64,000 bases of DNA. Origin: Gammaproteobacteria bacterium (GTDB taxonomy: Bacteria > Pseudomonadota > Gammaproteobacteria > Eutrophobiales > Eutrophobiaceae). A model generated the notes under the pieces. The model made no database searches, was not told the DNA's origin, and saw nothing but the letters and a program-made list of their open reading frames with translations. Of the stretch, positions 1 through 64,000 are shown piece after piece. Position 1 is the stretch's first letter; the number at the start of each line of letters is the position of its first letter. The position numbers and the translations under genes are program-made. The DNA lies in the NCBI GenBank assembly GCA_965222155.1, contig CBDCTH010000012.1:1088001-1152000 (forward strand). Direction: 5' to 3'.

Positions 1-236
1 AAGTGCGCTTTTACTCCAACAATCTTACTGCGTCCTCCTTTGACTTCATCTACTCCTATCAGTATGTACGCAGTTGTCCCGCGCCAAGCATTAGTAAAAG
101 CGAGGATATCCTTGAGTAATTCGCTTTTGGCTTTATCATCGGCCCCTTCAAAAAGGTATTGATCCCGCTTAAAATCCAGTGTAGCCCCTTCCTCCTCGTG
201 GAGTAGTTGCTCAAGGAGATTCTTATCTATAGACAT
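1..236 (-). CDS. Schlafen/AlbA_2-domain protein, N-terminal part (runs off window start; not in ORF track)
   Basis: Manual translation from ATG at 236: MSIDKNLLEQLLHEEEGATLDFKRDQY...ELLKDILAFTNAWRGTTAYILIGVDE. This matches the E..LDFK / D+.AF.N..G.I.IGV.D pattern of AlbA_2. GGAG RBS upstream. Confidence 0.8.
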   Translation of the reverse strand, partial: MSIDKNLLEQLLHEEEGATLDFKRDQYLFEGADDKAKSELLKDILAFTNAWRGTTAYILIGVDEVKGGRSKIVGVKAH

Positions 237-403
237 TACAATAGCTCCGTGTAAACATTTGATAACGCACTCTGTCGTACGTAATTACCATAGCTCGTTT
301 GGTTACAGGTGACACGTCGAATCATCCCTATTTGTTTTCTATGCTTATTTGCACACTCCAAGCATGTGGAGATGACCCAACCCAAAGTTTTTTCTTGCAT
401 GCG

Positions 404-1262
404 TCACATATCATTTCTGGTGACTTCAGCCTCGTCCCACACTCGGGCAATGGAGGCTTGAATCTTTTTTTCGAAGAGTTCGATTAGCTTCTGGTTGGCA
501 GCGACAAATGCCTGCTCTTCCAGTTCCAGGCTGTCTACCAGGAACAGGACACGACGGGCGTTACCGGAGCGCAGTGATAATTTGATGACGGCAGCGGCGG
601 TGAGGGTCTTGCCTGTGTCGGTGGCCATCTCGGATAAGAACCGGTCCTGGCCCTCTTTTACTGCTCTTTGTAGAGTGTGAATAGCGTCCAGTTGGTAATC
701 GCGCAAGAAACGCAGCTTGTTGGTTTGAATGTAGGCAGGCCGTTCGTATTCAATCTTCCATCCGGCCTCGGCTGCGTAATTGGGCCGTTGCGTCAGGACG
801 ATATAGTCTTCACCAATCGGTTCATTGATCAGACGTTGTGGGTCGGGCGTGACTTGCCCGCAGTTTGCCACCGAATCCGGCGTCGGAAACGAGGTGATGA
901 TATGAGGATTCCCGCGTTCCAGGTACCAGAAATAGTGCAGGTTGCCGTTCGACAGTATGATGAATCGGCAGTTTTGTGAGCGGGCATACTTGCGGGTCTG
1001 TTCTTTGCCGACAAGAGGTTCTTTGTTTTCCGACTTGGCCTCCAACACGATGAAAGGGAAACCTTTATCGTCTAAGAGTAGGAAGTCGATATAGCCCTTG
1101 GATGTTTTCTCGAAGTCATTGCCTAGGGCATCAAGATATGATGTCTTGAACATAGCGCCGGATTCGAGGCAGACGTTGGCGGGTTTGCCGTCTTCGGCAA
1201 AGAAACGCCAGCCGGCTTTCAGGTAGCTTGTTAATCTTGATGCGGGCTGTGGCTTCGTTCAT
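404..1262 (-). pseudogene. hsdR: Type I restriction enzyme R subunit remnant, frameshifted and truncated, ending in an M/S-subunit-like C-terminal tail
   Basis: MNEATARIKINKL start at 1262 with a frameshift near 1225. Nuclease motif YIDFLL..VLEAK, Q-motif LRDYQ, degenerate Walker A MATDTGKT and RRVLFLVD are present. The frame then ends in ANQKLIELFEKKIQASIARVW with no DEAH box. Confidence 0.8.
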
Positions 1263-1327
1263 GGGGTTGAGTCGACCTTTTGATAGCTGGTGTTATTTTA
1301 CACATATTAACAGGGAATATTTTTTTG

Positions 1328-1355
1328 ACTGGATTCTGGCATGCGCCAGAATAAC
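1328..1355. repeat. Single arm of REP-like palindrome family A
   Basis: ACTGGATTCTGGCATGCGCCAGAATAAC, matching arms at 6363, 25270 and 32041. Confidence 0.7.
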
Positions 1356-1427
1356 GGATGAGCTTATACTCTCGGTTTTAATATGACTTGTGTAATGGTA
1401 TCCTGTCAGTAGCCTACTGACTGCACA

Positions 1428-3023
1428 GTGACCGTGACCGCCATCTCACCAACCCCGCAACCGACCCTGGATAAAAAGGTTTTCCTGCCTACATTTGTCC
1501 TGGTTATGATCACCGGCGCGTTGCTGGTCCTGAAACCTGAGAGTGCCCAGTTGCTTCTCGGTGACGCGTTGCAGGTAGTTACCGGCTATTTCGGCTGGTT
1601 GTATCTTCTGGTGGGCTTTGGCGCCATCGCGCTACTTACCTGGCTGGCGTTCAGTCGTTACGGGCGGGTAAAATTAGGCGCCCCTGACGACGGCCCCGAA
1701 TTCTCGACGCTAAGCTGGATTGCCATGATGTTTACCGTGGGGATAGGTATCGGCCTTACCAACTGGGCATTTGTCGAACCGATCTTTTATTTCCAATCGC
1801 CCCCGTTCGGAGTCGAGGCGGGTACGCCGGAGGCGGCCGAGTGGGCGCACATGTACGGCCAGTTCCACTGGTCGATAGTGCCCTGGGCAATCTACGCGCT
1901 GCCGGCGTTGCCGATTGCCTATTCCCTGTATGTCCGAAAACAGCCTTTCTGCAGGATCAGTAGCGCAAGCGCCGGCGTGCTCGGCCGGCAGAGCGCCGGT
2001 TGGCTTGGCATAGGAGTCGATGTGATTGTGATTATTGCCATAATCGGCGGTACCGGCACCAGTCTGGGGCTGGGCCTTCCCCTTGTCTCCGCACTTGTCG
2101 CCGAGTGTTTTTCCCTGCCGGATACGCCTATGTTGCAATTCGGCGTCCTGGTGGTGTGGACGGCCATCTTTGCAACAAGCGTTTACATGGGACTGGAGAA
2201 GGGTATCCGTATCCTCGCCGACGTGAACGCAGTGTTCGCTATTCTTTTCCTGATATTCGTGCTGGTTGTCGGTCCGACCGTATTCATCCTGAATATGTCT
2301 GTGAACAGTTTCGGTCTGATGCTGGACAACCTGTTCCGCATGAGTTTCTGGATGGATCCGGTTACAAAAAGCGGCTTCCCTGAGAATTGGACGGTGTTCT
2401 ACTGGGGCTGGTGGATTGCTTATGCACCGATGGTCGGACTGTTCGTGGCGCGCATTTCCAGGGGGCGAACGATCAGGGAGGTCATCATCGGCCAGATGAT
2501 ATGGGGGAGCCTCGGTTGCATGGCCTTTTTTGCAATTGCTGGCGGGTATTCTCTGGATATGGAGATGAGTGGCATTCTGGACATATCCTCGGTGCTGAAC
2601 GATTCAGGTATCCCCGCCGCTGTCGTTGCCATCGTCGGCAGCCTTCCGGGAGGGGCGCTCACGCTGTTCATATTTACTCTCCTGTGCATTATTTTCCTCG
2701 CCACGACGCTGGACTCTGCCGCTTACGTACTGTCCAGTATGAGCACCAGGAACCTGACCGGAGAGGGGCAGCCGGCTCGCTGGAATCGCTTTGCCTGGGC
2801 CTTTGCTCTTGCCATCATAGCGGTCGGGCTGATCGCGGCCGGCGGCTTGAAGACCGTACAGACGTCAACGGTGATTGCCGCATTGCCGTTGATCCCGGTT
2901 CTGGTGATCTTGCAGCTTTCCTTATTCAAATGGCTGCGTAAGGATTTTGGTAATACGCTCCGACCGGCAAATTATGCACTTGAACACCGTCCGGACGGCA
3001 AAACGGAAGTACGCGAGGTTTAA
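1428..3023 (+). CDS. BCCT family betaine/carnitine/choline transporter
   Basis: About 12 TM segments; motifs PEFSTLSWIAMMF.G.GIG, FHW, WTVFYWGWWIAYAP.VGLFVARISRGRTIRE. Confidence 0.93.
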   Translation: MTVTAISPTPQPTLDKKVFLPTFVLVMITGALLVLKPESAQLLLGDALQVVTGYFGWLYLLVGFGAIALLTWLAFSRYGRVKLGAPDDGPEFSTLSWIAMMFTVGIGIGLTNWAFVEPIFYFQSPPFGVEAGTPEAAEWAHMYGQFHWSIVPWAIYALPALPIAYSLYVRKQPFCRISSASAGVLGRQSAGWLGIGVDVIVIIAIIGGTGTSLGLGLPLVSALVAECFSLPDTPMLQFGVLVVWTAIFATSVYMGLEKGIRILADVNAVFAILFLIFVLVVGPTVFILNMSVNSFGLMLDNLFRMSFWMDPVTKSGFPENWTVFYWGWWIAYAPMVGLFVARISRGRTIREVIIGQMIWGSLGCMAFFAIAGGYSLDMEMSGILDISSVLNDSGIPAAVVAIVGSLPGGALTLFIFTLLCIIFLATTLDSAAYVLSSMSTRNLTGEGQPARWNRFAWAFALAIIAVGLIAAGGLKTVQTSTVIAALPLIPVLVILQLSLFKWLRKDFGNTLRPANYALEHRPDGKTEVREV

Positions 3024-3094
3024 TCCGTATTTCCCGCCAGGGGGATGTGGTCAGCGCGTTTCCATGCTATTATTACAATAATTCGGAGGGATTT

Positions 3095-4060
3095 GTGTTA
3101 GCTGCTAAACAACCACTCCATTACGGGTTCCTGCTGGTACCGAATTTTACGCTGATCGCGTTTTCTTCCGCAGTCGAAGCGCTTCGTATGGCAAATTTAA
3201 CCTCGGAGCAGGAGTTGTATCGCTGGTCCGTTTTGACTTTTGATGATGCTCCCGTCTCATCAAGCGCCGCCCTGCAAATCCAGCCCACACTTCCGTTTGA
3301 TCAGGTAAGAAAACTCGACATGTTGTTCATCTGTGCCGGCGTACATGTCAAGGATGCCTGGAATCCGGCGTTAGGCAAGGCATTGCGGCGGCTTGCCTGC
3401 ACCAGTTTACCCCTGGGCGCTTTGTGTACCGGATCATACCTCCTGGCAAAATCCGGTGTGCTTAACGATCATCGTTGCACGATACACTGGGAAAACATAG
3501 GTGGCCTGCGCGAGGAATTTCCCCAGCTGAAAGTGACTGACGAACTTTTTGAGATTGATCGCCGGCGTTATACCTGCGCCGGCGGCACGGCGCCGTTGGA
3601 CCTGATGCTGTTCCTGATACGAAGGGACTACAACCGGGAAATCGCCTCGGCAATTTCCGAGCAGTTCACGGTTGATCGCGTCAGGGAACTGGGTGAGCCC
3701 CAGTATATATCGGTGCGCAGCCAGGCTCCCGGCGCGCCGGATTACCTGAATGAGGCCGTACTGCTCATGCGGAATAATATTCCCGAACCGTTGCTCGTAG
3801 AGGAAATCGCCAAATATCTTAATGTGTCGACACGGCAACTGGAACGTGTGTTTCGGCAATATTTCCACTATTCGCCAAGCCAGTATTACCTGAGGCTGCG
3901 ACTGGTTGCCGCCCGCAATCTGCTGCGCCACACCGGCACGAATGTACGTGGAATAGCAATAGAAACCGGCTTCAAATCCTTGCAGCACTTCAGCAAGTGT
4001 TACCACGAGTATTTCAAAATCAGGCCTAGCCAGGAGCGCGCCAAATATTCCGAGGTATAA
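3095..4060 (+). CDS. GlxA-family AraC regulator with DJ-1/PfpI sensor (CdhR/GbdR-like)
   Basis: GFLLVPNFTLIAFSSAVEALRMAN, LCTGSYLLA, CTIHWE and TCAGGTA motifs; C-terminal AraC HTH (VSTRQLERVF). GTG start at 3095 follows GGAGG (ORF track starts at 3047). Confidence 0.9.
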   Translation: MLAAKQPLHYGFLLVPNFTLIAFSSAVEALRMANLTSEQELYRWSVLTFDDAPVSSSAALQIQPTLPFDQVRKLDMLFICAGVHVKDAWNPALGKALRRLACTSLPLGALCTGSYLLAKSGVLNDHRCTIHWENIGGLREEFPQLKVTDELFEIDRRRYTCAGGTAPLDLMLFLIRRDYNREIASAISEQFTVDRVRELGEPQYISVRSQAPGAPDYLNEAVLLMRNNIPEPLLVEEIAKYLNVSTRQLERVFRQYFHYSPSQYYLRLRLVAARNLLRHTGTNVRGIAIETGFKSLQHFSKCYHEYFKIRPSQERAKYSEV

Positions 4061-4253
4061 ACGATCTGAATTTGACTTGTCCCGGCAAAGAAGAAATACG
4101 GTTCATAATGGTAATGATACTTTACGAATGACGACAGCAGGGGTCATATTCGTATTGCGTAATTGGGTAAATTAGTGTCGCAATTTTCCCGAATTTCATA
4201 GTCATGATGTGGTTCAATAATATGAAACATGACTGGATTCAGGGGGTAAATGA

Positions 4254-5144
4254 ATGAATTTTGAAGTTGCTATCACCTGTGCCGTGACCGGCGCCGGCGA
4301 TACGGTCGGTAAACATCCCGCCATTCCGGTTACTCCGGAACAGATTGCCGCGGCCGCGCTTGATGCAGCCAAGGCCGGGGCGGCCATTGTCCATTGCCAT
4401 GTGCGCGACCCTGAGACGGGCAAGGGAGCGCGTGACGTTGCGCTCTACCGGGAAACGGTCGATCGTATTCGCTCTGCCGAAACCGACGTGGCGATCAACC
4501 TTACTGCGGGTATGGGTGGAGATCTCGTCATCGGCCCTGATCATGACCCGACGCGATTTGGAGTCGACACCGATCTTGTCGGCGCCCGCGAACGCCTGCC
4601 TCATGTGGAGGAACTGTTGCCGGAAATCTGCTCCCTGGATTGCGGTTCACTCAACTTCGGCGACGGCAGTCTTGTTTACGTATCCACACCTGACATGCTG
4701 CGCCGCGGCGCAAAGCGCATCCGGGAACTGGGCGTCAAACCGGAACTGGAAATTTTCGATACGGGCAACCTGAGTTTTGCGCTGCAAATGCTCAGGGAAG
4801 ATTTGCTGGAGCCCCCGCCGTTGTTTCAACTCTGTCACGGCATTCCCTGGGGCGCGCCGGCGGATGTGGGCGTTTTCAAATCCCTGGTCGACCAATTGCC
4901 GCCCGGCGCCAACTGGACTGCCTTTGCCCTGGGCCGCTACCAGATGGCCTTTGTCGCACAGGCCGCCATACTCGGCGGCAATGTGCGGGTTGGCCTGGAG
5001 GATAATCTCTACCTGGAGAGAGGGGTATTCGCTACTAATGCGCAACTGGTGGAGCGGGCGCGCAAGATCATTGAACTGATGGGCGCCCGCGTGCTGGGAC
5101 CCGACGAAGTGCGGGAGAGATTCGGTCTGGTCAAACGTGCCTGA
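4254..5144 (+). CDS. cdhC: 3-keto-5-aminohexanoate cleavage (BKACE) family enzyme, probable 3-dehydrocarnitine cleavage enzyme
   Basis: [42 protein letters not shown]; adjacent to carnitine dehydrogenase. Confidence 0.88.
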
Positions 5145-5210
5145 AGGAATTCCGACTAGCACCGGAATTCGGGGCGGGCATCCGCCGATATGACAAAAGG
5201 GGAAGAGCCG

Positions 5211-6194
5211 ATGACGAGGGATATCAAAACCGTCGCTGTTATCGGTACCGGCGTTATCGGCGCCGGTTGGGCGGCGCGGGTACTGGCGCACGGACTGGAT
5301 GTGATCGCCTGGGACCCCGGTACGGACTGGCAGGACAAACTGAGCGCCGCGCTGGAGAACGCCTGGCCGGCGTTATGCAAACTTGGTCTTTACCCCGGTG
5401 CGAGTCTGGAACGGCTGCGTTATGCCGGCTCGCTGGACGAGGCCTGTACAGTTGCCGATTTCATCCAGGAAAGCGCCCCCGAGCGGCTGGATTTGAAGCG
5501 CAGACTGCATGCCCGAATAGACGCAAGTGCTCCTGTCGAGGTCATCATCGCCTCCAGCACATCGGGGTTGTTGCCTTCTGATTTCCAGGCTGACTGCCGC
5601 CGGCCAGAACGGGTCATCGTCGCACATCCCTTTAACCCGGTGTACCTGCTGCCGTTGGTGGAAGTACTGGGCGGCAGTAAGACTGCGGATAAGAATATCG
5701 ACCGCGCCATGGAGTTTTACACCGACATGGGTATGCACCCGTTGCGAGTGCGCAGCGAAATCGAAGGCTTCCTCTCGGACCGCTTGCAGGAGGCCCTATG
5801 GCGGGAAATCCTGCACCTGGTCAACGATGACGTGGCTAACACCGAGGAACTGGACGCAGCAATCACCTACGGCCCCGGTCTGCGCTGGGCCTTTATGGGG
5901 ACTTGCCTGGCTTTCCATATGGCAGGCGGCGATGCGGGCCTGCGTGATTTTATGAAACAGTTCGGCCCGGCACTGAAATTGCCCTGGACAAAACTGGAAG
6001 CCCCCGAGCTGACCGATGAATTGATCGACAAGATGACTACCGGGACCCGGCAACAGGCTGCGGGCCGGACAGTGAAGGAACTGGAACAATTACGCGATGA
6101 TTGCCTGATCGACATTATGCGGGCGCTATCCCGTTACCAGGTCGGCGCCGGTAATGTACTCACCCGGGATGAAGCACGCCGAGAACAGATGTAA
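5211..6194 (+). CDS. cdhA: L-carnitine dehydrogenase (3-hydroxyacyl-CoA dehydrogenase family)
   Basis: GTGVIGAGWAAR Rossmann motif, IQESAPE, SSTSGLLPS, HPFNPVYLLPLVE, GPGLRWAFMG. No fused thioesterase domain. Alternative start at 5190. Confidence 0.9.
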   Translation: MTRDIKTVAVIGTGVIGAGWAARVLAHGLDVIAWDPGTDWQDKLSAALENAWPALCKLGLYPGASLERLRYAGSLDEACTVADFIQESAPERLDLKRRLHARIDASAPVEVIIASSTSGLLPSDFQADCRRPERVIVAHPFNPVYLLPLVEVLGGSKTADKNIDRAMEFYTDMGMHPLRVRSEIEGFLSDRLQEALWREILHLVNDDVANTEELDAAITYGPGLRWAFMGTCLAFHMAGGDAGLRDFMKQFGPALKLPWTKLEAPELTDELIDKMTTGTRQQAAGRTVKELEQLRDDCLIDIMRALSRYQVGAGNVLTRDEARREQM

Positions 6195-6243
6195 CTGAAA
6201 GTGTACCCATACTACCCACCGTCATTCTTGCTCAGCCCGGCGC

Positions 6244-6390
6244 GTCATTCTGGCGAATGCCAGAATCCAGTCATATAACTTTCCTTATTGTATAAGCCTG
6301 CCCCGTGCTTACGACATGCAGGGGCAAGCTCTGGAAGGATATAATCCAGGGACGATTATTCTACTGGATTCCGGCATTCGCCGGAATGAC
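6244..6390. repeat. REP-like doublet (family A inverted arms) with nested small hairpin, between convergent genes
   Basis: GTCATTCTGGCGAATGCCAGAATCCAGT (6244-6271) and ACTGGATTCCGGCATTCGCCGGAATGAC (6363-6390). Confidence 0.85.
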
Positions 6391-6405
6391 GGCAGGAACA
6401 GTTGG

Positions 6406-7200
6406 TTAACGTCCTTTCCAGATCGGTTTGCGCTTTTCTGCGAAGGCGCGGGTGCCTTCCTGCAGGTCCTCGCTGTCATACAGCGCGTTAACGGATGGAA
6501 TACCCTTGTTGTTCAGTAGGTTAAGCGCTTCCTGTTGCTTGAGGTTTTCGGTCATGCGTACAGTCTCCTTGGTGGCGGCGAAGACCAGCGGCGGGCCCTC
6601 AGCGAGGAGTTGGGCGACTTCACGTACACGGTTCATCAGTTCTCCCGCCGGCACCACCACATTGACGAGTCCCCAGCGCGCGGCTTCTTCGGCCTCCATC
6701 CAGCGTCCCGTCAACAGCAGGTCCATGGCAATGTGGAAGGGTATGCGGCGCGGCAGTTTTACGCTGGCGGCATCGGCGAGCACGCCGACGTTGATCTCAG
6801 GCAACGCAAAACGGGCGTGTTCGGCCGCGTAGATTAAATCACAGGAAATGGCCAGTTCAAAACCGCCTCCAACCGCCATGCCGTTGACCGCGGCGATGAC
6901 GGGCTTGTTGAGTCCGGGCAGTTCCTGCAGTCCGCCGAATCCGCCGACGCCGTAGTCCGTGTCCGGCGGCTCGCCCGCCGCCGCAACTTTCAGATCCCAT
7001 CCTGCACAGAAAAAACGTTCACCTGCTGCCGTCAGGATCGCGACGCGCAGTTCCGGGTCATCACGAAATCCGGCAAACACGTCGCCCATGAGCTGGCTGG
7101 TGGGGCCGTCAATGGCATTCGCCTTGGGCCGGTCCAGGGTGACTTCGAGAATGGCGCCGTTGCGCCTGGTGTGAATAGGATTACCTGTTGTATTTGTCAT
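6406..7200 (-). CDS. caiD: Crotonobetainyl/carnitinyl-CoA dehydratase (crotonase family)
   Basis: LDRPKANAID, FFCAGWDLK, DYGVGGFGGL, AVNGMAVGGGFELA, FALPE; carnitine-cluster context. Confidence 0.85.
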   Translation of the reverse strand: MTNTTGNPIHTRRNGAILEVTLDRPKANAIDGPTSQLMGDVFAGFRDDPELRVAILTAAGERFFCAGWDLKVAAAGEPPDTDYGVGGFGGLQELPGLNKPVIAAVNGMAVGGGFELAISCDLIYAAEHARFALPEINVGVLADAASVKLPRRIPFHIAMDLLLTGRWMEAEEAARWGLVNVVVPAGELMNRVREVAQLLAEGPPLVFAATKETVRMTENLKQQEALNLLNNKGIPSVNALYDSEDLQEGTRAFAEKRKPIWKGR

Positions 7201-7230
7201 CGCTCATTTCATTCAGTTAAACTACATTAC

Positions 7231-8391
7231 TCAAACGCCCCGCGCCCGGAGCAGGTCACGGGCGATGATATGGCGCTGAATTTCGCTGGTGCCGTCCCAG
7301 ATTCGCTCAACCCGGGCGTCGCGCCAGAAACGTTCTATGGGCAGATCATCCATCAGACCCATCCCGCCGAATATCTGTACCGCCTCGTCGGTCACCCGGC
7401 CCAGCATTTCCGAGGCATAGAGTTTGGCCTGTGCGATATGGCGCCCGGCGTCGAGTTTCCTGTCAAGACGCCAGGCCGCGGCAAGCGTCAGCCAGTCCGC
7501 TGCGTCGATCCAGGTAGCCATATCGGCAAGCTTGAAGGAAACGCCCTGAAACTTGCCGATGGGCTGACCGAACTGGCGGCGGTTGGCGGCCCAGTCCGCA
7601 CAGAGATCGAAGCAACGCCGCGCCCGGCCCACGCACATGGCGGCGACGCTGAGGCGGGTTGCGGCGAGCCAGGTATTGGCCAGGTCAAAGCCGCTGCCTT
7701 CCTCGCCGAGCACCTGGGAAGCCGGCACGCGGCAGTCGTCGAAAGTCAGGATGCTATTGTGGTAGCCGCGGTGGGAGACGGAATTGTAACCGGGACGTAT
7801 CTCGAATCCGGGAGTGCCCCTATCAATAAGGAAACAGGTGATACGTTTCTTCGGGCCTTGCGGCGTGTCATCCTCTCCCGTTAGCGCAAACGTGATCACA
7901 AAATCGGCGACGTCTGCATGGCTGATAAAATGCTTTGTGCCGTTTATGATGTAATCTCCACCGTCGCGCCGGGCAAAGGTCTTCATCCCTTTCACATCGG
8001 AGCCGGCGTCGGGTTCGCTCATGGCCAGGGCGTCGATCTTCTCGCCGCGCACGCAGGGAAGCAGGTAACGCCGGCGCTGTTCGTCAGTGCCGGAACAGAG
8101 AATATTGGAGGGTCTGCCCCAGAACACCGACAGCGCCATGGAGGCGCGGCCGAGTTCACGCTCAAGCAGGGTGAAGGTCAGGGCATCCAGACCGCCGCCG
8201 CCGAATTCCTCCGGGATATTCGGCGCGTAGAAGCCGAGATCAAGGACCTTGTCCTGTATCTCGCGGCCTACTGTCCCGGGCACCAGTCCGGTGCGGTCGA
8301 CTTCGTCTTCAAGGGGATAAAACTCCCTCTCGACAAAGTGCCGTACGGTATCCACCACCAGCTGTTGTTCATGACTCAATCCGAATTCCAT
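7231..8391 (-). CDS. Acyl-CoA dehydrogenase, probable gamma-butyrobetainyl-CoA dehydrogenase
   Basis: ALAMSEPDAGSD, INGTKHFIS, RRQFGQPI, QIFGGMG, RIWDGTSEIQR. ATG at 8391 after GAGG. Substrate inferred from context. Confidence 0.85.
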   Translation of the reverse strand: MEFGLSHEQQLVVDTVRHFVEREFYPLEDEVDRTGLVPGTVGREIQDKVLDLGFYAPNIPEEFGGGGLDALTFTLLERELGRASMALSVFWGRPSNILCSGTDEQRRRYLLPCVRGEKIDALAMSEPDAGSDVKGMKTFARRDGGDYIINGTKHFISHADVADFVITFALTGEDDTPQGPKKRITCFLIDRGTPGFEIRPGYNSVSHRGYHNSILTFDDCRVPASQVLGEEGSGFDLANTWLAATRLSVAAMCVGRARRCFDLCADWAANRRQFGQPIGKFQGVSFKLADMATWIDAADWLTLAAAWRLDRKLDAGRHIAQAKLYASEMLGRVTDEAVQIFGGMGLMDDLPIERFWRDARVERIWDGTSEIQRHIIARDLLRARGV

Positions 8392-8528
8392 TGCCACCTC
8401 ATAAACTTATTTCATGTCCTGCATTACAGGAACGGGTTACTCTTATTTTTATTTCTGGAAATTATTCCATTTTGAAAGTGTAATATAGAAGAATCAGAGA
8501 CAACAGTTCAGTTAGATTTAAAGAACAA

Positions 8529-8556
8529 ACGACACGACTTTATGCGAAGGCGACAC
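8529..8556 (-). promoter_or_regulatory. Candidate AraC-type direct-repeat operator (GTGTCGC...GTGTCGT, 21 bp spacing)
   Basis: Two GTGTCG(C/T) on the minus strand 21 bp apart, upstream of the acyl-CoA dehydrogenase; similar boxes at 4175 and 19912/19933. Confidence 0.35.
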
Positions 8557-8701
8557 TGTCAAATCAACCCGGATCCGGCACACTCCAATTATGCTCTAAA
8601 ATTCACTCGGGGTTCGAGCAGCGCTGCCGTCCGGTTGACATTTCCTTCGATAATTTACTGGCGAGGTAATGAGATGCAGGATCAAAAAGACTGGTTAAAA
8701 T

Positions 8702-9385
8702 GTGATAGTGATAATCTCGCATAAACATCGATTTATTTTCTTCGCCGTTCCCAGGACGGCGACACATGCTATTCGCCAGGCCCTCAGGCTGCACCTGGCT
8801 GAAGACGATTGGGAGCAGCAGGCGCTGTTCGGTAAACAGGGCATACCGGTTCCGGGGATCGCCGCCATCGGGCATGGGCATGTTTCTTTTCAACAGATCA
8901 GGGCATGTTTGCCGGCGGAAATCATGTCTTCTTATTTCAAGTTCGGCTTTGTCAGGAATCCTTTTGACCGGTTTGTTTCCACCTGTTTTTTCTTGAATCG
9001 TCGCAACGACAGGTTTGCCGGAAATGAGGTCGAATTCATGCGCCGGGCCATCAGCAATGAACGGTTTCGACAGCGAGTCCTGGCAAGACCTCAATACCGC
9101 TTGCTTACGGATGAAAATGATCAGCTGATGATGGACTATGTAGGACAGTATGAGACTTTGCAAGAATCATTCGATGAGGTCTGTCGCCAAATCGGCCTTG
9201 CGCCGGCAGGATTAAGTCGCAAGAATGCGTCCCGGCACCAGCGTTACGAATGTTATTATGACGCTTTCCTTAAGGAATCGGTTGTGAAATATTACCGGAA
9301 GGATTTCCAGTTATTCGGTTATGATGCAGGAAAGATTGCCGCCGATCCGTTGATAACTCAGGAGTATACGCCGGATACGCCATGA
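8702..9385 (+). CDS. Sulfotransferase family 2 (Sulfotransfer_2) protein
   Basis: IISHKHRFIFFAVPRTATHAIR (5'-PSB-like loop), FGFVRNPFDRFVS (3'-PB), Y.KDFQLFGY tail. Confidence 0.8.
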   Translation: MIVIISHKHRFIFFAVPRTATHAIRQALRLHLAEDDWEQQALFGKQGIPVPGIAAIGHGHVSFQQIRACLPAEIMSSYFKFGFVRNPFDRFVSTCFFLNRRNDRFAGNEVEFMRRAISNERFRQRVLARPQYRLLTDENDQLMMDYVGQYETLQESFDEVCRQIGLAPAGLSRKNASRHQRYECYYDAFLKESVVKYYRKDFQLFGYDAGKIAADPLITQEYTPDTP

Positions 9386-10368
9386 AACTCGCAAAGCCCT
9401 TTATCCGTCTTCCCCTGGCCTTTGACGCCGAACGCCTGGCGCAGGAAGCAGCACAACTGGAACAAGCTGCCTGGAGACCGCACCCGTTGGGATTAAAGGG
9501 TAATTCGGCAATTGCCCTCATTTCCCGGGCCGGTGGGGACAACGATGAATTCGGCGGACGCATGGCGGCCACCCCCCACCTTGATCAATGTCCTTACCAC
9601 CAGCAGGTCATGGCGAGTTTCGGTGAGGTGCTGGCGCGCTCCCGGCTCATGAAACTGGATGCTGGCTGCGAGGTGCAATACCACGTCGATTTCAATTACC
9701 ACTGGTATACCCGGGTACGCATACACATACCGATCAGTACGAACCCCGGGGTCGTATTTTATTGTGGCGCCGAAAAAATCCACATGCGTGAGGGCGAATG
9801 CTGGATCTTCGATAACTGGCGCCGGCACAACGTCGTCAACGACAGTGAGTATGAGCGCACCCACCTGGTGATAGACCTGTCCGGTTCAGCGCGTTTCTGG
9901 AAGATGGTAAGGCAGGCGCTGCAAGCCGATCCCGCTGAGGACGTAGCAGGCGCCAACATGCAGTTTAAATTCGTGCCGTATGAGCCGGACAAGCAGGTGA
10001 ACATCCTTACCGAGAATTACAATATTTCACCGGTCATGGCGCCGGGGGAAATCGATGCACTGGTAGCTGATCTGGTCCGTGAATTCGAGGATCACCCTGC
10101 TAACGACCCTGAACTGGTTGAACGGTACAAACTGTTATTAACCGACTTTGCCAGCGACTGGCGGGAAATCTGGCACCGATACGGTGTAAGCAAACAGGGA
10201 TTACCCCATTACCGGCGCCTGATAGACCGGGTAAAAAGTGAATTACACCCGAATCGGCGAGCCCTGCTCATCACGTCTAACGATATCGGCGTGAATCCCG
10301 TCATCGTACAACGTATACTGCGCGCGGCCCTGGCGGTCGATCTTTATGACGAATTCGTCGGAAAATAG
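9382..10368 (+). CDS. Aspartyl/asparaginyl beta-hydroxylase-like Fe(II)/2OG dioxygenase
   Basis: RSRLMKL, HVDFNYHW (HxD), RIHIPI, WIFDNWRRHNVVN, RTHLVID; ATGA overlap with the upstream gene. Confidence 0.82.
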   Translation: MKLAKPFIRLPLAFDAERLAQEAAQLEQAAWRPHPLGLKGNSAIALISRAGGDNDEFGGRMAATPHLDQCPYHQQVMASFGEVLARSRLMKLDAGCEVQYHVDFNYHWYTRVRIHIPISTNPGVVFYCGAEKIHMREGECWIFDNWRRHNVVNDSEYERTHLVIDLSGSARFWKMVRQALQADPAEDVAGANMQFKFVPYEPDKQVNILTENYNISPVMAPGEIDALVADLVREFEDHPANDPELVERYKLLLTDFASDWREIWHRYGVSKQGLPHYRRLIDRVKSELHPNRRALLITSNDIGVNPVIVQRILRAALAVDLYDEFVGK

Positions 10369-10397
10369 GGGACAGGTTACGCCGTTTCTACTCTTCC

Positions 10398-10425
10398 GTC
10401 ATACCGGCGAATGCCGGTATCCAGT
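10398..10425. repeat. REP-like family A arm
   Basis: GTCATACCGGCGAATGCCGGTATCCAGT. Confidence 0.75.
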
Positions 10426-10469
10426 GAAAGTATGCAATGTTTTCTACAGCAGGTGATTGAAGAAAGCGT

Positions 10470-10679
10470 TAGCCCGGATTTCTCACCAGTTGATGCGCTG
10501 ATCGCGCCGGATTTTTTGCGCCAGCGGGTGCCGGAGCCTGCCCCGTACTTGATACGGGGACCGAAAGCATAGCCGTAGCTCTGGTTGAGGGACAAATCGT
10601 CAGGACTGACGATTTGCACGGCGACAGCCGCCCGCAGGGTTGCGCCCAGAGCCTGCCCCTGTATGGAGTTGAGCAGGGG
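10470..10679. repeat. Dispersed ~200 bp non-coding element, copy 1 (copy 2 at 19498-19756)
   Basis: TAGCCCGGATTTCTCACCAGTTGATGCG...GACAAATCGTCAGGACTGACGATTTG...AGCCTGCCCCTG...GAGCAGGGG shared with 19498-19756. Confidence 0.85.
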
Positions 10680-10834
10680 GAGGGGCGCAATGAACGCATC
10701 AAGCGCAGTCTGTTATAGCGATATAGTGAGCAGATTATCATAACGTATTGACAGCAAACAACTATCCGATGACGATAAGCGAACTGGTGAGAAATCCGGG
10801 TTATCTGTCTCCTATTTTCCAGAACGAGGAGGTA

Positions 10835-11392
10835 ATGATGAATAAAGTGAATTTTACCGCTATGGATCACGGAACCCGTGAGGACTACGACCTGGTTTTT
10901 ACCCACGATGTTGAGAATGGGTCACACCAGGCAGAGCGGGTAATCGGTTGGTTGCGCGCCATGGACGGGGATTCCCCTTACCATGTCAGCCGCCTTGAAC
11001 ACTGCCTGCAGACTGCCACACGGGCGCAGCAGGATGGCGCCCATGAAGAAACCGTCGTCTGCGCCCTGTTGCATGACATCGGCGACGTGCTCAGTCCTCA
11101 CAACCACTCGCAACTTGCTGCGGCCCTGTTGCGGCCCTATGTCGGCGAAAAAAATTACTGGGTCGTCAAGTACCACGGACTGTTTCAGGGCTATTACTGG
11201 ATGGAGCATTTCAACCAGGACAAAAATGCCCGGAACCGCTATAAGGACCATCCCTACTACCAGGACTGCGTCGATTTCTGCGCCAACTGGGATCAATGCT
11301 CATTCGATCCCGCCTACCCGTCGAAACCGCTTGAACATTTTATCCCCATGGTCGAACGGCTGTTTACCCGAAAGCCGAGTACGTTTGTTTGA
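10835..11392 (+). CDS. HD-domain protein of the PhnZ/TmpB/MIOX-like diiron type
   Basis: VSRLEHCLQTA, LLHDIGD, HNHS, KYHG and WDQ give the H, HD, H, H, D ligand order. ATG at 10835 after GAGGAGG. Confidence 0.75.
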   Translation: MMNKVNFTAMDHGTREDYDLVFTHDVENGSHQAERVIGWLRAMDGDSPYHVSRLEHCLQTATRAQQDGAHEETVVCALLHDIGDVLSPHNHSQLAAALLRPYVGEKNYWVVKYHGLFQGYYWMEHFNQDKNARNRYKDHPYYQDCVDFCANWDQCSFDPAYPSKPLEHFIPMVERLFTRKPSTFV

Positions 11393-11410
11393 ATCCGGAG
11401 CCCCCCGTTC

Positions 11411-11533
11411 GTCATGCCGGGCTTGACCCGGCATCCAGTAAAAAACCGTGGCCCCCGGCTTACAACATGCCGGGGCAAGCTCCGGCGACTCTTTGCTTGG
11501 TCGCATCCAGGGACGGATTTGAAATCCGTCCCC
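11411..11533. repeat. Cluster of three palindrome families (family A arm, TTACAACATG hairpin, family B palindrome)
   Basis: GTCATGCCGGGCTTGACCCGGCATCCAGT; GCCCCCGGCTTACAACATGCCGGGGC; GGGACGGATTTGAAATCCGTCCC. Confidence 0.8.
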
Positions 11534-11576
11534 TTTACTCTTATAATTACTTAAAACAGGATTACATTTTACAGCA

Positions 11577-11932
11577 ATGAAGACCATTACCCTGAAAGCT
11601 GACGATACGTTCCTGCAAAAGGTACGGAACCCGGCAAGATCCGGCCATGCCTGATCAGTCAGAGTGATCTCCTGAATGATGCCAACCACCCGAGCACAAC
11701 GGTCATCCCGCTTACCAGCAGGCTAGTCCGTAACGCTGCCCCATTGCGATTTCGGATCAGTCCCAGAGACGATCTGCAATCATATTCCGAAGTCATGCTG
11801 GACCAGGTAAGAACCATTGACAACAGGCGGATTTCCAACAAATTACTGACGGTATTGACCAAACCGGAACTGGCAGAGGTCGAGGAATACCTCAGAATTG
11901 TACTTGGATTTGATATGTTTGAGGATATTTAA
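11577..11932 (+). pseudogene. Collapsed type II toxin-antitoxin locus: RHH-like antitoxin start joined out of frame to a PemK/MazF toxin body
   Basis: MKTITLKADDTFLQKV from 11577. In another frame from 11612: PAKGTEPGKIRPCLISQSDLLN..STTVIPLTS..SEVMLDQVRTIDNRR (PemK motifs), lacking the toxin N-terminus. Confidence 0.75.
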
Positions 11933-11985
11933 GCGCGGCCACTTCAAATTTCAATGAGAAACTATTTCGATATTTGTGGCAAATT

Positions 11986-12312
11986 CTAGAGGTTAATCAG
12001 CTTTGTATTACAAAACATAATAAGAGTGAAGATTGCAATAATGATCGTCATAACAATTTGTTCTTTAGCAGATTTCCAATTGGGTTTTGGAATATCAGAA
12101 GCATTATCAAGATATTTAACTATTTCATATTCAGCTTTTCTGAATCCGATCCACGATGACCAGTTTGAATAGATAATCACGAGTGAGCTAAATCCGATAT
12201 ATGAAATAAAAATAGGGACTCCGTCAATCAATATTTGTCTTAGATTTTGGTTTAATTCATGGGCAGCCAACAGGTAAATGTTACCTCCCACAATAGTTAA
12301 GGAATACATCAC
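11986..12312 (-). CDS. Hypothetical low-GC membrane protein (possibly a fragment)
   Basis: AT-rich ORF with 2-3 hydrophobic segments; no recognised family. Confidence 0.4.
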   Translation of the reverse strand: MMYSLTIVGGNIYLLAAHELNQNLRQILIDGVPIFISYIGFSSLVIIYSNWSSWIGFRKAEYEIVKYLDNASDIPKPNWKSAKEQIVMTIIIAIFTLIMFCNTKLINL

Positions 12313-12437
12313 CTATATTTCAAATAACTCCGGGTTTCCTCCGTTTATTGCACACGTACAACGGTTTTACGCCCGACCGCGCTGGGTGGGAGGGCAGATA
12401 AGCTGGCGGTGGAACTGATATTTGAGGTTTGCGGAGC

Positions 12438-12573
12438 GTAATGCCGGGCTTGACCCTGCCTTACAACATACCAGGGCAGGCCCGGCATCCAGTAATTCAA
12501 AGTGTCGCCCCCGGCATGTTGTAAGCCGGGGGCGACGTATTATTAACTGGATTCCGGCTTTCGCCGGAATGAC
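12438..12573. repeat. Family A doublet with two nested TTACAACAT hairpins
   Basis: Left arm interrupted by CCCTGCCTTACAACATACCAGGGCAGG; central GTCGCCCCCGGCATGTTGTAAGCCGGGGGCGAC; right arm at 12546-12573. Confidence 0.8.
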
Positions 12574-12650
12574 GTGCGGGGGACGGTCACCGGTAGATAC
12601 TCTCGGCGGTGAAATAACGCCGCCGGTTTTCTATGAATTGCAGAAACCTT

Positions 12651-12745
12651 TTCAGCTTTTCTGAATCCGATCCACGATGACCAGTTTGAATAGATAATCA
12701 CGAGTGAGCTAAATCCGAATCAAGATATTTAACTATTTCATATTC
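12651..12745 (+). repeat. Permuted duplicate of part of the low-GC ORF
   Basis: 12651-12718 = 12130-12197 and 12719-12745 = 12106-12132. Confidence 0.85.
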
Positions 12746-12820
12746 GCTGCGCCAATATCTCGTAGTCACCGGCCCGGTACAACTCGGACAATGATTTAAT
12801 TGTTGATTGCTCGATCCTGC

Positions 12821-14818
12821 TCATTCGCCCAGGATCTCAGGTCCCAGTGCTTCTTTCAGGGGGCCCAGCCAGGGTTCAAAGTTGCGCCATTGTTCCAGCC
12901 CGGTCTTGTAGATAGGCTGCCTGACCTGTTCGGAACTGGGGGTACGGATACTACGTTCAGTCTGGTGGTAGTCCACACATGCCTGCTCGAACGGCAGGCC
13001 ACAGAAATCAAGAATCCTGCGTACCTGCTCCTCCAGGTTATTCACAACGTCCTCGTGCTGAACGCGTAGAACGAAGCCGGGCAATACCCGCTCCCAATGA
13101 TCCATGAGTTTTACGTATTGCCGGTAATAATTGCCTATTTCTTTCAGGCCGTACGAAAACTCCTGCCCCTCGCCAAACAGTTGTTTGAAGCCACTGAAAC
13201 AGCAGGCCACAGGGTGGCGACGCGCATCAATAATCCTGGCATTCGGCAGGATGAGTTTTATCAGCCCGATATGGAAAAAATTGTTTGGCATCTTGTCGGT
13301 AAAAAACGGAGCGGCGCCCCGGTAGGCGTGGGTATTCTGAATGAATTGCTCACCAAATCTCCGAAAATAATCATCATCAAGCTGCGTCAGGATCTTCGGA
13401 TATCTGGGTATCCCATCCTGAGCATTGTCCCTGCCGCGCAGCCGTTTTGCCAGGTTCAGGATATTGTGCAGTTCCATGGTACCATCAACCTGGGAATGCG
13501 ACGACAGTATCTGTTCAAGCAGCGTTGACCCCGCTCGTGGCAGCCCGACAATAAAAATGGGATCGGGCACTTCCAGGCCCACCCCTTTTTTAGCAGAAAA
13601 TAATTCCTCGGTACACACCGTTATCTGACTGTCGATCCTTACCTGTAATTGCCCGGGGCTGTGATGAGTTTTCGATTGTTTCAGGGTGTTGCCTTTATCA
13701 TAATAGTCAAACGACTGTCCATATTCCCGTCTGTCTTCATAGGCATTGCCCAAGGCAAAACACAGTTGAACGCGGTCATCCTCGCCGGTCGCCGGGTCTG
13801 CCTCCAGTGCCGTCATTTGCGCCAATTCGTCTTCGGTGAACACATAGGATTTTGTGTTCGCCAGACTCCAGTAGGCATCGCCATGATCCCGCTTGATCCC
13901 GTATGCTTTCCGGTAAAGTTCTACGGCCTTGTCGATATCGCCGTCTGTTTTGTGTACATGGGCCAGGGAAACCGGGAAAAAATGATTTTCAGGATGTTGT
14001 TCCATAAGGAGCCTGTAGCTTTTGATGGCGGCTTCATTCTTGCCAACTCCGGTACAGGCGTTGGCATAGAGTGACTGAATGATGTTCGCGTCGTCAGGAT
14101 ACTTGTCGATAAGAAATTCAGCCTGTTCAAGGGCATTACTGAACTTCTGCACTCTCAGCAGTATGTTGACATATTGGATACGCGCGTCACGGTGTTCAGG
14201 GTTGAATTCGACGCAGCTCTCCAGCAGAAATTCAGCTTCATCATAAATCTTGTTGCGGGTTGCTATCTCGGCAAGCAGCCGCATTCCTTCCGCGTGTGTT
14301 TTATCCGAACGCAGAAAGTGTTTGCACAAGCGCTCCGCATCGACCAGTTTGTCGTCTGACATATAACTGATCACTCCGAGGAGCTCAGTTGGCAGCCCGC
14401 TCAGAAACTTGACCTGCTCCTGCGCGGATGCCATGCGTTCTTTATTGCCTGTGTCCTGGTAGAGTTTGGCCAGACACTTCCAACTGTTAATGAGTGAGGG
14501 GTCAGCGCTGATCGCTTTTTCAAACGCGGCGCCGGCGCGGGAGTACTCTTTCAGGGCTATATGGTTATAGCCTACCTCCTGGTACGCCCGGCCAAAACTG
14601 GGCTTATGCTTGAGTATCTTTGACAGTGTTGACAGCGCCAGCATCCACCTGTGTTGATGGCGCTGCGCCACGGCCATGGCATATTGCGCCTCGATATTGT
14701 CCGGCTCGGTGTGCAGTAACGCTTTCATCAACTGCTCGGCCCTGTCCGGCTCATTTTTCCCCAGCAGATACTGGGCTTCCTGTATCCTGGTTTGCGCTTC
14801 AGTCATGCTCTGTGTCAT
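12821..14818 (-). CDS. TPR-repeat sulfotransferase (Sulfotransfer_3 type)
   Basis: N-terminal TPR helices; PIFIVGLPRAGSTLLEQILSSH, DKMPNNF, IIDARRHP, RTPSSEQVRQPI. Confidence 0.92.
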   Translation of the reverse strand: MTQSMTEAQTRIQEAQYLLGKNEPDRAEQLMKALLHTEPDNIEAQYAMAVAQRHQHRWMLALSTLSKILKHKPSFGRAYQEVGYNHIALKEYSRAGAAFEKAISADPSLINSWKCLAKLYQDTGNKERMASAQEQVKFLSGLPTELLGVISYMSDDKLVDAERLCKHFLRSDKTHAEGMRLLAEIATRNKIYDEAEFLLESCVEFNPEHRDARIQYVNILLRVQKFSNALEQAEFLIDKYPDDANIIQSLYANACTGVGKNEAAIKSYRLLMEQHPENHFFPVSLAHVHKTDGDIDKAVELYRKAYGIKRDHGDAYWSLANTKSYVFTEDELAQMTALEADPATGEDDRVQLCFALGNAYEDRREYGQSFDYYDKGNTLKQSKTHHSPGQLQVRIDSQITVCTEELFSAKKGVGLEVPDPIFIVGLPRAGSTLLEQILSSHSQVDGTMELHNILNLAKRLRGRDNAQDGIPRYPKILTQLDDDYFRRFGEQFIQNTHAYRGAAPFFTDKMPNNFFHIGLIKLILPNARIIDARRHPVACCFSGFKQLFGEGQEFSYGLKEIGNYYRQYVKLMDHWERVLPGFVLRVQHEDVVNNLEEQVRRILDFCGLPFEQACVDYHQTERSIRTPSSEQVRQPIYKTGLEQWRNFEPWLGPLKEALGPEILGE

Positions 14819-14842
14819 TGCCGGTGACCACCTTACGGAAAT

Positions 14843-14868
14843 AAAAAGGGCGAATCGAAATTCGCCCT
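14843..14868 (-). terminator. Rho-independent terminator downstream of the TonB-dependent receptor
   Basis: Minus strand: AGGGCGAA-TTTCGA-TTCGCCCT followed by TTTT. Confidence 0.6.
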
Positions 14869-15001
14869 CTTATATTACTACAGCAGATTGTTCAGGTAAG
14901 TTTTGAATAACTCCATCCTGGAACTGCCAAAGCGCCAAAACCAAAAATGTGGTCGGCACATCCGTGTACCATTGGAAACCCTGGATAAACTCAGGGTTTC
15001 C

Positions 15002-17839
15002 CTAGTATTTATACGATAATCTCAGACCGATGGTACGCGGCCGTTGAACGCTGACTACAGGTGTGTAATGGCCTGCAATCTGCATGACACGCCCATCTTC
15101 GTTATTCACGTTGTCAACGAAAACCTCGGCTCCCCAGTTGTCGCTCTCCAGGCCGAAAGCAACATTGAGGGTGGTAGCGCTTGGATTGACAAAGCGCGAG
15201 CTCTTGGCCAACCGACTGCCACCCGAGCCATCCGGTATCTCAACGGTACCGTAGGTTCCGCCTTCGTCCTGGAGTTTCAGGCCGGAGTAGCTGCCGGACT
15301 GCCTGAACAGGGTATCGTCCATAAACTCTGCACTGCCGACTACGCCTGATACACTTTCACCCCTGTGGTTGACGCTGGCGAGTACATATGCATTGCCTCC
15401 TATCGCATTGAACGGAAAGTCGTAACGCGCCCTCAGGTTGCCGGAAAATGTCGGTGAGAGCGGGAGCTCACTGCCTTCGGGAACCGCTATACCCGCCAAC
15501 TGCGGGTTCAGTTTGGTGATCTCCGTGTCAAGGAGGCTGAAAGCGCCGGATATGGTCAGGGCAGTGGAAGGAGCCCACTGGAAGTCAGCATCCAGACCCT
15601 TGGTTTCCGCGTCACCGACATTCTCAATGAAGAACAGGAAGGCCACGTTTGAAGGGTCAAAACGCGATACCTGCAAGCCGCTGATATCCGTTTGGTAAAG
15701 GGATGCATTCAATCTCAGGGAACCGTTAAAAAGAATGCTTTTCATGCCGATTTCATAGCTGGTCAGATTGTCGGTCTCGGCCACCGCCGGCACCACGTAG
15801 TTTTCAAAAACCCCAGTCTGGTTGGTGGATAGCTGGCCGGCGTTACGGTTCTGGGTCGCCGGGCGATAGCCCTCGGCGTAGTTCATGAATACCAACCAAT
15901 CGTCATTGGGCTGCCAACTCAGGGAGAGTTTCATAATGACGTCACTTTCTTTGATGGAACCATCGGAATTAAAGTTGCTGATATTCAGGTGTCCGTTCTT
16001 GATGGCATCAAGCGTTGCCTGATTAGTGCCGCCGCCGCGGAACATCTCCCGCGCCCCGTTCGGACTGCGAGCGTCCAGGATGATGCTGTCGTCGCCGCTG
16101 CTGTTGTATTGCCCCAGTGTCTGCAAGCGTGCGGTAACGTCATTGCTGAACGCATGACTGTTACAGCGGCCGTCGGCGGTTCTCTCGGAATTACCGAACC
16201 CTTGCGGCGCAATGCCATAGCGGCAACCGAAGGAGAAGTTGGACGCGCCCTGTAACTGTGAGGTCAGGTCATAATAACGGGCGCTGAACGAGGTTGTCAG
16301 CGTGTCGGAGAAATCAAATGCAAATTCGCCAAATATCGCCCATTCCTCTTCGGTACGGGTAAAGTCGTTGAAGAAGACGGTAGCCGAACTGCGCGGGCCG
16401 GAAGTTGCATTTACACCGGCGGTAGGAATAGTGGTGTTCCCCAGCAGGAAGCCGTCACCTGAATTATCGTTGTAGTAACTACTGATATGCTCACTGAACG
16501 CCTCATTGGTGGACGGGTATTCAAAGTCGCCCAGATGATTGGTTTCCACGTCGTTATAGTAAGCGCCACCCAGTACTCTCAGGCGATTGGCAGGATCAGT
16601 ACTGATCCGGAACTCATGGGTCATCCGGGTATTTTCCGTATCCTCGACATACTGCTTGGTGGGGTCAAAGCAATTGTTCGGATCGAGACCGGTCGAATCG
16701 TATATATTGCCGCTACAGAGGTAGTAGGTGATATAGCCGCCACCATTGTTGTAATGGGTGTAGTCGATAACACTCTCTACGTCACGATTCAAGTAACCGC
16801 CGGTGTATATGACATCCAGGTTGCCAATACGGCCATTAAGGGTCCAGGTGGTAAGTCCGAATTCATCTTCGTTGTAATCCTCGGAAAATCTGGCGGAAGA
16901 CTCCTCCCCGCCGAGGCTGGTATCGACCAGGAACACGCCATCTACGTCCAGTTCCTGGTATGTGTGCTGAACCAGGACGTCCCAATCGTCATTGATATCA
17001 AAAGCCAGGGCGGCGCGCCCGCCGCGATAGGTTGCTTCATTCCAGTTGTTCTCTACCAGGGCATCGTTTCTAGCAGTTGCAATGGAATCGGCGCCGGTCA
17101 AAGGAGGACCGAAACCCGCAACGTTGTTGCGGTCAATCACTTCGCCACTGGGCGTAAAAGTAGCGGGTATATTATCAATCCAACCCCCCTGGTCGTCGTT
17201 GTAAAGAACTATACGCGCGGCCAGTCTTTCCGTTATCGGCACGTTCAGGAAGGCATCTACGGAATAACTGTCCGAACCGCTCTTGGTGTTCCCGTACTTG
17301 GCGTTAATGCCTCCCTGCACCTCACCCTGCACCGGCTTGTTGGTGATCAGGCGCACGTTGCCGGATTGGGAACTGGCGCCAAAAAGCGTACCCTGAGGAC
17401 CGGACAGTACCTCAATACGCTCCATATCAACCGCGTACACATCCAGGTTGCGGCCACCGAAGGAAACAGGCTGCTCATCCAGGTAAAGGGCGACACCGGG
17501 TGCGGAACCCTGCGCCGAGGATATGGTCACACTGGTCTGCTCGGTGGCGCTGCCGCGAATATAGAGTTCTTTTTTACCGGGGCCATTACCTGCGCTCACA
17601 ACGTTCGGCAGGTACTCCACGTACTTGTCAAAGGTCTCGACGCGAAGTTCTCTGAGCGTGTCGCCGCTTACTGCCTGCACAGTGATAGGCACATCTTGCG
17701 CGCTCTCAGCCCGCTTGGTCGCCGTTACGATTATCTCTTCGATCTGGGCATTGACCGGGGCGTTGATGGCTGTTGCAGTGATGGCTGACAGGATTGCGCA
17801 GCTCAGTTTATTCCGTTTGAAATCAACCTTATTGGACAT
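15002..17839 (-). CDS. TonB-dependent receptor
   Basis: Signal peptide, TonB box EEIIVTATKR, plug motif DMERIEVLSGPQGTLFG, C-terminal PRTIGLRLSYKY. Confidence 0.93.
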   Translation of the reverse strand: MSNKVDFKRNKLSCAILSAITATAINAPVNAQIEEIIVTATKRAESAQDVPITVQAVSGDTLRELRVETFDKYVEYLPNVVSAGNGPGKKELYIRGSATEQTSVTISSAQGSAPGVALYLDEQPVSFGGRNLDVYAVDMERIEVLSGPQGTLFGASSQSGNVRLITNKPVQGEVQGGINAKYGNTKSGSDSYSVDAFLNVPITERLAARIVLYNDDQGGWIDNIPATFTPSGEVIDRNNVAGFGPPLTGADSIATARNDALVENNWNEATYRGGRAALAFDINDDWDVLVQHTYQELDVDGVFLVDTSLGGEESSARFSEDYNEDEFGLTTWTLNGRIGNLDVIYTGGYLNRDVESVIDYTHYNNGGGYITYYLCSGNIYDSTGLDPNNCFDPTKQYVEDTENTRMTHEFRISTDPANRLRVLGGAYYNDVETNHLGDFEYPSTNEAFSEHISSYYNDNSGDGFLLGNTTIPTAGVNATSGPRSSATVFFNDFTRTEEEWAIFGEFAFDFSDTLTTSFSARYYDLTSQLQGASNFSFGCRYGIAPQGFGNSERTADGRCNSHAFSNDVTARLQTLGQYNSSGDDSIILDARSPNGAREMFRGGGTNQATLDAIKNGHLNISNFNSDGSIKESDVIMKLSLSWQPNDDWLVFMNYAEGYRPATQNRNAGQLSTNQTGVFENYVVPAVAETDNLTSYEIGMKSILFNGSLRLNASLYQTDISGLQVSRFDPSNVAFLFFIENVGDAETKGLDADFQWAPSTALTISGAFSLLDTEITKLNPQLAGIAVPEGSELPLSPTFSGNLRARYDFPFNAIGGNAYVLASVNHRGESVSGVVGSAEFMDDTLFRQSGSYSGLKLQDEGGTYGTVEIPDGSGGSRLAKSSRFVNPSATTLNVAFGLESDNWGAEVFVDNVNNEDGRVMQIAGHYTPVVSVQRPRTIGLRLSYKY

Positions 17840-18104
17840 ATTATTACCTCTGAAATTGGCTTAATTCGTCATTATAGAAGAGGGGAATTTTATTACAATC
17901 AAAAAATCGACCTTTTTTATATTATATACGACATTGTTGGAATAATGATACACAGTCATTTCAGCCTCACAAGGTTGATACCTTGTTGACGATATTATAT
18001 CTATGACATTGACATGGTTGACAGTCCGACGAGTTTAATCAGTTACCCGACCTATGGGAACAGGCTGGAAAACCGGCTGTTATCCCTGTAACCTGTTGGA
18101 TATC

Positions 18105-19415
18105 ATGGAAAACAAAATCTCCACTGCGCTGGAGCGCCTGTTCAAACTGTCGGAACATGACACGAAGATCCGCACCGAGGTGCTGGCAGGTGTTACCACC
18201 TTCGTCACCATGGCCTACATTATCTTCGTCAATCCACAGATGATGGCTGCCGCCGGTATCGATCCGGGCGCCAGTTTTGTCGCAACCTGCCTGGCCTCGG
18301 CGCTGGCCTGTATTTTCATGGGTCTGTACGCGAACTGGCCGGTCGGGCTGGCGCCGGGTATGGGCATGAACGCGTTTTTCACTTATACCGTGGTCGGCAG
18401 CATGGGCTACAGTTGGCAGGTCGGGTTGGGAGCGGTGTTTCTTTCCGGAGTGCTGTTCGTGATCATCAGCGTTACCCGTCTGCGCCGCTGGATGCTGAAC
18501 AGTATCCCCATGAACCTGCGTCTCGCCATGGGATGTGGAGTGGGTCTGTTTATCGGTTTTATCGGTTTGCAGAATGGCGGTCTCGTTGTTGCCAATCCTG
18601 CCACGATCCTGACCCTGGGAGACCTGACCCGGCTGGAGCCCATGCTGGCGGCTATCGGCTTCCTGGTGATCGCCTGTCTAGGTGTACGCGCCGTCCCCGG
18701 CGCCATCATGCTGGGTATCCTGGCAATGACGGTCGTCGGCCTGCTCACCGGCCTGGTCTCCTACCAGGGGCTGGTTTCCGCGCCGCCCGATATGACTGCA
18801 ACCTTCCTGCAACTGGACCTCGCGGGTGCACTGGATATGGCCATGATCAGCGTGGTCGCGGCTTTCCTGTTCGTCAACCTGTTCGATACCACGGGTACGC
18901 TGATGGGCGTTGCCAACCGGGCTGGCCTGGTTGACGACAAGGGTAATATCCGGGATATGGACCGGGCGCTGAAGGCTGACAGTTCCTCCAGTGTTGTCGG
19001 CGCCTGTCTTGGCTGCACGCCGGTTACCAGCTATGTGGAAAGTGTAGCGGGTATCGCCAGCGGCGGCCGCACCGGGCTTACCGCAGTGACGGTCGGCGTC
19101 CTGTTCCTGCTGGCCGTATTCTTTGCGCCCCTGGCGCGCATGGTGCCTGAATTCGCCACCTCCGGCGCCCTGGTCTTTGTGGCCATGCTGATGCTGGGCG
19201 GCATGCGCGACCTGGACTGGGAAGATGCTACCGAACTGGTCCCTGCGCTGCTGACAATCGTGGCCATCCCGTTGACCTTCTCCATTGCAGACGGCATTGC
19301 CGTGGGTTTTATAACTTACGTCAGCCTCAAACTGGCAACCGGCAAATTCAGCGAGATTTCCGCCGGCGTCTGGTTTCTGGCGCTGATCTTCCTGGCCAGG
19401 TTTGTATTTATTTAA
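18105..19415 (+). CDS. NCS2/AzgA-family purine permease
   Basis: RTEVLAGVTTFVTMAYIIFVNP, LAPGMGMNAFF, FDTTGTL, TSYVES.AG..SGGRTGLT, PLTFSIADG. Confidence 0.92.
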   Translation: MENKISTALERLFKLSEHDTKIRTEVLAGVTTFVTMAYIIFVNPQMMAAAGIDPGASFVATCLASALACIFMGLYANWPVGLAPGMGMNAFFTYTVVGSMGYSWQVGLGAVFLSGVLFVIISVTRLRRWMLNSIPMNLRLAMGCGVGLFIGFIGLQNGGLVVANPATILTLGDLTRLEPMLAAIGFLVIACLGVRAVPGAIMLGILAMTVVGLLTGLVSYQGLVSAPPDMTATFLQLDLAGALDMAMISVVAAFLFVNLFDTTGTLMGVANRAGLVDDKGNIRDMDRALKADSSSSVVGACLGCTPVTSYVESVAGIASGGRTGLTAVTVGVLFLLAVFFAPLARMVPEFATSGALVFVAMLMLGGMRDLDWEDATELVPALLTIVAIPLTFSIADGIAVGFITYVSLKLATGKFSEISAGVWFLALIFLARFVFI

Positions 19416-19497
19416 CCCGAAAACCCCGAGGAGCGCATTTTTCCAGCCATGCCGATCAACAGGAATCTGTAGCACCAGTCCGTCGAGCCACCACCGC

Positions 19498-19756
19498 TAG
19501 CCCGGATTTCTCACCAGTTGATGCGATGATCGCGCTGGATTTTTGCCGCCAGCGGGTGCCTGCGACCGAAAGCATAGCCGTAGTTGATGTGCGCCCTCCA
19601 TGGCGCGCACCCTGCGGGCATCCTTCGGATGTCCAAATCTGCTCCAGGCAGATTTGTCTGGTTGAGGGACAAATCGTCAGGACTGACGATTTGCACGGCG
19701 ACAGCCGCCCGCAGGGTTGCGTCCAGAGCCTGCCCCTGTAGGGCGTTGAGCAGGGG
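19498..19756. repeat. Dispersed non-coding element, copy 2, with a different internal insert
   Basis: Same ends and core as 10470-10679, plus a ~72 bp hairpin-rich insert at ~19585-19656. Confidence 0.85.
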
Positions 19757-20044
19757 GCACCCGCTGTTGGGAGACCTGCCTCAGGGGCGGTTCCCGTACC
19801 CGTATACAGGACCGGACAGATTGCGTATTACAGATGAGGACATGCTTAGTGTTTCTGACAAGGACTATTCCATTTGTTGACAACACTTAAATGACGCTAT
19901 ATATCGCTATATGTCGCATATGCATGTAACAACGTCGTGCTGCCATATACACGAAATCACCGGCTAATCCAGACTTCCGCAAAATTGCAGTTCAGGAAAA
20001 GTGGGCAGATTTAAATCTGTACTCCCTTAAGTTACTCATGAGGC

Positions 20045-20782
20045 ATGATAGCAATGAACCAAGAAGCTGCTGCAGAAATCTGGAACGACGAGCAGGACGA
20101 TGACTTTGTTCTGTCCGAACTGGACGATACGGAGCTGGTGGAACAGATGCACGATGACCTCTACGACGGCCTTAAGGAAGAGATTATAGAGGGCACGCAA
20201 CTCCTCCTGTCCCGGGGTTGGGCCGCGGACAAGGTGCTAAACGAGGCCCTGGTGGGCGGCATGCAGATCGTGGGTATCGATTTCCGTGACGGCATTTTAT
20301 TCGTGCCGGAAGTGCTGCTGGCGGCCAATGCCATGAAGGGCGGAATGGCAATATTACGCCCGTTGCTGGCGGAAACGGGGGCCAAGCCCATCGGCAAGAT
20401 GGTGATCGGCACCGTCAAGGGCGATATCCACGATATCGGCAAGAACCTGGTAGGGATGATGATGGAAGGGGCCGGTTTTGAAGTCATCAATCTCGGCATC
20501 AATAACAGCGTTGAGAACTATTTTGCCGCGCTGGAACAACATCAACCGGATATTCTCGGGATGTCCGCCCTGCTCACCACCACCATGCCGTACATGAAAG
20601 TCGTGATCGACGAGATGGTCTCGCAACATATCCGCGATGATTATATCGTCATGGTCGGCGGTGCGCCGTTGAACGAGGAGTTCGGTATTGCTGTCGGCGC
20701 CGATGCGTATTGCCGGGATGCTGCGGAAGCATCCGATACCGGCACGCGCCTCGTACGAACGCGGGAAATCATCAGCGCCTGA
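20045..20782 (+). CDS. Corrinoid (B12-binding) protein of a methyltransferase system (MttC/MtgC-like)
   Basis: Cap domain FVPEVLLAANAM; B12 motif GTVKGDIHDIGKNLV; SALLTTT; VMVGGA. Start may be ATG 20054. Confidence 0.92.
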   Translation: MIAMNQEAAAEIWNDEQDDDFVLSELDDTELVEQMHDDLYDGLKEEIIEGTQLLLSRGWAADKVLNEALVGGMQIVGIDFRDGILFVPEVLLAANAMKGGMAILRPLLAETGAKPIGKMVIGTVKGDIHDIGKNLVGMMMEGAGFEVINLGINNSVENYFAALEQHQPDILGMSALLTTTMPYMKVVIDEMVSQHIRDDYIVMVGGAPLNEEFGIAVGADAYCRDAAEASDTGTRLVRTREIISA

Positions 20783-20852
20783 TTCGCACATCCAGTACGC
20801 TGGCGTAGTCAGGTGCTCCCGCTAAATCGAGGTCAATACAGTTTAAGACAAG

Positions 20853-20878
20853 GGGGGACAGATTTAAATCTGTCCCCC
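20853..20878. repeat. Family B perfect palindrome
   Basis: GGGGGACAGATTTAAATCTGTCCCCC. Confidence 0.75.
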
Positions 20879-21064
20879 AGGAGTCACGAGGCCTGTTTCC
20901 CTGGGAGGGAGTCTCGCCCTCCACGAGGGCAGGAGGCCCTCGATCCCGGGAGTTAGCAGGAGCCGCTGTGGCGTAGTTTCGGGAATTGACACGTCCCGTG
21001 TCGATCTGCCGGAATTTCCCCGGCTTTGCTGAGATGGTTTAATCCAAATCTGGAGAGAACAGCG

Positions 21065-22609
21065 ATGGCAAGACAATCCGGTGGGAGAAAGGCGCGCAGG
21101 GCACTGCGTAGCGCACCGTTGGCTGATGCGCTCAAGCCCGTTCATCCGGGCGAGGTTGGCGGACAATTCCGGCCTTTGAAAGATACGGACAGCGCGGCCA
21201 TAAACGATAACGTCTTCAGGATTCTGGAAGAAGTCGGCTTCGGCGAGGCGACACCTCATTGCATAGAGACCTGTACCGGCGTCGGCGCCGTGCTCGGCAA
21301 TGACGGCCGTTTGAGAATGCCGAGAGCCGTGATCGAAAACGCCATGCGGCTTGCCAGACGCAACCTGGTGTTGCACGGCCAGGACCCCAGACACGATTTG
21401 TACCTCAACGGCAGCAAGGTCCACTTCGCGACGGCCGGCGCCGCGGTCATGGTTGCCGACCCTGAAAACAATCTATACCGCGAGTCGACGGCACAGGACC
21501 TCTACGACATGGCGCGCATCGCCGACACCTGTGAACACATTCACATGTTCCAGCGTACCTGCGTGTTGCGAGACATAGCAGACAATTACGAAATGGATCT
21601 CAATACCGCCTATTGCGTGGTCGTGGGCACCAGCAAACACGTTGCTTCAAGCTGGACCGAATCCTGGCATCTCGAAAAAACCCTGGAAATGTTGCACATC
21701 ATTGCCGGCGGTGAAGCCGAGTGGCGCGCGCGACCGTTCGTCAGCCAATCCAACTGCTTTGTCGTGCCGCCTATGAAGTTTGCCCAGGAGTCCCTGGAAT
21801 GTCTGCGGATCGCAGTCCAGGGCGGTATGCCGGTGCTGCTCCTGTCTGCAGGGCAAGCCGGCGCAACTACGCCGGCCTGTCTGGCCGGCGCCGTCTCCCA
21901 GGCCTGGGCCGAATGTCTCGGCGGCCTGGTCTATGTGAATGCAATCGAACCCGGCGCCCCGGCCATTCTCGGTGCCTGGCCGTTCGTCTCCGACCTGCGC
22001 ACCGGCGCCATGAGCGGCGGTTCGCCGGAACAGGGTCTGCTGTCCGCGGCCTGCGCGCAAATGGGCAACGTCTACGACTTGCCCTTTGGTACGGCCTGCG
22101 GGATGACGGATTCGAAATTCCCGGATTTTCAGGCCGGCGCCGACCGCGCCGCAACGACCCTGGCCGCGGCACTGTCAGGCGCCAACATTATCTACGAATC
22201 GGCAGGCATGTACGCGAGCCTGCTGGGGACCTGCCCCGAGAGCCTGCTGTTGGACAATGACGTGCTGGGCGCCGCTATGCGGGTAACGAGAGGGATTGAA
22301 GTTAATACCGAGACCTTGAGTTTTGACGAAATAAAACAGGTCTGCAGCGGCGGTGAAGGTCATTACCTGGGCTCTGACCGAACGTTGAAGGTCATGCAAA
22401 GCGAATATATTTACCCGGATTTCAGCGATCGCACGAGTCCCAACGTGTGGGAGGAAAGCGGAAAACCGATTATGTTGCAGAAAGCCATCGAGAAGAAACA
22501 AGCGATTCTCGCCAGTCATTTCCCCGGCCATGTCAGTGGCGAAACTGATGCCGAAGTGCGGGCCAGGTTCCCGATTTTCCTGTCCCGCGAGGCCGTCGGC
22601 AGGAATTAA
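21065..22609 (+). CDS. Trimethylamine methyltransferase (MttB) superfamily, non-pyrrolysine; candidate glycine-betaine:corrinoid methyltransferase
   Basis: MARQSGGRKARRALR start, QAGATTPACLAG, SDLRTGAMSGGSPE, GMTDSKFPDFQAG, GHYLG. No in-frame TAG. Lies next to the corrinoid protein. Confidence 0.88.
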   Translation: MARQSGGRKARRALRSAPLADALKPVHPGEVGGQFRPLKDTDSAAINDNVFRILEEVGFGEATPHCIETCTGVGAVLGNDGRLRMPRAVIENAMRLARRNLVLHGQDPRHDLYLNGSKVHFATAGAAVMVADPENNLYRESTAQDLYDMARIADTCEHIHMFQRTCVLRDIADNYEMDLNTAYCVVVGTSKHVASSWTESWHLEKTLEMLHIIAGGEAEWRARPFVSQSNCFVVPPMKFAQESLECLRIAVQGGMPVLLLSAGQAGATTPACLAGAVSQAWAECLGGLVYVNAIEPGAPAILGAWPFVSDLRTGAMSGGSPEQGLLSAACAQMGNVYDLPFGTACGMTDSKFPDFQAGADRAATTLAAALSGANIIYESAGMYASLLGTCPESLLLDNDVLGAAMRVTRGIEVNTETLSFDEIKQVCSGGEGHYLGSDRTLKVMQSEYIYPDFSDRTSPNVWEESGKPIMLQKAIEKKQAILASHFPGHVSGETDAEVRARFPIFLSREAVGRN

Positions 22610-22688
22610 CCCCCGTTCGTCATGCCGGCCAGGGAAACGTCATAGTGGACAGGGATTGCACACGCTGTAAGCAGGGGTGGGAATCCGG

Positions 22689-25145
22689 TCAGCTACGAAT
22701 TCGCTTGTTATCAGGATCGTACATGGGTCGCAGTGAGGCCTCGGCCTGGATGCGGACGCCGGCCACTTCGATTTCCAACGTGTCTCCGGCCAACTCCGCC
22801 AGGTCGCGGACCCCCGAGGTGTCGACGTAGCCCAGACCGATGCTGCCGCCCAGGGTATGGCCGTAACTGCCGGACGTCACGTGGCCGATAATCCTGTCTT
22901 GATGCCAGATCGGTTCGTTGTGGTAGAGGAGAGGTTCCGGGTCGCGCAACCTGAACTGTAACAGGCGTCTGCGTATGCCCTGCTCCTGCTGTTTCAGCAA
23001 CGCGTCGCGGCCGATGAACCCGCCCGGCTTGTCGAACTTGACCGTAAATTCCAGCCCTGCCTCGAGCGGCGTGTCCTCGTCGGTGATATCGTGACTCCAA
23101 TGTCGATAGGCTTTTTCGATACGCAGGGAGTCGAGGGCATGATAACCGGCGTGGGCCAGACCGGCTGCTTCTCCGGCAGCGACAATCGCCTCGTATACAC
23201 CGGAGACAAACTCGGTCGGTATATAGAGTTCCCAGCCCAACTCGCCAACGTAGGTAATGCGTGAAGCGCGCACCAGTGCGTAACCCAGTTCTATCTCGCG
23301 GCTGGTTGCAAAGCCGAACGCCTCGTTCGACAGGTCGTCCGGCGTCAATGGCTGCAACAGCTTGCGCGCATTCGGACCCATCACGGATATGACGCCCATG
23401 GCCGATGTCACGTTGGTCAGCACGCAGTGCGCAGCGGCGGGAATGTGCTGTTTGAGCCAGTGAAAATCGCGGATTTCCGTGGCGGCAGCCGTCACGATCA
23501 GGAAGCTGTCCTGGGCGAGACGCGTGACCGTCAGGTCCGCCTCGATTCCTCCCTTTTCGTTCAACCATTGCGTATAGACGATACGACCGGGCCGAACGTC
23601 AACGTCATTGGCGCAAACGTAGTTCAGCACCCGTGCTGCATCTCTCCCTTCCAGACGGTACTTGGCGAAGGACGACTGGTCGAACAGGCCGACGTTTTCA
23701 CGCACCGCCCGGTGTTCGGCTGCCGAGTACTCGAACCAGTTCTGGCGTCCGTAGCTGTATTCATAGCTGGCTTCCACCCCCCGGGGCGCGTACCAGTTCG
23801 GTCGTTCCCACCCGGCCGTTTCGCCGTGACAGGCGCCAATTGATTTCAGGCGGTCGTAAAGCGGCGACCTGCGCACGCCGCGTGCGGTCTCATATTGGCG
23901 AAAGGGGTAGTGCTTGGCGTAGAGCAGACCCAGGCTCTCGGACACGCGCTCGCGCAGGTATTTGCGGTTACCCTGGAAAGGCATGTTGCGCCGTACATCT
24001 ACCTCCCAGAGGTCGTCCGGCGGCTGCCCGGCGCGGATCCATTCCGCCATGACTTTCCCTATTCCTCCTGCGGATTGCAGGCCGATCGAATTCAAACCGG
24101 CGGCAACAAAGCAATTCCCGAATTCGGGCGCCCGGCCCAGGTGGTAACGCACGTCCGGGGTAAAACTCTCCGGTCCGCAAAAGAACTTCTGGATGCCTGC
24201 CGCTTCGAGGGCCGGCACGCGCGCCATGGCGTCCTGCAGGATCGGCTCAAAATGATCGAAGTTGCCGGCAATTTCATCAAAGCAGAAGTCTTCGGGAATA
24301 CCATCCATGCCCCAGGGCCGGGCGCTGGGTTCGAACGCGCCTACCAGTAATTTGCCGGCGTCGTGTTTGTAATAGGTACAGGCGTCATAGTCACGTATCA
24401 CCGGCAGGTTCTCATCCAGTCCCGCAACGGATTCAAACAACGCATAGTAGTGCTCACAGGCATGAAGCGGTACGTTGACCCCGATTGTCGCGGCCAGGTC
24501 CCGCGTCCACATGCCGGCGCAAAGCACCACGTGGCCGGCGTCCATATCGCCGTACCCGGTGCTGACGCCGGTGACCCGGCCGGCGCCGGTGCGAATTGCC
24601 GTTACCGGCACGTTCTGAAAAATCCGCGCGCCGTTGGCCCGTGCTCCCTTGGCCAGCGCCTGGGTGATATCGACCGCGTTGCCGTATCCGTCGGAAGGAA
24701 TATGTATCCCGCCGAGCACGTCATCGGTATGAAGCAGCGGAATCCGCTCCTTGATGGCCGCGGGCGTGACAACATCGACTTTCAACCCGAACACCTGCGC
24801 CATCGAGGCGTTGCGTTTCAGTTCCTCGAAGCGTTCTTCACTGGTAGCGATTGAGACCGATCCGCATTGCCGGTAGCCTGTAGCCTGCCCCGTTTCCGCC
24901 TCCAACCCATCGTAGAGTTCCCTGGTGTAACGGGCGAGCTTGGTCATGTTGATGGACCCGCGCAACTGCCCGATCAGACCGGCCGCGTGCCAGGTGGTTC
25001 CCGATGTGATCTGCTTGCGCTCCAGCAGCACAACGTCCTGTGAGTGGAATTTGGCCAGGTGATAGGCAATGGAACAACCGATCACGCCGCCACCGATGAT
25101 AATCACGTCGGCGCGCCCGGGGAGATTGGCTGGTGTATTGGACAC
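22689..25145 (-). CDS. GcvT-family FAD-dependent oxidoreductase (sarcosine/dimethylglycine dehydrogenase-like)
   Basis: IIGGGVIGCS, SGTTWHAAG, GPESFTPD, GWERPNWY, ITYVGELGWELY, SLRIEKAYRHW. Confidence 0.92.
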   Translation of the reverse strand: MSNTPANLPGRADVIIIGGGVIGCSIAYHLAKFHSQDVVLLERKQITSGTTWHAAGLIGQLRGSINMTKLARYTRELYDGLEAETGQATGYRQCGSVSIATSEERFEELKRNASMAQVFGLKVDVVTPAAIKERIPLLHTDDVLGGIHIPSDGYGNAVDITQALAKGARANGARIFQNVPVTAIRTGAGRVTGVSTGYGDMDAGHVVLCAGMWTRDLAATIGVNVPLHACEHYYALFESVAGLDENLPVIRDYDACTYYKHDAGKLLVGAFEPSARPWGMDGIPEDFCFDEIAGNFDHFEPILQDAMARVPALEAAGIQKFFCGPESFTPDVRYHLGRAPEFGNCFVAAGLNSIGLQSAGGIGKVMAEWIRAGQPPDDLWEVDVRRNMPFQGNRKYLRERVSESLGLLYAKHYPFRQYETARGVRRSPLYDRLKSIGACHGETAGWERPNWYAPRGVEASYEYSYGRQNWFEYSAAEHRAVRENVGLFDQSSFAKYRLEGRDAARVLNYVCANDVDVRPGRIVYTQWLNEKGGIEADLTVTRLAQDSFLIVTAAATEIRDFHWLKQHIPAAAHCVLTNVTSAMGVISVMGPNARKLLQPLTPDDLSNEAFGFATSREIELGYALVRASRITYVGELGWELYIPTEFVSGVYEAIVAAGEAAGLAHAGYHALDSLRIEKAYRHWSHDITDEDTPLEAGLEFTVKFDKPGGFIGRDALLKQQEQGIRRRLLQFRLRDPEPLLYHNEPIWHQDRIIGHVTSGSYGHTLGGSIGLGYVDTSGVRDLAELAGDTLEIEVAGVRIQAEASLRPMYDPDNKRIRS

Positions 25146-25206
25146 TATCAGCCCACCGATAGGACTATCATTCCGCGTCCCTCGTCGTCATTCCGCGTCT
25201 CTCGTT

Positions 25207-25297
25207 GTCATTCCGGCGGAAGCCGGAATCCAGTCCAATAACGTGCCGCCAAAGGCGGCGTTCTGTTTCACTGGATTCCGGCTTCCGCCGGAATGAC
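25207..25297. repeat. Family A doublet between the two dehydrogenase genes
   Basis: GTCATTCCGGCGGAAGCCGGAATCCAGT ... ACTGGATTCCGGCTTCCGCCGGAATGAC, preceded by two partial TCATTCCGCGTC iterations. Confidence 0.85.
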
Positions 25298-25367
25298 GCA
25301 GCTGACTGATACTGTATGGTTATTTCGTCAAGATAACTCATCGAACAATACTTAAAGTTTCAGGTCG

Positions 25368-27839
25368 TTATATCCTTAGTCGTACATTAGCAGGATCATA
25401 AGCCGGTTCCTTCAGGACTCTTGCTGGACAGCGTTCCCCGAGGAGGTCAATACTCAACTCCGTGCCGGGTTTGGCCAGTTCCGGGGTCACGTAACCAAAG
25501 CCCAGGCTTTTTTGAACGTAATGGCCATAACCGCCGGACGTCGTTACTCCGACGCATTCATCGCCTCTGAACATAGATTCACTACCCCGAATATCCGAGT
25601 CAGTTGCATCGACCTCGAAATACACGAGTTGCAGAGTGGCTTCCTTGTCCACTGGATTCCGGCATTCGCCGGAATGACGGAGCCGGTCCTGTTGCTCCAG
25701 GGTGGCCTGCCGGCCCACGAAGTCGTCCTTATCGAATCGGATAAAACGCGCCATGTCGGCATCGATCATCGTAACTTCGTTGGTCAACTCCGCCCCCCAG
25801 CCCCGGTACGCCTTTTCCATCCGCAGGCTGTTGACGGCGTACAGTCCGAAATCGGCAATAGCGAACGCCTCGCCTGCTTCCCGGAGGGCATCGTACAACT
25901 CCTCCATGTATTCCATCGGCGGATGCAACTCCCAACCCAGTTCACCGACATAGTTAACCCGTAGCGCCCGGACGGTCCTTCCCGCAACGGTAATCTCCTT
26001 GCCGCTCAACCAGCGGAACGCGCCGCTGTCCAGGGGCGAGTCCGTAACACTGGCAAGGACATCTCGCGATCTCGGCCCGGCAAGCACCAGCACGCCCCGC
26101 TTATCGGTTACATTGGCAACCTGCACCTGCTCGTCTTCGCGCCTGCCCTGGATCAGATGGTCCAGGTCGCGCAGTTCGGCGCCGGCCGCGGACAACACGT
26201 AGAAATGATCGTCGGCAAGATGCGTGATCGTCATCTCGCCGCCGATACGCCCGCCTTCGGACAACACGTGCGCAAGGGCAATGCCGCCCATTTTCGGCAT
26301 CCTGTTAGCGCAAATACGATCCAGGAACCTGTGGGCGCCGGCGCCGGTCACGTCATACTTGGCGAAACCCGATAAATCCAGGATGCCGACCCGCTCGCGC
26401 ACCGCCAGGCACTCATTACGCACCACGTCGAAAACGTTGTTGCGACGGTAGTCGTATTCTTCCTCGCGAGCGTCCGGAGAAAACCATTTGGGCCGTTCCC
26501 AGCCGAATGTCTCGGTGTACACGCAACCCTGCGCTTTCAGTTTTTCATACAGCGGGCTAACGCGCCGCGGGCGGGCGGCGGGCAACTCTTCACCGGGAAG
26601 CGGGGTAAAGTAGGTCATGCTGTAATCCTGGCGGCCCTTCGCCTTCATGTAGTCCTCATCGGCAAAGACGCCGAAACGGCGAGGGTCGAATCCGGTCATA
26701 TTGATTTCCGCAGCGCCGTAGAGCATCCACTGTGCGAGATACTTGCCACACCCCGCGCCCTGCGCAATACCGAACGAGGAACCGCAACAGAGCCAGAAGT
26801 TCTTAAGCCCGGCCACAGGTCCCAGAACAGGCGGGCCATCGGCAGAATGGGGAATGGCGCCGTTAACGATACGTTTGAGGCCGGCATTTTCGATGATCGG
26901 CATACGCTCCATCGCGCGTTCGAGCCACGGCATCAGACGGTCGAGATCTTCGTCAAACAGTTCACTGTCGGACTCCCAATCCGGCAGCCCCCGTGGCGGC
27001 CACGCTTCGGCAAGGTTATCGTGTTCATATATGCCGATAAGGCCGGACTTCTGCTCCTGGCGCAGGTACGCCGAGGAGTATGGATCGCGCATCACCGGAA
27101 TCTCTTCAGCGCGCTCGATAAATTCCGGTATCGGGCCGGAGACGAGATAGTGGTGCTGAATGTTGCAGATGGGCAGGTCGGCGCCCACCATTTGCGCCAC
27201 CTGCCTTGCATAACAGCCTGCCGCGTTTACGACGGTTTCTGCAATAAAGTTGCCGTTCTCGGTCACCACTTGCCATTCCCCGGAAGGCAGCGCGTTGATA
27301 TCAACGACCCGGTTATGCCGGACGATCGTGGCGCCCATGTTGCGTGCGCCGCGAGCCATCGCGTTGGTAAGACCCGCCGGATCCGCATGGCCGTCAGCGC
27401 GCGTCCACGCGCCGGCCAGGACGCCGTCGGTGGATATAAACGGATTGAGCTTCCTGACCTGGTCGACGCCGATGATTTCCATGTGAAACCCGACGTTATC
27501 TGCGATCCCTTTGACGTATTTAAACCAGTCCAGATCGCGCTCGGTTAACGCGAATCGAACACTGCCCGACATGTGCCAACTGACAGCCTGTCCGGTGAGT
27601 TCCTCCAGCCTTTTATAGAGGGAGATGCTGTATTCATGGATCTTGGCGAGATTGTAATTGCCGACGAAGTTCGGGCATTGGCCGGCCGCATGCCAGGTCG
27701 AACCGGAGGTGAGTTCGCCTTTCTCGATCAAAACAACGTCAGTGCAACCCTCCTCAGTCAGGTGGTAGAGCAGACCAACTCCCATGATGCCGCCCCCAAC
27801 GATGACGATGCGGGCATGACTGTCGGTGCTGTTCTTCAT
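25368..27839 (-). CDS. Dimethylglycine dehydrogenase-like GcvT-family flavoprotein, with an in-frame REP insertion
   Basis: IVGGGIMG, ELTSGSTWHAAG, GWERPKWF, VNYVGELGWELH, SLRMEKAYRGW. Confidence 0.92.
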   Translation of the reverse strand: MKNSTDSHARIVIVGGGIMGVGLLYHLTEEGCTDVVLIEKGELTSGSTWHAAGQCPNFVGNYNLAKIHEYSISLYKRLEELTGQAVSWHMSGSVRFALTERDLDWFKYVKGIADNVGFHMEIIGVDQVRKLNPFISTDGVLAGAWTRADGHADPAGLTNAMARGARNMGATIVRHNRVVDINALPSGEWQVVTENGNFIAETVVNAAGCYARQVAQMVGADLPICNIQHHYLVSGPIPEFIERAEEIPVMRDPYSSAYLRQEQKSGLIGIYEHDNLAEAWPPRGLPDWESDSELFDEDLDRLMPWLERAMERMPIIENAGLKRIVNGAIPHSADGPPVLGPVAGLKNFWLCCGSSFGIAQGAGCGKYLAQWMLYGAAEINMTGFDPRRFGVFADEDYMKAKGRQDYSMTYFTPLPGEELPAARPRRVSPLYEKLKAQGCVYTETFGWERPKWFSPDAREEEYDYRRNNVFDVVRNECLAVRERVGILDLSGFAKYDVTGAGAHRFLDRICANRMPKMGGIALAHVLSEGGRIGGEMTITHLADDHFYVLSAAGAELRDLDHLIQGRREDEQVQVANVTDKRGVLVLAGPRSRDVLASVTDSPLDSGAFRWLSGKEITVAGRTVRALRVNYVGELGWELHPPMEYMEELYDALREAGEAFAIADFGLYAVNSLRMEKAYRGWGAELTNEVTMIDADMARFIRFDKDDFVGRQATLEQQDRLRHSGECRNPVDKEATLQLVYFEVDATDSDIRGSESMFRGDECVGVTTSGGYGHYVQKSLGFGYVTPELAKPGTELSIDLLGERCPARVLKEPAYDPANVRLRI
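25651..25679. repeat. Family A arm inserted in frame within the CDS (encodes RHSGECRNPV)
   Basis: ACTGGATTCCGGCATTCGCCGGAATGACG, identical to the intergenic arm at 6363-6391. Confidence 0.9.
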
Positions 27840-27907
27840 TGTGATTCGAGTAATCTGAGTTGGTAAGAATATCCCAGGAATGGGTCTGCCCCTGCATGTT
27901 GTAATAA

Positions 27908-27932
27908 GGGGACGGATTTGAAATCCGTCCCC
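27908..27932. repeat. Family B palindrome just after the TBDR stop (possible terminator/stabiliser)
   Basis: GGGGACGGATTTGAAATCCGTCCCC. Confidence 0.8.
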
Positions 27933-27940
27933 GGTGATCC

Positions 27941-30226
27941 CTAGAACTCCATGCCGAAACGTACCATGTACTGTCGGGGCGCAATCAGTTCATCACCGGT
28001 GGCGCCCACTCCGAAGACGTCGGTAAAGCGGGCATTGATCCCGTCTTCATCGCCCAGGTTCATCGCCATCAGGTCGATGTGCCAGGGGTAGGCGTCCGGC
28101 GCAATACTGAGCACCAGGTTGACGATATTATAGCTCGGCACGTCGTCAGCTCTCGGATTGTTGAAGATACGGTGCTGGAAGCCGTCGCGGTAGGTGTATT
28201 GCACGCTGCCTTCGAGGTCGGCCCAACTGCTCAGGCGTCCGCGGTAACGCAGCATCACATCTGCAGTGAACTTGGGTGTTTTGGCCAGCTTATTACCGTT
28301 GACGTCCGTGATCACGGCGGCGCGTGCCTGCTCGATCTCGGTGCCAAAGAGAAAGGCCCCCTGAGCGAGCAATGCATTGGTGGCCGCGTCGGACTGCACG
28401 TTATCCAGGGACAGGTGAGATTCGGTGATCTCCGTTTCCAGCCAGGACAAACGGGCGTCCAGGGTGAACCTGTCGGTTATGAAACTGAGGAGTTCCAGTT
28501 CTGCGCCGTAGATTTCGGAGCCCGGAAGGTTGCCGACGCCGCCGTTAAACACTTCGGGGTCCGTTGCCTGGTACTGCAGGTTCTTATAGTCGTAGTAGAA
28601 GACGGCTGCGTTCAGACGAATCCGGTTGTCTGCGAAGTCCGTCTTAATGCCCAGCTCCCAGGCCTCAATCGTTTCATCCTTAAAGGTTGGCAGCACCAGT
28701 ATGGGTGAGATGACATCCTCGATGCCGAAGGTCAGGTTGCTGCCGCCCGGTTTGAAACCGCGGGTGTATGAGCCGTATACCATGGTGTCATCACCCAGGT
28801 CGTATTCCAGCGCGCCGCGGCCGGTGACCTTTTCACTTTTTACTTCGAGTATATCCGTGCCCTCGCGGCCGTAATAGTTGGTTACCTCGGAGTAGACCTC
28901 ATCCTCCGTATAACGCAGGCCGGCTATCAGACGCATGCGGTCGGTGAAGTGATAAGTCCCCTGGCCGTAAACTGAGATCGAGTCCCGCTCCGGTTTGGAA
29001 TCAGAGATAAAACCGACCTCTCCGCCGTAGCCCAGCACCTGTTCCAGCGTGACCGGGCCAAACACACCGTCCGTATCGAAGTCCAGGTACTCACGAATGA
29101 GAATATCTATCTCTGTGTCCAGGTAGAAGACCCCGGCTACCCAGTCCAGCTTGCCCCAAAGTGGTTCGGCGGATATCAGGTTGAATTCCTGGGTGAAAGT
29201 TTTCTGTCGATTGGTCTCGGGGTCGAAAACACTGGGCAGCAGGAAGATACCCTGGTTGATAAGGGTCACAAAGTCGTTGCGGTCGTTGTCCCGCACTACG
29301 GCAATATCATCGTCCTGGTAACTGCTCAGCGATTTTACCGTGAAGGCCGATAAGTCCCATTCGGCAACAAGGCTGTACAACTGGCTTTCCAGGTCGTATT
29401 TGTTTTCCGAGTTTTGCGCCAGCCGGCGTTTACCGGGAGTGGGGTCCAGGATACCCTTCTGCGCTGCCCCGTTGGTATCTTCCTCATAGTACTGGGCGGT
29501 GAGGTTGAACCGCAGGTTTTCAGCGGGGTTCCAGAACAGGCGGACTCGGCCGGAAATATTGTCTGCCTGGTCCAATTCCTGGTCCAGTACGATATTCCTG
29601 CTGAATCCGTCGTGGTTATGGTAAGAAACAGAGGCGCGCAAGGCCAGGGTATCACTCATTGGGACATTCACTGATCCCCGGGTCCGTATCAGGCCGTAGT
29701 TACCTACGGTCAGGTCGGCGTTACCGAAAAACTCCTCGGTGTTGGGCGCCTGAGTAATCACGTTGATAGCGCCGCCCGTGGAATTTTGACCGAACAGGGT
29801 GCCCTGGGGACCGCGCAATACTTCAATGCGCTCGATATCCAGGAAATCCGTGTGCAGCGCATAGGGCGAGGCCACGTAAATGCCGTCCAGGTGATAGGAG
29901 ACGGAAGGGTTGGCGCTTGCATTCTGGTTGGTTTCATTCCCTACGCCGCGAATGGAGATGACGGTTTTGAAACCTTCATTTTTGGCGACTGTCACCCCGG
30001 GCGCGATGCTGCTCAAATCCACGAAGGAGGTGATGTTCCGGTTGTCTATGTCCTCGCCGGACAGCGCCGTGACGGCCTGGGACAAGTCCTGCAGGCTTTC
30101 GGAGCGTTTTTCCGCGGTAACTATGATTTCTTCCAGCAGTGGTCTTTCATCCTGCGCCACGGCATTCAAGGGCAACAGGACGATAATTATGCTGAACAGG
30201 TATATGTTGGGTATCAAAGTTTTCAT
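27941..30226 (-). CDS. TonB-dependent receptor
   Basis: Signal peptide, LEEIIVTAEKR, DIERIEVLRGPQGTLFGQN, terminal Phe. Confidence 0.93.
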   Translation of the reverse strand: MKTLIPNIYLFSIIIVLLPLNAVAQDERPLLEEIIVTAEKRSESLQDLSQAVTALSGEDIDNRNITSFVDLSSIAPGVTVAKNEGFKTVISIRGVGNETNQNASANPSVSYHLDGIYVASPYALHTDFLDIERIEVLRGPQGTLFGQNSTGGAINVITQAPNTEEFFGNADLTVGNYGLIRTRGSVNVPMSDTLALRASVSYHNHDGFSRNIVLDQELDQADNISGRVRLFWNPAENLRFNLTAQYYEEDTNGAAQKGILDPTPGKRRLAQNSENKYDLESQLYSLVAEWDLSAFTVKSLSSYQDDDIAVVRDNDRNDFVTLINQGIFLLPSVFDPETNRQKTFTQEFNLISAEPLWGKLDWVAGVFYLDTEIDILIREYLDFDTDGVFGPVTLEQVLGYGGEVGFISDSKPERDSISVYGQGTYHFTDRMRLIAGLRYTEDEVYSEVTNYYGREGTDILEVKSEKVTGRGALEYDLGDDTMVYGSYTRGFKPGGSNLTFGIEDVISPILVLPTFKDETIEAWELGIKTDFADNRIRLNAAVFYYDYKNLQYQATDPEVFNGGVGNLPGSEIYGAELELLSFITDRFTLDARLSWLETEITESHLSLDNVQSDAATNALLAQGAFLFGTEIEQARAAVITDVNGNKLAKTPKFTADVMLRYRGRLSSWADLEGSVQYTYRDGFQHRIFNNPRADDVPSYNIVNLVLSIAPDAYPWHIDLMAMNLGDEDGINARFTDVFGVGATGDELIAPRQYMVRFGMEF

Positions 30227-30415
30227 GGCAAGCTCTTAATCAGGTTGTTAAATTTTCGGGGATCATATGATGCCCTATTTTATTCTTCTACGCGCATAAA
30301 AATGCATTAATGCACCATTATGGCGCAATAAACAAAATATCACTGTAATCCGGCAACTACCCATTTTATTAGCAGCAATTACTATACCAATCGCCGGAAC
30401 GATGATAGCCGGGAT

Positions 30416-31126
30416 TCACAAAGTATGTGTTTGCCTTGGGAAGGGGGCGGGGTCGATGGCATTCTTTTCCAGTTCAGCAAATACCCGGGTGCTGGTTTCC
30501 AGCGTTCTCTGGATATGAAATTCTGTTGCCGCGCAGGCTGCGTCCACGTCACGGGACAGGGTTGTTTCCATGATTTTCAGGTGTTCCAGGTGAACATCCC
30601 GATTTTCTTCATGGGCCAATATGGCAATGAAGCGGTATCTCTTGTGTTGTTCGTAGAGTAGATGATGTAAGCGTAGCAGCCAGGGGGAGGCACAGGCGGC
30701 AATCAGGGCCTCATGAAATTCTTCGTTGCGCCGCTCCCACTCGCCCAGGTTCTTGCCATAGCTTTGTTCGGCTTTTTGCAGGCGGTGATGCGCCGCAACC
30801 AGGTTTGCTTCCCATTCATCGTCGCCGTTCCTGATGCTTTCCCGCAGCGCCTCGCATTCAAGCATGATGCGCATGCGACTCAGGTCCTGGAGGTCGTTCA
30901 TGGAAATGGGTGCAACCTTGAATCCCCGTTGTTCCTCGACCGTGACAAACCCTTCACCGGCAAGCCTGTTCAATGCTTCCCGCAACGGGCTTGCCCCGAT
31001 CTGGTAATCTTCCCGCAGTTCCTCGATGCGGAGTTTGGCGCCCGGTACCAGTTTACCGGCTATGATGTCGGAGCGAAGCTGGTTGTAGGAGGATTCAACC
31101 AGCGTTCTGGCAGGTGAAGGTGGCAT
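30416..31126 (-). CDS. GntR/FCD-family transcriptional regulator, divergent from the aromatic cluster
   Basis: wHTH LRSDII.G.L.PG.KLRI..L...YQIGASPLREAL..L..EG.V; FCD motifs NEEFH and EHLKI. Confidence 0.9.
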   Translation of the reverse strand: MPPSPARTLVESSYNQLRSDIIAGKLVPGAKLRIEELREDYQIGASPLREALNRLAGEGFVTVEEQRGFKVAPISMNDLQDLSRMRIMLECEALRESIRNGDDEWEANLVAAHHRLQKAEQSYGKNLGEWERRNEEFHEALIAACASPWLLRLHHLLYEQHKRYRFIAILAHEENRDVHLEHLKIMETTLSRDVDAACAATEFHIQRTLETSTRVFAELEKNAIDPAPFPRQTHTL

Positions 31127-31166
31127 TGTCAGGAGCTATTTATGATTATATTTGCTACCATATCAG

Positions 31167-31208
31167 AATATCGATAAAATAAACAAATATCGATTTTCAT
31201 TGATTTTC
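31167..31208. promoter_or_regulatory. Candidate GntR operator (repeated ATATCGAT boxes) in the divergent promoter
   Basis: AATATCGATAAAAT (31167) and AAATATCGATTTTC (31185); same core at 41828. Confidence 0.5.
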
Positions 31209-31227
31209 TAATACTATAAATAACAAC

Positions 31228-32019
31228 ATGCTGGAATTATATACCCATCCGATGTCACCTTGCTCCCAGAAGGTGCGAATTGTGCTGGCGGAAAAGAGTC
31301 TTGACTGGGAGAAACGTCACGTGAACCTGGCGGAAAAGGAGAACCTGACTCCGGCATATCTCAGGTTGAATCCCCTCGGTGTCGTGCCGACCCTGGTAGA
31401 CGGGGGGAATCCGGTCATCGAATCATCCATTATCTGTGAGTACCTGGAAGACAAATTCCCCGGGCCGGGACTGCGACCTGATAATCCCTACCACAGGGCA
31501 CAGATGCGTTTCTGGATGAAACACGTGGACATCAAGGTTCATCCCAGTTGCGGCGCTTTGCAATGGCCGTTGTTGATGGCGGACAAACTCTTGCAAATGT
31601 CGGAGGCGCAGAGGGATGCCATGATCGACCGGGTTGTGGAAAAACCTCGGCGCGAACGCCAGCGGCGTCTGTTGAAGCAGGGTTATGACGCCCCTGATGT
31701 CGTTGACGCCGTCGCTACGTATGAGAAAACCATTGCCGATATGGAACAGTTATTGAGCGGGCAGGAGTGGCTGGCGGGTGACCGGTTTTCCCTGGCTGAC
31801 GCGGCTATGGCGCCGTATTTTCAAACCCTGTATCAATTTGGCTGGACCGACTGGTACCGGAACCGTAAAAATGTCGCGGCCTGGTATGAAAGATGTCTGA
31901 ATCGTCCATCCTATCAAACAGGAGTTGCGGCCGATTTCCCCGCGCAAAAACTGGCTGAACTGAAAAGCAAGGGCGCAACGCCCTGGCAAAAAATACAAGA
32001 GCATCTCGGGGCAGGGTAA
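31228..32019 (+). CDS. Glutathione S-transferase with N-terminal S-P-C-S motif
   Basis: LYTHPMSPCSQKVR, LNPLGVVPTL, IESSIICEYL, WLAGDRFSLAD. Confidence 0.88.
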   Translation: MLELYTHPMSPCSQKVRIVLAEKSLDWEKRHVNLAEKENLTPAYLRLNPLGVVPTLVDGGNPVIESSIICEYLEDKFPGPGLRPDNPYHRAQMRFWMKHVDIKVHPSCGALQWPLLMADKLLQMSEAQRDAMIDRVVEKPRRERQRRLLKQGYDAPDVVDAVATYEKTIADMEQLLSGQEWLAGDRFSLADAAMAPYFQTLYQFGWTDWYRNRKNVAAWYERCLNRPSYQTGVAADFPAQKLAELKSKGATPWQKIQEHLGAG

Positions 32020-32040
32020 ACAACAGAGAATAGTATTTTG

Positions 32041-32068
32041 ACTGGATTCCGGCATTCACCGGAATGAC
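32041..32068. repeat. Family A arm
   Basis: ACTGGATTCCGGCATTCACCGGAATGAC. Confidence 0.8.
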
Positions 32069-32110
32069 GGGGAGAGCATGAATGATAACGCCTGTAGCAG
32101 GAAGATATAG

Positions 32111-32536
32111 ATGAAAGTTACTGTAGAGCAGAACAATATCCACTGGGAAGCAGCCCATGCGCTGGTACAGGCCGCAGTAAAGCAGGCTGATGAAATGAAC
32201 GTAACAGTCAACGTCGCGGTGGTGGACAGCGGCGGTCACCTGGCTGCTTTCCTGCGCATGCCGGGTTCGGCGTTCCACTCCGTTGACGTGGCCATAAGTA
32301 AGGCTTACACGGCTATGAGTTTCGGTATGCCTACGTCACAGTGGCAGAATGTCATCGATAATTTGTCTGTTCCGTGTCAAACGGGCCTGCCGTCGGTGGA
32401 TCGGTTGATGACTTGCGGCGGGGGTGTCCCCATAGAAGTCGATGGGCTTCGCATCGGCGCCATCGGCGTCTCCGGGGCGAGTGAAAAACAGGATGAGGAA
32501 ATTGCAGAAAATGCGCTGAAAATTCTGCATGAATGA
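32111..32536 (+). CDS. GlcG/HbpS (DUF336) haem-binding protein
   Basis: VAVVDSGGHL.AFLRM, KAYTA, GGVPI...GAIGVSGAS..QD. Confidence 0.88.
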   Translation: MKVTVEQNNIHWEAAHALVQAAVKQADEMNVTVNVAVVDSGGHLAAFLRMPGSAFHSVDVAISKAYTAMSFGMPTSQWQNVIDNLSVPCQTGLPSVDRLMTCGGGVPIEVDGLRIGAIGVSGASEKQDEEIAENALKILHE

Positions 32537-32540
32537 TATT

Positions 32541-32615
32541 TGGGGTCAGAGTAAAAATACAGTCAGTTTGGCAAGTGGTAGTAGCTTGTTGTTGAGTATT
32601 TTTACTCTGACCCCA
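32541..32615. repeat. Perfect 20 bp inverted repeat (REP-like, family C)
   Basis: TGGGGTCAGAGTAAAAATAC (32541-32560) and GTATTTTTACTCTGACCCCA (32596-32615). Confidence 0.85.
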
Positions 32616-32648
32616 TGGACTGCAAGTCTGGTATGAGGGTTCGGGTTA

Positions 32649-34139
32649 ATGCACGCAAAAGTAGAACAAGTCTTTTCAGGTACGCCGTTTTGTCATTTCG
32701 TTAACGGCGAATTTATCGGATCTGCCGGCGGCAGGATGTTCGATACGCTTAACCCGGCAACGGGTGAGGCCTATGCACAGGTGCATGAAGCGGGCAGGGA
32801 AGAGGTCGACGCGGCAGTCAACGCTGCCCGTGCCGCCTTGACGGGATCCTGGGGCGCAATGACGGTACAGCAACGGGTCGCGTTATTGTATGACCTGGCC
32901 GACGGGATTAATGCCCGGTTCGATGATTTTCTTGAAGCGGAATGCCTTGATACCGGCAAACCCTGGTCATTGGCCAGGCACGTCGATATTCCACGGGGCG
33001 CGGCCAACTTCAAAATCTTTGCGGATATCATCAAGAACGTCCCCGCAGAATCCTTCATGATGGATACCCCGGACGGGGCCGGGGCGCTGAATTATGCGTT
33101 GCGCGTACCCAAGGGTGTTATCGGTGTCATCTGTCCCTGGAATCTGCCCTTGCTGCTGATGACCTGGAAAGTCGGGCCGGCACTGGCCTGCGGTAACACC
33201 GTCGTTGTCAAACCGTCGGAGGAAACCCCCGCGACGGCAACCCTGCTGGGCGAGGTGATGAATTCAGTAGGTATACCCGCGGGAGTATACAACGTAGTGC
33301 ATGGTTTCGGTCCCGATTCCGCCGGTCAGTTTCTGACTGAGCATCCGGGCGTGGACGCCATTACGTTTACCGGTGAAACGGTCACGGGCACCCAAATCAT
33401 GAAGGCCGCGGCAGTCGGCCTGCGCGACGTATCGTTTGAACTGGGCGGAAAGAACGCGGGAGTGGTGTTTGCCGACTGTGATATGGATAAGGCCATAGAG
33501 GGGACTACGCGCTCTGCGTTTGCCAATTGCGGCCAGGTTTGCCTGGGAACGGAAAGGGTTTACGTTGAACGGCCTGTGTTCGCCGAATTCGTGCAACGGC
33601 TCAAACTGGGTGCGGAAAACCTGGCGCCGGGACGACCTGAACTGGCAACGACCACCCTGGGACCCATGATCAGCCGGCAGCAAAGGGAAAAGGTGCTGTC
33701 CTATTATCGAAAGGCCAGGGAGGAGGGGGCAGAAATTATTACCGGCGGCGCTGTTCCGCAAGTGCCTGATGAACTTGGAGGCGGTTTCTGGGTGGAACCG
33801 ACTATCTGGACGGGTTTGCCCGAGTCAGCGCCGGTTATTCGAGAGGAGATCTTCGGTCCCTGCTGTCATATTCAGCCCTTTGATGAAGAATCGGAGGTAA
33901 TCAGCATGGCTAACGATACGCCTTACGGGCTGGCAACGGCAATATGGACGGGTGACGCGGCGCGTGCACATCGGGTTGCCGCTGCCATTGAGGTTGGTAT
34001 TACCTGGGTTAATTGCTGGTTCCTGCGGGATCTCAGGACACCTTTCGGCGGCTCCAAACAATCGGGCATCGGCCGGGAAGGTGGTGTACACTCGCTGGAG
34101 TTCTATACTGAAATGCGCAACGTGTGTTTGAAATTGTAA
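32649..34139 (+). CDS. dmpC: 2-hydroxymuconic semialdehyde dehydrogenase
   Basis: HVDIPRGAANF, PWNLPLLLMTWKVGPALA, ELGGKN, NCGQVCLGTER, WFLRDLRTPFGGSKQSGIGREGGVHSLEFY. Confidence 0.93.
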   Translation: MHAKVEQVFSGTPFCHFVNGEFIGSAGGRMFDTLNPATGEAYAQVHEAGREEVDAAVNAARAALTGSWGAMTVQQRVALLYDLADGINARFDDFLEAECLDTGKPWSLARHVDIPRGAANFKIFADIIKNVPAESFMMDTPDGAGALNYALRVPKGVIGVICPWNLPLLLMTWKVGPALACGNTVVVKPSEETPATATLLGEVMNSVGIPAGVYNVVHGFGPDSAGQFLTEHPGVDAITFTGETVTGTQIMKAAAVGLRDVSFELGGKNAGVVFADCDMDKAIEGTTRSAFANCGQVCLGTERVYVERPVFAEFVQRLKLGAENLAPGRPELATTTLGPMISRQQREKVLSYYRKAREEGAEIITGGAVPQVPDELGGGFWVEPTIWTGLPESAPVIREEIFGPCCHIQPFDEESEVISMANDTPYGLATAIWTGDAARAHRVAAAIEVGITWVNCWFLRDLRTPFGGSKQSGIGREGGVHSLEFYTEMRNVCLKL

Positions 34140-34145
34140 ACATTT

Positions 34146-34433
34146 GCCACAGAGGACACAGAGAACACAGAGAACACAGAGAAAAATCGTTCCGTCATTC
34201 CGGGCAGGCCCCTGCCTTACAACATGCCAGGGCAGGCCTGGAATCCAGTAGCCAGAATTTCCTTATCAGTAGGGAATAATTTTTCGACTGGATTCCTGCT
34301 TCCGCAGGAATGGCGGGGTCGGACGCAGGAATGGCGGGGTCGGACGCAAATGGCGGGGTCGGGCGTAGGAATGGCGGGATCGGACGCAGGAATGGCAGAA
34401 GTCAAACTCTGTGTTCTCTGTACTCTCTGTGGC
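34146..34433. repeat. Nested composite repeat: outer GCCACAGAG/CTCTGTGGC arms, family A doublet, TTACAACATG hairpin, 21 bp tandem run
   Basis: (ACACAGAG.)n at 34146-34181; family A arms at ~34194 and ~34287; CGCAGGAATGGCGGGGTCGGA about 4.5 times; CTCTGTGGC at the end. Confidence 0.85.
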
Positions 34434-34457
34434 TGAAGATAATAAAAGAGCGAGAAA

Positions 34458-35249
34458 ATGACTTTTGCTGCAGACAAAATACTATCCTACGGTAATACAC
34501 TCTACGATTGTCTACGCAAGCGCAATACTATCGAGCCGTTAACGGAGCAGGAGGCTGATATTACCATTGAGGACGCCTATCGTATTGCACTGCAATTGTT
34601 GCAGCGACGACTGGGCGATGGTGAAAAAATCATCGGTAAAAAAATCGGCGCTACCAGCAAGGCCGTACAAAATATGTTGAAGGTGAACCAGCCGGATTTT
34701 GGTTACCTGACTGACCGCATGGTCTATAACAACGGCGATGAAATGCCCATCAGTTCGGTACTAATCCAGCCCAAGGCAGAAGGAGAAATAGCGTTTATCC
34801 TGAAACACGACCTGGAAGGGCCGGGCGTGACCAATGCCGCCGTCCTGCGGGCGACGGAATGCGTGATGCCTTGTTTTGAAATAGTCGATTCACGCATCAA
34901 GGATTGGAAAATCAAGATCCAGGATACCATTGCCGATAATGCCTCCTGTGGTCTGTTCATGCTGGGTGACCGGGCCGTTGACCCGCGGCGCGTTGACCTG
35001 GTGACCTGCGGTATGGTGCATTCAAAGAACGGCGAAGTCATTGCCACGGGCGCCGGCGCCGCGGCCCTGGGATCGCCGGTTAACTGTGTTGCCTGGCTGG
35101 CGAATACCCTGGGCGAATTCGGCATCAAGCTGGAGGCCGGTGAGGTGATCCTGTCGGGTTCCCTGGTTCCCCTGCATCCGATAGTGCCGGGAGACTCGAT
35201 GAATTTATCCATTGGCGCTATCGGCAATGCATCAGTCCGGTTTACATAA
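34458..35249 (+). CDS. dmpE: 2-oxopent-4-enoate hydratase
   Basis: GKKIGATSKAVQNML.VNQPDFG, IQPKAEGE, EIVDSRIKDWKIKIQDTIADNAS. Confidence 0.92.
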   Translation: MTFAADKILSYGNTLYDCLRKRNTIEPLTEQEADITIEDAYRIALQLLQRRLGDGEKIIGKKIGATSKAVQNMLKVNQPDFGYLTDRMVYNNGDEMPISSVLIQPKAEGEIAFILKHDLEGPGVTNAAVLRATECVMPCFEIVDSRIKDWKIKIQDTIADNASCGLFMLGDRAVDPRRVDLVTCGMVHSKNGEVIATGAGAAALGSPVNCVAWLANTLGEFGIKLEAGEVILSGSLVPLHPIVPGDSMNLSIGAIGNASVRFT

Positions 35250-35256
35250 TTGATTT

Positions 35257-35514
35257 GCCACAGAGGACACAGAGTATACAAACAACGACACGACGACGCG
35301 ACGACACGACGTCATACTGGCGAATGCCAGTATCCAGTGAACTGATATTCATTACAATAAGGAATGATTTTTTGACTGGATTCCGGCATTCGCCGGCATG
35401 ACGGGAATGGCAGGAATCAGACTCTGTACTGTAAGGAATGATTTTTTGACTGGATTTTCGGCATTCGCCGGCATGACAGGAATGTCAGGAATCAAACTCT
35501 GTGTCCTCTGTGGC
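35257..35514. repeat. Nested composite repeat with a duplicated right arm
   Basis: GCCACAGAGGACACAGAG; ACGACACG iterations; family A left arm at ~35310; two right arms at ~35374 and ~35448; CTCTGTGTCCTCTGTGGC. Confidence 0.85.
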
Positions 35515-35540
35515 TGATATTAGATTAAGAGGTTGATGAT

Positions 35541-36449
35541 ATGAAAGTAAATGCTGCCCTGGTCGGTTCCGGGAATATCGGAACGGACCTGATGATGAAG
35601 GCGTTACGCAGTGACTGGATCAATCCGGTCTGGATGGTGGGGATAGATCCTGCCTCGGACGGTTTGGCGAAGGCGAGAGCCAGCGGTTTGAGGACCACCC
35701 ACGCGGGGGTGGATGATCTGCTTGAGCATATCGATGCTGACGGCATCAAGATTGCTTTTGATGCGACTTCCGCTTATATCCATCTGGAAAACTCCAGGAA
35801 ACTGGAGGCGCGCGGCGTGCTGGTTATCGACCTGACGCCGGCAGCCATCGGCCCTTACTGTGTGCCGCCCGTTAACCTGCAGGAGCACGTAGGCAGACAG
35901 GAGACCAATGTGAACATGGTCAGTTGCGGCGGGCAGGCTACAATCCCCATGGTCGCGGCGGTGAGCAGGGTGCAACCGGTGAAATATGCTGAGATCGTTG
36001 CCACGGTGGCGTCAAAGTCCGCAGGGCCAGGCACGCGCAAAAACATCGACGAATTCACCCGCACCACGGCTGACGGCATAGAACAGGTCGGCGGCGCCAA
36101 ACAAGGCAAGGCGATCATCATCCTCAACCCGGCGGAACCCCCCATGATTATGCGCGATACCATCCATTGCCTGACGGAAGACACTCCAGATGAGGACGCG
36201 ATCACAAAATCCGTCCATGACATGATCAGGGAAGTGCAAAGATACGTGCCGGGATATAAATTGAAAAACGGACCGGTGTTCGACGGCAACCGTGTGTCCA
36301 TTTTCATGGAAGTGAAAGGTCTGGGGGATTATCTGCCGGAATATGCGGGTAACCTGGACATTATGACTGCTGCCGCGTTACGCACCGGTGAGATGTTTGC
36401 GGAGGAAATCATTAATGGCGAGTTGCAGTTGGAAGCTGTTAACGCCTGA
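35541..36449 (+). CDS. dmpF: Acetaldehyde dehydrogenase (acylating)
   Basis: [59 protein letters not shown]. Confidence 0.95.
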
Positions 36450-36461
36450 GGAGATGAAGCC

Positions 36462-37529
36462 ATGAACCTGACAGGTAAAAAAGTCAAACTACATGATATG
36501 TGTCTGCGTGACGGGATGCACGCCAAAGGCCACCAGATCAGCATAGAGCAAATGATAAGCGTTGCTTCGGCGCTCGACGATGCGGGCATTCACCTTATCG
36601 AGGTGACCCACGGTGACGGACTGGGCGGCGCTTCCATCAATTACGGTTTCCCCGCCAGTTCGGATGAGGAATATCTGCGGGCAGTCATCCCGCGTATGAA
36701 AAATGCAAAAATCTCGGCGTTATTGTTGCCCGGGATAGGCACCGTGGATCATTTGAACATGGCACGGGATTGCGGTGTTCATACCATTCGCGTCGCTACC
36801 CACTGCACGGAAGCGGATGTGTCCGAACAACACATCAGTTCCGCCCGAAAGCTTGACCTGGATACGGTCGGTTTCCTGATGATGGCGCACATGGTGGAGC
36901 CGCAACATCTGCTTGCCCAAGCCAGGTTGATGGAATCTTACGGAGCCAATTGTATCTATTGCACCGATTCAGCCGGCTACATGTTGCCGGATGATGTCAC
37001 GGCCCGTATCGGGGCCTTGCGCGAAGGGTTGAATGAAGACACGGAGATTGGTTTTCATGGGCACCATAATATGGCTATGGGTATTGCCAACTCATTGGCA
37101 GCCGTCGAGGCCGGCGCGGATCGGATTGATGGTTCTGCGGCGGGTTTAGGCGCCGGCGCCGGCAACACCCCCCTGGAAGTATTCAACGCGGTGCTGGACC
37201 GGATGGGCGTTAAAACCGGCGTGGACGTATACAAGTTGATGAACGTGGCGGAGGACAATGTAGTGCCCATGATGGACCAGCAGATCCGGGTTGACCGTGA
37301 TTCACTGATTATGGGCTATGCGGGCGTGTATTCCTCTTTTCTCCTGCACGCTAAACGTGTGGGGAAAAAATACAATCTTCCTTCCGGGGATATCCTGGTT
37401 GAACTGGGGAAGATGAAAACTATCGGCGGCCAGGAAGACATGATAGAAGACGTTGCGCTGAACATGGTACGCGCACGCCGGGAATTAAAGCCTGCCCCTG
37501 CAGGTCGTAAGCAGGGGGTGGCGCAATGA
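36462..37529 (+). CDS. dmpG: 4-hydroxy-2-oxovalerate aldolase
   Basis: [46 protein letters not shown]. Confidence 0.95.
37489..37517. repeat. Small hairpin element in frame in the dmpG 3' end, overlapping the dmpH RBS
   Basis: AGCCTGCCCCTGCAGGTCGTAAGCAGGGG; its reverse complement matches the intergenic hairpin at ~6300-6325. Confidence 0.65.
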
Positions 37530-38314
37530 CGCTGGACCAGGCCACGATCAGCCAACTGGCAGAGCACCTGGAAAATGCCGAGTTGAACAGGCAGCCGGTG
37601 ACGAAAATCACCGATGCTCACCCGGAACTTGACTGGGATGACGCCTATTCCATCCAGTATGAGATCCGCCGTCGTAAAACAGAGCGCGGTGGTAAAATCG
37701 TCGGTCTGAAAATGGGTTTGACCTCCCAGGCAAAAATGAAACAGATGGGCGTGGCTACGCCGGTGTATGGGTTTTTGTCTGATTACGGCAGTTATGCCGA
37801 CGGCGCAGAAATCGATACGGGGGCGTTTATCCATCCCCGGGTGGAAGCGGAAGTGGCCGTTATGACCAGGACAGAGTTGGCCGGGCCGGGTTGTCATATC
37901 GGCCAGGTGTTGCCGGCCATAGATTTCATTACCGGGGCAGTGGAGATCATAGATTCCCGTTATGAAAATTTTCGGTTTGACCTGAAAAGTGTCATTGCCG
38001 ATAATACTTCAGCCGCAGGTTTTGTCTGCGGCAGCGTGATTCGGGATGCGGCTGAGGTGGACCTGCCGACCCTTGGGGTTGTAATGGAGAAAAACGGCGA
38101 AGTAGTGGAAACCGGCGCAGGCGCTGCAGTACTGGGGCATCCCGCGTCCAGCGTGGCCATGCTGGCAAACATGCTGGCGGCGCGCGGAGAAGTCATACCT
38201 GCCGGGACGTTTATCATGACCGGCGGCATAACGGCAGCCGTTGCAGTGGGGAAGGGCGATGCTGTTAATGTGCGTTTTCAGGGCCTGGGCAAGGTCAGTT
38301 TCCGAATGATCTGA
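37526..38314 (+). CDS. dmpH: 4-oxalocrotonate decarboxylase
   Basis: [46 protein letters not shown]. Confidence 0.92.
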
Positions 38315-38365
38315 GGGCATCATAACCTGCCAGGATAGCCATACAATAATAATGAAGGGGGGATA

Positions 38366-39355
38366 TTGTTTAATAACATAACCAAGAACCTGGCCAGGGT
38401 TGCACATTGTTGCCTGTTGGCTGTTATCTTTATGCTGTCTTCCGGCTGTGAAGCGCCGCTGGTATTGGACGAAGTGGAAACAGCCGAACGGTCTCCGCTA
38501 CGCAGGACGGATAATTTTCAGGCAGTCGGTTCCTTCGGGCAGAATATTGTTGCGGTGGGAGCAAGCGGAGTCATCCTGACGTCAGGGGACAGCGGGGCCA
38601 CCTGGCAACGGCAGCAAATTCCTTCCTGGCCTTCCTTCCTGGATATCACCAGTTGCAGTGACGGCCTGTTCGCCGCATTGGCCTTTGAAGGCGAAGTGTG
38701 GCTTTCCAGCGACGCCGGCCTGACCTGGAGCCAGAGTAAACTCACTACCGAGGAGGCGCCGCAGTCTATCCAGTGCGACCCCGCAGATAATTTGTGGGTG
38801 GTAGGCAGTTTTTCCACCGTATCGATCAGCCGGGATGGCGCTGCGACCTGGGAGGTGTCCTCCCGGGATGAAGACATGATTTACACGGATATCCAGTTTT
38901 TTGATGAGCGGACCGCTTACATCGCCGGTGAATTCGGTTCCCTGCTGAAAACCAGGGATGCCGGAGCCACCTGGGAATCAATGCCCATCATGCCCGATGA
39001 GTTTTATCCGCAGAGCATGTATTTTGAAGATCTGGACAAGGGCTGGATTGCCGGCCTGGGCGGTGTCGTCCTTGAAACGTCTGACGGCGGACAGAGCTGG
39101 CAGATACAGGCTACCGGCAGCCTGGTCACCTTGTACACCCTGGCTAAATCCAACGGTAATGTATTCGTCGTCGGTGGTGAAGGCACCATATTCCGTTATG
39201 ACGGAGGAAAGTGGGCGCCGGTCGATCACGGCCAACCGTTCCGCCTGTACCTGCGCGGGATACAGCCCCTGGCTGGTCACCGCTTGATCGTCAGCGGTCC
39301 CGGGGGCGTATTGCACGTCTTTTCAATTGAAGAACTACTGAACAGTGATAATTAA
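38366..39355 (+). CDS. YCF48/BNR-repeat beta-propeller lipoprotein
   Basis: Lipobox-like LSSGC; repeated Asp-box S.D.G.TW motifs; TTG start after a G-rich RBS. Confidence 0.85.
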   Translation: MFNNITKNLARVAHCCLLAVIFMLSSGCEAPLVLDEVETAERSPLRRTDNFQAVGSFGQNIVAVGASGVILTSGDSGATWQRQQIPSWPSFLDITSCSDGLFAALAFEGEVWLSSDAGLTWSQSKLTTEEAPQSIQCDPADNLWVVGSFSTVSISRDGAATWEVSSRDEDMIYTDIQFFDERTAYIAGEFGSLLKTRDAGATWESMPIMPDEFYPQSMYFEDLDKGWIAGLGGVVLETSDGGQSWQIQATGSLVTLYTLAKSNGNVFVVGGEGTIFRYDGGKWAPVDHGQPFRLYLRGIQPLAGHRLIVSGPGGVLHVFSIEELLNSDN

Positions 39356-41757
39356 TGAAATTTAATACCAGTCAGATTTTCCCTACTTTTGGTAATTTCC
39401 TGTTCAACAACAGAAAATTCGTACTGGTTGTGATCTTTTTGATTACCGCCATGTTTGCCTGGAATATACCCGCTGTACGCATGCTGTCTGATTTTGCCGA
39501 TCTGTTACCCCAGGAGCACCCCTATATACAGCTTCATAACAGCATCCGCGATACCTTCGGGGGCGCCAATATCATCGTTATGGCCATGGAAGTGGAGGAG
39601 GGTACGATATTCACCAATGATTCCCTGGACCGGGTTCACCGTATCACCCAGAAGCTGGACAGCGTGTCCAACATCAACCACAATCTGGTAAGCAGCCTGA
39701 CCCATCGCAATACCCGGAAAATCTTCCTGACACCGGACGGGACGATACGTTCACAGACCTATTACGATCCGCACCATGATGAATATACGGAAGAACAACT
39801 GGCGAAAATCCAGCGGGACGTGGTGGCCAGTACCAACGTATACGGCTTGCTGGTATCACCGGACATGAAGTCGGCGCTGATTAAGGGTACCCTGAATGAA
39901 GGCCAACTCGATTACGGCAAGGTATTCGATGAAATCCAGGCTATTCGGGCATCGGAAATTGCGCCCGGCGTAAAAATCCATGCAACCGGCCATCCTGTGC
40001 TGGTGGGTTGGGTGGATTCCTACAGTGGCGATATCCTGCTTATCTTTTTCTACACCATACTGATCGTCCTGGCGATCCTGATCTTCTATTCGCGCCGACT
40101 GTACGGCATCCTGTTACCGTTGGTAGGCATGGTATTGACCAGTATCTGGGGAGTGGGGTTCATGGGGGTGTTCGGTTATAACCTGGATCCGTTAATGCTG
40201 GTTGTACCGTTTCTTATCTCGGCCCGGTCCATGTCCCACGGTATCCAGAAGCTGGAGCGTTACTTTCTTGAACTGTCCCGCACCCATGAGAAGGTGTCGG
40301 CTGCCAGGAACACCTTTAATGCGCTGTTCAGACCCGGCGCGCTGGCGATCGTTGCGGACGCTTCGGCCCTGTACCTCATCGGGCTGGGGTCTGTGCCCAT
40401 CAATGACAAAATGGCCATTTACGCGTCTTTCTGGGCGGTATGTATGGTCGCCACGGTATTGATAGCGATCCCCATGCTGCTGGCGGAACTTCCCAGGCCG
40501 AAGGAAGTGGCCGTCAAGCATACCATGGCGCGGGTGATCTTTCCCAAGTTTGCCCGGGTCGTCGGGACCCCGGGACGCTCCAAAGCGGTGTTAATCACCT
40601 GTCTGGTTATTACCCTCTGCGCAACCTATTTCAGTTCCTGGGTGCAGATCGGCGAGCCGGAACCGGGTTCGCCGCTGCTCTACCGGGATCACGATTTCAA
40701 TATCTCATCTACGGCCATAAACGACCGCTTCCCGGGCGCCGAGGAATTGTTTATCATCGCCCGCGCCGATGAGAACGGCGGCTTGAAGAAACCTGAAATC
40801 ATGAAGGCCCTGGCGGACTTCCAGAACCACATGATGCTGGACCCGCATCTTGGCGGGGTAAAAGGGGTGAATAACCTGCTCACGCAGGTGAATCAAATGA
40901 CCCGCAACAACGACCCGCGCTGGGCGGTCATTCCCTCTATCGACCAGAATATCGGCGGTCTGTTGTTCATGTTCATGATGTCGGCGCCGACTCAGGGCGC
41001 ATTACAGGAATATATCGACACCGATGACCGGCTTGCCAATATGGTTTTTTACTATAAGGACCATACCGGTGAGACTATCCGCCGCGCCATTTACATGGCC
41101 AAGGAATGGATAGACAGCAAAGGCGCGCAGGTTGAAGGTTTGCATATTGACCTGGCCGGCGGGCCCGTCGGGGTGACCGCAGCAATTAATGAAGAGGCCT
41201 ATGATACCAACGTCATCGTCGTGCCGGCGGTGCTGATTCTTATCCTGTGTTTTACCCTGTGGTTTTACGGTTCGTTTCACTCCGGGTTCATGATGCTGGT
41301 ATCCATGACGTTCGCCACCACGCTGACTTATGCCTGTATGGGATTATTGAATATGGGGTTGAACGTCAATACGGTACCGATGATTGCCGTGGGGATCGGG
41401 CTGGGGGTGGATTACGCCATTTACATGATGGACCGGATCAAGGAGGAAATGCATGTGGCCGAGGATCTCCAGGACGCCATCCGGCGCGCGGTCACCACCA
41501 CCGGCGTCGCCATTGCCTTGACCGCCACGACACTGGTCGGCGGCATTATCATGTGGGTATTTATATCTGAACTGCGCTTCCAGGCAGATGCGGCGCGCCT
41601 CTTGATCATCATGCTGGTCATGAACATGGCGGCCGCCATGTTCCTGGTGCCGGCATGGGTGAACATCTTCAAGCCGAAATTCATTATGCAGGCGGCTGAA
41701 GAGCGCTGGGCAAAAGGGGAAGGTTCGACGATCGATGAAATTGAAGTTCTGGATTAA
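39355..41757 (+). CDS. RND/MMPL-family transporter
   Basis: Two TM bundles with large periplasmic loops; GIGLGVDYAIY; TAATG coupling to the YCF48 gene. Confidence 0.9.
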   Translation: MKFNTSQIFPTFGNFLFNNRKFVLVVIFLITAMFAWNIPAVRMLSDFADLLPQEHPYIQLHNSIRDTFGGANIIVMAMEVEEGTIFTNDSLDRVHRITQKLDSVSNINHNLVSSLTHRNTRKIFLTPDGTIRSQTYYDPHHDEYTEEQLAKIQRDVVASTNVYGLLVSPDMKSALIKGTLNEGQLDYGKVFDEIQAIRASEIAPGVKIHATGHPVLVGWVDSYSGDILLIFFYTILIVLAILIFYSRRLYGILLPLVGMVLTSIWGVGFMGVFGYNLDPLMLVVPFLISARSMSHGIQKLERYFLELSRTHEKVSAARNTFNALFRPGALAIVADASALYLIGLGSVPINDKMAIYASFWAVCMVATVLIAIPMLLAELPRPKEVAVKHTMARVIFPKFARVVGTPGRSKAVLITCLVITLCATYFSSWVQIGEPEPGSPLLYRDHDFNISSTAINDRFPGAEELFIIARADENGGLKKPEIMKALADFQNHMMLDPHLGGVKGVNNLLTQVNQMTRNNDPRWAVIPSIDQNIGGLLFMFMMSAPTQGALQEYIDTDDRLANMVFYYKDHTGETIRRAIYMAKEWIDSKGAQVEGLHIDLAGGPVGVTAAINEEAYDTNVIVVPAVLILILCFTLWFYGSFHSGFMMLVSMTFATTLTYACMGLLNMGLNVNTVPMIAVGIGLGVDYAIYMMDRIKEEMHVAEDLQDAIRRAVTTTGVAIALTATTLVGGIIMWVFISELRFQADAARLLIIMLVMNMAAAMFLVPAWVNIFKPKFIMQAAEERWAKGEGSTIDEIEVLD

Positions 41758-41827
41758 CGGAACTATAATTTCATTATATATGTGACAAATAAAGATAGCG
41801 CCCGCTAAAAAAAACGTTACAATACCG

Positions 41828-41841
41828 AAATATCGATATTT
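41828..41841. promoter_or_regulatory. Perfect palindrome AAATATCGATATTT, candidate GntR operator
   Basis: Same core as the 31167/31185 boxes; ~45 bp upstream of the DUF1302 start. Confidence 0.5.
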
Positions 41842-41885
41842 TCCAGTATAGATTCTAATCAAGTCAGCATAGCTTAGGGGGATAA

Positions 41886-44090
41886 ATGATGAATATCCGC
41901 AGGTTCAATCTCACCTTGTTATCAGGTGTCTTCGCATGCGCCCTGGTCATCCTGCCGGCACAAGTGAGCGGCTGGAATTCCAGAGACGGCACCCTGGAGT
42001 TACATGGCTTTCTTGATAATACCTATCACAACCGTGACGGTTATGGCATAACCAAGGAACGCGTGCGTGGTCAAATCGAGTGGTCCAAGATATTCAAACC
42101 CACAGGCCTGTTCTCCGAGCTCTCCTTTCATGGGACCTTGCGGGCGACCTATGACGGCGTGTATGACCTGAACGATGATACATTCGGTAAACGGTCGGGT
42201 GGTCCGGTCAGTACCATAAGCTCCGGTAAGGCGGTTAACATCAACAGCTTCCTTTCCTTAGTCCCCAATCCACAACCCGGTCCGCCTGCTGTGATTCCGA
42301 ATAGCGCCATCCCCTCACTTCCATCCACGGCATATCCTTGGGGGAATTCTCCGGTAACTGCAGGTACACCTGCGCTACCTGGCGGTGGCGGCTTTGGGTT
42401 TGATACCGTGGCTAATCCCAATGAAGGTCTGAAGAGGGTAGGTAGTGAACTTGCCTCTACCAACAATAACGGTGAGTTCGGTGGTGGTCTGGAATTCTTT
42501 ACCCCGACACGGCCCTGCAACGTGGATTCCCGCGGCTGCATTCCCGGTTATATGGATGCGAGCCTGGACGACCTGCGCTTTCCCGAGTTCACCGATGACC
42601 ATGGCTGGCTGCGGGAGATTTACATTGACGCTACCATGCCGGTCAATAACGGCGACGAGATCAACTTTCGTATAGGCCGCCAACAGGTGGTCTGGGGTCG
42701 GACCGATTTGTTCCGCGTTCTGGACCAGGTCAACCCCATCGATTTCTCCATCCAGAGTATTTATGAAGAATTCGAAGATAGTCGTATTCCCGTAGGCATC
42801 TTTTCCGCTGAGTACCGCGCCGGCGCGGTGGGTGCTTTCGATGACCTGAACCTGCAACTGCTCTGGAACTTCGAGAAATTTCGGCCGAACACGTTGGGAC
42901 AGGGTGGTCAACCCTATAATATTTTGCTGGCCGGCGACCTGTTTCGGGCATTGAAAAACTGTTGGGACAATGGTTGTACCATCAATAATTTTGCCACCGG
43001 TCTTTCTTTTGAGGGCAACCTGGCTACAGATTTTCCTGCTCACGTCGTCGGTATCCGGGATATCCACTTGCCGGGCTGGGACTTCGACCAGGGCGGCGTG
43101 CGGCTTGAAGGTGTGTTCAAAGGCGTGGGATTCTCAATCAATGCCATGACGTTTTACTCGCAATTACCGGCGTTAAGAGGGGGAATAGAGGGTGCGAATC
43201 CGTTTGTGGGTAATACATTACCTGAACCGGTATGTGATTTTCTTGTAAATACTGCATTTACGGGGCCGGCGCAACCGGATAATCCTTTCTTGTGTGGGCT
43301 GAGCGCTAATCCCTTTGATCCTACTGATGCTCCGGGCCTGGAGCGGGTACGACCCTACGTGCCGGCATTTGATATTCATTTTCCGCGAGTTACTCTGGTA
43401 GGCGCATCGGCCGACTTTTACGTGGATCCGCTCAAATCAGCGATCCGGATGGAAGTGGCCCATACCAGTGGAGAGGAGTTTGCCGATACGTTGACATCCG
43501 ACCTGAATACTGAATCTGATGTAGTCCGCTGGGTGATAGGTGTGGACCGTCCCACCTATATTCGTTGGTTGAACCCGAACCGGACGTTCCTGCTGTCAGC
43601 ACAGATGTTCGGCCAGCATATCCTCGATCATAAATCAATCAGTCACCCGTTGACCGGGGGACAGATAGGATTCCAGGACTGGAAGAACGGTTATATCGGC
43701 ACCTTCCTGTTCCAGGGTTTTTATGCTAACGATCGTATTCTGCCAAGGTTGATTTTGGCCCGAGACTTCCGCGCGAAAGCGACTGTATTGGGTCCGGCGG
43801 TGGATTATCTCATCAACGATAACCTGCGCCTGATCTTCGGCGCCAATATCAAACTGGGAAGCGGTCCCCGGGTAGCCGATGACGGTCGCACATCCAACTC
43901 CTATCCGCCATTCACAGCCGGTCCGGCTTGCCATCCGCCGGACAGTGTCGCTCCCTGTGTGCCAGGTAATGAATATTCAAGTTTGGGGATACGTAGAGGT
44001 TTCGAACCACTGGGTCGCTTCCGCTCCGGACCCCTCGGCATGGCGCAGCATGAAGATGAGTTTCAAATACTAATCCGCTATCGCTTCTAA
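41886..44090 (+). CDS. DUF1302-family outer-membrane beta-barrel protein
   Basis: Signal peptide; LREIYID..RIGRQQVVWGRTDLFRVLD.VNP.D; C-terminal IRYRF; typical context. Confidence 0.85.
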   Translation: MMNIRRFNLTLLSGVFACALVILPAQVSGWNSRDGTLELHGFLDNTYHNRDGYGITKERVRGQIEWSKIFKPTGLFSELSFHGTLRATYDGVYDLNDDTFGKRSGGPVSTISSGKAVNINSFLSLVPNPQPGPPAVIPNSAIPSLPSTAYPWGNSPVTAGTPALPGGGGFGFDTVANPNEGLKRVGSELASTNNNGEFGGGLEFFTPTRPCNVDSRGCIPGYMDASLDDLRFPEFTDDHGWLREIYIDATMPVNNGDEINFRIGRQQVVWGRTDLFRVLDQVNPIDFSIQSIYEEFEDSRIPVGIFSAEYRAGAVGAFDDLNLQLLWNFEKFRPNTLGQGGQPYNILLAGDLFRALKNCWDNGCTINNFATGLSFEGNLATDFPAHVVGIRDIHLPGWDFDQGGVRLEGVFKGVGFSINAMTFYSQLPALRGGIEGANPFVGNTLPEPVCDFLVNTAFTGPAQPDNPFLCGLSANPFDPTDAPGLERVRPYVPAFDIHFPRVTLVGASADFYVDPLKSAIRMEVAHTSGEEFADTLTSDLNTESDVVRWVIGVDRPTYIRWLNPNRTFLLSAQMFGQHILDHKSISHPLTGGQIGFQDWKNGYIGTFLFQGFYANDRILPRLILARDFRAKATVLGPAVDYLINDNLRLIFGANIKLGSGPRVADDGRTSNSYPPFTAGPACHPPDSVAPCVPGNEYSSLGIRRGFEPLGRFRSGPLGMAQHEDEFQILIRYRF

Positions 44091-44120
44091 AAATATACAA
44101 GAGACGGAGGCTTAAGAATC

Positions 44121-45428
44121 ATGATTAAGTATGTCAAGTATCTCGTTATACTACCGCTGTTTGCCCTGAGTCTGGGTGTTTCGGCAGAATTTACAGAAGA
44201 AGATGTAAGAAATTCATTCTATCCTTATGAAAACTGGACACCGGAATTTCCGGGTTACACCCCCGGAATGGTGATCGACCAAAGCAACGTGGAGCAGTTC
44301 AAGGATATTCTCGACCCGGCATTGTATGACCACATCATAAAAGGTCAGACCGCGTTGCAGACCAAGGTGACGGAATCCCTGGAACTGCACCCGGGCTATA
44401 TCAATGCGACGCTGGAAGCCGTGAAAAATCCACCGTCGCTCAGCGCTGACGGTCTGGTGGATAATTTTGTCGCAGGCAGGGCATTCCCTGCCGAACCGGA
44501 TGTCAATGACCCCCAGGCCGGCCGCAAACTCGCCTGGAATTACCAGTACGGCTATAACTGGGGTGACAATGCAGCGATTTCCCCGTTTTACTGGAAGTTC
44601 AGGAATGCCAAGTCGGGGAAACTGGAACGCACCATCAAGTGGAGCTTCCACTTCCTGAACTGGAAACACCGAGTCAACCAGGACCCGGTCCCGGAGTTCA
44701 CGGATAATCCGGCCCAGTTGTTCCGTTCCGTTTACGTCAAGGCACTGGAACCGTTTGATATCGCCAATACGCAACTCCTTATTCACCGCTATAAAAACGA
44801 CCTGAAGCGGGATGATGCCTGGTTGTACCTGGGCTTCCAGCGGCGAGTGCGGCGTCTGGCAACGGGTCAGACAACGGATTCTTTCCTGGGTACGGATATC
44901 ATGATCGAGGATTTTGAAGGTTACAACAACCGCGTGTCCGACTATGACTGGACCTATATCGGCAGCAAGAACGCATTTCTGCCGTTCCATAATCATAATG
45001 AGTTGGCCCTGGCCACCGACATGCCGCCGGAACCTGATGGTTACCAGTTCGTAGACGTGGAGGGTTGTTTTCCCAAGACCACCTGGGAACTGCGTAAAAT
45101 TTATGAGCTGCATGGATCGGCCAAGGACCCGAACCACCCGTTGAGTCGGCGCGTGATGTATCTCGACGCGCAGACGTTTACCATACCCCGCCAGGCGGAG
45201 TTCGATCGCAAGGGAGACCTGTGGAAATCATTCTCCATCTGCCAGGCCTATCCTGACAATCACATGCCCAATAACGTAGGCTCCGGCGTGGCCATTGATG
45301 ACTGTTTCATGATGTATGATGTGCAGGCCCAGCACTGCACCACCGGTCAGTTCAAGGGCCAGCTTGATCCGACATTGAACCCACCGCAGATGTTCACGGT
45401 GCAGAACCTGCGCAAGAGCGGAAGGTAG
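44121..45428 (+). CDS. DUF1329-family periplasmic protein (LolA-like fold family)
   Basis: Signal peptide; AGRAFP..P..AGRKLAWN; AWLYLGFQRRVRRL; D.FLGTD..IEDF.GYN. Confidence 0.88.
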   Translation: MIKYVKYLVILPLFALSLGVSAEFTEEDVRNSFYPYENWTPEFPGYTPGMVIDQSNVEQFKDILDPALYDHIIKGQTALQTKVTESLELHPGYINATLEAVKNPPSLSADGLVDNFVAGRAFPAEPDVNDPQAGRKLAWNYQYGYNWGDNAAISPFYWKFRNAKSGKLERTIKWSFHFLNWKHRVNQDPVPEFTDNPAQLFRSVYVKALEPFDIANTQLLIHRYKNDLKRDDAWLYLGFQRRVRRLATGQTTDSFLGTDIMIEDFEGYNNRVSDYDWTYIGSKNAFLPFHNHNELALATDMPPEPDGYQFVDVEGCFPKTTWELRKIYELHGSAKDPNHPLSRRVMYLDAQTFTIPRQAEFDRKGDLWKSFSICQAYPDNHMPNNVGSGVAIDDCFMMYDVQAQHCTTGQFKGQLDPTLNPPQMFTVQNLRKSGR

Positions 45429-45456
45429 AGCAAGCAAACAACACTTGCTTTTGATA

Positions 45457-45698
45457 GCCACAGAGGACACAGAGAGCACAGAGAGCACAGAGAGCATAGG
45501 GATTGATCCCTGCCATTCTCGTCATTCTGGCGCATGCCAGAATCCAGTCGATAAGATAATTCCTTATAAAGGAAGGGTTGTCCGACTGGATACCAGGCCT
45601 GCCCTGGCATGTTGTAAGGCAGGAGCCTGCCCTGGCATGTTGTAAGGCAGGGTCAAGCCCGGAATGACGGATCGACTTTTCTCTGTGCCCTCTGTGGC
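45457..45698. repeat. Nested composite repeat with two tandem CATGTTGTAA hairpins inside a family A arm
   Basis: Outer GCCACAGAG.../CTCTGTGGC; family A arms at 45521 and ~45585-45667; inserts at 45598-45623 and 45626-45651. Confidence 0.85.
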
Positions 45699-45718
45699 AA
45701 ACGTAAGGAGCGGGACGG

Positions 45719-46312
45719 ATGACTGAGCGTGTTGATTTAAAGTTTTTTTTCAATTTCCGCAGTCCCTACTGTTATCTCGCCAGCAAAACGATGTTCAGTC
45801 TGGTGGATGATTATCATGTAAATTTCGTCTGGCGCCCACTGGCAGGGTGGAATGGCCGTTCAGCCCCGGAACGGGCCAAAGTCAAGATACCCATTACCCG
45901 GCAGGACGTGGCCCGCTGGGCGAAGCGGATGAATATTCCCTGTATTCCCCCTCCCATTACCACTGACCCGACACCGGCAGGTATCGGCTCCTTACTGGCC
46001 GAAGAGAAAGGTTGTTTGCGGGAATATATCATCAAAGTGACGGACACCGAATGGGGGCAGGGAGTGGATATCGGCCAGCCCGATACACTGATCGGATTAG
46101 CCAGGGAAGTGGGGCTTGATCCTGTTGAGTTTGAGACGGTATTAAACGACCCGGACAAACAAAAAATTCTGGAAGACAACTGGCAGGAGGCCCAGGAAGC
46201 CGGAGTAATCGGCGTGCCGACGTTTGTCATAGACGACCAGGTATTCTGGGGTAATGACCGGATTGATTTCGTCCATGAGCACCTTCGTGATCTGGGACTG
46301 CAAAAAACATAA
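45719..46312 (+). CDS. 2-hydroxychromene-2-carboxylate isomerase-like (DsbA/kappa-GST) protein
   Basis: FFFNFRSPYCYL, D.ARWA, GVIGVPTFVID..FWGNDR. Confidence 0.85.
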   Translation: MTERVDLKFFFNFRSPYCYLASKTMFSLVDDYHVNFVWRPLAGWNGRSAPERAKVKIPITRQDVARWAKRMNIPCIPPPITTDPTPAGIGSLLAEEKGCLREYIIKVTDTEWGQGVDIGQPDTLIGLAREVGLDPVEFETVLNDPDKQKILEDNWQEAQEAGVIGVPTFVIDDQVFWGNDRIDFVHEHLRDLGLQKT

Positions 46313-46359
46313 TCCAGGGACACGAGCCGGATTTGAATATTTGGTTAGTAATTTCCGAA

Positions 46360-46461
46360 AGGTTGGGATAGCATTTTCAAGACCGTCGCCAGCCAGGGAG
46401 GGCTGGCGATGAGCGTACATGGATGTATTCACAGCGTGTCTTGAAAATGCTATCCCAACCT
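46360..46461. mobile_element. 102 bp MITE/REPIN-like element with perfect 24 bp terminal inverted repeats
   Basis: AGGTTGGGATAGCATTTTCAAGAC / GTCTTGAAAATGCTATCCCAACCT flanking an internal hairpin; no ORF. Confidence 0.6.
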
Positions 46462-46491
46462 GTCAACCATCTATATTAAACGTGGATTAAT

Positions 46492-48741
46492 ATGCGACTT
46501 TTTTCTCATAAAAACCGGGCAATGCATCTTGGCCCTTTTGCCCTTGAAAGGCTCGCCAGGAGGGATTCAGGACCTGACTATCCAGTCCTCGGGGAACAAC
46601 GCCCTCTGGAAACGACTACGCCGGACAACCCCGTATCCATGGCTAATGCGTTCCGCGATTATATCGACCTGTTCGACCGGATGCGCCTGGGTGATCCTGC
46701 TCCCAGACAGGCGCCGATCCCGTCCGACCCACAGGCGCGCGCAGACCACCTGAAAGCCGCGTGTTATAACCTGGACGTCAGTATGGCGGCAACCTGCGCC
46801 ATACCCGAACAGGCGCTGCTGGCAGAGCCCATCATTAATGAATCCCTGGCGCAGGCGCAGGAAAAAGAATACCTGGCCGGTTCTGCCGCCAATGTCGTGG
46901 CAGAGACCAGCGTCAAGGAAGGCCGGAAGGCATGGCAGCGCTCCCTGGAGGACGCGGCTAAGGAGTTCAAGCATGGTTACGCGCTGGTTTTACTGGTGGA
47001 ATACACCAGGGAACCGGATCCCGATGTTGAGAGTGAAGCCTGGCTGGTTGGAACGCAAGCACAACGGGCCGCGGTCAGGGCCTCTGAAGCGGCTGCCGTC
47101 ATGGTGAATTACATCCGATTTCTGGGTTTTGAAGCAAGATTACATACGCCGACGGCAAGCGATTTTGATCTCGATTACCTGTTACTCTGCAGTGGCCTGG
47201 GTGAGGTCAACGGCAGCAACGGCAACAGCACTGTCAGCAATCCCTACCTGGGCGATCAATTCGGCCTGGCCGTGATTTCAACGACCATGGAGCTTGCAGC
47301 AGATAAGCCGTTGGCTGAAAGGGGGCCAATGGCATCCTTGAAATCCCATGGTCCGGGCTGGTGGCTGGGCCTGGGTGGCGCGCGACCGGGTTACAAGGGT
47401 CGGCTGTACAAAAACAGGCCGTTTTACCTGGGACCTTACCCTATGGAAAAATTGAAGCCTCAGGAAACCACCACCACCCTGATTGACGCACCGAATGTGC
47501 CGCGTATCCCCAAGCGGCATGATATGTTCCTCAGGGCGGCAATGGGCGACCTGGGGGAAAAGCCGCAAAAGGAATTGGAAAACTTTCGCATGATCACCAA
47601 GTCGCCCTACGGCCACGCCATGGTGCCGCCGTTGGGCGCAATGGTCCCGCTCCAGTACGGCAAGGAGGCGGACCGGATCATGGAAGGGACTGACGATCCG
47701 AAAAAAAACGCTGAGGCGGTAAAAGCCGCCCTGTATTACCTGGGCGCGGATATGGTGGGTATCTGTAAGTTACCGGACTATGCCTGGTATTCCCATGATC
47801 TGGATGGAGCGGAGATAAAGCCGTACCACAAATACGGGATCGCCATCCTGGTGGACCAGGGGTACGAAACCATGGAAGGGGCCAGCGGTGATGACTGGAT
47901 CAGCGGTGCGCAAAGTATGCGCGCTTACCTGCGCGCGCAACTGATTGGGGGCATTGTCGGCAGCCATATTCGTTCCCTGGGTTACTCTGCCCGTGGCCAC
48001 AGCGTGATGGACCAGGACGTGCTGCATATACCGATTATACTGGGAGCCGGTCTGGGCGAGTTGAGCCGGATTGGTGAACTGGTATTAAACCCCTACGTAG
48101 GGCCGCGCTTTAAATCGGGCATCATCACGACCGACCTGCCGTTGTTGCCGGATAAGCCCATAGATTTCGGATTGCAGGATTTTTGTGAGAAATGCACCAA
48201 GTGCGCCAGGGAATGTCCGTGCCAGGCGATCCCTTACGGTGACAAGATCATGTTCAACGGCTATGAAATGTGGAAGCCGGACGTGGAAAAGTGTGCCCGC
48301 TACCGTATCACCAACTCCGCCGGCGCGTTGTGCGGCCGTTGCATGAAAACCTGCCCCTGGAATATTGAAGGGGTATTGGCCGAGAGGCCTTTCCTGTGGG
48401 CAGCCATGAACCTGCCTTTTACCCGGAAGTGGATCGCCAGACTGGATGACATAGTCGGCAACGGTTTGATCAATCCGGTGAAAAAATGGTGGTGGGACCT
48501 GGATTCGGACGAGCAAGGCAATATTATCCCGGCCAGGCGAACCAACAGACGCCAGTTTTCGACACGCACGAATATGGATCCGGAAAAGCAAACCATGGGT
48601 TGTTATCCGGCAGATATAGCAGCGCCGCCGGTCGCGGAAAAACCAGTTATCCTGCACAGGAAGATAGCCGTACAGAGATACAAGAGCGCAGAGAGCCCGG
48701 ACGAATACAAGGCCCGAAAAATGATGAAAGAGGTTGGCTGA
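46492..48741 (+). CDS. rdhA: Catabolic-type (soluble, TAT-less) cobalamin-dependent reductive dehalogenase
   Basis: Duplicated HLGP(F/Y).(L/M)E.L units; GADMVGIC; SMRAY; AGLGELSRIGE..LNPY.GPRFKS; Fe-S motifs FCEKCTKCARECP and C...CGRCMKTCPW; KKWWWDL. No twin-arginine leader and no fused reductase. Confidence 0.92.
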   Translation: MRLFSHKNRAMHLGPFALERLARRDSGPDYPVLGEQRPLETTTPDNPVSMANAFRDYIDLFDRMRLGDPAPRQAPIPSDPQARADHLKAACYNLDVSMAATCAIPEQALLAEPIINESLAQAQEKEYLAGSAANVVAETSVKEGRKAWQRSLEDAAKEFKHGYALVLLVEYTREPDPDVESEAWLVGTQAQRAAVRASEAAAVMVNYIRFLGFEARLHTPTASDFDLDYLLLCSGLGEVNGSNGNSTVSNPYLGDQFGLAVISTTMELAADKPLAERGPMASLKSHGPGWWLGLGGARPGYKGRLYKNRPFYLGPYPMEKLKPQETTTTLIDAPNVPRIPKRHDMFLRAAMGDLGEKPQKELENFRMITKSPYGHAMVPPLGAMVPLQYGKEADRIMEGTDDPKKNAEAVKAALYYLGADMVGICKLPDYAWYSHDLDGAEIKPYHKYGIAILVDQGYETMEGASGDDWISGAQSMRAYLRAQLIGGIVGSHIRSLGYSARGHSVMDQDVLHIPIILGAGLGELSRIGELVLNPYVGPRFKSGIITTDLPLLPDKPIDFGLQDFCEKCTKCARECPCQAIPYGDKIMFNGYEMWKPDVEKCARYRITNSAGALCGRCMKTCPWNIEGVLAERPFLWAAMNLPFTRKWIARLDDIVGNGLINPVKKWWWDLDSDEQGNIIPARRTNRRQFSTRTNMDPEKQTMGCYPADIAAPPVAEKPVILHRKIAVQRYKSAESPDEYKARKMMKEVG

Positions 48742-48742
48742 T

Positions 48743-50320
48743 ATGAGCGCCGTGCTGGAAAAAGAAACCCTGAAAAATAATGTTCGCCCCTACACCGGCG
48801 ATGAATTTCTTGCGGACCTGAAAGATGATCGGGAAATCTGGATCTATGGTAAGCGCGTTAAGGATGTAACGGAGCACCCTGCCTTTCGTAATCCTGCCCG
48901 GATGATGGCGCGGCTGTACAACGCGTTGCATAACGAGAAGGAATACCCGCACCTGCGAACCGATACGGATACCGGCAACGGCGGCTTTACCCATCCCTAT
49001 TTTAAAGTGGCGCGAACGCGTGAGGAAGTGATTGCGCAACGTGAAGCGATTGCCCAATGGGCGCGCCTGACGTATGGCTGGATGGGACGTACCCCTGACT
49101 ATAAGGCCAGCCTCATGCTCACCCTGGGATTTAACCCGGAATACTTCGGTGATTATGCCGGGAACGCCTTGAACTGGTACAGGAATTCACAGGAACGCGT
49201 GCCTTTTTTGAATCATGCCCTGGTCAATCCCCCGGTAGACCGCAATAAATCCCATGAGGAGATAGAGGACGTTTATATGCACTGCGTCAAGGAAACTGAC
49301 GAAGGCATCATTATTTCCGGCGCCAAGGTGGTGGCCACCGGGTCGGCATTGACCCATTACAATTTTCTCGGACAGTACGGGCCGATACCCGTCAGAGACA
49401 AACGCTTTGCCATAAGCGGCATGCTGAAAATGAATACCCCCGGTGTCAAGCTGCTTTGCCGTCCTTCATACTCGTATGCGGCTGAAGTAATGGGCAGTCC
49501 GTTCGATAACCCGCTGTCGAGTCGGCTGGATGAAAACGATGCGATCCTGATACTGGACAATGCCCTGATGCGCTGGGAGGATATCTTCATTTACCAGGAC
49601 CTGGACGCGGCCAGCACTTTCCTGGGCACATCCGGCTGGGCCTATACATTTGCGTTTCATGGTTGTACCCGTCTCGCGGTCAAGTTTGATTTTATTACCG
49701 GATTATTCATGAAGGCCCTGGAGATCACCGGCACAAAGGATTTTCGCGGCGTACAGGTGGCAATCGGTGAAATGATCGTCTGGCGCCACCTGTTCTGGGC
49801 GTTATCGGACGCCATGTGCGGTATGCCCGACGATTTCAAGGGAGCAAAAGTGCCGAACGGTAATGCCGGCCATGTGTACCGGGTACTGATGACCATGGCC
49901 TATCCCCGGGCAAAGGAGTTGATAGAGAACATGGTCGCCAGCGGTCTGATTTACCTGAATTCCCATGCCACGGATTTTAACGTACCGGAGTTGAAGGGTT
50001 ACTTGGACAAATACCTGCGGGGTTCCTACGGTCATAATGCGGAAGACAGGGTCAAGACCATGCGCCTGCTATGGGATGCCATCGGCACGGAGTTCGGCGG
50101 TCGCCACGAACTGTATGAGCGCAACTATTCCGGTAATAATGAAAACATCCGAATCGAAGCATTATGGTCAGCACAGGGTTCCGGCCTGGATAAACAACTC
50201 AAGGACTTTGCCCAGCAGTGTATGGATGAATATGACGTCAACGGCTGGACTGTGGCTGATCTTGTCAACCCGTATGACGTGAATTTATTCATGAAAAAAT
50301 CCGCAGATGCCGCAGATTAA
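48743..50320 (+). CDS. Two-component flavin-dependent monooxygenase, oxygenase subunit (HpaB/PheA1 type)
   Basis: RPYTGDEFL..L.D.REIWIYG.RV.DVT.HPAFRN, YGWMGRTPDYKA, NHALVNPPVDR, SSRLDENDAI, EFGGRHELYERNYSG. ATG starts 2 nt after the rdhA stop. Confidence 0.9.
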   Translation: MSAVLEKETLKNNVRPYTGDEFLADLKDDREIWIYGKRVKDVTEHPAFRNPARMMARLYNALHNEKEYPHLRTDTDTGNGGFTHPYFKVARTREEVIAQREAIAQWARLTYGWMGRTPDYKASLMLTLGFNPEYFGDYAGNALNWYRNSQERVPFLNHALVNPPVDRNKSHEEIEDVYMHCVKETDEGIIISGAKVVATGSALTHYNFLGQYGPIPVRDKRFAISGMLKMNTPGVKLLCRPSYSYAAEVMGSPFDNPLSSRLDENDAILILDNALMRWEDIFIYQDLDAASTFLGTSGWAYTFAFHGCTRLAVKFDFITGLFMKALEITGTKDFRGVQVAIGEMIVWRHLFWALSDAMCGMPDDFKGAKVPNGNAGHVYRVLMTMAYPRAKELIENMVASGLIYLNSHATDFNVPELKGYLDKYLRGSYGHNAEDRVKTMRLLWDAIGTEFGGRHELYERNYSGNNENIRIEALWSAQGSGLDKQLKDFAQQCMDEYDVNGWTVADLVNPYDVNLFMKKSADAAD

Positions 50321-50329
50321 ACCGTTAAA

Positions 50330-50689
50330 GCCACAGAGGACACAGAGGACACAGAGGATACAGAGAACACAGAGAACACAGAGGATACAGAGGATACAGA
50401 GAACACAGAGAACACAGAGAACACAGAGGATACAGAGGATACAGAGAACACAGAGGACACAGAGTTAGCCAGAAGACGTCATTCCGGGCTTGGCCCGGAA
50501 TCCAGTAAACAAATATACCTTATAAATAATGAATAATTTATTGACTGGATTCTGGCATTCGCCAGAATGACAGGAATGGCGGGAATGACAGGAATGGCGG
50601 GAATGGCAGGAATGGCGAGAATGGCAGGAATGGCGAGAATGGCAGGAATGGCAGAAATCCGTTTCTGTGCTCTCTGTGTCCTCTGTGGC
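50330..50689. repeat. Nested composite repeat with expanded 9 bp tandem runs
   Basis: About 15 x ACAGAG(G/A)A(C/T) at 50333-50464; family A doublet at ~50478-50570; about 10 x GAATG(G/A)C(A/G)G; CTCTGTGTCCTCTGTGGC. Confidence 0.9.
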
Positions 50690-50707
50690 ATAAAAAATAT
50701 ACGTCTT

Positions 50708-52018
50708 ATGCAAATAATCATGTCATTGCAAACCCTGACTCACATATTGTTTTTCTACTTACTGGCAAGCTCCGCCGTGGTAAGGGCAGACGTTATCGAG
50801 CAGTCGTTTGCCGTTGACCATGAGAAAACCGCATCGCTCAATCCCGCGCCCGGTACGGTTATTACAAAAGAAAACGTTGCTTCGTTCAGTACTATTCTCG
50901 CACCGAAACTTGCGGAGTTGATCAATGATGAATTTTTGACGATCACCACGGGCGAGGCTCTATCCTTTGCCACGCACCCTGCCTACCTGGAGGCCACCAG
51001 GCACTACCTGGACACAACCGAGCTTGGGGAAGAACCGGGAATTATTCGCAACTACGTGGCCGGCAGGCCGTTCCCCCGGGAACCACAGCTTGATGATCCC
51101 AGGGCAGGAGACAAGCTGGCCTGGAACCTGCGTTATACCTATATATACGACAGTGGAGAACTCTCAAGCTTTTATTGGCAGTATAAGAGTATCCTCAGAG
51201 ACAAGCTGGAAAGGGAGTTATCTTTCTATGCAAGCTCCATGAAGTTCATGCACAGGCACGTACAGGAACCCATCCCCTCTATGCCTAACAATCCTTCACA
51301 GGTCTATCATGGGCTTTACCTGAAGGTATTGGCGCCCCCGGATTTGCGCGGGACACAATTACTGGTGCAACGCCTGGAAGATGACACCAAGCAGGAGCAA
51401 ACCTGGCTTTACCTTTCCAGCCACCGCCGAGTCCGGCGCCTGGCGTCCGGTCAGACAACGGACGCGTTTCTGGGCAGTGATATCATGATAGAGGATTTTC
51501 TCGGTTATAACGGTCGTATCATGGACCAGAAATGGACTTACAAGGGGGTTACCTGGGTATTGTTGCCGTTCTTTAATCATGATCAGCAACCTCTGGTAGA
51601 TGCAGGGCAGCAATTGGACGGTTTTCAATTTATCGGTTTCCATGGCAAGGGCGGCTGTTTTCCGAATGTCACCTGGCACCTGCGTAAGGCCTATATCCTG
51701 GAAGCAGAGCCGTACTGGAAACAGCATCCTTTGTCGAAACGGCGTTATTACCTGGATGCCCAGACGATGCTGCCGGTTTACGGGCATATCTTCGACAGGC
51801 CCGGCAACCTGTGGAAAGTCGCCATCGCCGCTTACTCTCACCCGGACCGGCATCACCCATCCAACCTGGGTTCGGGCACGCCTATCATCGATGCGGTCTC
51901 CATGATTGACATCCAGGCCCTGCACTGCACGACCCTCCAATTCAAGGCAGTACTACCGGAGAAAGCATTTCGCGAGACGGATTTCACTGTGCAGGCTTTA
52001 CGCGCCAAGGGGCGCTGA
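50708..52018 (+). CDS. Second DUF1329-family periplasmic protein
   Basis: Paralogue of 44121-45428 (AGRPFP..AGDKLAWN, WLYL..RRVRRL, D.FLGSDI.IEDF.GYN). True start is 50708 or 50720; the ORF-track N-terminus is translated repeat. Confidence 0.85.
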   Translation: MQIIMSLQTLTHILFFYLLASSAVVRADVIEQSFAVDHEKTASLNPAPGTVITKENVASFSTILAPKLAELINDEFLTITTGEALSFATHPAYLEATRHYLDTTELGEEPGIIRNYVAGRPFPREPQLDDPRAGDKLAWNLRYTYIYDSGELSSFYWQYKSILRDKLERELSFYASSMKFMHRHVQEPIPSMPNNPSQVYHGLYLKVLAPPDLRGTQLLVQRLEDDTKQEQTWLYLSSHRRVRRLASGQTTDAFLGSDIMIEDFLGYNGRIMDQKWTYKGVTWVLLPFFNHDQQPLVDAGQQLDGFQFIGFHGKGGCFPNVTWHLRKAYILEAEPYWKQHPLSKRRYYLDAQTMLPVYGHIFDRPGNLWKVAIAAYSHPDRHHPSNLGSGTPIIDAVSMIDIQALHCTTLQFKAVLPEKAFRETDFTVQALRAKGR

Positions 52019-52022
52019 GCGG

Positions 52023-52340
52023 GTGCACAAGATAACGCTGGTATGCGCCGGGGAACGGGCTGATTTTAATTGTGCAGATAAGGCGTCGATACTGAAGTCT
52101 GCCTATGCGGCCGGATTTCAGTTGGCCTGTGGCTGCCTGCAGGGTCGTTGCAGGACGTGTCGTGCGCGCTTGCTGAAAGGCAGTGTAAGATCGCTTCGCC
52201 CTCTATCAAGATATGCTACTATTGACCCGGCAAACCTTGAGGATGGAAGCGTGCTGCTGTGTTCTGTTACGCCACTTGAGGATATAGATATTGAGCCTCA
52301 CTCAAAGTGGGAACCTGGACGAAACTGTAACACGGAGTAA
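52023..52340 (+). CDS. Plant-type 2Fe-2S ferredoxin (XylT-like)
   Basis: GCLQGRCRTC (C-x4-C-x2-C) plus VLLC; GTG start at 52023. Confidence 0.8.
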   Translation: MHKITLVCAGERADFNCADKASILKSAYAAGFQLACGCLQGRCRTCRARLLKGSVRSLRPLSRYATIDPANLEDGSVLLCSVTPLEDIDIEPHSKWEPGRNCNTE

Positions 52341-52427
52341 CAGGATGCGCAGGACAGATGATATATGTCCGGTAATCCTGTATATCCTGTCCATCCATGT
52401 AAAAAATACGATATAAGGGGACTAATC

Positions 52428-53297
52428 ATGCGTGATTTTACTATCGATAACCTGACGGAAATTGTGCTGGAGGAATACGGTTCCAAAACAGAAGATCCCA
52501 GGTTCAGACAAATTATCACTTCATTAATCAAACACGTGCACGCCTTTGTCAAAGACGTGGAACTGACGGAAGAGGAATGGTTCAAGGCAATCATGTTTTT
52601 AACCAGGACCGGCCAGACCTGCGATGACAAGCGCCAGGAGTTTATCCTGTTATCGGACGTGCTGGGTGTGTCCATGCTGGTAGATGCGATCAACCACCCC
52701 AAGTCGGGCAGGGGGACGGAATCCACGGTACTGGGACCGTTTTACGTAGCGGGCGCGCCGGAATATGAAAACGGCGCCAGCATCATAAAACAGCAATATG
52801 CCGCTCAAGTCGCATTGGTACAGGGGAAAGTGACGGACCCCGACGGCGCCTCCATAGCCGGCGCAAAACTGGATGTGTGGCAGACTGCCGCCAATGGCTA
52901 TTATGATGTACAGGATCAGTCCATGCCCGAAAATAATATGCGCGGTATTTTCACTACAGATACAGAGGGTAACTATACCTTTGTGACGGAAAAGCCGTTG
53001 TCCTACTCCATACCAACGGATGGCCCCGTCGGCGATCTGCTCAGGACCAGCCGACGCCACGGCATGAGGCCCGCCCATATCCATTTCGTCGTGTCGGCGG
53101 ACGGCTATGAGCCGTTGACGACCCATGTATTTTCTGATGGCGATGAATACCTGGACTCGGACGCGGTGTTTGCCACCAAGAGTTCACTGATCGGCTATTA
53201 CACGGAGTCCGATGACGCTGATCTGGCGACCCGCTATAATCTTTCCGTACCGTTCAGCCACCTGCAATTTGATATGGGTCTGATGCCGACCCGATAA
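52428..53297 (+). CDS. Intradiol ring-cleavage dioxygenase, hydroxyquinol 1,2-dioxygenase-like
   Basis: RQEFILLSDVLGVSMLVD, TESTVLGPFY, VWQ..NGYYD.QD, YSIPTDGPVG, RPAHIHF (Tyr/His iron ligands). Confidence 0.9.
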   Translation: MRDFTIDNLTEIVLEEYGSKTEDPRFRQIITSLIKHVHAFVKDVELTEEEWFKAIMFLTRTGQTCDDKRQEFILLSDVLGVSMLVDAINHPKSGRGTESTVLGPFYVAGAPEYENGASIIKQQYAAQVALVQGKVTDPDGASIAGAKLDVWQTAANGYYDVQDQSMPENNMRGIFTTDTEGNYTFVTEKPLSYSIPTDGPVGDLLRTSRRHGMRPAHIHFVVSADGYEPLTTHVFSDGDEYLDSDAVFATKSSLIGYYTESDDADLATRYNLSVPFSHLQFDMGLMPTR

Positions 53298-53310
53298 AAA
53301 GGGGAGATTT

Positions 53311-53462
53311 ATCCGCAGATTACGCAGATTTACGCAGATTAAAATCAATCTTTAGAGGAACAGATAAAATCCACTGTATATGCAACTATATTTACGCTAA
53401 TAATCACACAGTTTTTTTATCTGTTGTATTCTTATCTGCGAAAATCTGCGTAATCTGCGGAT
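53311..53462. repeat. Inverted doublet of (CGCAGATT)n arms (family D)
   Basis: ATCCGCAGATTACGCAGATTTACGCAGAT ... ATCTGCGAAAATCTGCGTAATCTGCGGAT. Confidence 0.8.
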
Positions 53463-53468
53463 ACTCCT

Positions 53469-54692
53469 ATGTATGACCTGTTGAAGGATCTGCGCATCGT
53501 TGAAGGCTCTGCCTTTGTCGCTGCGCCGCTGGGGGGCATGACCCTGGCGCAACTGGGGGCGGATGTCATACGCTTTGACCCTATCGGTGGTGGGCTGGAC
53601 TATCGGCGCTGGCCGGTGACGAGTGCGGGACAAAGTCTGTACTGGGCGGGTCTGAACAAGGGCAAGCGCTCTATTGCCATCGATTTACGCTCCCCCGAAG
53701 GAAAAGAACTCGCCGTTTCTCTGATAACCGGGGACGCCCCCAACGCGGGGATTTTCCTGACCAACTTCCCGCAGTCGGACTGGCTGGATTATACGACGCT
53801 GAAGAAGCGGCGTAATGACTTGATCATGGTACAGGTGCAGGGAAATCCGGATGGGAGCAGCGCGGTCGACTATACGATCAATTCCGCAACGGGTATTCCC
53901 TATGCGACAGGACCGGCAGATGAGCCGGCGCCGGTCAACCACATGTTTCCGGCCTGGGATGCGCTGACAGGCATCAATGCAGCGCTGGCAGTGGTAGTCG
54001 CAGAGCGCCAACGGCGACTTGCCGGCGCCGGCCAACTGATCAGGCTGGCGCTGTCGGATATTGCGTTTTCCATGGTGGGCAACCTGGGACACATCGCCGA
54101 AGCGCAAATCAATGGTGCAGAACGTCAAGCTATCGGTAACCGGTTGTACGGTGCGTTCGGCCACAATTTTAAAACCAGGGACGGACATGAGATCATGCTG
54201 GTGGCCATCACCCGCAGACAATGGCGGAACCTGGTCACGGCATCTCAACTTGAGCAGGAGTTTAAAAAGATAGAAACCGAACGTGGATTGAAACTCGACC
54301 AGGAAGGTGATCGTTACCAGGCTACGGATGCCCTTATCGGTTTATTGGAACCGTGGTGTGCGCGGCATGACCTTGCGGAGTTGGCTTCGATATTCGATTC
54401 CCACGGTGTGTGCTGGGGACCGTACCAGACTTTTTCCGAACTGGTAAATCATGATCCGCGCTGCTCTGAGAAGAATCCCGTTTTTGCAACGGTTCGCCAA
54501 CCCGGTATAGGTGAATACCTGATGCCCGGTTCACCTCTGCGCTTTGAGGCGGAACCGCGCCAACCGGTCACGCCGGCGCCGCAACTCGGCGCCGATACCG
54601 ATGAGATACTCTCCACGATCCTGGGTTTGAGCAGCGCCGCCATCGGCGATCTGCACGACCGGGGAATCGTCGCCGGCATTACAGCTGATTAG
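53469..54692 (+). CDS. mct: Mesaconyl-CoA C1-C4 CoA transferase (2-methylfumaryl-CoA isomerase), CoA-transferase family III
   Basis: EGSAFVAAPLGGMTLAQLGADVIRFDPIGGGLDYRRWP, SLYWAGLNKGKRS, AVDYT.N, PVNH..PAWD. Confidence 0.8.
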   Translation: MYDLLKDLRIVEGSAFVAAPLGGMTLAQLGADVIRFDPIGGGLDYRRWPVTSAGQSLYWAGLNKGKRSIAIDLRSPEGKELAVSLITGDAPNAGIFLTNFPQSDWLDYTTLKKRRNDLIMVQVQGNPDGSSAVDYTINSATGIPYATGPADEPAPVNHMFPAWDALTGINAALAVVVAERQRRLAGAGQLIRLALSDIAFSMVGNLGHIAEAQINGAERQAIGNRLYGAFGHNFKTRDGHEIMLVAITRRQWRNLVTASQLEQEFKKIETERGLKLDQEGDRYQATDALIGLLEPWCARHDLAELASIFDSHGVCWGPYQTFSELVNHDPRCSEKNPVFATVRQPGIGEYLMPGSPLRFEAEPRQPVTPAPQLGADTDEILSTILGLSSAAIGDLHDRGIVAGITAD

Positions 54693-54722
54693 TCACCGGG
54701 ATGTTTACCCCACACTAAGCCA

Positions 54723-56555
54723 ATGCCCGAAGTAATTCGTAACATCGCCATTATCGCTCATGTTGATCACGGCAAGACGACGTTGGTGGATCAATTATTG
54801 AAACAGTCCGGCACTCTGCAGGCGAGAGACATGAGCTCTGTGCGCGTCATGGACTCCAACGACATCGAAAAAGAACGTGGCATCACAATTCTGGCGAAGA
54901 ATACCGCGCTACGATGGAATGACTATCGCATCAACATTATCGATACTCCAGGTCACGCAGACTTTGGCGGAGAAGTGGAAAGAATTTTGTCTATGGTCGA
55001 TTCAGTGCTGTTGCTGGTCGATGCCGTTGAGGGGCCGATGCCACAAACCCGTTTTGTCACACAGAAGGCATTGGCCCGCAAGCTGACCCCTATTGTCGTT
55101 ATAAACAAGATTGATCGCAACGGAGCGCGGCCTGATTGGGTGCTTCATCGCACCTTCGACTTGTTTGATCTTCTTGGCGCCAGCGATGAACAACTGGATT
55201 TCCCGGTGATATATACATCCGCGAAAGAAGGCTACAGCGGCACTGATCCCGGTTGTAAAGACCAGGACATGACCGCCTTATTTGAAACTATCGTAACGAA
55301 AGTCCCGGCGCCCGATGTCAATGAAAATGGCGCTTTTCAATTTCAGGTCAGTGCGCTTGATTACAACAGTTATATAGGGGTAATTGGAATCGGCCGCATC
55401 ACCCGCGGCAAAGTGACATCCAATACACCTGTTTCGATCATTGGTAAAGACAATAAAATACGTAGAGGACGCATTCTGAAGCTGTTTCGTCTGCTCGGTC
55501 TTGAACGAACTGAAATTAATTACGCTTGTGCCGGCGACATTATCGCCATAGCCGGTATTGATGAACTTAATATATCAGATACCTTATGTGAGCCGGACAC
55601 AGTCGACGCCTTACCCCCACTGACCGTTGACGAACCGACGATCACCATGACCTTCCAGGTCAACGACTCGCCCTTTAACGGTCAGGAAGGAAAATACGTC
55701 ACCTCTCGCCAACTCAGCGAGCGATTGTTGCGCGAATTAAAACACAATGTTGCCTTACGCGTTGAAGAAACAGACGACTCCGACAAGTTCAAGGTCTCTG
55801 GTCGCGGCGAATTACACCTGTCCATTCTTATTGAAAATATGCGCAGGGAAAATTATGAGTTCAGTGTCTCTCGCCCTGAAGTTATTATTAAGAATGTCGA
55901 CGGTCAATTATGTGAACCCTATGAACAACTCACCGTTGATATGGAGGTCAGTTATCAGGGAAGCGTTATGGAAATGTTGGGTTCTCGCGCAGGCAGCCTG
56001 CAGGACATGGCGCCGGACGGTAAGGGGCGAATAAGACTTGATTACCTGATCCCCGCCCGCGGTATTATCGGTTTTCGTACTGAATACCTGACGGCAACAG
56101 CAGGTACAGGACTGATGCATTATGTTTTCAACCACTACGGGCCGTTAAAATCGACGCTGAACAATCAAAGAGTCAATGGCGTACTGATTTCCAACGGTAA
56201 GGGTAAGGCACTGGCCTATTCCTTATTCAACTTGCAGCAACGCGGACGGTTACTGATTGAGCCCGGCATGAATGTTTACGAAGGCATGATCGTCGGCATC
56301 CACTCCCGCGATAATGATCTTCTGGTTAATCCACTCAAAGCTAAACAACTCACCAACATTCGTGCTGCCGGCAAAGATGACAATATTTTATTGACCCCGC
56401 CCGTGAAGCATTCGTTGGAGCAGGCACTGGAATTTATCAATGATGACGAACTGGTAGAAATTACACCTGACAATATCCGGTTACGAAAGAAATTACTAAA
56501 GGAGTACGAAAGAAAACGCGCATCCCGTGAAAGCGATATGCGTTTGGCGATTTAG
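54723..56555 (+). CDS. typA: Translational GTPase TypA/BipA
   Basis: [68 protein letters not shown]. Confidence 0.97.
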
Positions 56556-56560
56556 AAAAA

Positions 56561-56626
56561 ATGGCTCGAATTGACGAACTGTTTCCCGCGTGGCAGGGCA
56601 AGTCCCCAGTCTCGCCTCCCGGGTAG
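56561..56626 (+). pseudogene. 5' fragment paralogous to the start of the hydratase at 60936
   Basis: ATGGCTCGAATTGACGAACTGTTTCCCGCGTGG vs TTGACTCGATTTGACGAACTGTTTCCCGGGTGG (MARIDELFPAW / MTRFDELFPGW). Confidence 0.65.
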
Positions 56627-56889
56627 GGCTAACCTGACTACCCCTCAATATAACAGCCTCCAGACTTGGTGAACTTTAAGATGGTACTGACTGATTTCAT
56701 CATATGACGGAAACGTGGTCAAACGGCAGCCGGACGATACGTGGAAAACACTAATAGATAATCCGTTTCATGCGCATCATATCGGTCTTCTGGATTAAGG
56801 ATACCGACAGAAAACCCATAGTCTAAGACGCGAAATGCCGGCCATGTGCAGGCTTGGCCAGCATTTTGTTGTCAGCTCTGGATAACAGC

Positions 56890-59232
56890 TCAGAAATTGT
56901 AATCCAGGGATACTCCGTAAGTCGCCGGCATCCCGTTCATCTTCACATAACAGCAATTGCTGGTAGAAGACGAGTGCCAGAATTCTTCATTGAAGATATT
57001 CCGCCCCCACAGGGTCACGCGCCAGCGTCCATCGGCCGCGCTGATCCCTGCACGTGCGTTAACCAGAAAATAATCACTGATGGGAGGCTGGACGGCGCCA
57101 TCGTTGTCATCCTTGTATGAAAAATCACTGGCTACCATCATGTTCATCCCATTGGATATGGGCCATTCGTAAGTCAATGTGCCGTTCGCCTGCCAGTTTG
57201 GCGAGTTGGCTAAATCAGAACCCGAGGCGTCAAATGTCACCACGTTGGGGAAAACACTGGCAAATTCATCGATGGCCTCATACTCCTTGATTTCAGTATT
57301 CAGCCAGGCGACGCCCAGGTCCAGGGTCAGTCCTGTTGTCATAAGCCAGTGTGACTCCATTTCGATGCCGACAGATTCCGATTCGGGCACGTTGGTCAGC
57401 CTTGAAATATTGCCGACCGGCGTGACGGCCACGCTGGGTTCCTGTTTATCTTCATAGTCATAATAGAAGCCGGCGACGTTAAGTTGCAGCCGGCCGCCAA
57501 ACAATGCAGATTTGAAACCCGCCTCATACGCCGTCAACGTTTCCGCTCTGTACGGTAATAACTGGCTGTGGGTTTGTGCCGCGGCGCCGTTAAAACCGCC
57601 GGACTTGAATCCTTTCGACACCGTGCCGTAAAGCAGTACGTCTTCCATGGGGCTGTAGTCCAGCGTGACTTTCCACATCCATTTTTCCGTGGAGATATCC
57701 TCGGAAAAAACGGCTAACTGGCCAAAAGTTGGTGAGCCGGGTCTTTCGTCATAAATACCGCAAGCGCTCGGACCGAGGGGTCCGGGATCCGGGAAACCCT
57801 GCGGCACCATAACGGAAGGTGTGAGGATAAAATTCCAGAGCGCGCCCAGCGAACCATCGCCGGTGTCATAAGTACAGCCGCTCCATTCCCGATCCTCTTC
57901 GGTGTAGCGGGCTCCCAGCGTCAACCGCAGGTCAGGAATAAATTCATATTCAATATGGCCAAAGCCAGCGATGGCTTCCGTGGTCTGATCATAACGGGTG
58001 TCTATATCCAGTCCCGGCGGGTTGCCGAAAAAGGCAATAAAGGATTCATCCATGTGCAATATATAACTCTCATTCATATCATCCCGGGAATAGTAGGCGC
58101 CCACCAGCCAGTACAGGTTGGAGTCATTATTGGATGAGATACGAATTTCCTGGGAAAAAACTTCCAGGTCGGTGATATTGAGAACGTCGGCGTCCTCAAA
58201 CCCGACGCCGGAGGTATCAAACCTTTCGTCCCGCTCAAACTTGTCATAAGCGGTAATCGTCGTCAGGTTGATCCCGCCTGTGTCCCAGTTCAGTTTTGCG
58301 GAAGCGCCCTTGAGGGTGTTATCCCGTTTCGGGGTGAAATCCGGCGACCAATCAGCCAGTCTGTTCTTTCCTTTGGAAAAGATGACGTTTCCGGGGGGGG
58401 GCAGGATTAATGAGGTTGGAAGCCCTATGGTTGTCCCGTCGAACGGCGTTGCGGCCATATTGTCGGAATTGTCCTCGTACCAATGCAGGTTGAGAAACAG
58501 CGATGCATTGTCATTGATATCCAGGTCCAGCAGGCCGCGCACAGCCACGTCATCGTACTCTCCAAGCCTGTCGCCCGGTCTGCTCAGGCTTTTTTGCCAG
58601 CCGTCGCCGGCTGACTGGGTAGTTTTCACCGCGACGCGGGCGCGGGCGTTATCGGTCAGCGGTCCGCTGACATAAGCTTCCGCGTCAATCACGTCAAAGC
58701 GGCTGTACCCGAGTTTTATTCCCGCCGCAAATTCATCCGTGGGTTTGCGGTTGACAAAGTTGATCTGGCCCGCGCTGGTATTGCGCCCGTAAAGGTCGCC
58801 CTGCGGTCCTTTCAGCACTTCGACCCGTTCCACGTCGAACAATACTCCACGGCTCATAACGGTATAAGGAATGCTCACCTCGTCGGAATAAAGACCGACG
58901 GTAGCGGAGGCCGAGGTGGTGTAATCCGCGAACCCAACGCCGCGAATGGTATAAACAGGTACGCCCTGGGGTTGCGCATTGGTAACGGTCAGTCCCGGAG
59001 TGATGGTTTCCAGGTGTTCCGCAGAACGGACTCCATAGTTTTCAAGCTGGGCCGCGGTGAACGCGTTGACGGTGATGCCCACGTCATTAATTCCCTGCTC
59101 GCGTTTTTGCGCGGTCACAATGACTCCTTCAAGCACAGTCTGCTGGCCCTGGACGAGACCGGGAGCAGCGACCAGTAGAGACAGCAGGTAGATGGCCGAC
59201 CTGCCGGAAACAGATATTTTCCTGGCTGACAT
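56890..59232 (-). CDS. TonB-dependent receptor
   Basis: VIVTAQKREQ, DVERVEVLKGPQGDLYGRN, terminal YNF. Confidence 0.93.
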   Translation of the reverse strand: MSARKISVSGRSAIYLLSLLVAAPGLVQGQQTVLEGVIVTAQKREQGINDVGITVNAFTAAQLENYGVRSAEHLETITPGLTVTNAQPQGVPVYTIRGVGFADYTTSASATVGLYSDEVSIPYTVMSRGVLFDVERVEVLKGPQGDLYGRNTSAGQINFVNRKPTDEFAAGIKLGYSRFDVIDAEAYVSGPLTDNARARVAVKTTQSAGDGWQKSLSRPGDRLGEYDDVAVRGLLDLDINDNASLFLNLHWYEDNSDNMAATPFDGTTIGLPTSLILPPPGNVIFSKGKNRLADWSPDFTPKRDNTLKGASAKLNWDTGGINLTTITAYDKFERDERFDTSGVGFEDADVLNITDLEVFSQEIRISSNNDSNLYWLVGAYYSRDDMNESYILHMDESFIAFFGNPPGLDIDTRYDQTTEAIAGFGHIEYEFIPDLRLTLGARYTEEDREWSGCTYDTGDGSLGALWNFILTPSVMVPQGFPDPGPLGPSACGIYDERPGSPTFGQLAVFSEDISTEKWMWKVTLDYSPMEDVLLYGTVSKGFKSGGFNGAAAQTHSQLLPYRAETLTAYEAGFKSALFGGRLQLNVAGFYYDYEDKQEPSVAVTPVGNISRLTNVPESESVGIEMESHWLMTTGLTLDLGVAWLNTEIKEYEAIDEFASVFPNVVTFDASGSDLANSPNWQANGTLTYEWPISNGMNMMVASDFSYKDDNDGAVQPPISDYFLVNARAGISAADGRWRVTLWGRNIFNEEFWHSSSTSNCCYVKMNGMPATYGVSLDYNF

Positions 59233-59486
59233 TTTTTCCCTCCGTTAAAGATGAGATTTACTTGGGTTTCTGATTGATTTGAGTATGAGTATTTATTTGC
59301 ATTCAGAGTTTAAAGTCAAGAATATATTTTGCTTTTACGCCATATTCTGTTGCAATACTGCAATTCATCTACTGATTCCTCCTTTTGTGAACGCGGTTGG
59401 GACGGTTTCTTTCGTGTAGACAGGTTTTTATTTATATTTGTAATAGTTTGCATTTCTGACAGGGCATAAAACAGGTTGAATGCCTG

Positions 59487-60656
59487 CTATGACGGCTCGG
59501 CGCTGCTCAAGTAAGCCAGGACGATAATCACGACAAGTACCTGCATGGTTATCATCATCGGTAAAGCCGTGCCATCGTGGAGCCAGCTGACTGCGAGTGC
59601 TGCGAGTGACCCTATTGCCATTTCCGCAGAGACGAGCATGGCTGCCGCAGCCCCGGTTCTTTTGTCGGTTGAATTCATGGCCAGAGTGGGTATCACGGCG
59701 AATATGGGCCCATCGGCAAATACGATAATTGCTATGGCGAGTATCAGGGTAACAGGTGTCTCTACTCCCGAAAAGATGATAGCCAGCAACAACAGGGCGC
59801 CGATTACCGCGGCGTAAACACCTGCTCGTAATATCGCCCTGGCCTCGTGCGTCCTGATCAACTGTGTTGCCAGCAGGCTGCCGATGACATAGGCAAGGAC
59901 GAGTACTCCCTGAAAATAACCGAAATGTTCGGTCGCCACACCATGATTCTTAATCAGGATAAAGGGTCCGGCGGTGATAAAGGCAAAGATACAGCCCAGG
60001 CTACAGCCGCCGACAGTGATATAAATCAGGAATGATTTGTTGCTGAGCAAGCCGCAATAATCGGCAAAAATTTCCTTCAGGTTCAGCGCATTGTAATCTT
60101 TTTCGGTTGATTCTTTCAGAACAAGGGCAATCAGCAGGGTTACCAGCAACGCCAGAATCGTGAGCAAATAGAAATTCACTCTCCAGCCGAAATACACGTG
60201 AATATAGCCACCCAACAGGGGCGCAACGGCAGGCGCGAAAGCCGTTGCAATGCCATAGATGGCAATGGCCCGCACCTGTTCCTTCTCGGTAAATACGTCC
60301 CGTATGATAGCAAGCACGACTACGCCTTCCACGGCGGCTGCGACCCCTTGGAGTATCCGGGCAAGGAGCAGTTGACCTATATCAGCGGCACTGGCGCAGA
60401 GAAGACTGGTCAGGGTAAATCCTATCATGCCCCAGAGCAGGACCGGTTTCCTCCCAAACCGCTCCGATAAAGGGCCGTGAACCAGGGTTGCAATGCCGTA
60501 AGCCGCTATATTGAGGCTTACCGTCAGCTTGACCAATTGGGGACTGGCGCCAAGCAGTTCCGGTAAATGAGCCAGGCTCGGCACATACAAATCCGTCGAC
60601 ATCATGGTGATGACACTGGCCGAGACAAGCAGTATGAGGAGAATGCGTTTGTTCAT
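59487..60656 (-). CDS. MFS transporter, Bcr/CflA (DHA1) family
   Basis: DLYVPSL, GPLSERFGRKPV, ARILQG, APLLGG, GWRVNF. Confidence 0.9.
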   Translation of the reverse strand: MNKRILLILLVSASVITMMSTDLYVPSLAHLPELLGASPQLVKLTVSLNIAAYGIATLVHGPLSERFGRKPVLLWGMIGFTLTSLLCASAADIGQLLLARILQGVAAAVEGVVVLAIIRDVFTEKEQVRAIAIYGIATAFAPAVAPLLGGYIHVYFGWRVNFYLLTILALLVTLLIALVLKESTEKDYNALNLKEIFADYCGLLSNKSFLIYITVGGCSLGCIFAFITAGPFILIKNHGVATEHFGYFQGVLVLAYVIGSLLATQLIRTHEARAILRAGVYAAVIGALLLLAIIFSGVETPVTLILAIAIIVFADGPIFAVIPTLAMNSTDKRTGAAAAMLVSAEMAIGSLAALAVSWLHDGTALPMMITMQVLVVIIVLAYLSSAEPS

Positions 60657-60935
60657 AGTTCCTTACTGAGAAAAGGGCGCTTGGATAATAATATGCTGAG
60701 TATCTGTGAGAATTAACCGATTGAATTGTTGAACCAAAGTAAATTATGGAATGGGATGTTGATTAATCAGTTGATTAGACAGTATTCCATTTTGGAACCA
60801 TAATGTAACTACCGTATTTCTTGGAGACATATTCCATGCCTGCATTGACTATAAAAAATATTCCTGATGAGCTCTATAACGAGCTTAAACTTGTTGCCGA
60901 GCAACATCAAAGAAATATTAACAGTGAAGTGATCG

Positions 60936-61790
60936 TTGACTCGATTTGACGAACTGTTTCCCGGGTGGATAGCAAAGGTTGACAATTGTAGCGAGATCAT
61001 TTCGCCTGTTCCTGTCAACAGGCTGGCGGCCACACTGGATGAAGCGGCGCCGGACTACAGGGAGGGTGATAAGCTGCCGCCATTATGGCATTGGATTTTT
61101 TTTATCAAACCTGTATCCCACGCCGGCCTGGGCAAGGACGGTCATCCGAAACGGGGCGGTTTCCTTCCTCCCGTGCCGTTACCCCGGCGCCTGTTTGCCG
61201 GGATGAAGACAGACTTCCTGCATCCGCTCATTATCGGCCATGCAGCCGAGCGTGAGTCAGAGGTCACTGACATAAAAGAAAAAACAGGCGCATCCGGACC
61301 TTTGTTCTTCGTCAAGGTGCAGTCGAGGATCAGGCAAAAGGGACGGTTGTGTATTATTGATGAGCAGGAAATTGTCTACCGGGAAATGAGCGCGCCCATG
61401 ACAATACCGGAAGCAAAACTCTTACCGGAGCCACCGGCAAACAGTTGGACGCAGGAAATGATCGTGGATGCGGCCATGTTGTTTCGTTTTTCGGCGGTGA
61501 CCTTTAACGGACATAAGATCCATTATGACAGAACTTACGCCGCGACAGAGGAAGGCTATCCCGCCCTCGTCGTACACGCCCCCCTGGTAGCCATGCTGCT
61601 ATTGCAACTGCTGAGGAGAAACACCGATAAAACACTCAGCAGGTTTGAGTACCGCGCCAAAGCGCCGCTGTTTGACGGCCAGGCTTTTCAGTTGTCGGCT
61701 GTTACGGAGGGAACCGATACCGTCAATATGCAGGTATTACGCGCAGATGGAAAAATTGCAGCCCAGGCAAGGTGTGTCACGTCCAAATGA
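60936..61790 (+). CDS. meh: Mesaconyl-C4-CoA hydratase-like (FAS1/MaoC double hot-dog) dehydratase
   Basis: LPPLWHW.FF, DGHPKRGGFLPP.PLPRR, LFRFSAVTFNGHKIHYD..YA..EGYP.LVVH. Confidence 0.75.
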   Translation: MTRFDELFPGWIAKVDNCSEIISPVPVNRLAATLDEAAPDYREGDKLPPLWHWIFFIKPVSHAGLGKDGHPKRGGFLPPVPLPRRLFAGMKTDFLHPLIIGHAAERESEVTDIKEKTGASGPLFFVKVQSRIRQKGRLCIIDEQEIVYREMSAPMTIPEAKLLPEPPANSWTQEMIVDAAMLFRFSAVTFNGHKIHYDRTYAATEEGYPALVVHAPLVAMLLLQLLRRNTDKTLSRFEYRAKAPLFDGQAFQLSAVTEGTDTVNMQVLRADGKIAAQARCVTSK

Positions 61791-61799
61791 AATAAAGCC

Positions 61800-61836
61800 A
61801 CAGAAGGGGACGGATTTGAAATCCGTCCCCTTCTGT
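61800..61836. repeat. Family B extended palindrome after the meh stop
   Basis: ACAGAAGGGGACGGATTT-G-AAATCCGTCCCCTTCTGT. Confidence 0.8.
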
Positions 61837-61897
61837 CTTGTAAGAATCACTGTATTGACCTCGATTTAGCGGGAGCACCTGCCTACTCTTAGACATT

Positions 61898-62161
61898 ATG
61901 CCGACGGTCTGGATCCCAACAGCTATGCAGACGTATACCGGCGGCAAGGAAATCGTCGAGATGGAAGGTCGTAACGTGAGGAGACTGATCGCCGCCCTGG
62001 ACGATACCTACCCCGGATTAAAGGATGCACTCATGGAAGGTGACAGACTCAAACCTGGCATCGCGGTTGCCGTTAACGGGCAAATCAGCCACTTGGGGGC
62101 ACTGCAACCCCTGGAAGAAAACAATGAGGTCTTTTTCGTCCCTGCTATCGGCGGAGGGTAG
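61898..62161 (+). CDS. MoaD/ThiS-family ubiquitin-like protein
   Basis: 87 aa beta-grasp pattern; IAVAVNG; C-terminal PAIGGG. Confidence 0.85.
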   Translation: MPTVWIPTAMQTYTGGKEIVEMEGRNVRRLIAALDDTYPGLKDALMEGDRLKPGIAVAVNGQISHLGALQPLEENNEVFFVPAIGGG

Positions 62162-62191
62162 TATAAACCGCCCTACCTGTCATTCCTGCAC

Positions 62192-63863
62192 AGGCTGCAC
62201 TCCCGTCATACTGGCGAATGCCAGTATCCAGTCCATAAATTATCCCTTATAAATAAGGAAGGTTTGTTTACTGGATTCCGGCCTGCGCCGGAATGACAGG
62301 TGTTCCGGTGTTAAAGTCACCCGGTAGATCGCACCCTTATCATCCGAGATCAGGAGGCTGCACTCCCGTCATACTGGCGAATGCCAGGTCCATAAATTAT
62401 CCCTTATAAATAAGGAGGGTTTGTTTACTGGATTCCGGCCTGCGCCGGAATGACAGGTGTTCCGGTGTTATTCCCCCTGGTAAGTCACCCGGTAGATCGC
62501 ACCTCACCTTATCATCCGAGATCAGGAGGCTGCACTCCCGTCATACTGGCGAATGCCAGTATCCAGTCCATAAAGTATCCCTTATAAATAAGGAAGGTTT
62601 GTTTACTGGATTCCGGCCTGCGCCGGAATGACAGGTGTTCCGGTGTTATTCCCCCTGGTAAGTCACCCGGTAGATCGCACCTGACCTTATCATCCGAGAT
62701 CAGGAGGCTGCACTCCCGTCATACTGGCGAATGCCAGTATCCAGTCCGTATCCCTTATAAATAAGGAAGGTTTGTTTACTGGATTCCGGCCTGCGCCGGA
62801 ATGACAGGTGTTCCGGTGTTATTCCCCCTGGTAAGTCACCCGGTAGATCGCACCTGACCTTATCATCCGAGATCAGGAGGCTGCACTCCCGTCATACTGG
62901 CGAATGCCAGTATCCAGTCCATAAAGTATCCCTTATAAATAAGGAAGGTTTGTTTACTGGATTCCGGCCTGCGCCGGAATGACAGGTGTTTCGGTGTTAT
63001 TCCCCCTGGTAAGTCACCCGGTAGATCGCACTCACCTTATCATCCGAGATCAGGAGGCTGCACTCCCGTCATACTGGCGAATGCCAGTATCCAGTCATAA
63101 ATTATCCCTTATAAATAAGGAGGGTTTGTTTACTGGATTCCGGCCTGCGCCGGAATGACAGGTGTTCCGGTGTTATTCCCCCTGGTAAGTCACCCGGTAG
63201 ATCGCACCTTATCATCCGAGATCAGGAGGCTGCCATCCCGTCATACTGGCGAATGCCAGTATCCAGTCCATAAATTATCCCTTATAAATAAGGAAGGTTT
63301 GTTTACTGGATTCCGGCCTGCGCCGGAATGACAGGTGTTCCGGTGTTATTCCCCCTGGTAAGTCACCCGGTAGATCGCACCTTATCATCCGAGATCAGGA
63401 GGCTCATCCCGTCATACTGGCGAATGCCAGTATCCAGTCCATAAAGGCTGTTTACTGGATTCCGGCCTGCGCCGGAATGACATACTGGTGCACCCGTAAT
63501 GCCAGTATGCCATCCCGTCATACTGGCGAATGCCAGTATCCATTATCCCTTATAAATAAGGAAGGTTTGTTTACTGGATTCCGGCCTGCGCCGGAATGAC
63601 AGGTGTTCCGGTGTTATTCCCCCTGGTAAGTCACCCGGTAGATCGCACCTGACTTATCATCCGAGATCAGGAGGCTGCACTCCCGTCATACTGGCGAATG
63701 CCAGTATCCAGTCCATAAATTATCCCCTTATAAATAAGGAGGGTTTGTTTACTGGATTCCGGCCTGCGCCGGAATGACAGGTGTTCCGGTGTTATTCCCC
63801 CTGGTAAGTCACCCGGTAGATCGCACCTGACTTATCATCCGAGATCAGGAGGCTGCCATCCCG
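62192..63863. repeat. Tandem array of ~10 units of ~163-178 bp (family A doublet plus 3' end of the adjacent dehydrogenase gene)
   Basis: Units start with AGGCT(G/C) at 62192, 62355, 62527, 62705, 62878, 63055, 63227, 63400 (garbled), ~63505 and 63672. Differences are mostly indels. Confidence 0.9.
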
Positions 63864-64000
63864 GGATACCAGTACATCGTTGGGGCGTCCCGATACCTCG
63901 TCGTCCTTCAGCCACAGGTTCAGGAACGGTTCATACACCGGCCCGGCTTCGCCGAAGCGCACGACACTGACGCGATAACCCACCTTGGAGGAGCGGTTCC
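63792..64000 (-). CDS. PQQ-dependent sugar/sorbosone dehydrogenase family protein, C-terminal end (runs off window)
   Basis: WNRSSKVGYRV..., GRPNDV...DGSLLISDDKSGAIYRVTY. Confidence 0.85.
   Translation of the reverse strand, partial: NRSSKVGYRVSVVRFGEAGPVYEPFLNLWLKDDEVSGRPNDVLVSRDGSLLISDDKSGAIYRVTYQGE

Follow-up and report, generated by a model that had tools for sequence, protein, structure and literature searches.

A genus-conserved gene cluster around a catabolic reductive dehalogenase in an uncultured marine gammaproteobacterium, with a probable role in the breakdown of ortho-halogenated phenols

A string of genes of about 22 kb in an uncultured marine gammaproteobacterium holds a reductive dehalogenase, RdhA, which, judged by its sequence, is a genuine catabolic dehalogenase of the NpRdhA type, cytoplasmic and reductase-less. 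The string is conserved across the genus, and the reading to which we lean, by a small measure, is that it serves the catabolism of ortho-halogenated phenols without a carboxylate, most likely brominated ones, that the products would be shared by two branches each half encoded in the cluster, and that an envelope module would handle the toxic phenols. The cluster would thereby give a likely natural job to a type of RdhA that is widespread yet poorly understood, although the pathway turns out less self-contained than was supposed at first. A description of this cluster was not found in the literature searched. Positions are those of the window, the whole stretch of 64,000 nucleotides that was analysed.

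The catabolic string diverges from a GntR/FCD transcription regulator (30416-31126, minus strand; Pfam GntR and FCD). The regulator is adjoined by a TonB-dependent receptor (27941-30226, minus strand; Pfam Plug and TonB barrel), for which an identity as BtuB was rejected (TIGR01779, 54 bits, cut-off 600). The gene order proposed in the earlier note holds: every named gene was found in its place and on the plus strand, with the regulator divergent.

The dehalogenase and its active site

RdhA (46492-48741) best matches NpRdhA of Nitratireductor pacificus pht-3B (PDB 4RAS, 6ZXU), with 578 bits to 4RAS against 95 for PceA, and it passes TIGR02486 (199 bits, cut-off 160). The two proteins are homologous over their full length, including the N-terminal domain; the alignment spans residues 1-104 and 160-742 (E 1.5e-172), RdhA having about 50 extra residues between the two aligned parts. 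RdhA carries two Fe-S cysteine motifs and has neither a TAT signal nor a fused reductase. Its description in the earlier note as a TAT-less catabolic enzyme is thus borne out, and a grouping with QueG, named there as evidence that would speak against it, was checked and rejected (26 bits, cut-off 200).

Residues S422, M423, Y426, K488, R552 and F310 of NpRdhA are all retained, the roles of the first five being those given in the available text of PMC7565698. Y426, K488 and R552 correspond to Y479, K541 and R605 of RdhA, which are invariant in 32/32 relatives. Because catalytic and hydroxyl-binding residues are conserved, RdhA probably removes halogens beside a phenolic hydroxyl group; according to the available text of PMC10463259, ortho-halophenols are the preferred substrates of all characterised catabolic RdhAs. 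The pocket and entrance differ from those of NpRdhA by F290M, K307L, P311R and A419G, which are near-uniform in 32 gammaproteobacterial relatives. In NpRdhA, K307 forms a salt bridge with the carboxylate group of the bound benzoate product, a contact taken from a non-catalytic entrance pose. Leu, Met or Val occupies this position in all 32 members of the RdhA subfamily, and Arg in the second RdhA of the genome, which adjoins an ActP-like carboxylate symporter and a paa operon. CbiC and CobS are absent from the genome, and cobalamin must therefore be imported.

Gene content of the string

The string opens with a glutathione S-transferase (31228-32019; Pfam GST_N and GST_C), whose best PDB match is LigF (89.6 bits), and a GlcG/HbpS-like protein (32111-32536; PF03928, 134 bits). 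They are followed by five genes of the meta-cleavage lower pathway, each of which passes its NCBIfam equivalog cut-off: DmpC, 2-hydroxymuconic semialdehyde dehydrogenase (32649-34139; TIGR03216, 860 bits, cut-off 693), DmpE, 2-oxopent-4-enoate hydratase (34458-35249; TIGR03220, 426 bits, cut-off 409), DmpF, acetylating acetaldehyde dehydrogenase (35541-36449; TIGR03215, 468 bits, cut-off 282), DmpG, 4-hydroxy-2-oxovalerate aldolase (36462-37529; TIGR03217, 544 bits, cut-off 286), and DmpH, 4-oxalocrotonate decarboxylase (37526-38314; TIGR03218, 426 bits, cut-off 350). dmpF gives a single tblastn hit in the genome, and dmpG is also single-copy. Neither an extradiol dioxygenase nor dmpD occurs in the cluster, and dmpI (4-oxalocrotonate tautomerase, PF01361) was not found in the genome. 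The earlier note had the cluster lead from dehalogenation all the way to pyruvate and acetyl-CoA; of this, dmpCEFGH stand, but not the self-contained character. Compared with the dmp operon (dmpKLMNOPQBCDEFGHI), the pathway is split: at a distance of about 551 kb, the genome has a DmpLMNOP-like multicomponent phenol hydroxylase, a ferredoxin and a catechol 2,3-dioxygenase, in a locus that ends without a lower pathway.

The envelope module comprises a Ycf48/BNR-like periplasmic protein (38366-39355; PF14870), an HAE3-family RND inner-membrane transporter (39355-41757; Pfam MMPL, with TIGR00921 HAE3 at 133 bits, below its cut-off), a DUF1302 outer-membrane protein (41886-44090; PF06980) and a DUF1329 LolA-like periplasmic protein (44121-45428; PF07044, LolA_like). 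These are the four families of AmeABCD in Castellaniella defragrans 65Phen, in which they resemble AmeC, AmeD, AmeA and AmeB, respectively (AmeC is described in PMC6394551), and each set forms part of an island for the catabolism of a toxic, hydrophobic compound. Here, in contrast, the order is BNR-RND-DUF1302-DUF1329 with a second DUF1329 gene downstream, the associated class is phenolic instead of monoterpene, and the comparison on our side concerns genes alone. For AmeABCD, the nearest studied system, the published data demonstrate efflux or tolerance, not import (PMC6394551). The module therefore more probably acts in efflux, tolerance or trafficking than in the import formerly proposed for it.

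The gene immediately 5' of rdhA encodes a DsbA-fold protein resembling HCCA isomerase and kappa-class GST (45719-46312; PF01323; 64.6 bits to HCCA isomerase, PDB 2IMD). It has neither a CxxC motif nor a signal peptide, and its FNFRSPYCYL motif stands unchanged in all of 30 sequences. This family had been taken as a hint of a bulky or two-ring substrate, a reading that finds no support here: the family is widespread in marine gammaproteobacteria, with 59-60% identical homologues in named Marinobacter records, and naphthalene-type genes, a Rieske dioxygenase and a hydratase-aldolase are absent.

Downstream of rdhA lies the oxygenase subunit of an HpaB-type two-component flavin monooxygenase (48743-50320; Pfam HpaB_N and HpaB). 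Its ATG at 48743 stands, as the earlier note had it, 2 nt past position 48741, where the rdhA stop codon ends, and an alternative TTG start at 48734 would overlap rdhA. It scores 627 bits with PDB 4OO2 and 588 with E. coli-type HpaB, and 670 with TIGR02310, below the cut-off of 885; a TcpA/HadA-type identity was rejected at about 100 bits, so that its reading as an ortho-hydroxylase is upheld. Enzymes of this type yield catechols. The cluster encodes no flavin reductase; the genome's single Flavin_Reduct gene lies about 357 kb off. The intradiol dioxygenase (52365-53297; Pfam Dioxygenase_N and Dioxygenase_C) is present as claimed, but it ranks by PDB matches as a hydroxyquinol 1,2-dioxygenase (PnpC 3N9T, 276 bits; 6-chlorohydroxyquinol dioxygenase, 258) and not as a catechol 1,2-dioxygenase (at most 154 bits). 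A hydroxyquinol-type cleavage yields maleylacetate, which does not feed dmpCEFGH, and ring cleavage into these genes within the cluster is accordingly not supported by its sole ring-cleavage enzyme.

Between the hydroxylase and dioxygenase genes lies the second DUF1329 paralogue (50708-52018; PF07044), 41% identical to the first. In its reading frame, the first 47 or so codons merely translate an intergenic repeat, and the start is therefore likely near 50708, as placed from the signal-peptide-like stretch that follows. The plant-type [2Fe-2S] ferredoxin (52023-52340; PF00111, 36.9 bits) probably starts at GTG 52023, giving 105 aa, and carries a CxxxxCxxC...C motif. It has no homologue in the other core-clade loci, and contigs of relatives skip 52073-52366; it is specific to the source genome and drops out as a conserved member of the cluster.

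Conservation and transcription

The order from the GntR regulator gene to rdhA is collinear in 8/8 genus genomes fetched, the DsbA-like gene preceding rdhA in each; the regulator and the neighbouring receptor keep their places in seven of the eight, and in 7/8 the genes all run in one direction, away from a single divergent regulator. An RdhA ortholog (at least 73% identity) occurs in 18/22 other genus genomes and in 0/16 genomes of other families. The HpaB, DUF1329 and intradiol block is kept in 5/7 related loci that extend past rdhA. In the other two (L004 and L007, RdhA 76% and 73% identical), it is missing after rdhA, and is therefore a later addition. The arrangement exceeds chance, although descent alone can account for synteny inside one genus. 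Among 14 distant loci, rdhA lies beside dmpKLMNOP-type phenol hydroxylase genes in four (L009, L010, L017 and L024; RdhA 61-66% identical), and in three of these the stretch examined also includes a catechol 2,3-dioxygenase homologue; the hydroxylase neighbours support a halophenol-to-phenol role. In L010, dmpC, dmpH, Ycf48 and RND genes follow as well, and L008 has the order Ycf48-RND-DUF1329-GST-GST-RdhA, with a 64% identical copy of the GST two genes 5' of rdhA and a second GST-like ORF between. Neighbours that are rearranged yet recur in this way argue for function over descent alone. The conservation of the cluster and its tie to phenol catabolism are supported; 8/14 distant loci have neither a cluster gene family nor a phenol hydroxylase gene beside rdhA.

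In two RNA libraries, both from one study, there are contigs that match portions of the cluster, among them rdhA at 47515-47905, and one contig bridges the DUF1329 and DsbA-like genes; these contigs derive from relatives at 85-99% likeness, and DNA may be present in such libraries. The intergenic gaps hold dispersed repeats, so that the string need not be a single transcript, and a scan for promoters and terminators stayed at chance level. The genes may be co-regulated.

Proposed route and rival readings

In the reading that we favour, the cytoplasmic B12/[4Fe-4S] RdhA would strip halogens adjacent to the phenolic hydroxyl, using imported cobalamin, and the dehalogenated products would enter two branches. 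In one, the phenol hydroxylase and the catechol 2,3-dioxygenase of the distant locus would take phenol through catechol to 2-hydroxymuconic semialdehyde, which DmpC, DmpH, DmpE, DmpG and DmpF would convert to pyruvate and acetyl-CoA. In the other, para-oxygenated or para-halogenated phenols would be ortho-hydroxylated by the HpaB-type enzyme to a hydroxyquinol and cleaved by the dioxygenase to maleylacetate; a maleylacetate-reductase-like gene about 1.6 Mb away (314 bits to 3W5S), which adjoins a pcaI-type 3-oxoacid CoA-transferase, might complete it. The AmeABCD-like module would handle toxic hydrophobic phenols, and the two glutathione-type enzymes may be helpers of unspecified role. As both branches rely on distant loci, the pathway is a reconstruction.

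The string might instead be a mosaic of independent units kept by descent and sharing no substrate: a general meta-cleavage lower pathway at the service of the phenol hydroxylase encoded elsewhere, a solvent-tolerance pump of the AmeABCD type and a small rdhA-hpaB-dioxygenase unit. The genome's only dmp lower pathway must serve the distant hydroxylase and catechol 2,3-dioxygenase regardless, and the absence of the downstream block in L004 and L007, the repeats in the gaps and the eight distant loci with unrelated neighbours fit such a mosaic. We nevertheless consider it rather unlikely, given the recurrence of rearranged modules by rdhA outside the genus (L008, L010), the phenol hydroxylase neighbours in the distant loci and the shared orientation behind one regulator.

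The single line of the earlier note, in which a bulky or two-ring halogenated phenolic is imported, debrominated, ortho-hydroxylated to a catechol and mineralised via dmpCEFGH, is weakened by the present evidence and now appears improbable. The translational closeness of rdhA and the HpaB-type gene, the catechols expected of the latter's product and the lower meta pathway agree with it; the missing extradiol dioxygenase, the hydroxyquinol-type cleavage enzyme, the described efflux or tolerance role of AmeABCD-type modules (PMC6394551), the commonness of the HCCA-isomerase-like family and the lack of a Rieske dioxygenase and hydratase-aldolase do not. It is improbable, too, that RdhA supplies no carbon pathway and serves instead in detoxification or in some other reduction of a non-phenolic substrate: its subfamily has no biochemically demonstrated substrate and its pocket departs from that of NpRdhA at four positions, but the residues that bind the hydroxyl group (S422, K488 and R552) and donate the proton (Y426) are retained, and the link with phenol-catabolic genes is recurrent.

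The pairing of an HpaB-family oxygenase with a hydroxyquinol 1,2-dioxygenase recalls hydroxyquinol pathways with an HpaB-family hydroxylase, such as Gra, Npc, Cph and Tcp. The hydroxylase here, in contrast, belongs to the E. coli HpaB/4OO2 branch and not to the nitrophenol/chlorophenol branch, and neither its reductase component nor the maleylacetate reductase is adjacent. According to the available text of PMC10463259, NpRdhA has a ferredoxin reductase and a pair of ferredoxins as its neighbours, whereas a single, non-conserved ferredoxin is found here. In the same text, BhbA of Comamonas sp. 7D-2, which acts on bromoxynil, is likewise a catabolic RdhA inside an aerobic aromatic degradation cluster, with the organohalide as carbon source. 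BhbA includes a reductase domain, is encoded on a plasmid and leads a benzoate into protocatechuate 4,5-cleavage, whereas the present RdhA is reductase-less, chromosomal, and accompanied by phenol meta-cleavage genes, hydroxyquinol genes and an envelope module, in a pathway spread over three loci.

The gene string and its reductive dehalogenase

The earlier note had described window 30416-53297 as an integrated dehalogenation cluster, and ORF listing together with Pfam and NCBIfam scans recovered every gene that it named, in the same order and orientation. A GntR/FCD regulator gene (30416-31126, minus strand) is divergent from the catabolic string, which on the plus strand encodes GST, a GlcG/HbpS-like protein, DmpC, DmpE, DmpF, DmpG, DmpH, a Ycf48/BNR-like protein, an HAE3 RND transporter, DUF1302 and DUF1329 proteins and a DsbA-fold, HCCA-isomerase-like protein, followed by RdhA (46492-48741), an HpaB-type oxygenase, a second DUF1329 protein, a [2Fe-2S] ferredoxin and an intradiol dioxygenase. 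All five Dmp proteins (C, E, F, G and H) exceed their NCBIfam equivalog cut-offs. The close spacing reported downstream of rdhA was also found, the ATG of the HpaB-type gene at 48743 lying 2 nt past the rdhA stop (48741). A family III CoA-transferase gene and the housekeeping gene bipA form the downstream border of the cluster. Two copies of AATATCGAT are present 19 nt apart in the divergent GntR/GST intergenic region (window 31160-31200), and this pair is a candidate operator. A promoter/terminator scan of 34001-54000 remained at chance level (19 found for 18.2 expected, and 25 for 18.7) and therefore carries no information on how the operons are organized.

The dehalogenase, hereafter RdhA1, is a new member of the family of NpRdhA, the catabolic enzyme of Nitratireductor pacificus pht-3B. 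Placement was by HMM and PDB scores. The 749-residue protein aligns with NpRdhA (PDB 4RAS) over residues 1-104 and 160-742 (578 bits, E 1.5e-172), a full-length homology that includes the N-terminal domain missing from respiratory RdhAs, and the respiratory enzyme PceA reaches merely 95 bits. With 199 bits for a cut-off of 160, RdhA1 falls within the reductive dehalogenase model TIGR02486. Its N-terminus, MRLFSHKNRAMHLGPF, matches that of NpRdhA and continues into a hydrophilic stretch, with no TAT signal peptide seen by eye. The earlier assignment to the TAT-less, catabolic NpRdhA type thus holds on all of these counts, and RdhA1 does not group with the QueG epoxyqueuosine reductases (TIGR00276, 26 bits for a cut-off of 200), the outcome named beforehand as speaking against it. 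The two [4Fe-4S] motifs, C565xxC568xxC571xxxC575P and C601, C614, C617 and C621, are invariant in 32 sequences. With Fer4 domains as its sole Pfam hits and no C-terminal PDOR domain, RdhA1 belongs to the reductase-less ('truncated') subtype; relatives with Fer2 and NAD_binding domains exist, such as P0062 (1103 aa). No RdhB membrane anchor is encoded beside rdhA, which is flanked by the DsbA-like gene and the HpaB-type gene. A predicted complex between RdhA1 and its DsbA/HCCA-isomerase-like neighbor, each supplied as an alignment, scored 0.01, a value that argues neither for nor against such a complex.

In NpRdhA, Y426 and K488 form the proton-donor dyad, K488, R552 and S422 are ligands of the substrate hydroxyl, F290, F310, P311, A419 and M423 line a hydrophobic wall, and K307 at the entrance makes a salt bridge with the carboxylate of the product, according to the accessible text of PMC7565698. 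Among 32 aligned relatives of RdhA1 (53-87% identity), the counterparts of Y426, K488 and R552 (Y479, K541 and R605) are present in all 32 and that of S422 (S475) in 29. Because the catalytic Tyr, Lys and Arg are invariant and the Ser is mostly kept, RdhA1 likely retains the removal of halogens ortho to a phenolic hydroxyl. At the K307 position all 32 relatives have Leu, Met or Val, which suggests a substrate lacking a carboxylate. Other pocket positions are also replaced, F290 by Met (30/32), P311 by Arg (31/32) and A419 by Gly (27/32).

Three shorter RdhA-like frames were found in the source genome, on contigs C12 (1002308-1002985 and 372318-372701) and C4 (462255-462914); these open frames, of 337 (C12:1002308-1002985), 258 (C4) and 167 aa (C12:372318-372701), are 32-38% identical over the Fe-S/corrinoid core.

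Ring cleavage, partner loci and the envelope module

The cluster had been viewed as a single line leading from dehalogenation to ring cleavage, a view that its gene content does not sustain. No ORF for an extradiol dioxygenase (DmpB), dmpD or dmpI is present in 30416-53297, and the intradiol enzyme appears, by structure-match scores, to be of the hydroxyquinol 1,2-dioxygenase type: it scores 276, 258, 236, 230 and 223 bits against hydroxyquinol 1,2-dioxygenases, at most 154 bits against catechol 1,2-dioxygenases, and below all catechol equivalog cut-offs. Such an enzyme is expected to yield maleylacetate, which DmpC-H do not accept as a substrate. About 1.6 Mb away, a pcaI-type CoA-transferase gene has as its neighbor a gene whose product resembles maleylacetate reductase (312-350 bits to 3JZD, 3W5S and 3HL0). 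Some 551 kb from the cluster lie genes for a dmpLMNOP-type phenol hydroxylase, a ferredoxin and a catechol 2,3-dioxygenase (C12:1692466-1693389; 428 bits for a cut-off of 320), with no lower pathway beside them, and dmpF and dmpG are each single-copy in the genome. Since the phenol hydroxylase and catechol 2,3-dioxygenase genes and that of the maleylacetate reductase are thus at distant loci, the cluster is a hub dependent on these two loci, not a self-contained line. The PF01361 tautomerase was not found in the genome.

The HpaB-type oxygenase has the family domains PF11794 and PF03241 and scores 588-627 bits against E. coli HpaB and PDB 4OO2, and about 100 bits against TcpA/HadA/NpcA-type enzymes; with 670 bits for a cut-off of 885, it stays below the HpaB equivalog TIGR02310. 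No HpaC reductase gene adjoins it, the only Flavin_Reduct gene of the genome being about 357 kb off.

Pfam and NCBIfam hits show DUF1302, DUF1329, Ycf48/BNR-like and HAE3 RND proteins to be encoded together, the same four families that make up AmeABCD of Castellaniella defragrans (composition as given in the available text of PMC6394551). The earlier note had assigned this envelope module to substrate import. In C. defragrans, deletion of AmeABCD lowered monoterpene tolerance and increased Nile Red accumulation, which points to efflux (PMC6394551), and other authors have proposed the export of cell-wall components (bioRxiv 10.1101/072470) or an esterase activity (bioRxiv 10.1101/2020.07.04.188060). 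As presented in the accessible parts of these sources, none of the three proposals favors import. DUF1329 and DUF1302 genes have been noted in phenanthrene and p-cresol contexts (bioRxiv 10.1101/072470), so that, to the extent covered by that text, their link with aromatic catabolism is already known.

The proposal of a two-ring substrate drew on the HCCA-isomerase-like protein, which has 197 residues, neither a CxxC motif nor a signal peptide, and an invariant FNFRSPYCYL motif. Its top structural relative is indeed HCCA isomerase (64.6 bits), but homologs 59-60% identical to it are named in Marinobacter records, and the protein is therefore not evidence for such a substrate. Glutathione-dependent dehalogenases and isomerases exist as analogs for this protein and for the GST, and by that analogy the two may act on halogenated quinols or ring-fission products. 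An upstream TonB receptor was considered as BtuB and rejected (54 bits for a cut-off of 600).

Conservation, a second dehalogenase and possible substrates

A full-length ortholog of RdhA1 (at least 73% identity) is encoded in 18 of the 22 other genomes of the genus; a contig end truncates one further copy, two genomes have none, and in another (G002:C1:2841273-2842165) only two short fragments are left (residues 1-150 and 581-745), which may be a decayed gene. The same query returned no ortholog in 16 genomes of other families. The upstream 17 kb, with the order GST-dmpC-E-F-G-H-Ycf48-RND-DUF1302-DUF1329-DsbA-like-RdhA, is kept in all eight genus genomes compared, with GntR in seven and GlcG in six of them. 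Downstream of rdhA, HpaB-DUF1329-dioxygenase is kept at loci L001, L002, L003, L005 and L021 and missing at L004 and L007. At L003 (12293-19981), tandem duplications on this side of rdhA have given rise to two genes of the HpaB type and three for intradiol dioxygenases, after which comes a CoA-transferase gene. The ferredoxin was rejected as a conserved partner of RdhA, as L001-L005, L007 and L021 contain no homolog and the stretch 52073-52366 is missing from DNA contigs of relatives.

The neighborhood comparison retained 80 of at least 543 rdhA loci, and outside the genus it included 14 with an RdhA of 56-67% identity. In four of these 14 (L009, L010, L017 and L024), rdhA has beside it homologs of the phenol hydroxylase subunits that share 40-76% identity with those of the source genome; three of the four also have a catechol 2,3-dioxygenase homolog within the stretch fetched. 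L010 additionally has dmpC, dmpH, Ycf48 and RND genes, and L008 has the arrangement Ycf48-RND-DUF1329-GST-GST-RdhA. That such neighbors recur in different arrangements is the strongest indication obtained here that the RdhA subfamily may be functionally linked to phenol catabolism, to glutathione-type enzymes and to the envelope module.

A second full-length gene of the NpRdhA type, rdhA2, is located at C12:201544-203745 (locus L091:7545-9746). Its product is 48% identical to RdhA1, scores 193 bits with TIGR02486 and has Arg at the NpRdhA K307 position. On one side of the gene are those of a malonyl-CoA-synthetase-like ligase, a DUF485 protein and an ActP-like symporter, and on the other paaA/paaC. 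The order ligase-DUF485-symporter-RdhA2-paaA is kept in all three genus genomes checked, and the locus of the source genome carries an inserted restriction-modification pair.

The sections of PMC10463259 available describe BhbA, the bromoxynil dehalogenase of Comamonas sp. 7D-2, as a known case of a catabolic RdhA within an aerobic degradation cluster; they indicate that BhbA is essentially the only catabolic RdhA with an established physiological pathway, and that for the reductase-less enzymes neither the natural electron donor nor the substrates have been identified. In the cluster studied here, a reductase-less RdhA is encoded together with the lower part of a meta pathway, an envelope module of the AmeABCD type, a hydroxylase of the HpaB type and a hydroxyquinol dioxygenase, and this combination is conserved in the genus. 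Literature retrieved for such a combination, and for tribromophenol, aerobic degradation and phenol hydroxylase, yielded no description of it, supplementary tables aside, and the accessible portions of PMC13200403 and PMC12879404 contain nothing relevant.

The conserved cluster ties a reductase-less RdhA to phenol and hydroxyquinol catabolism, and RdhA2 is found in a contrasting context. We tentatively propose, as a possibility somewhat on the doubtful side, that this uncultured genus is a cobalamin-auxotrophic specialist in the aerobic mineralization of natural bromophenols, with labor divided between two dedicated reductase-less RdhAs. RdhA1, with its hydrophobic entrance, phenol/hydroxyquinol genes and solvent-type pump, would act on neutral bromophenols, and RdhA2, with its basic entrance, carboxylate symporter and paa operon, on brominated hydroxyphenylacetates. 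Anaerobic debromination by Desulfoluna is known from sponges, and the isolate labels on several related records may denote coral or sponge bins. If labor is so divided, the genus would for the first time place 'truncated' catabolic RdhAs in a physiological pathway and would provide an aerobic counterpart to the debromination by Desulfoluna in sponges. The two gene contexts offer concrete substrate predictions and candidate enzymes for the bioremediation of bromophenols. In marine genomes, catabolic reductive dehalogenases that tolerate oxygen are highly abundant: at least 3925 of the candidates scored are relatives with E<=1e-10.

Cofactor supply, expression and repeated sequences

The source genome, scored as 100% complete, yielded no CbiC or CobS, yet it encodes two full-length RdhAs and, at window 20045-22609, an MttB-family methyltransferase together with a corrinoid protein. 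This suggests that the organism is a cobalamin auxotroph, which probably takes up cobalamin by import, and the findings point to reliance of organohalide turnover on B12 from outside. Rfam at the gathering threshold gave no match in the whole window, which therefore has no cobalamin riboswitch. The same corrinoid protein and methyltransferase genes belong to a region (20045-27839) that also encodes two DAO/GCV_T fusion oxidases of the dimethylglycine or sarcosine dehydrogenase type; together with a BCCT transporter gene (1428-3023), it suggests a quaternary-amine catabolic region.

Of 30 bins, 23 and 24 are covered by contigs from relatives in two metatranscriptomic libraries of one study; part of rdhA (47515-47905) is among the covered stretches, and one contig of 1002 nt spans the DUF1329 gene to the DsbA-like gene. 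As such RNA libraries may hold DNA, these contigs, which come from relatives, lend weak support to expression alone.

Dispersed REP/MITE-like repeats fill the intergenic gaps of the cluster at 34140-34457, 35250-35540, 45429-45718 and 50321-50700, each of which gave 72 to 174 blastn hits in the genome. In contigs of relatives, repeat-filled gaps are bridged with skips of 324, 291 and 410 nt. ORFs are falsely lengthened by these repeats; the initial ~47 codons called for the second DUF1329 gene are one such case. The dispersed intergenic repeat has a relative at window 62192-63863, where a unit of about 173 nt is repeated in tandem (6.5 copies at 95% match and a further 1.8 copies).
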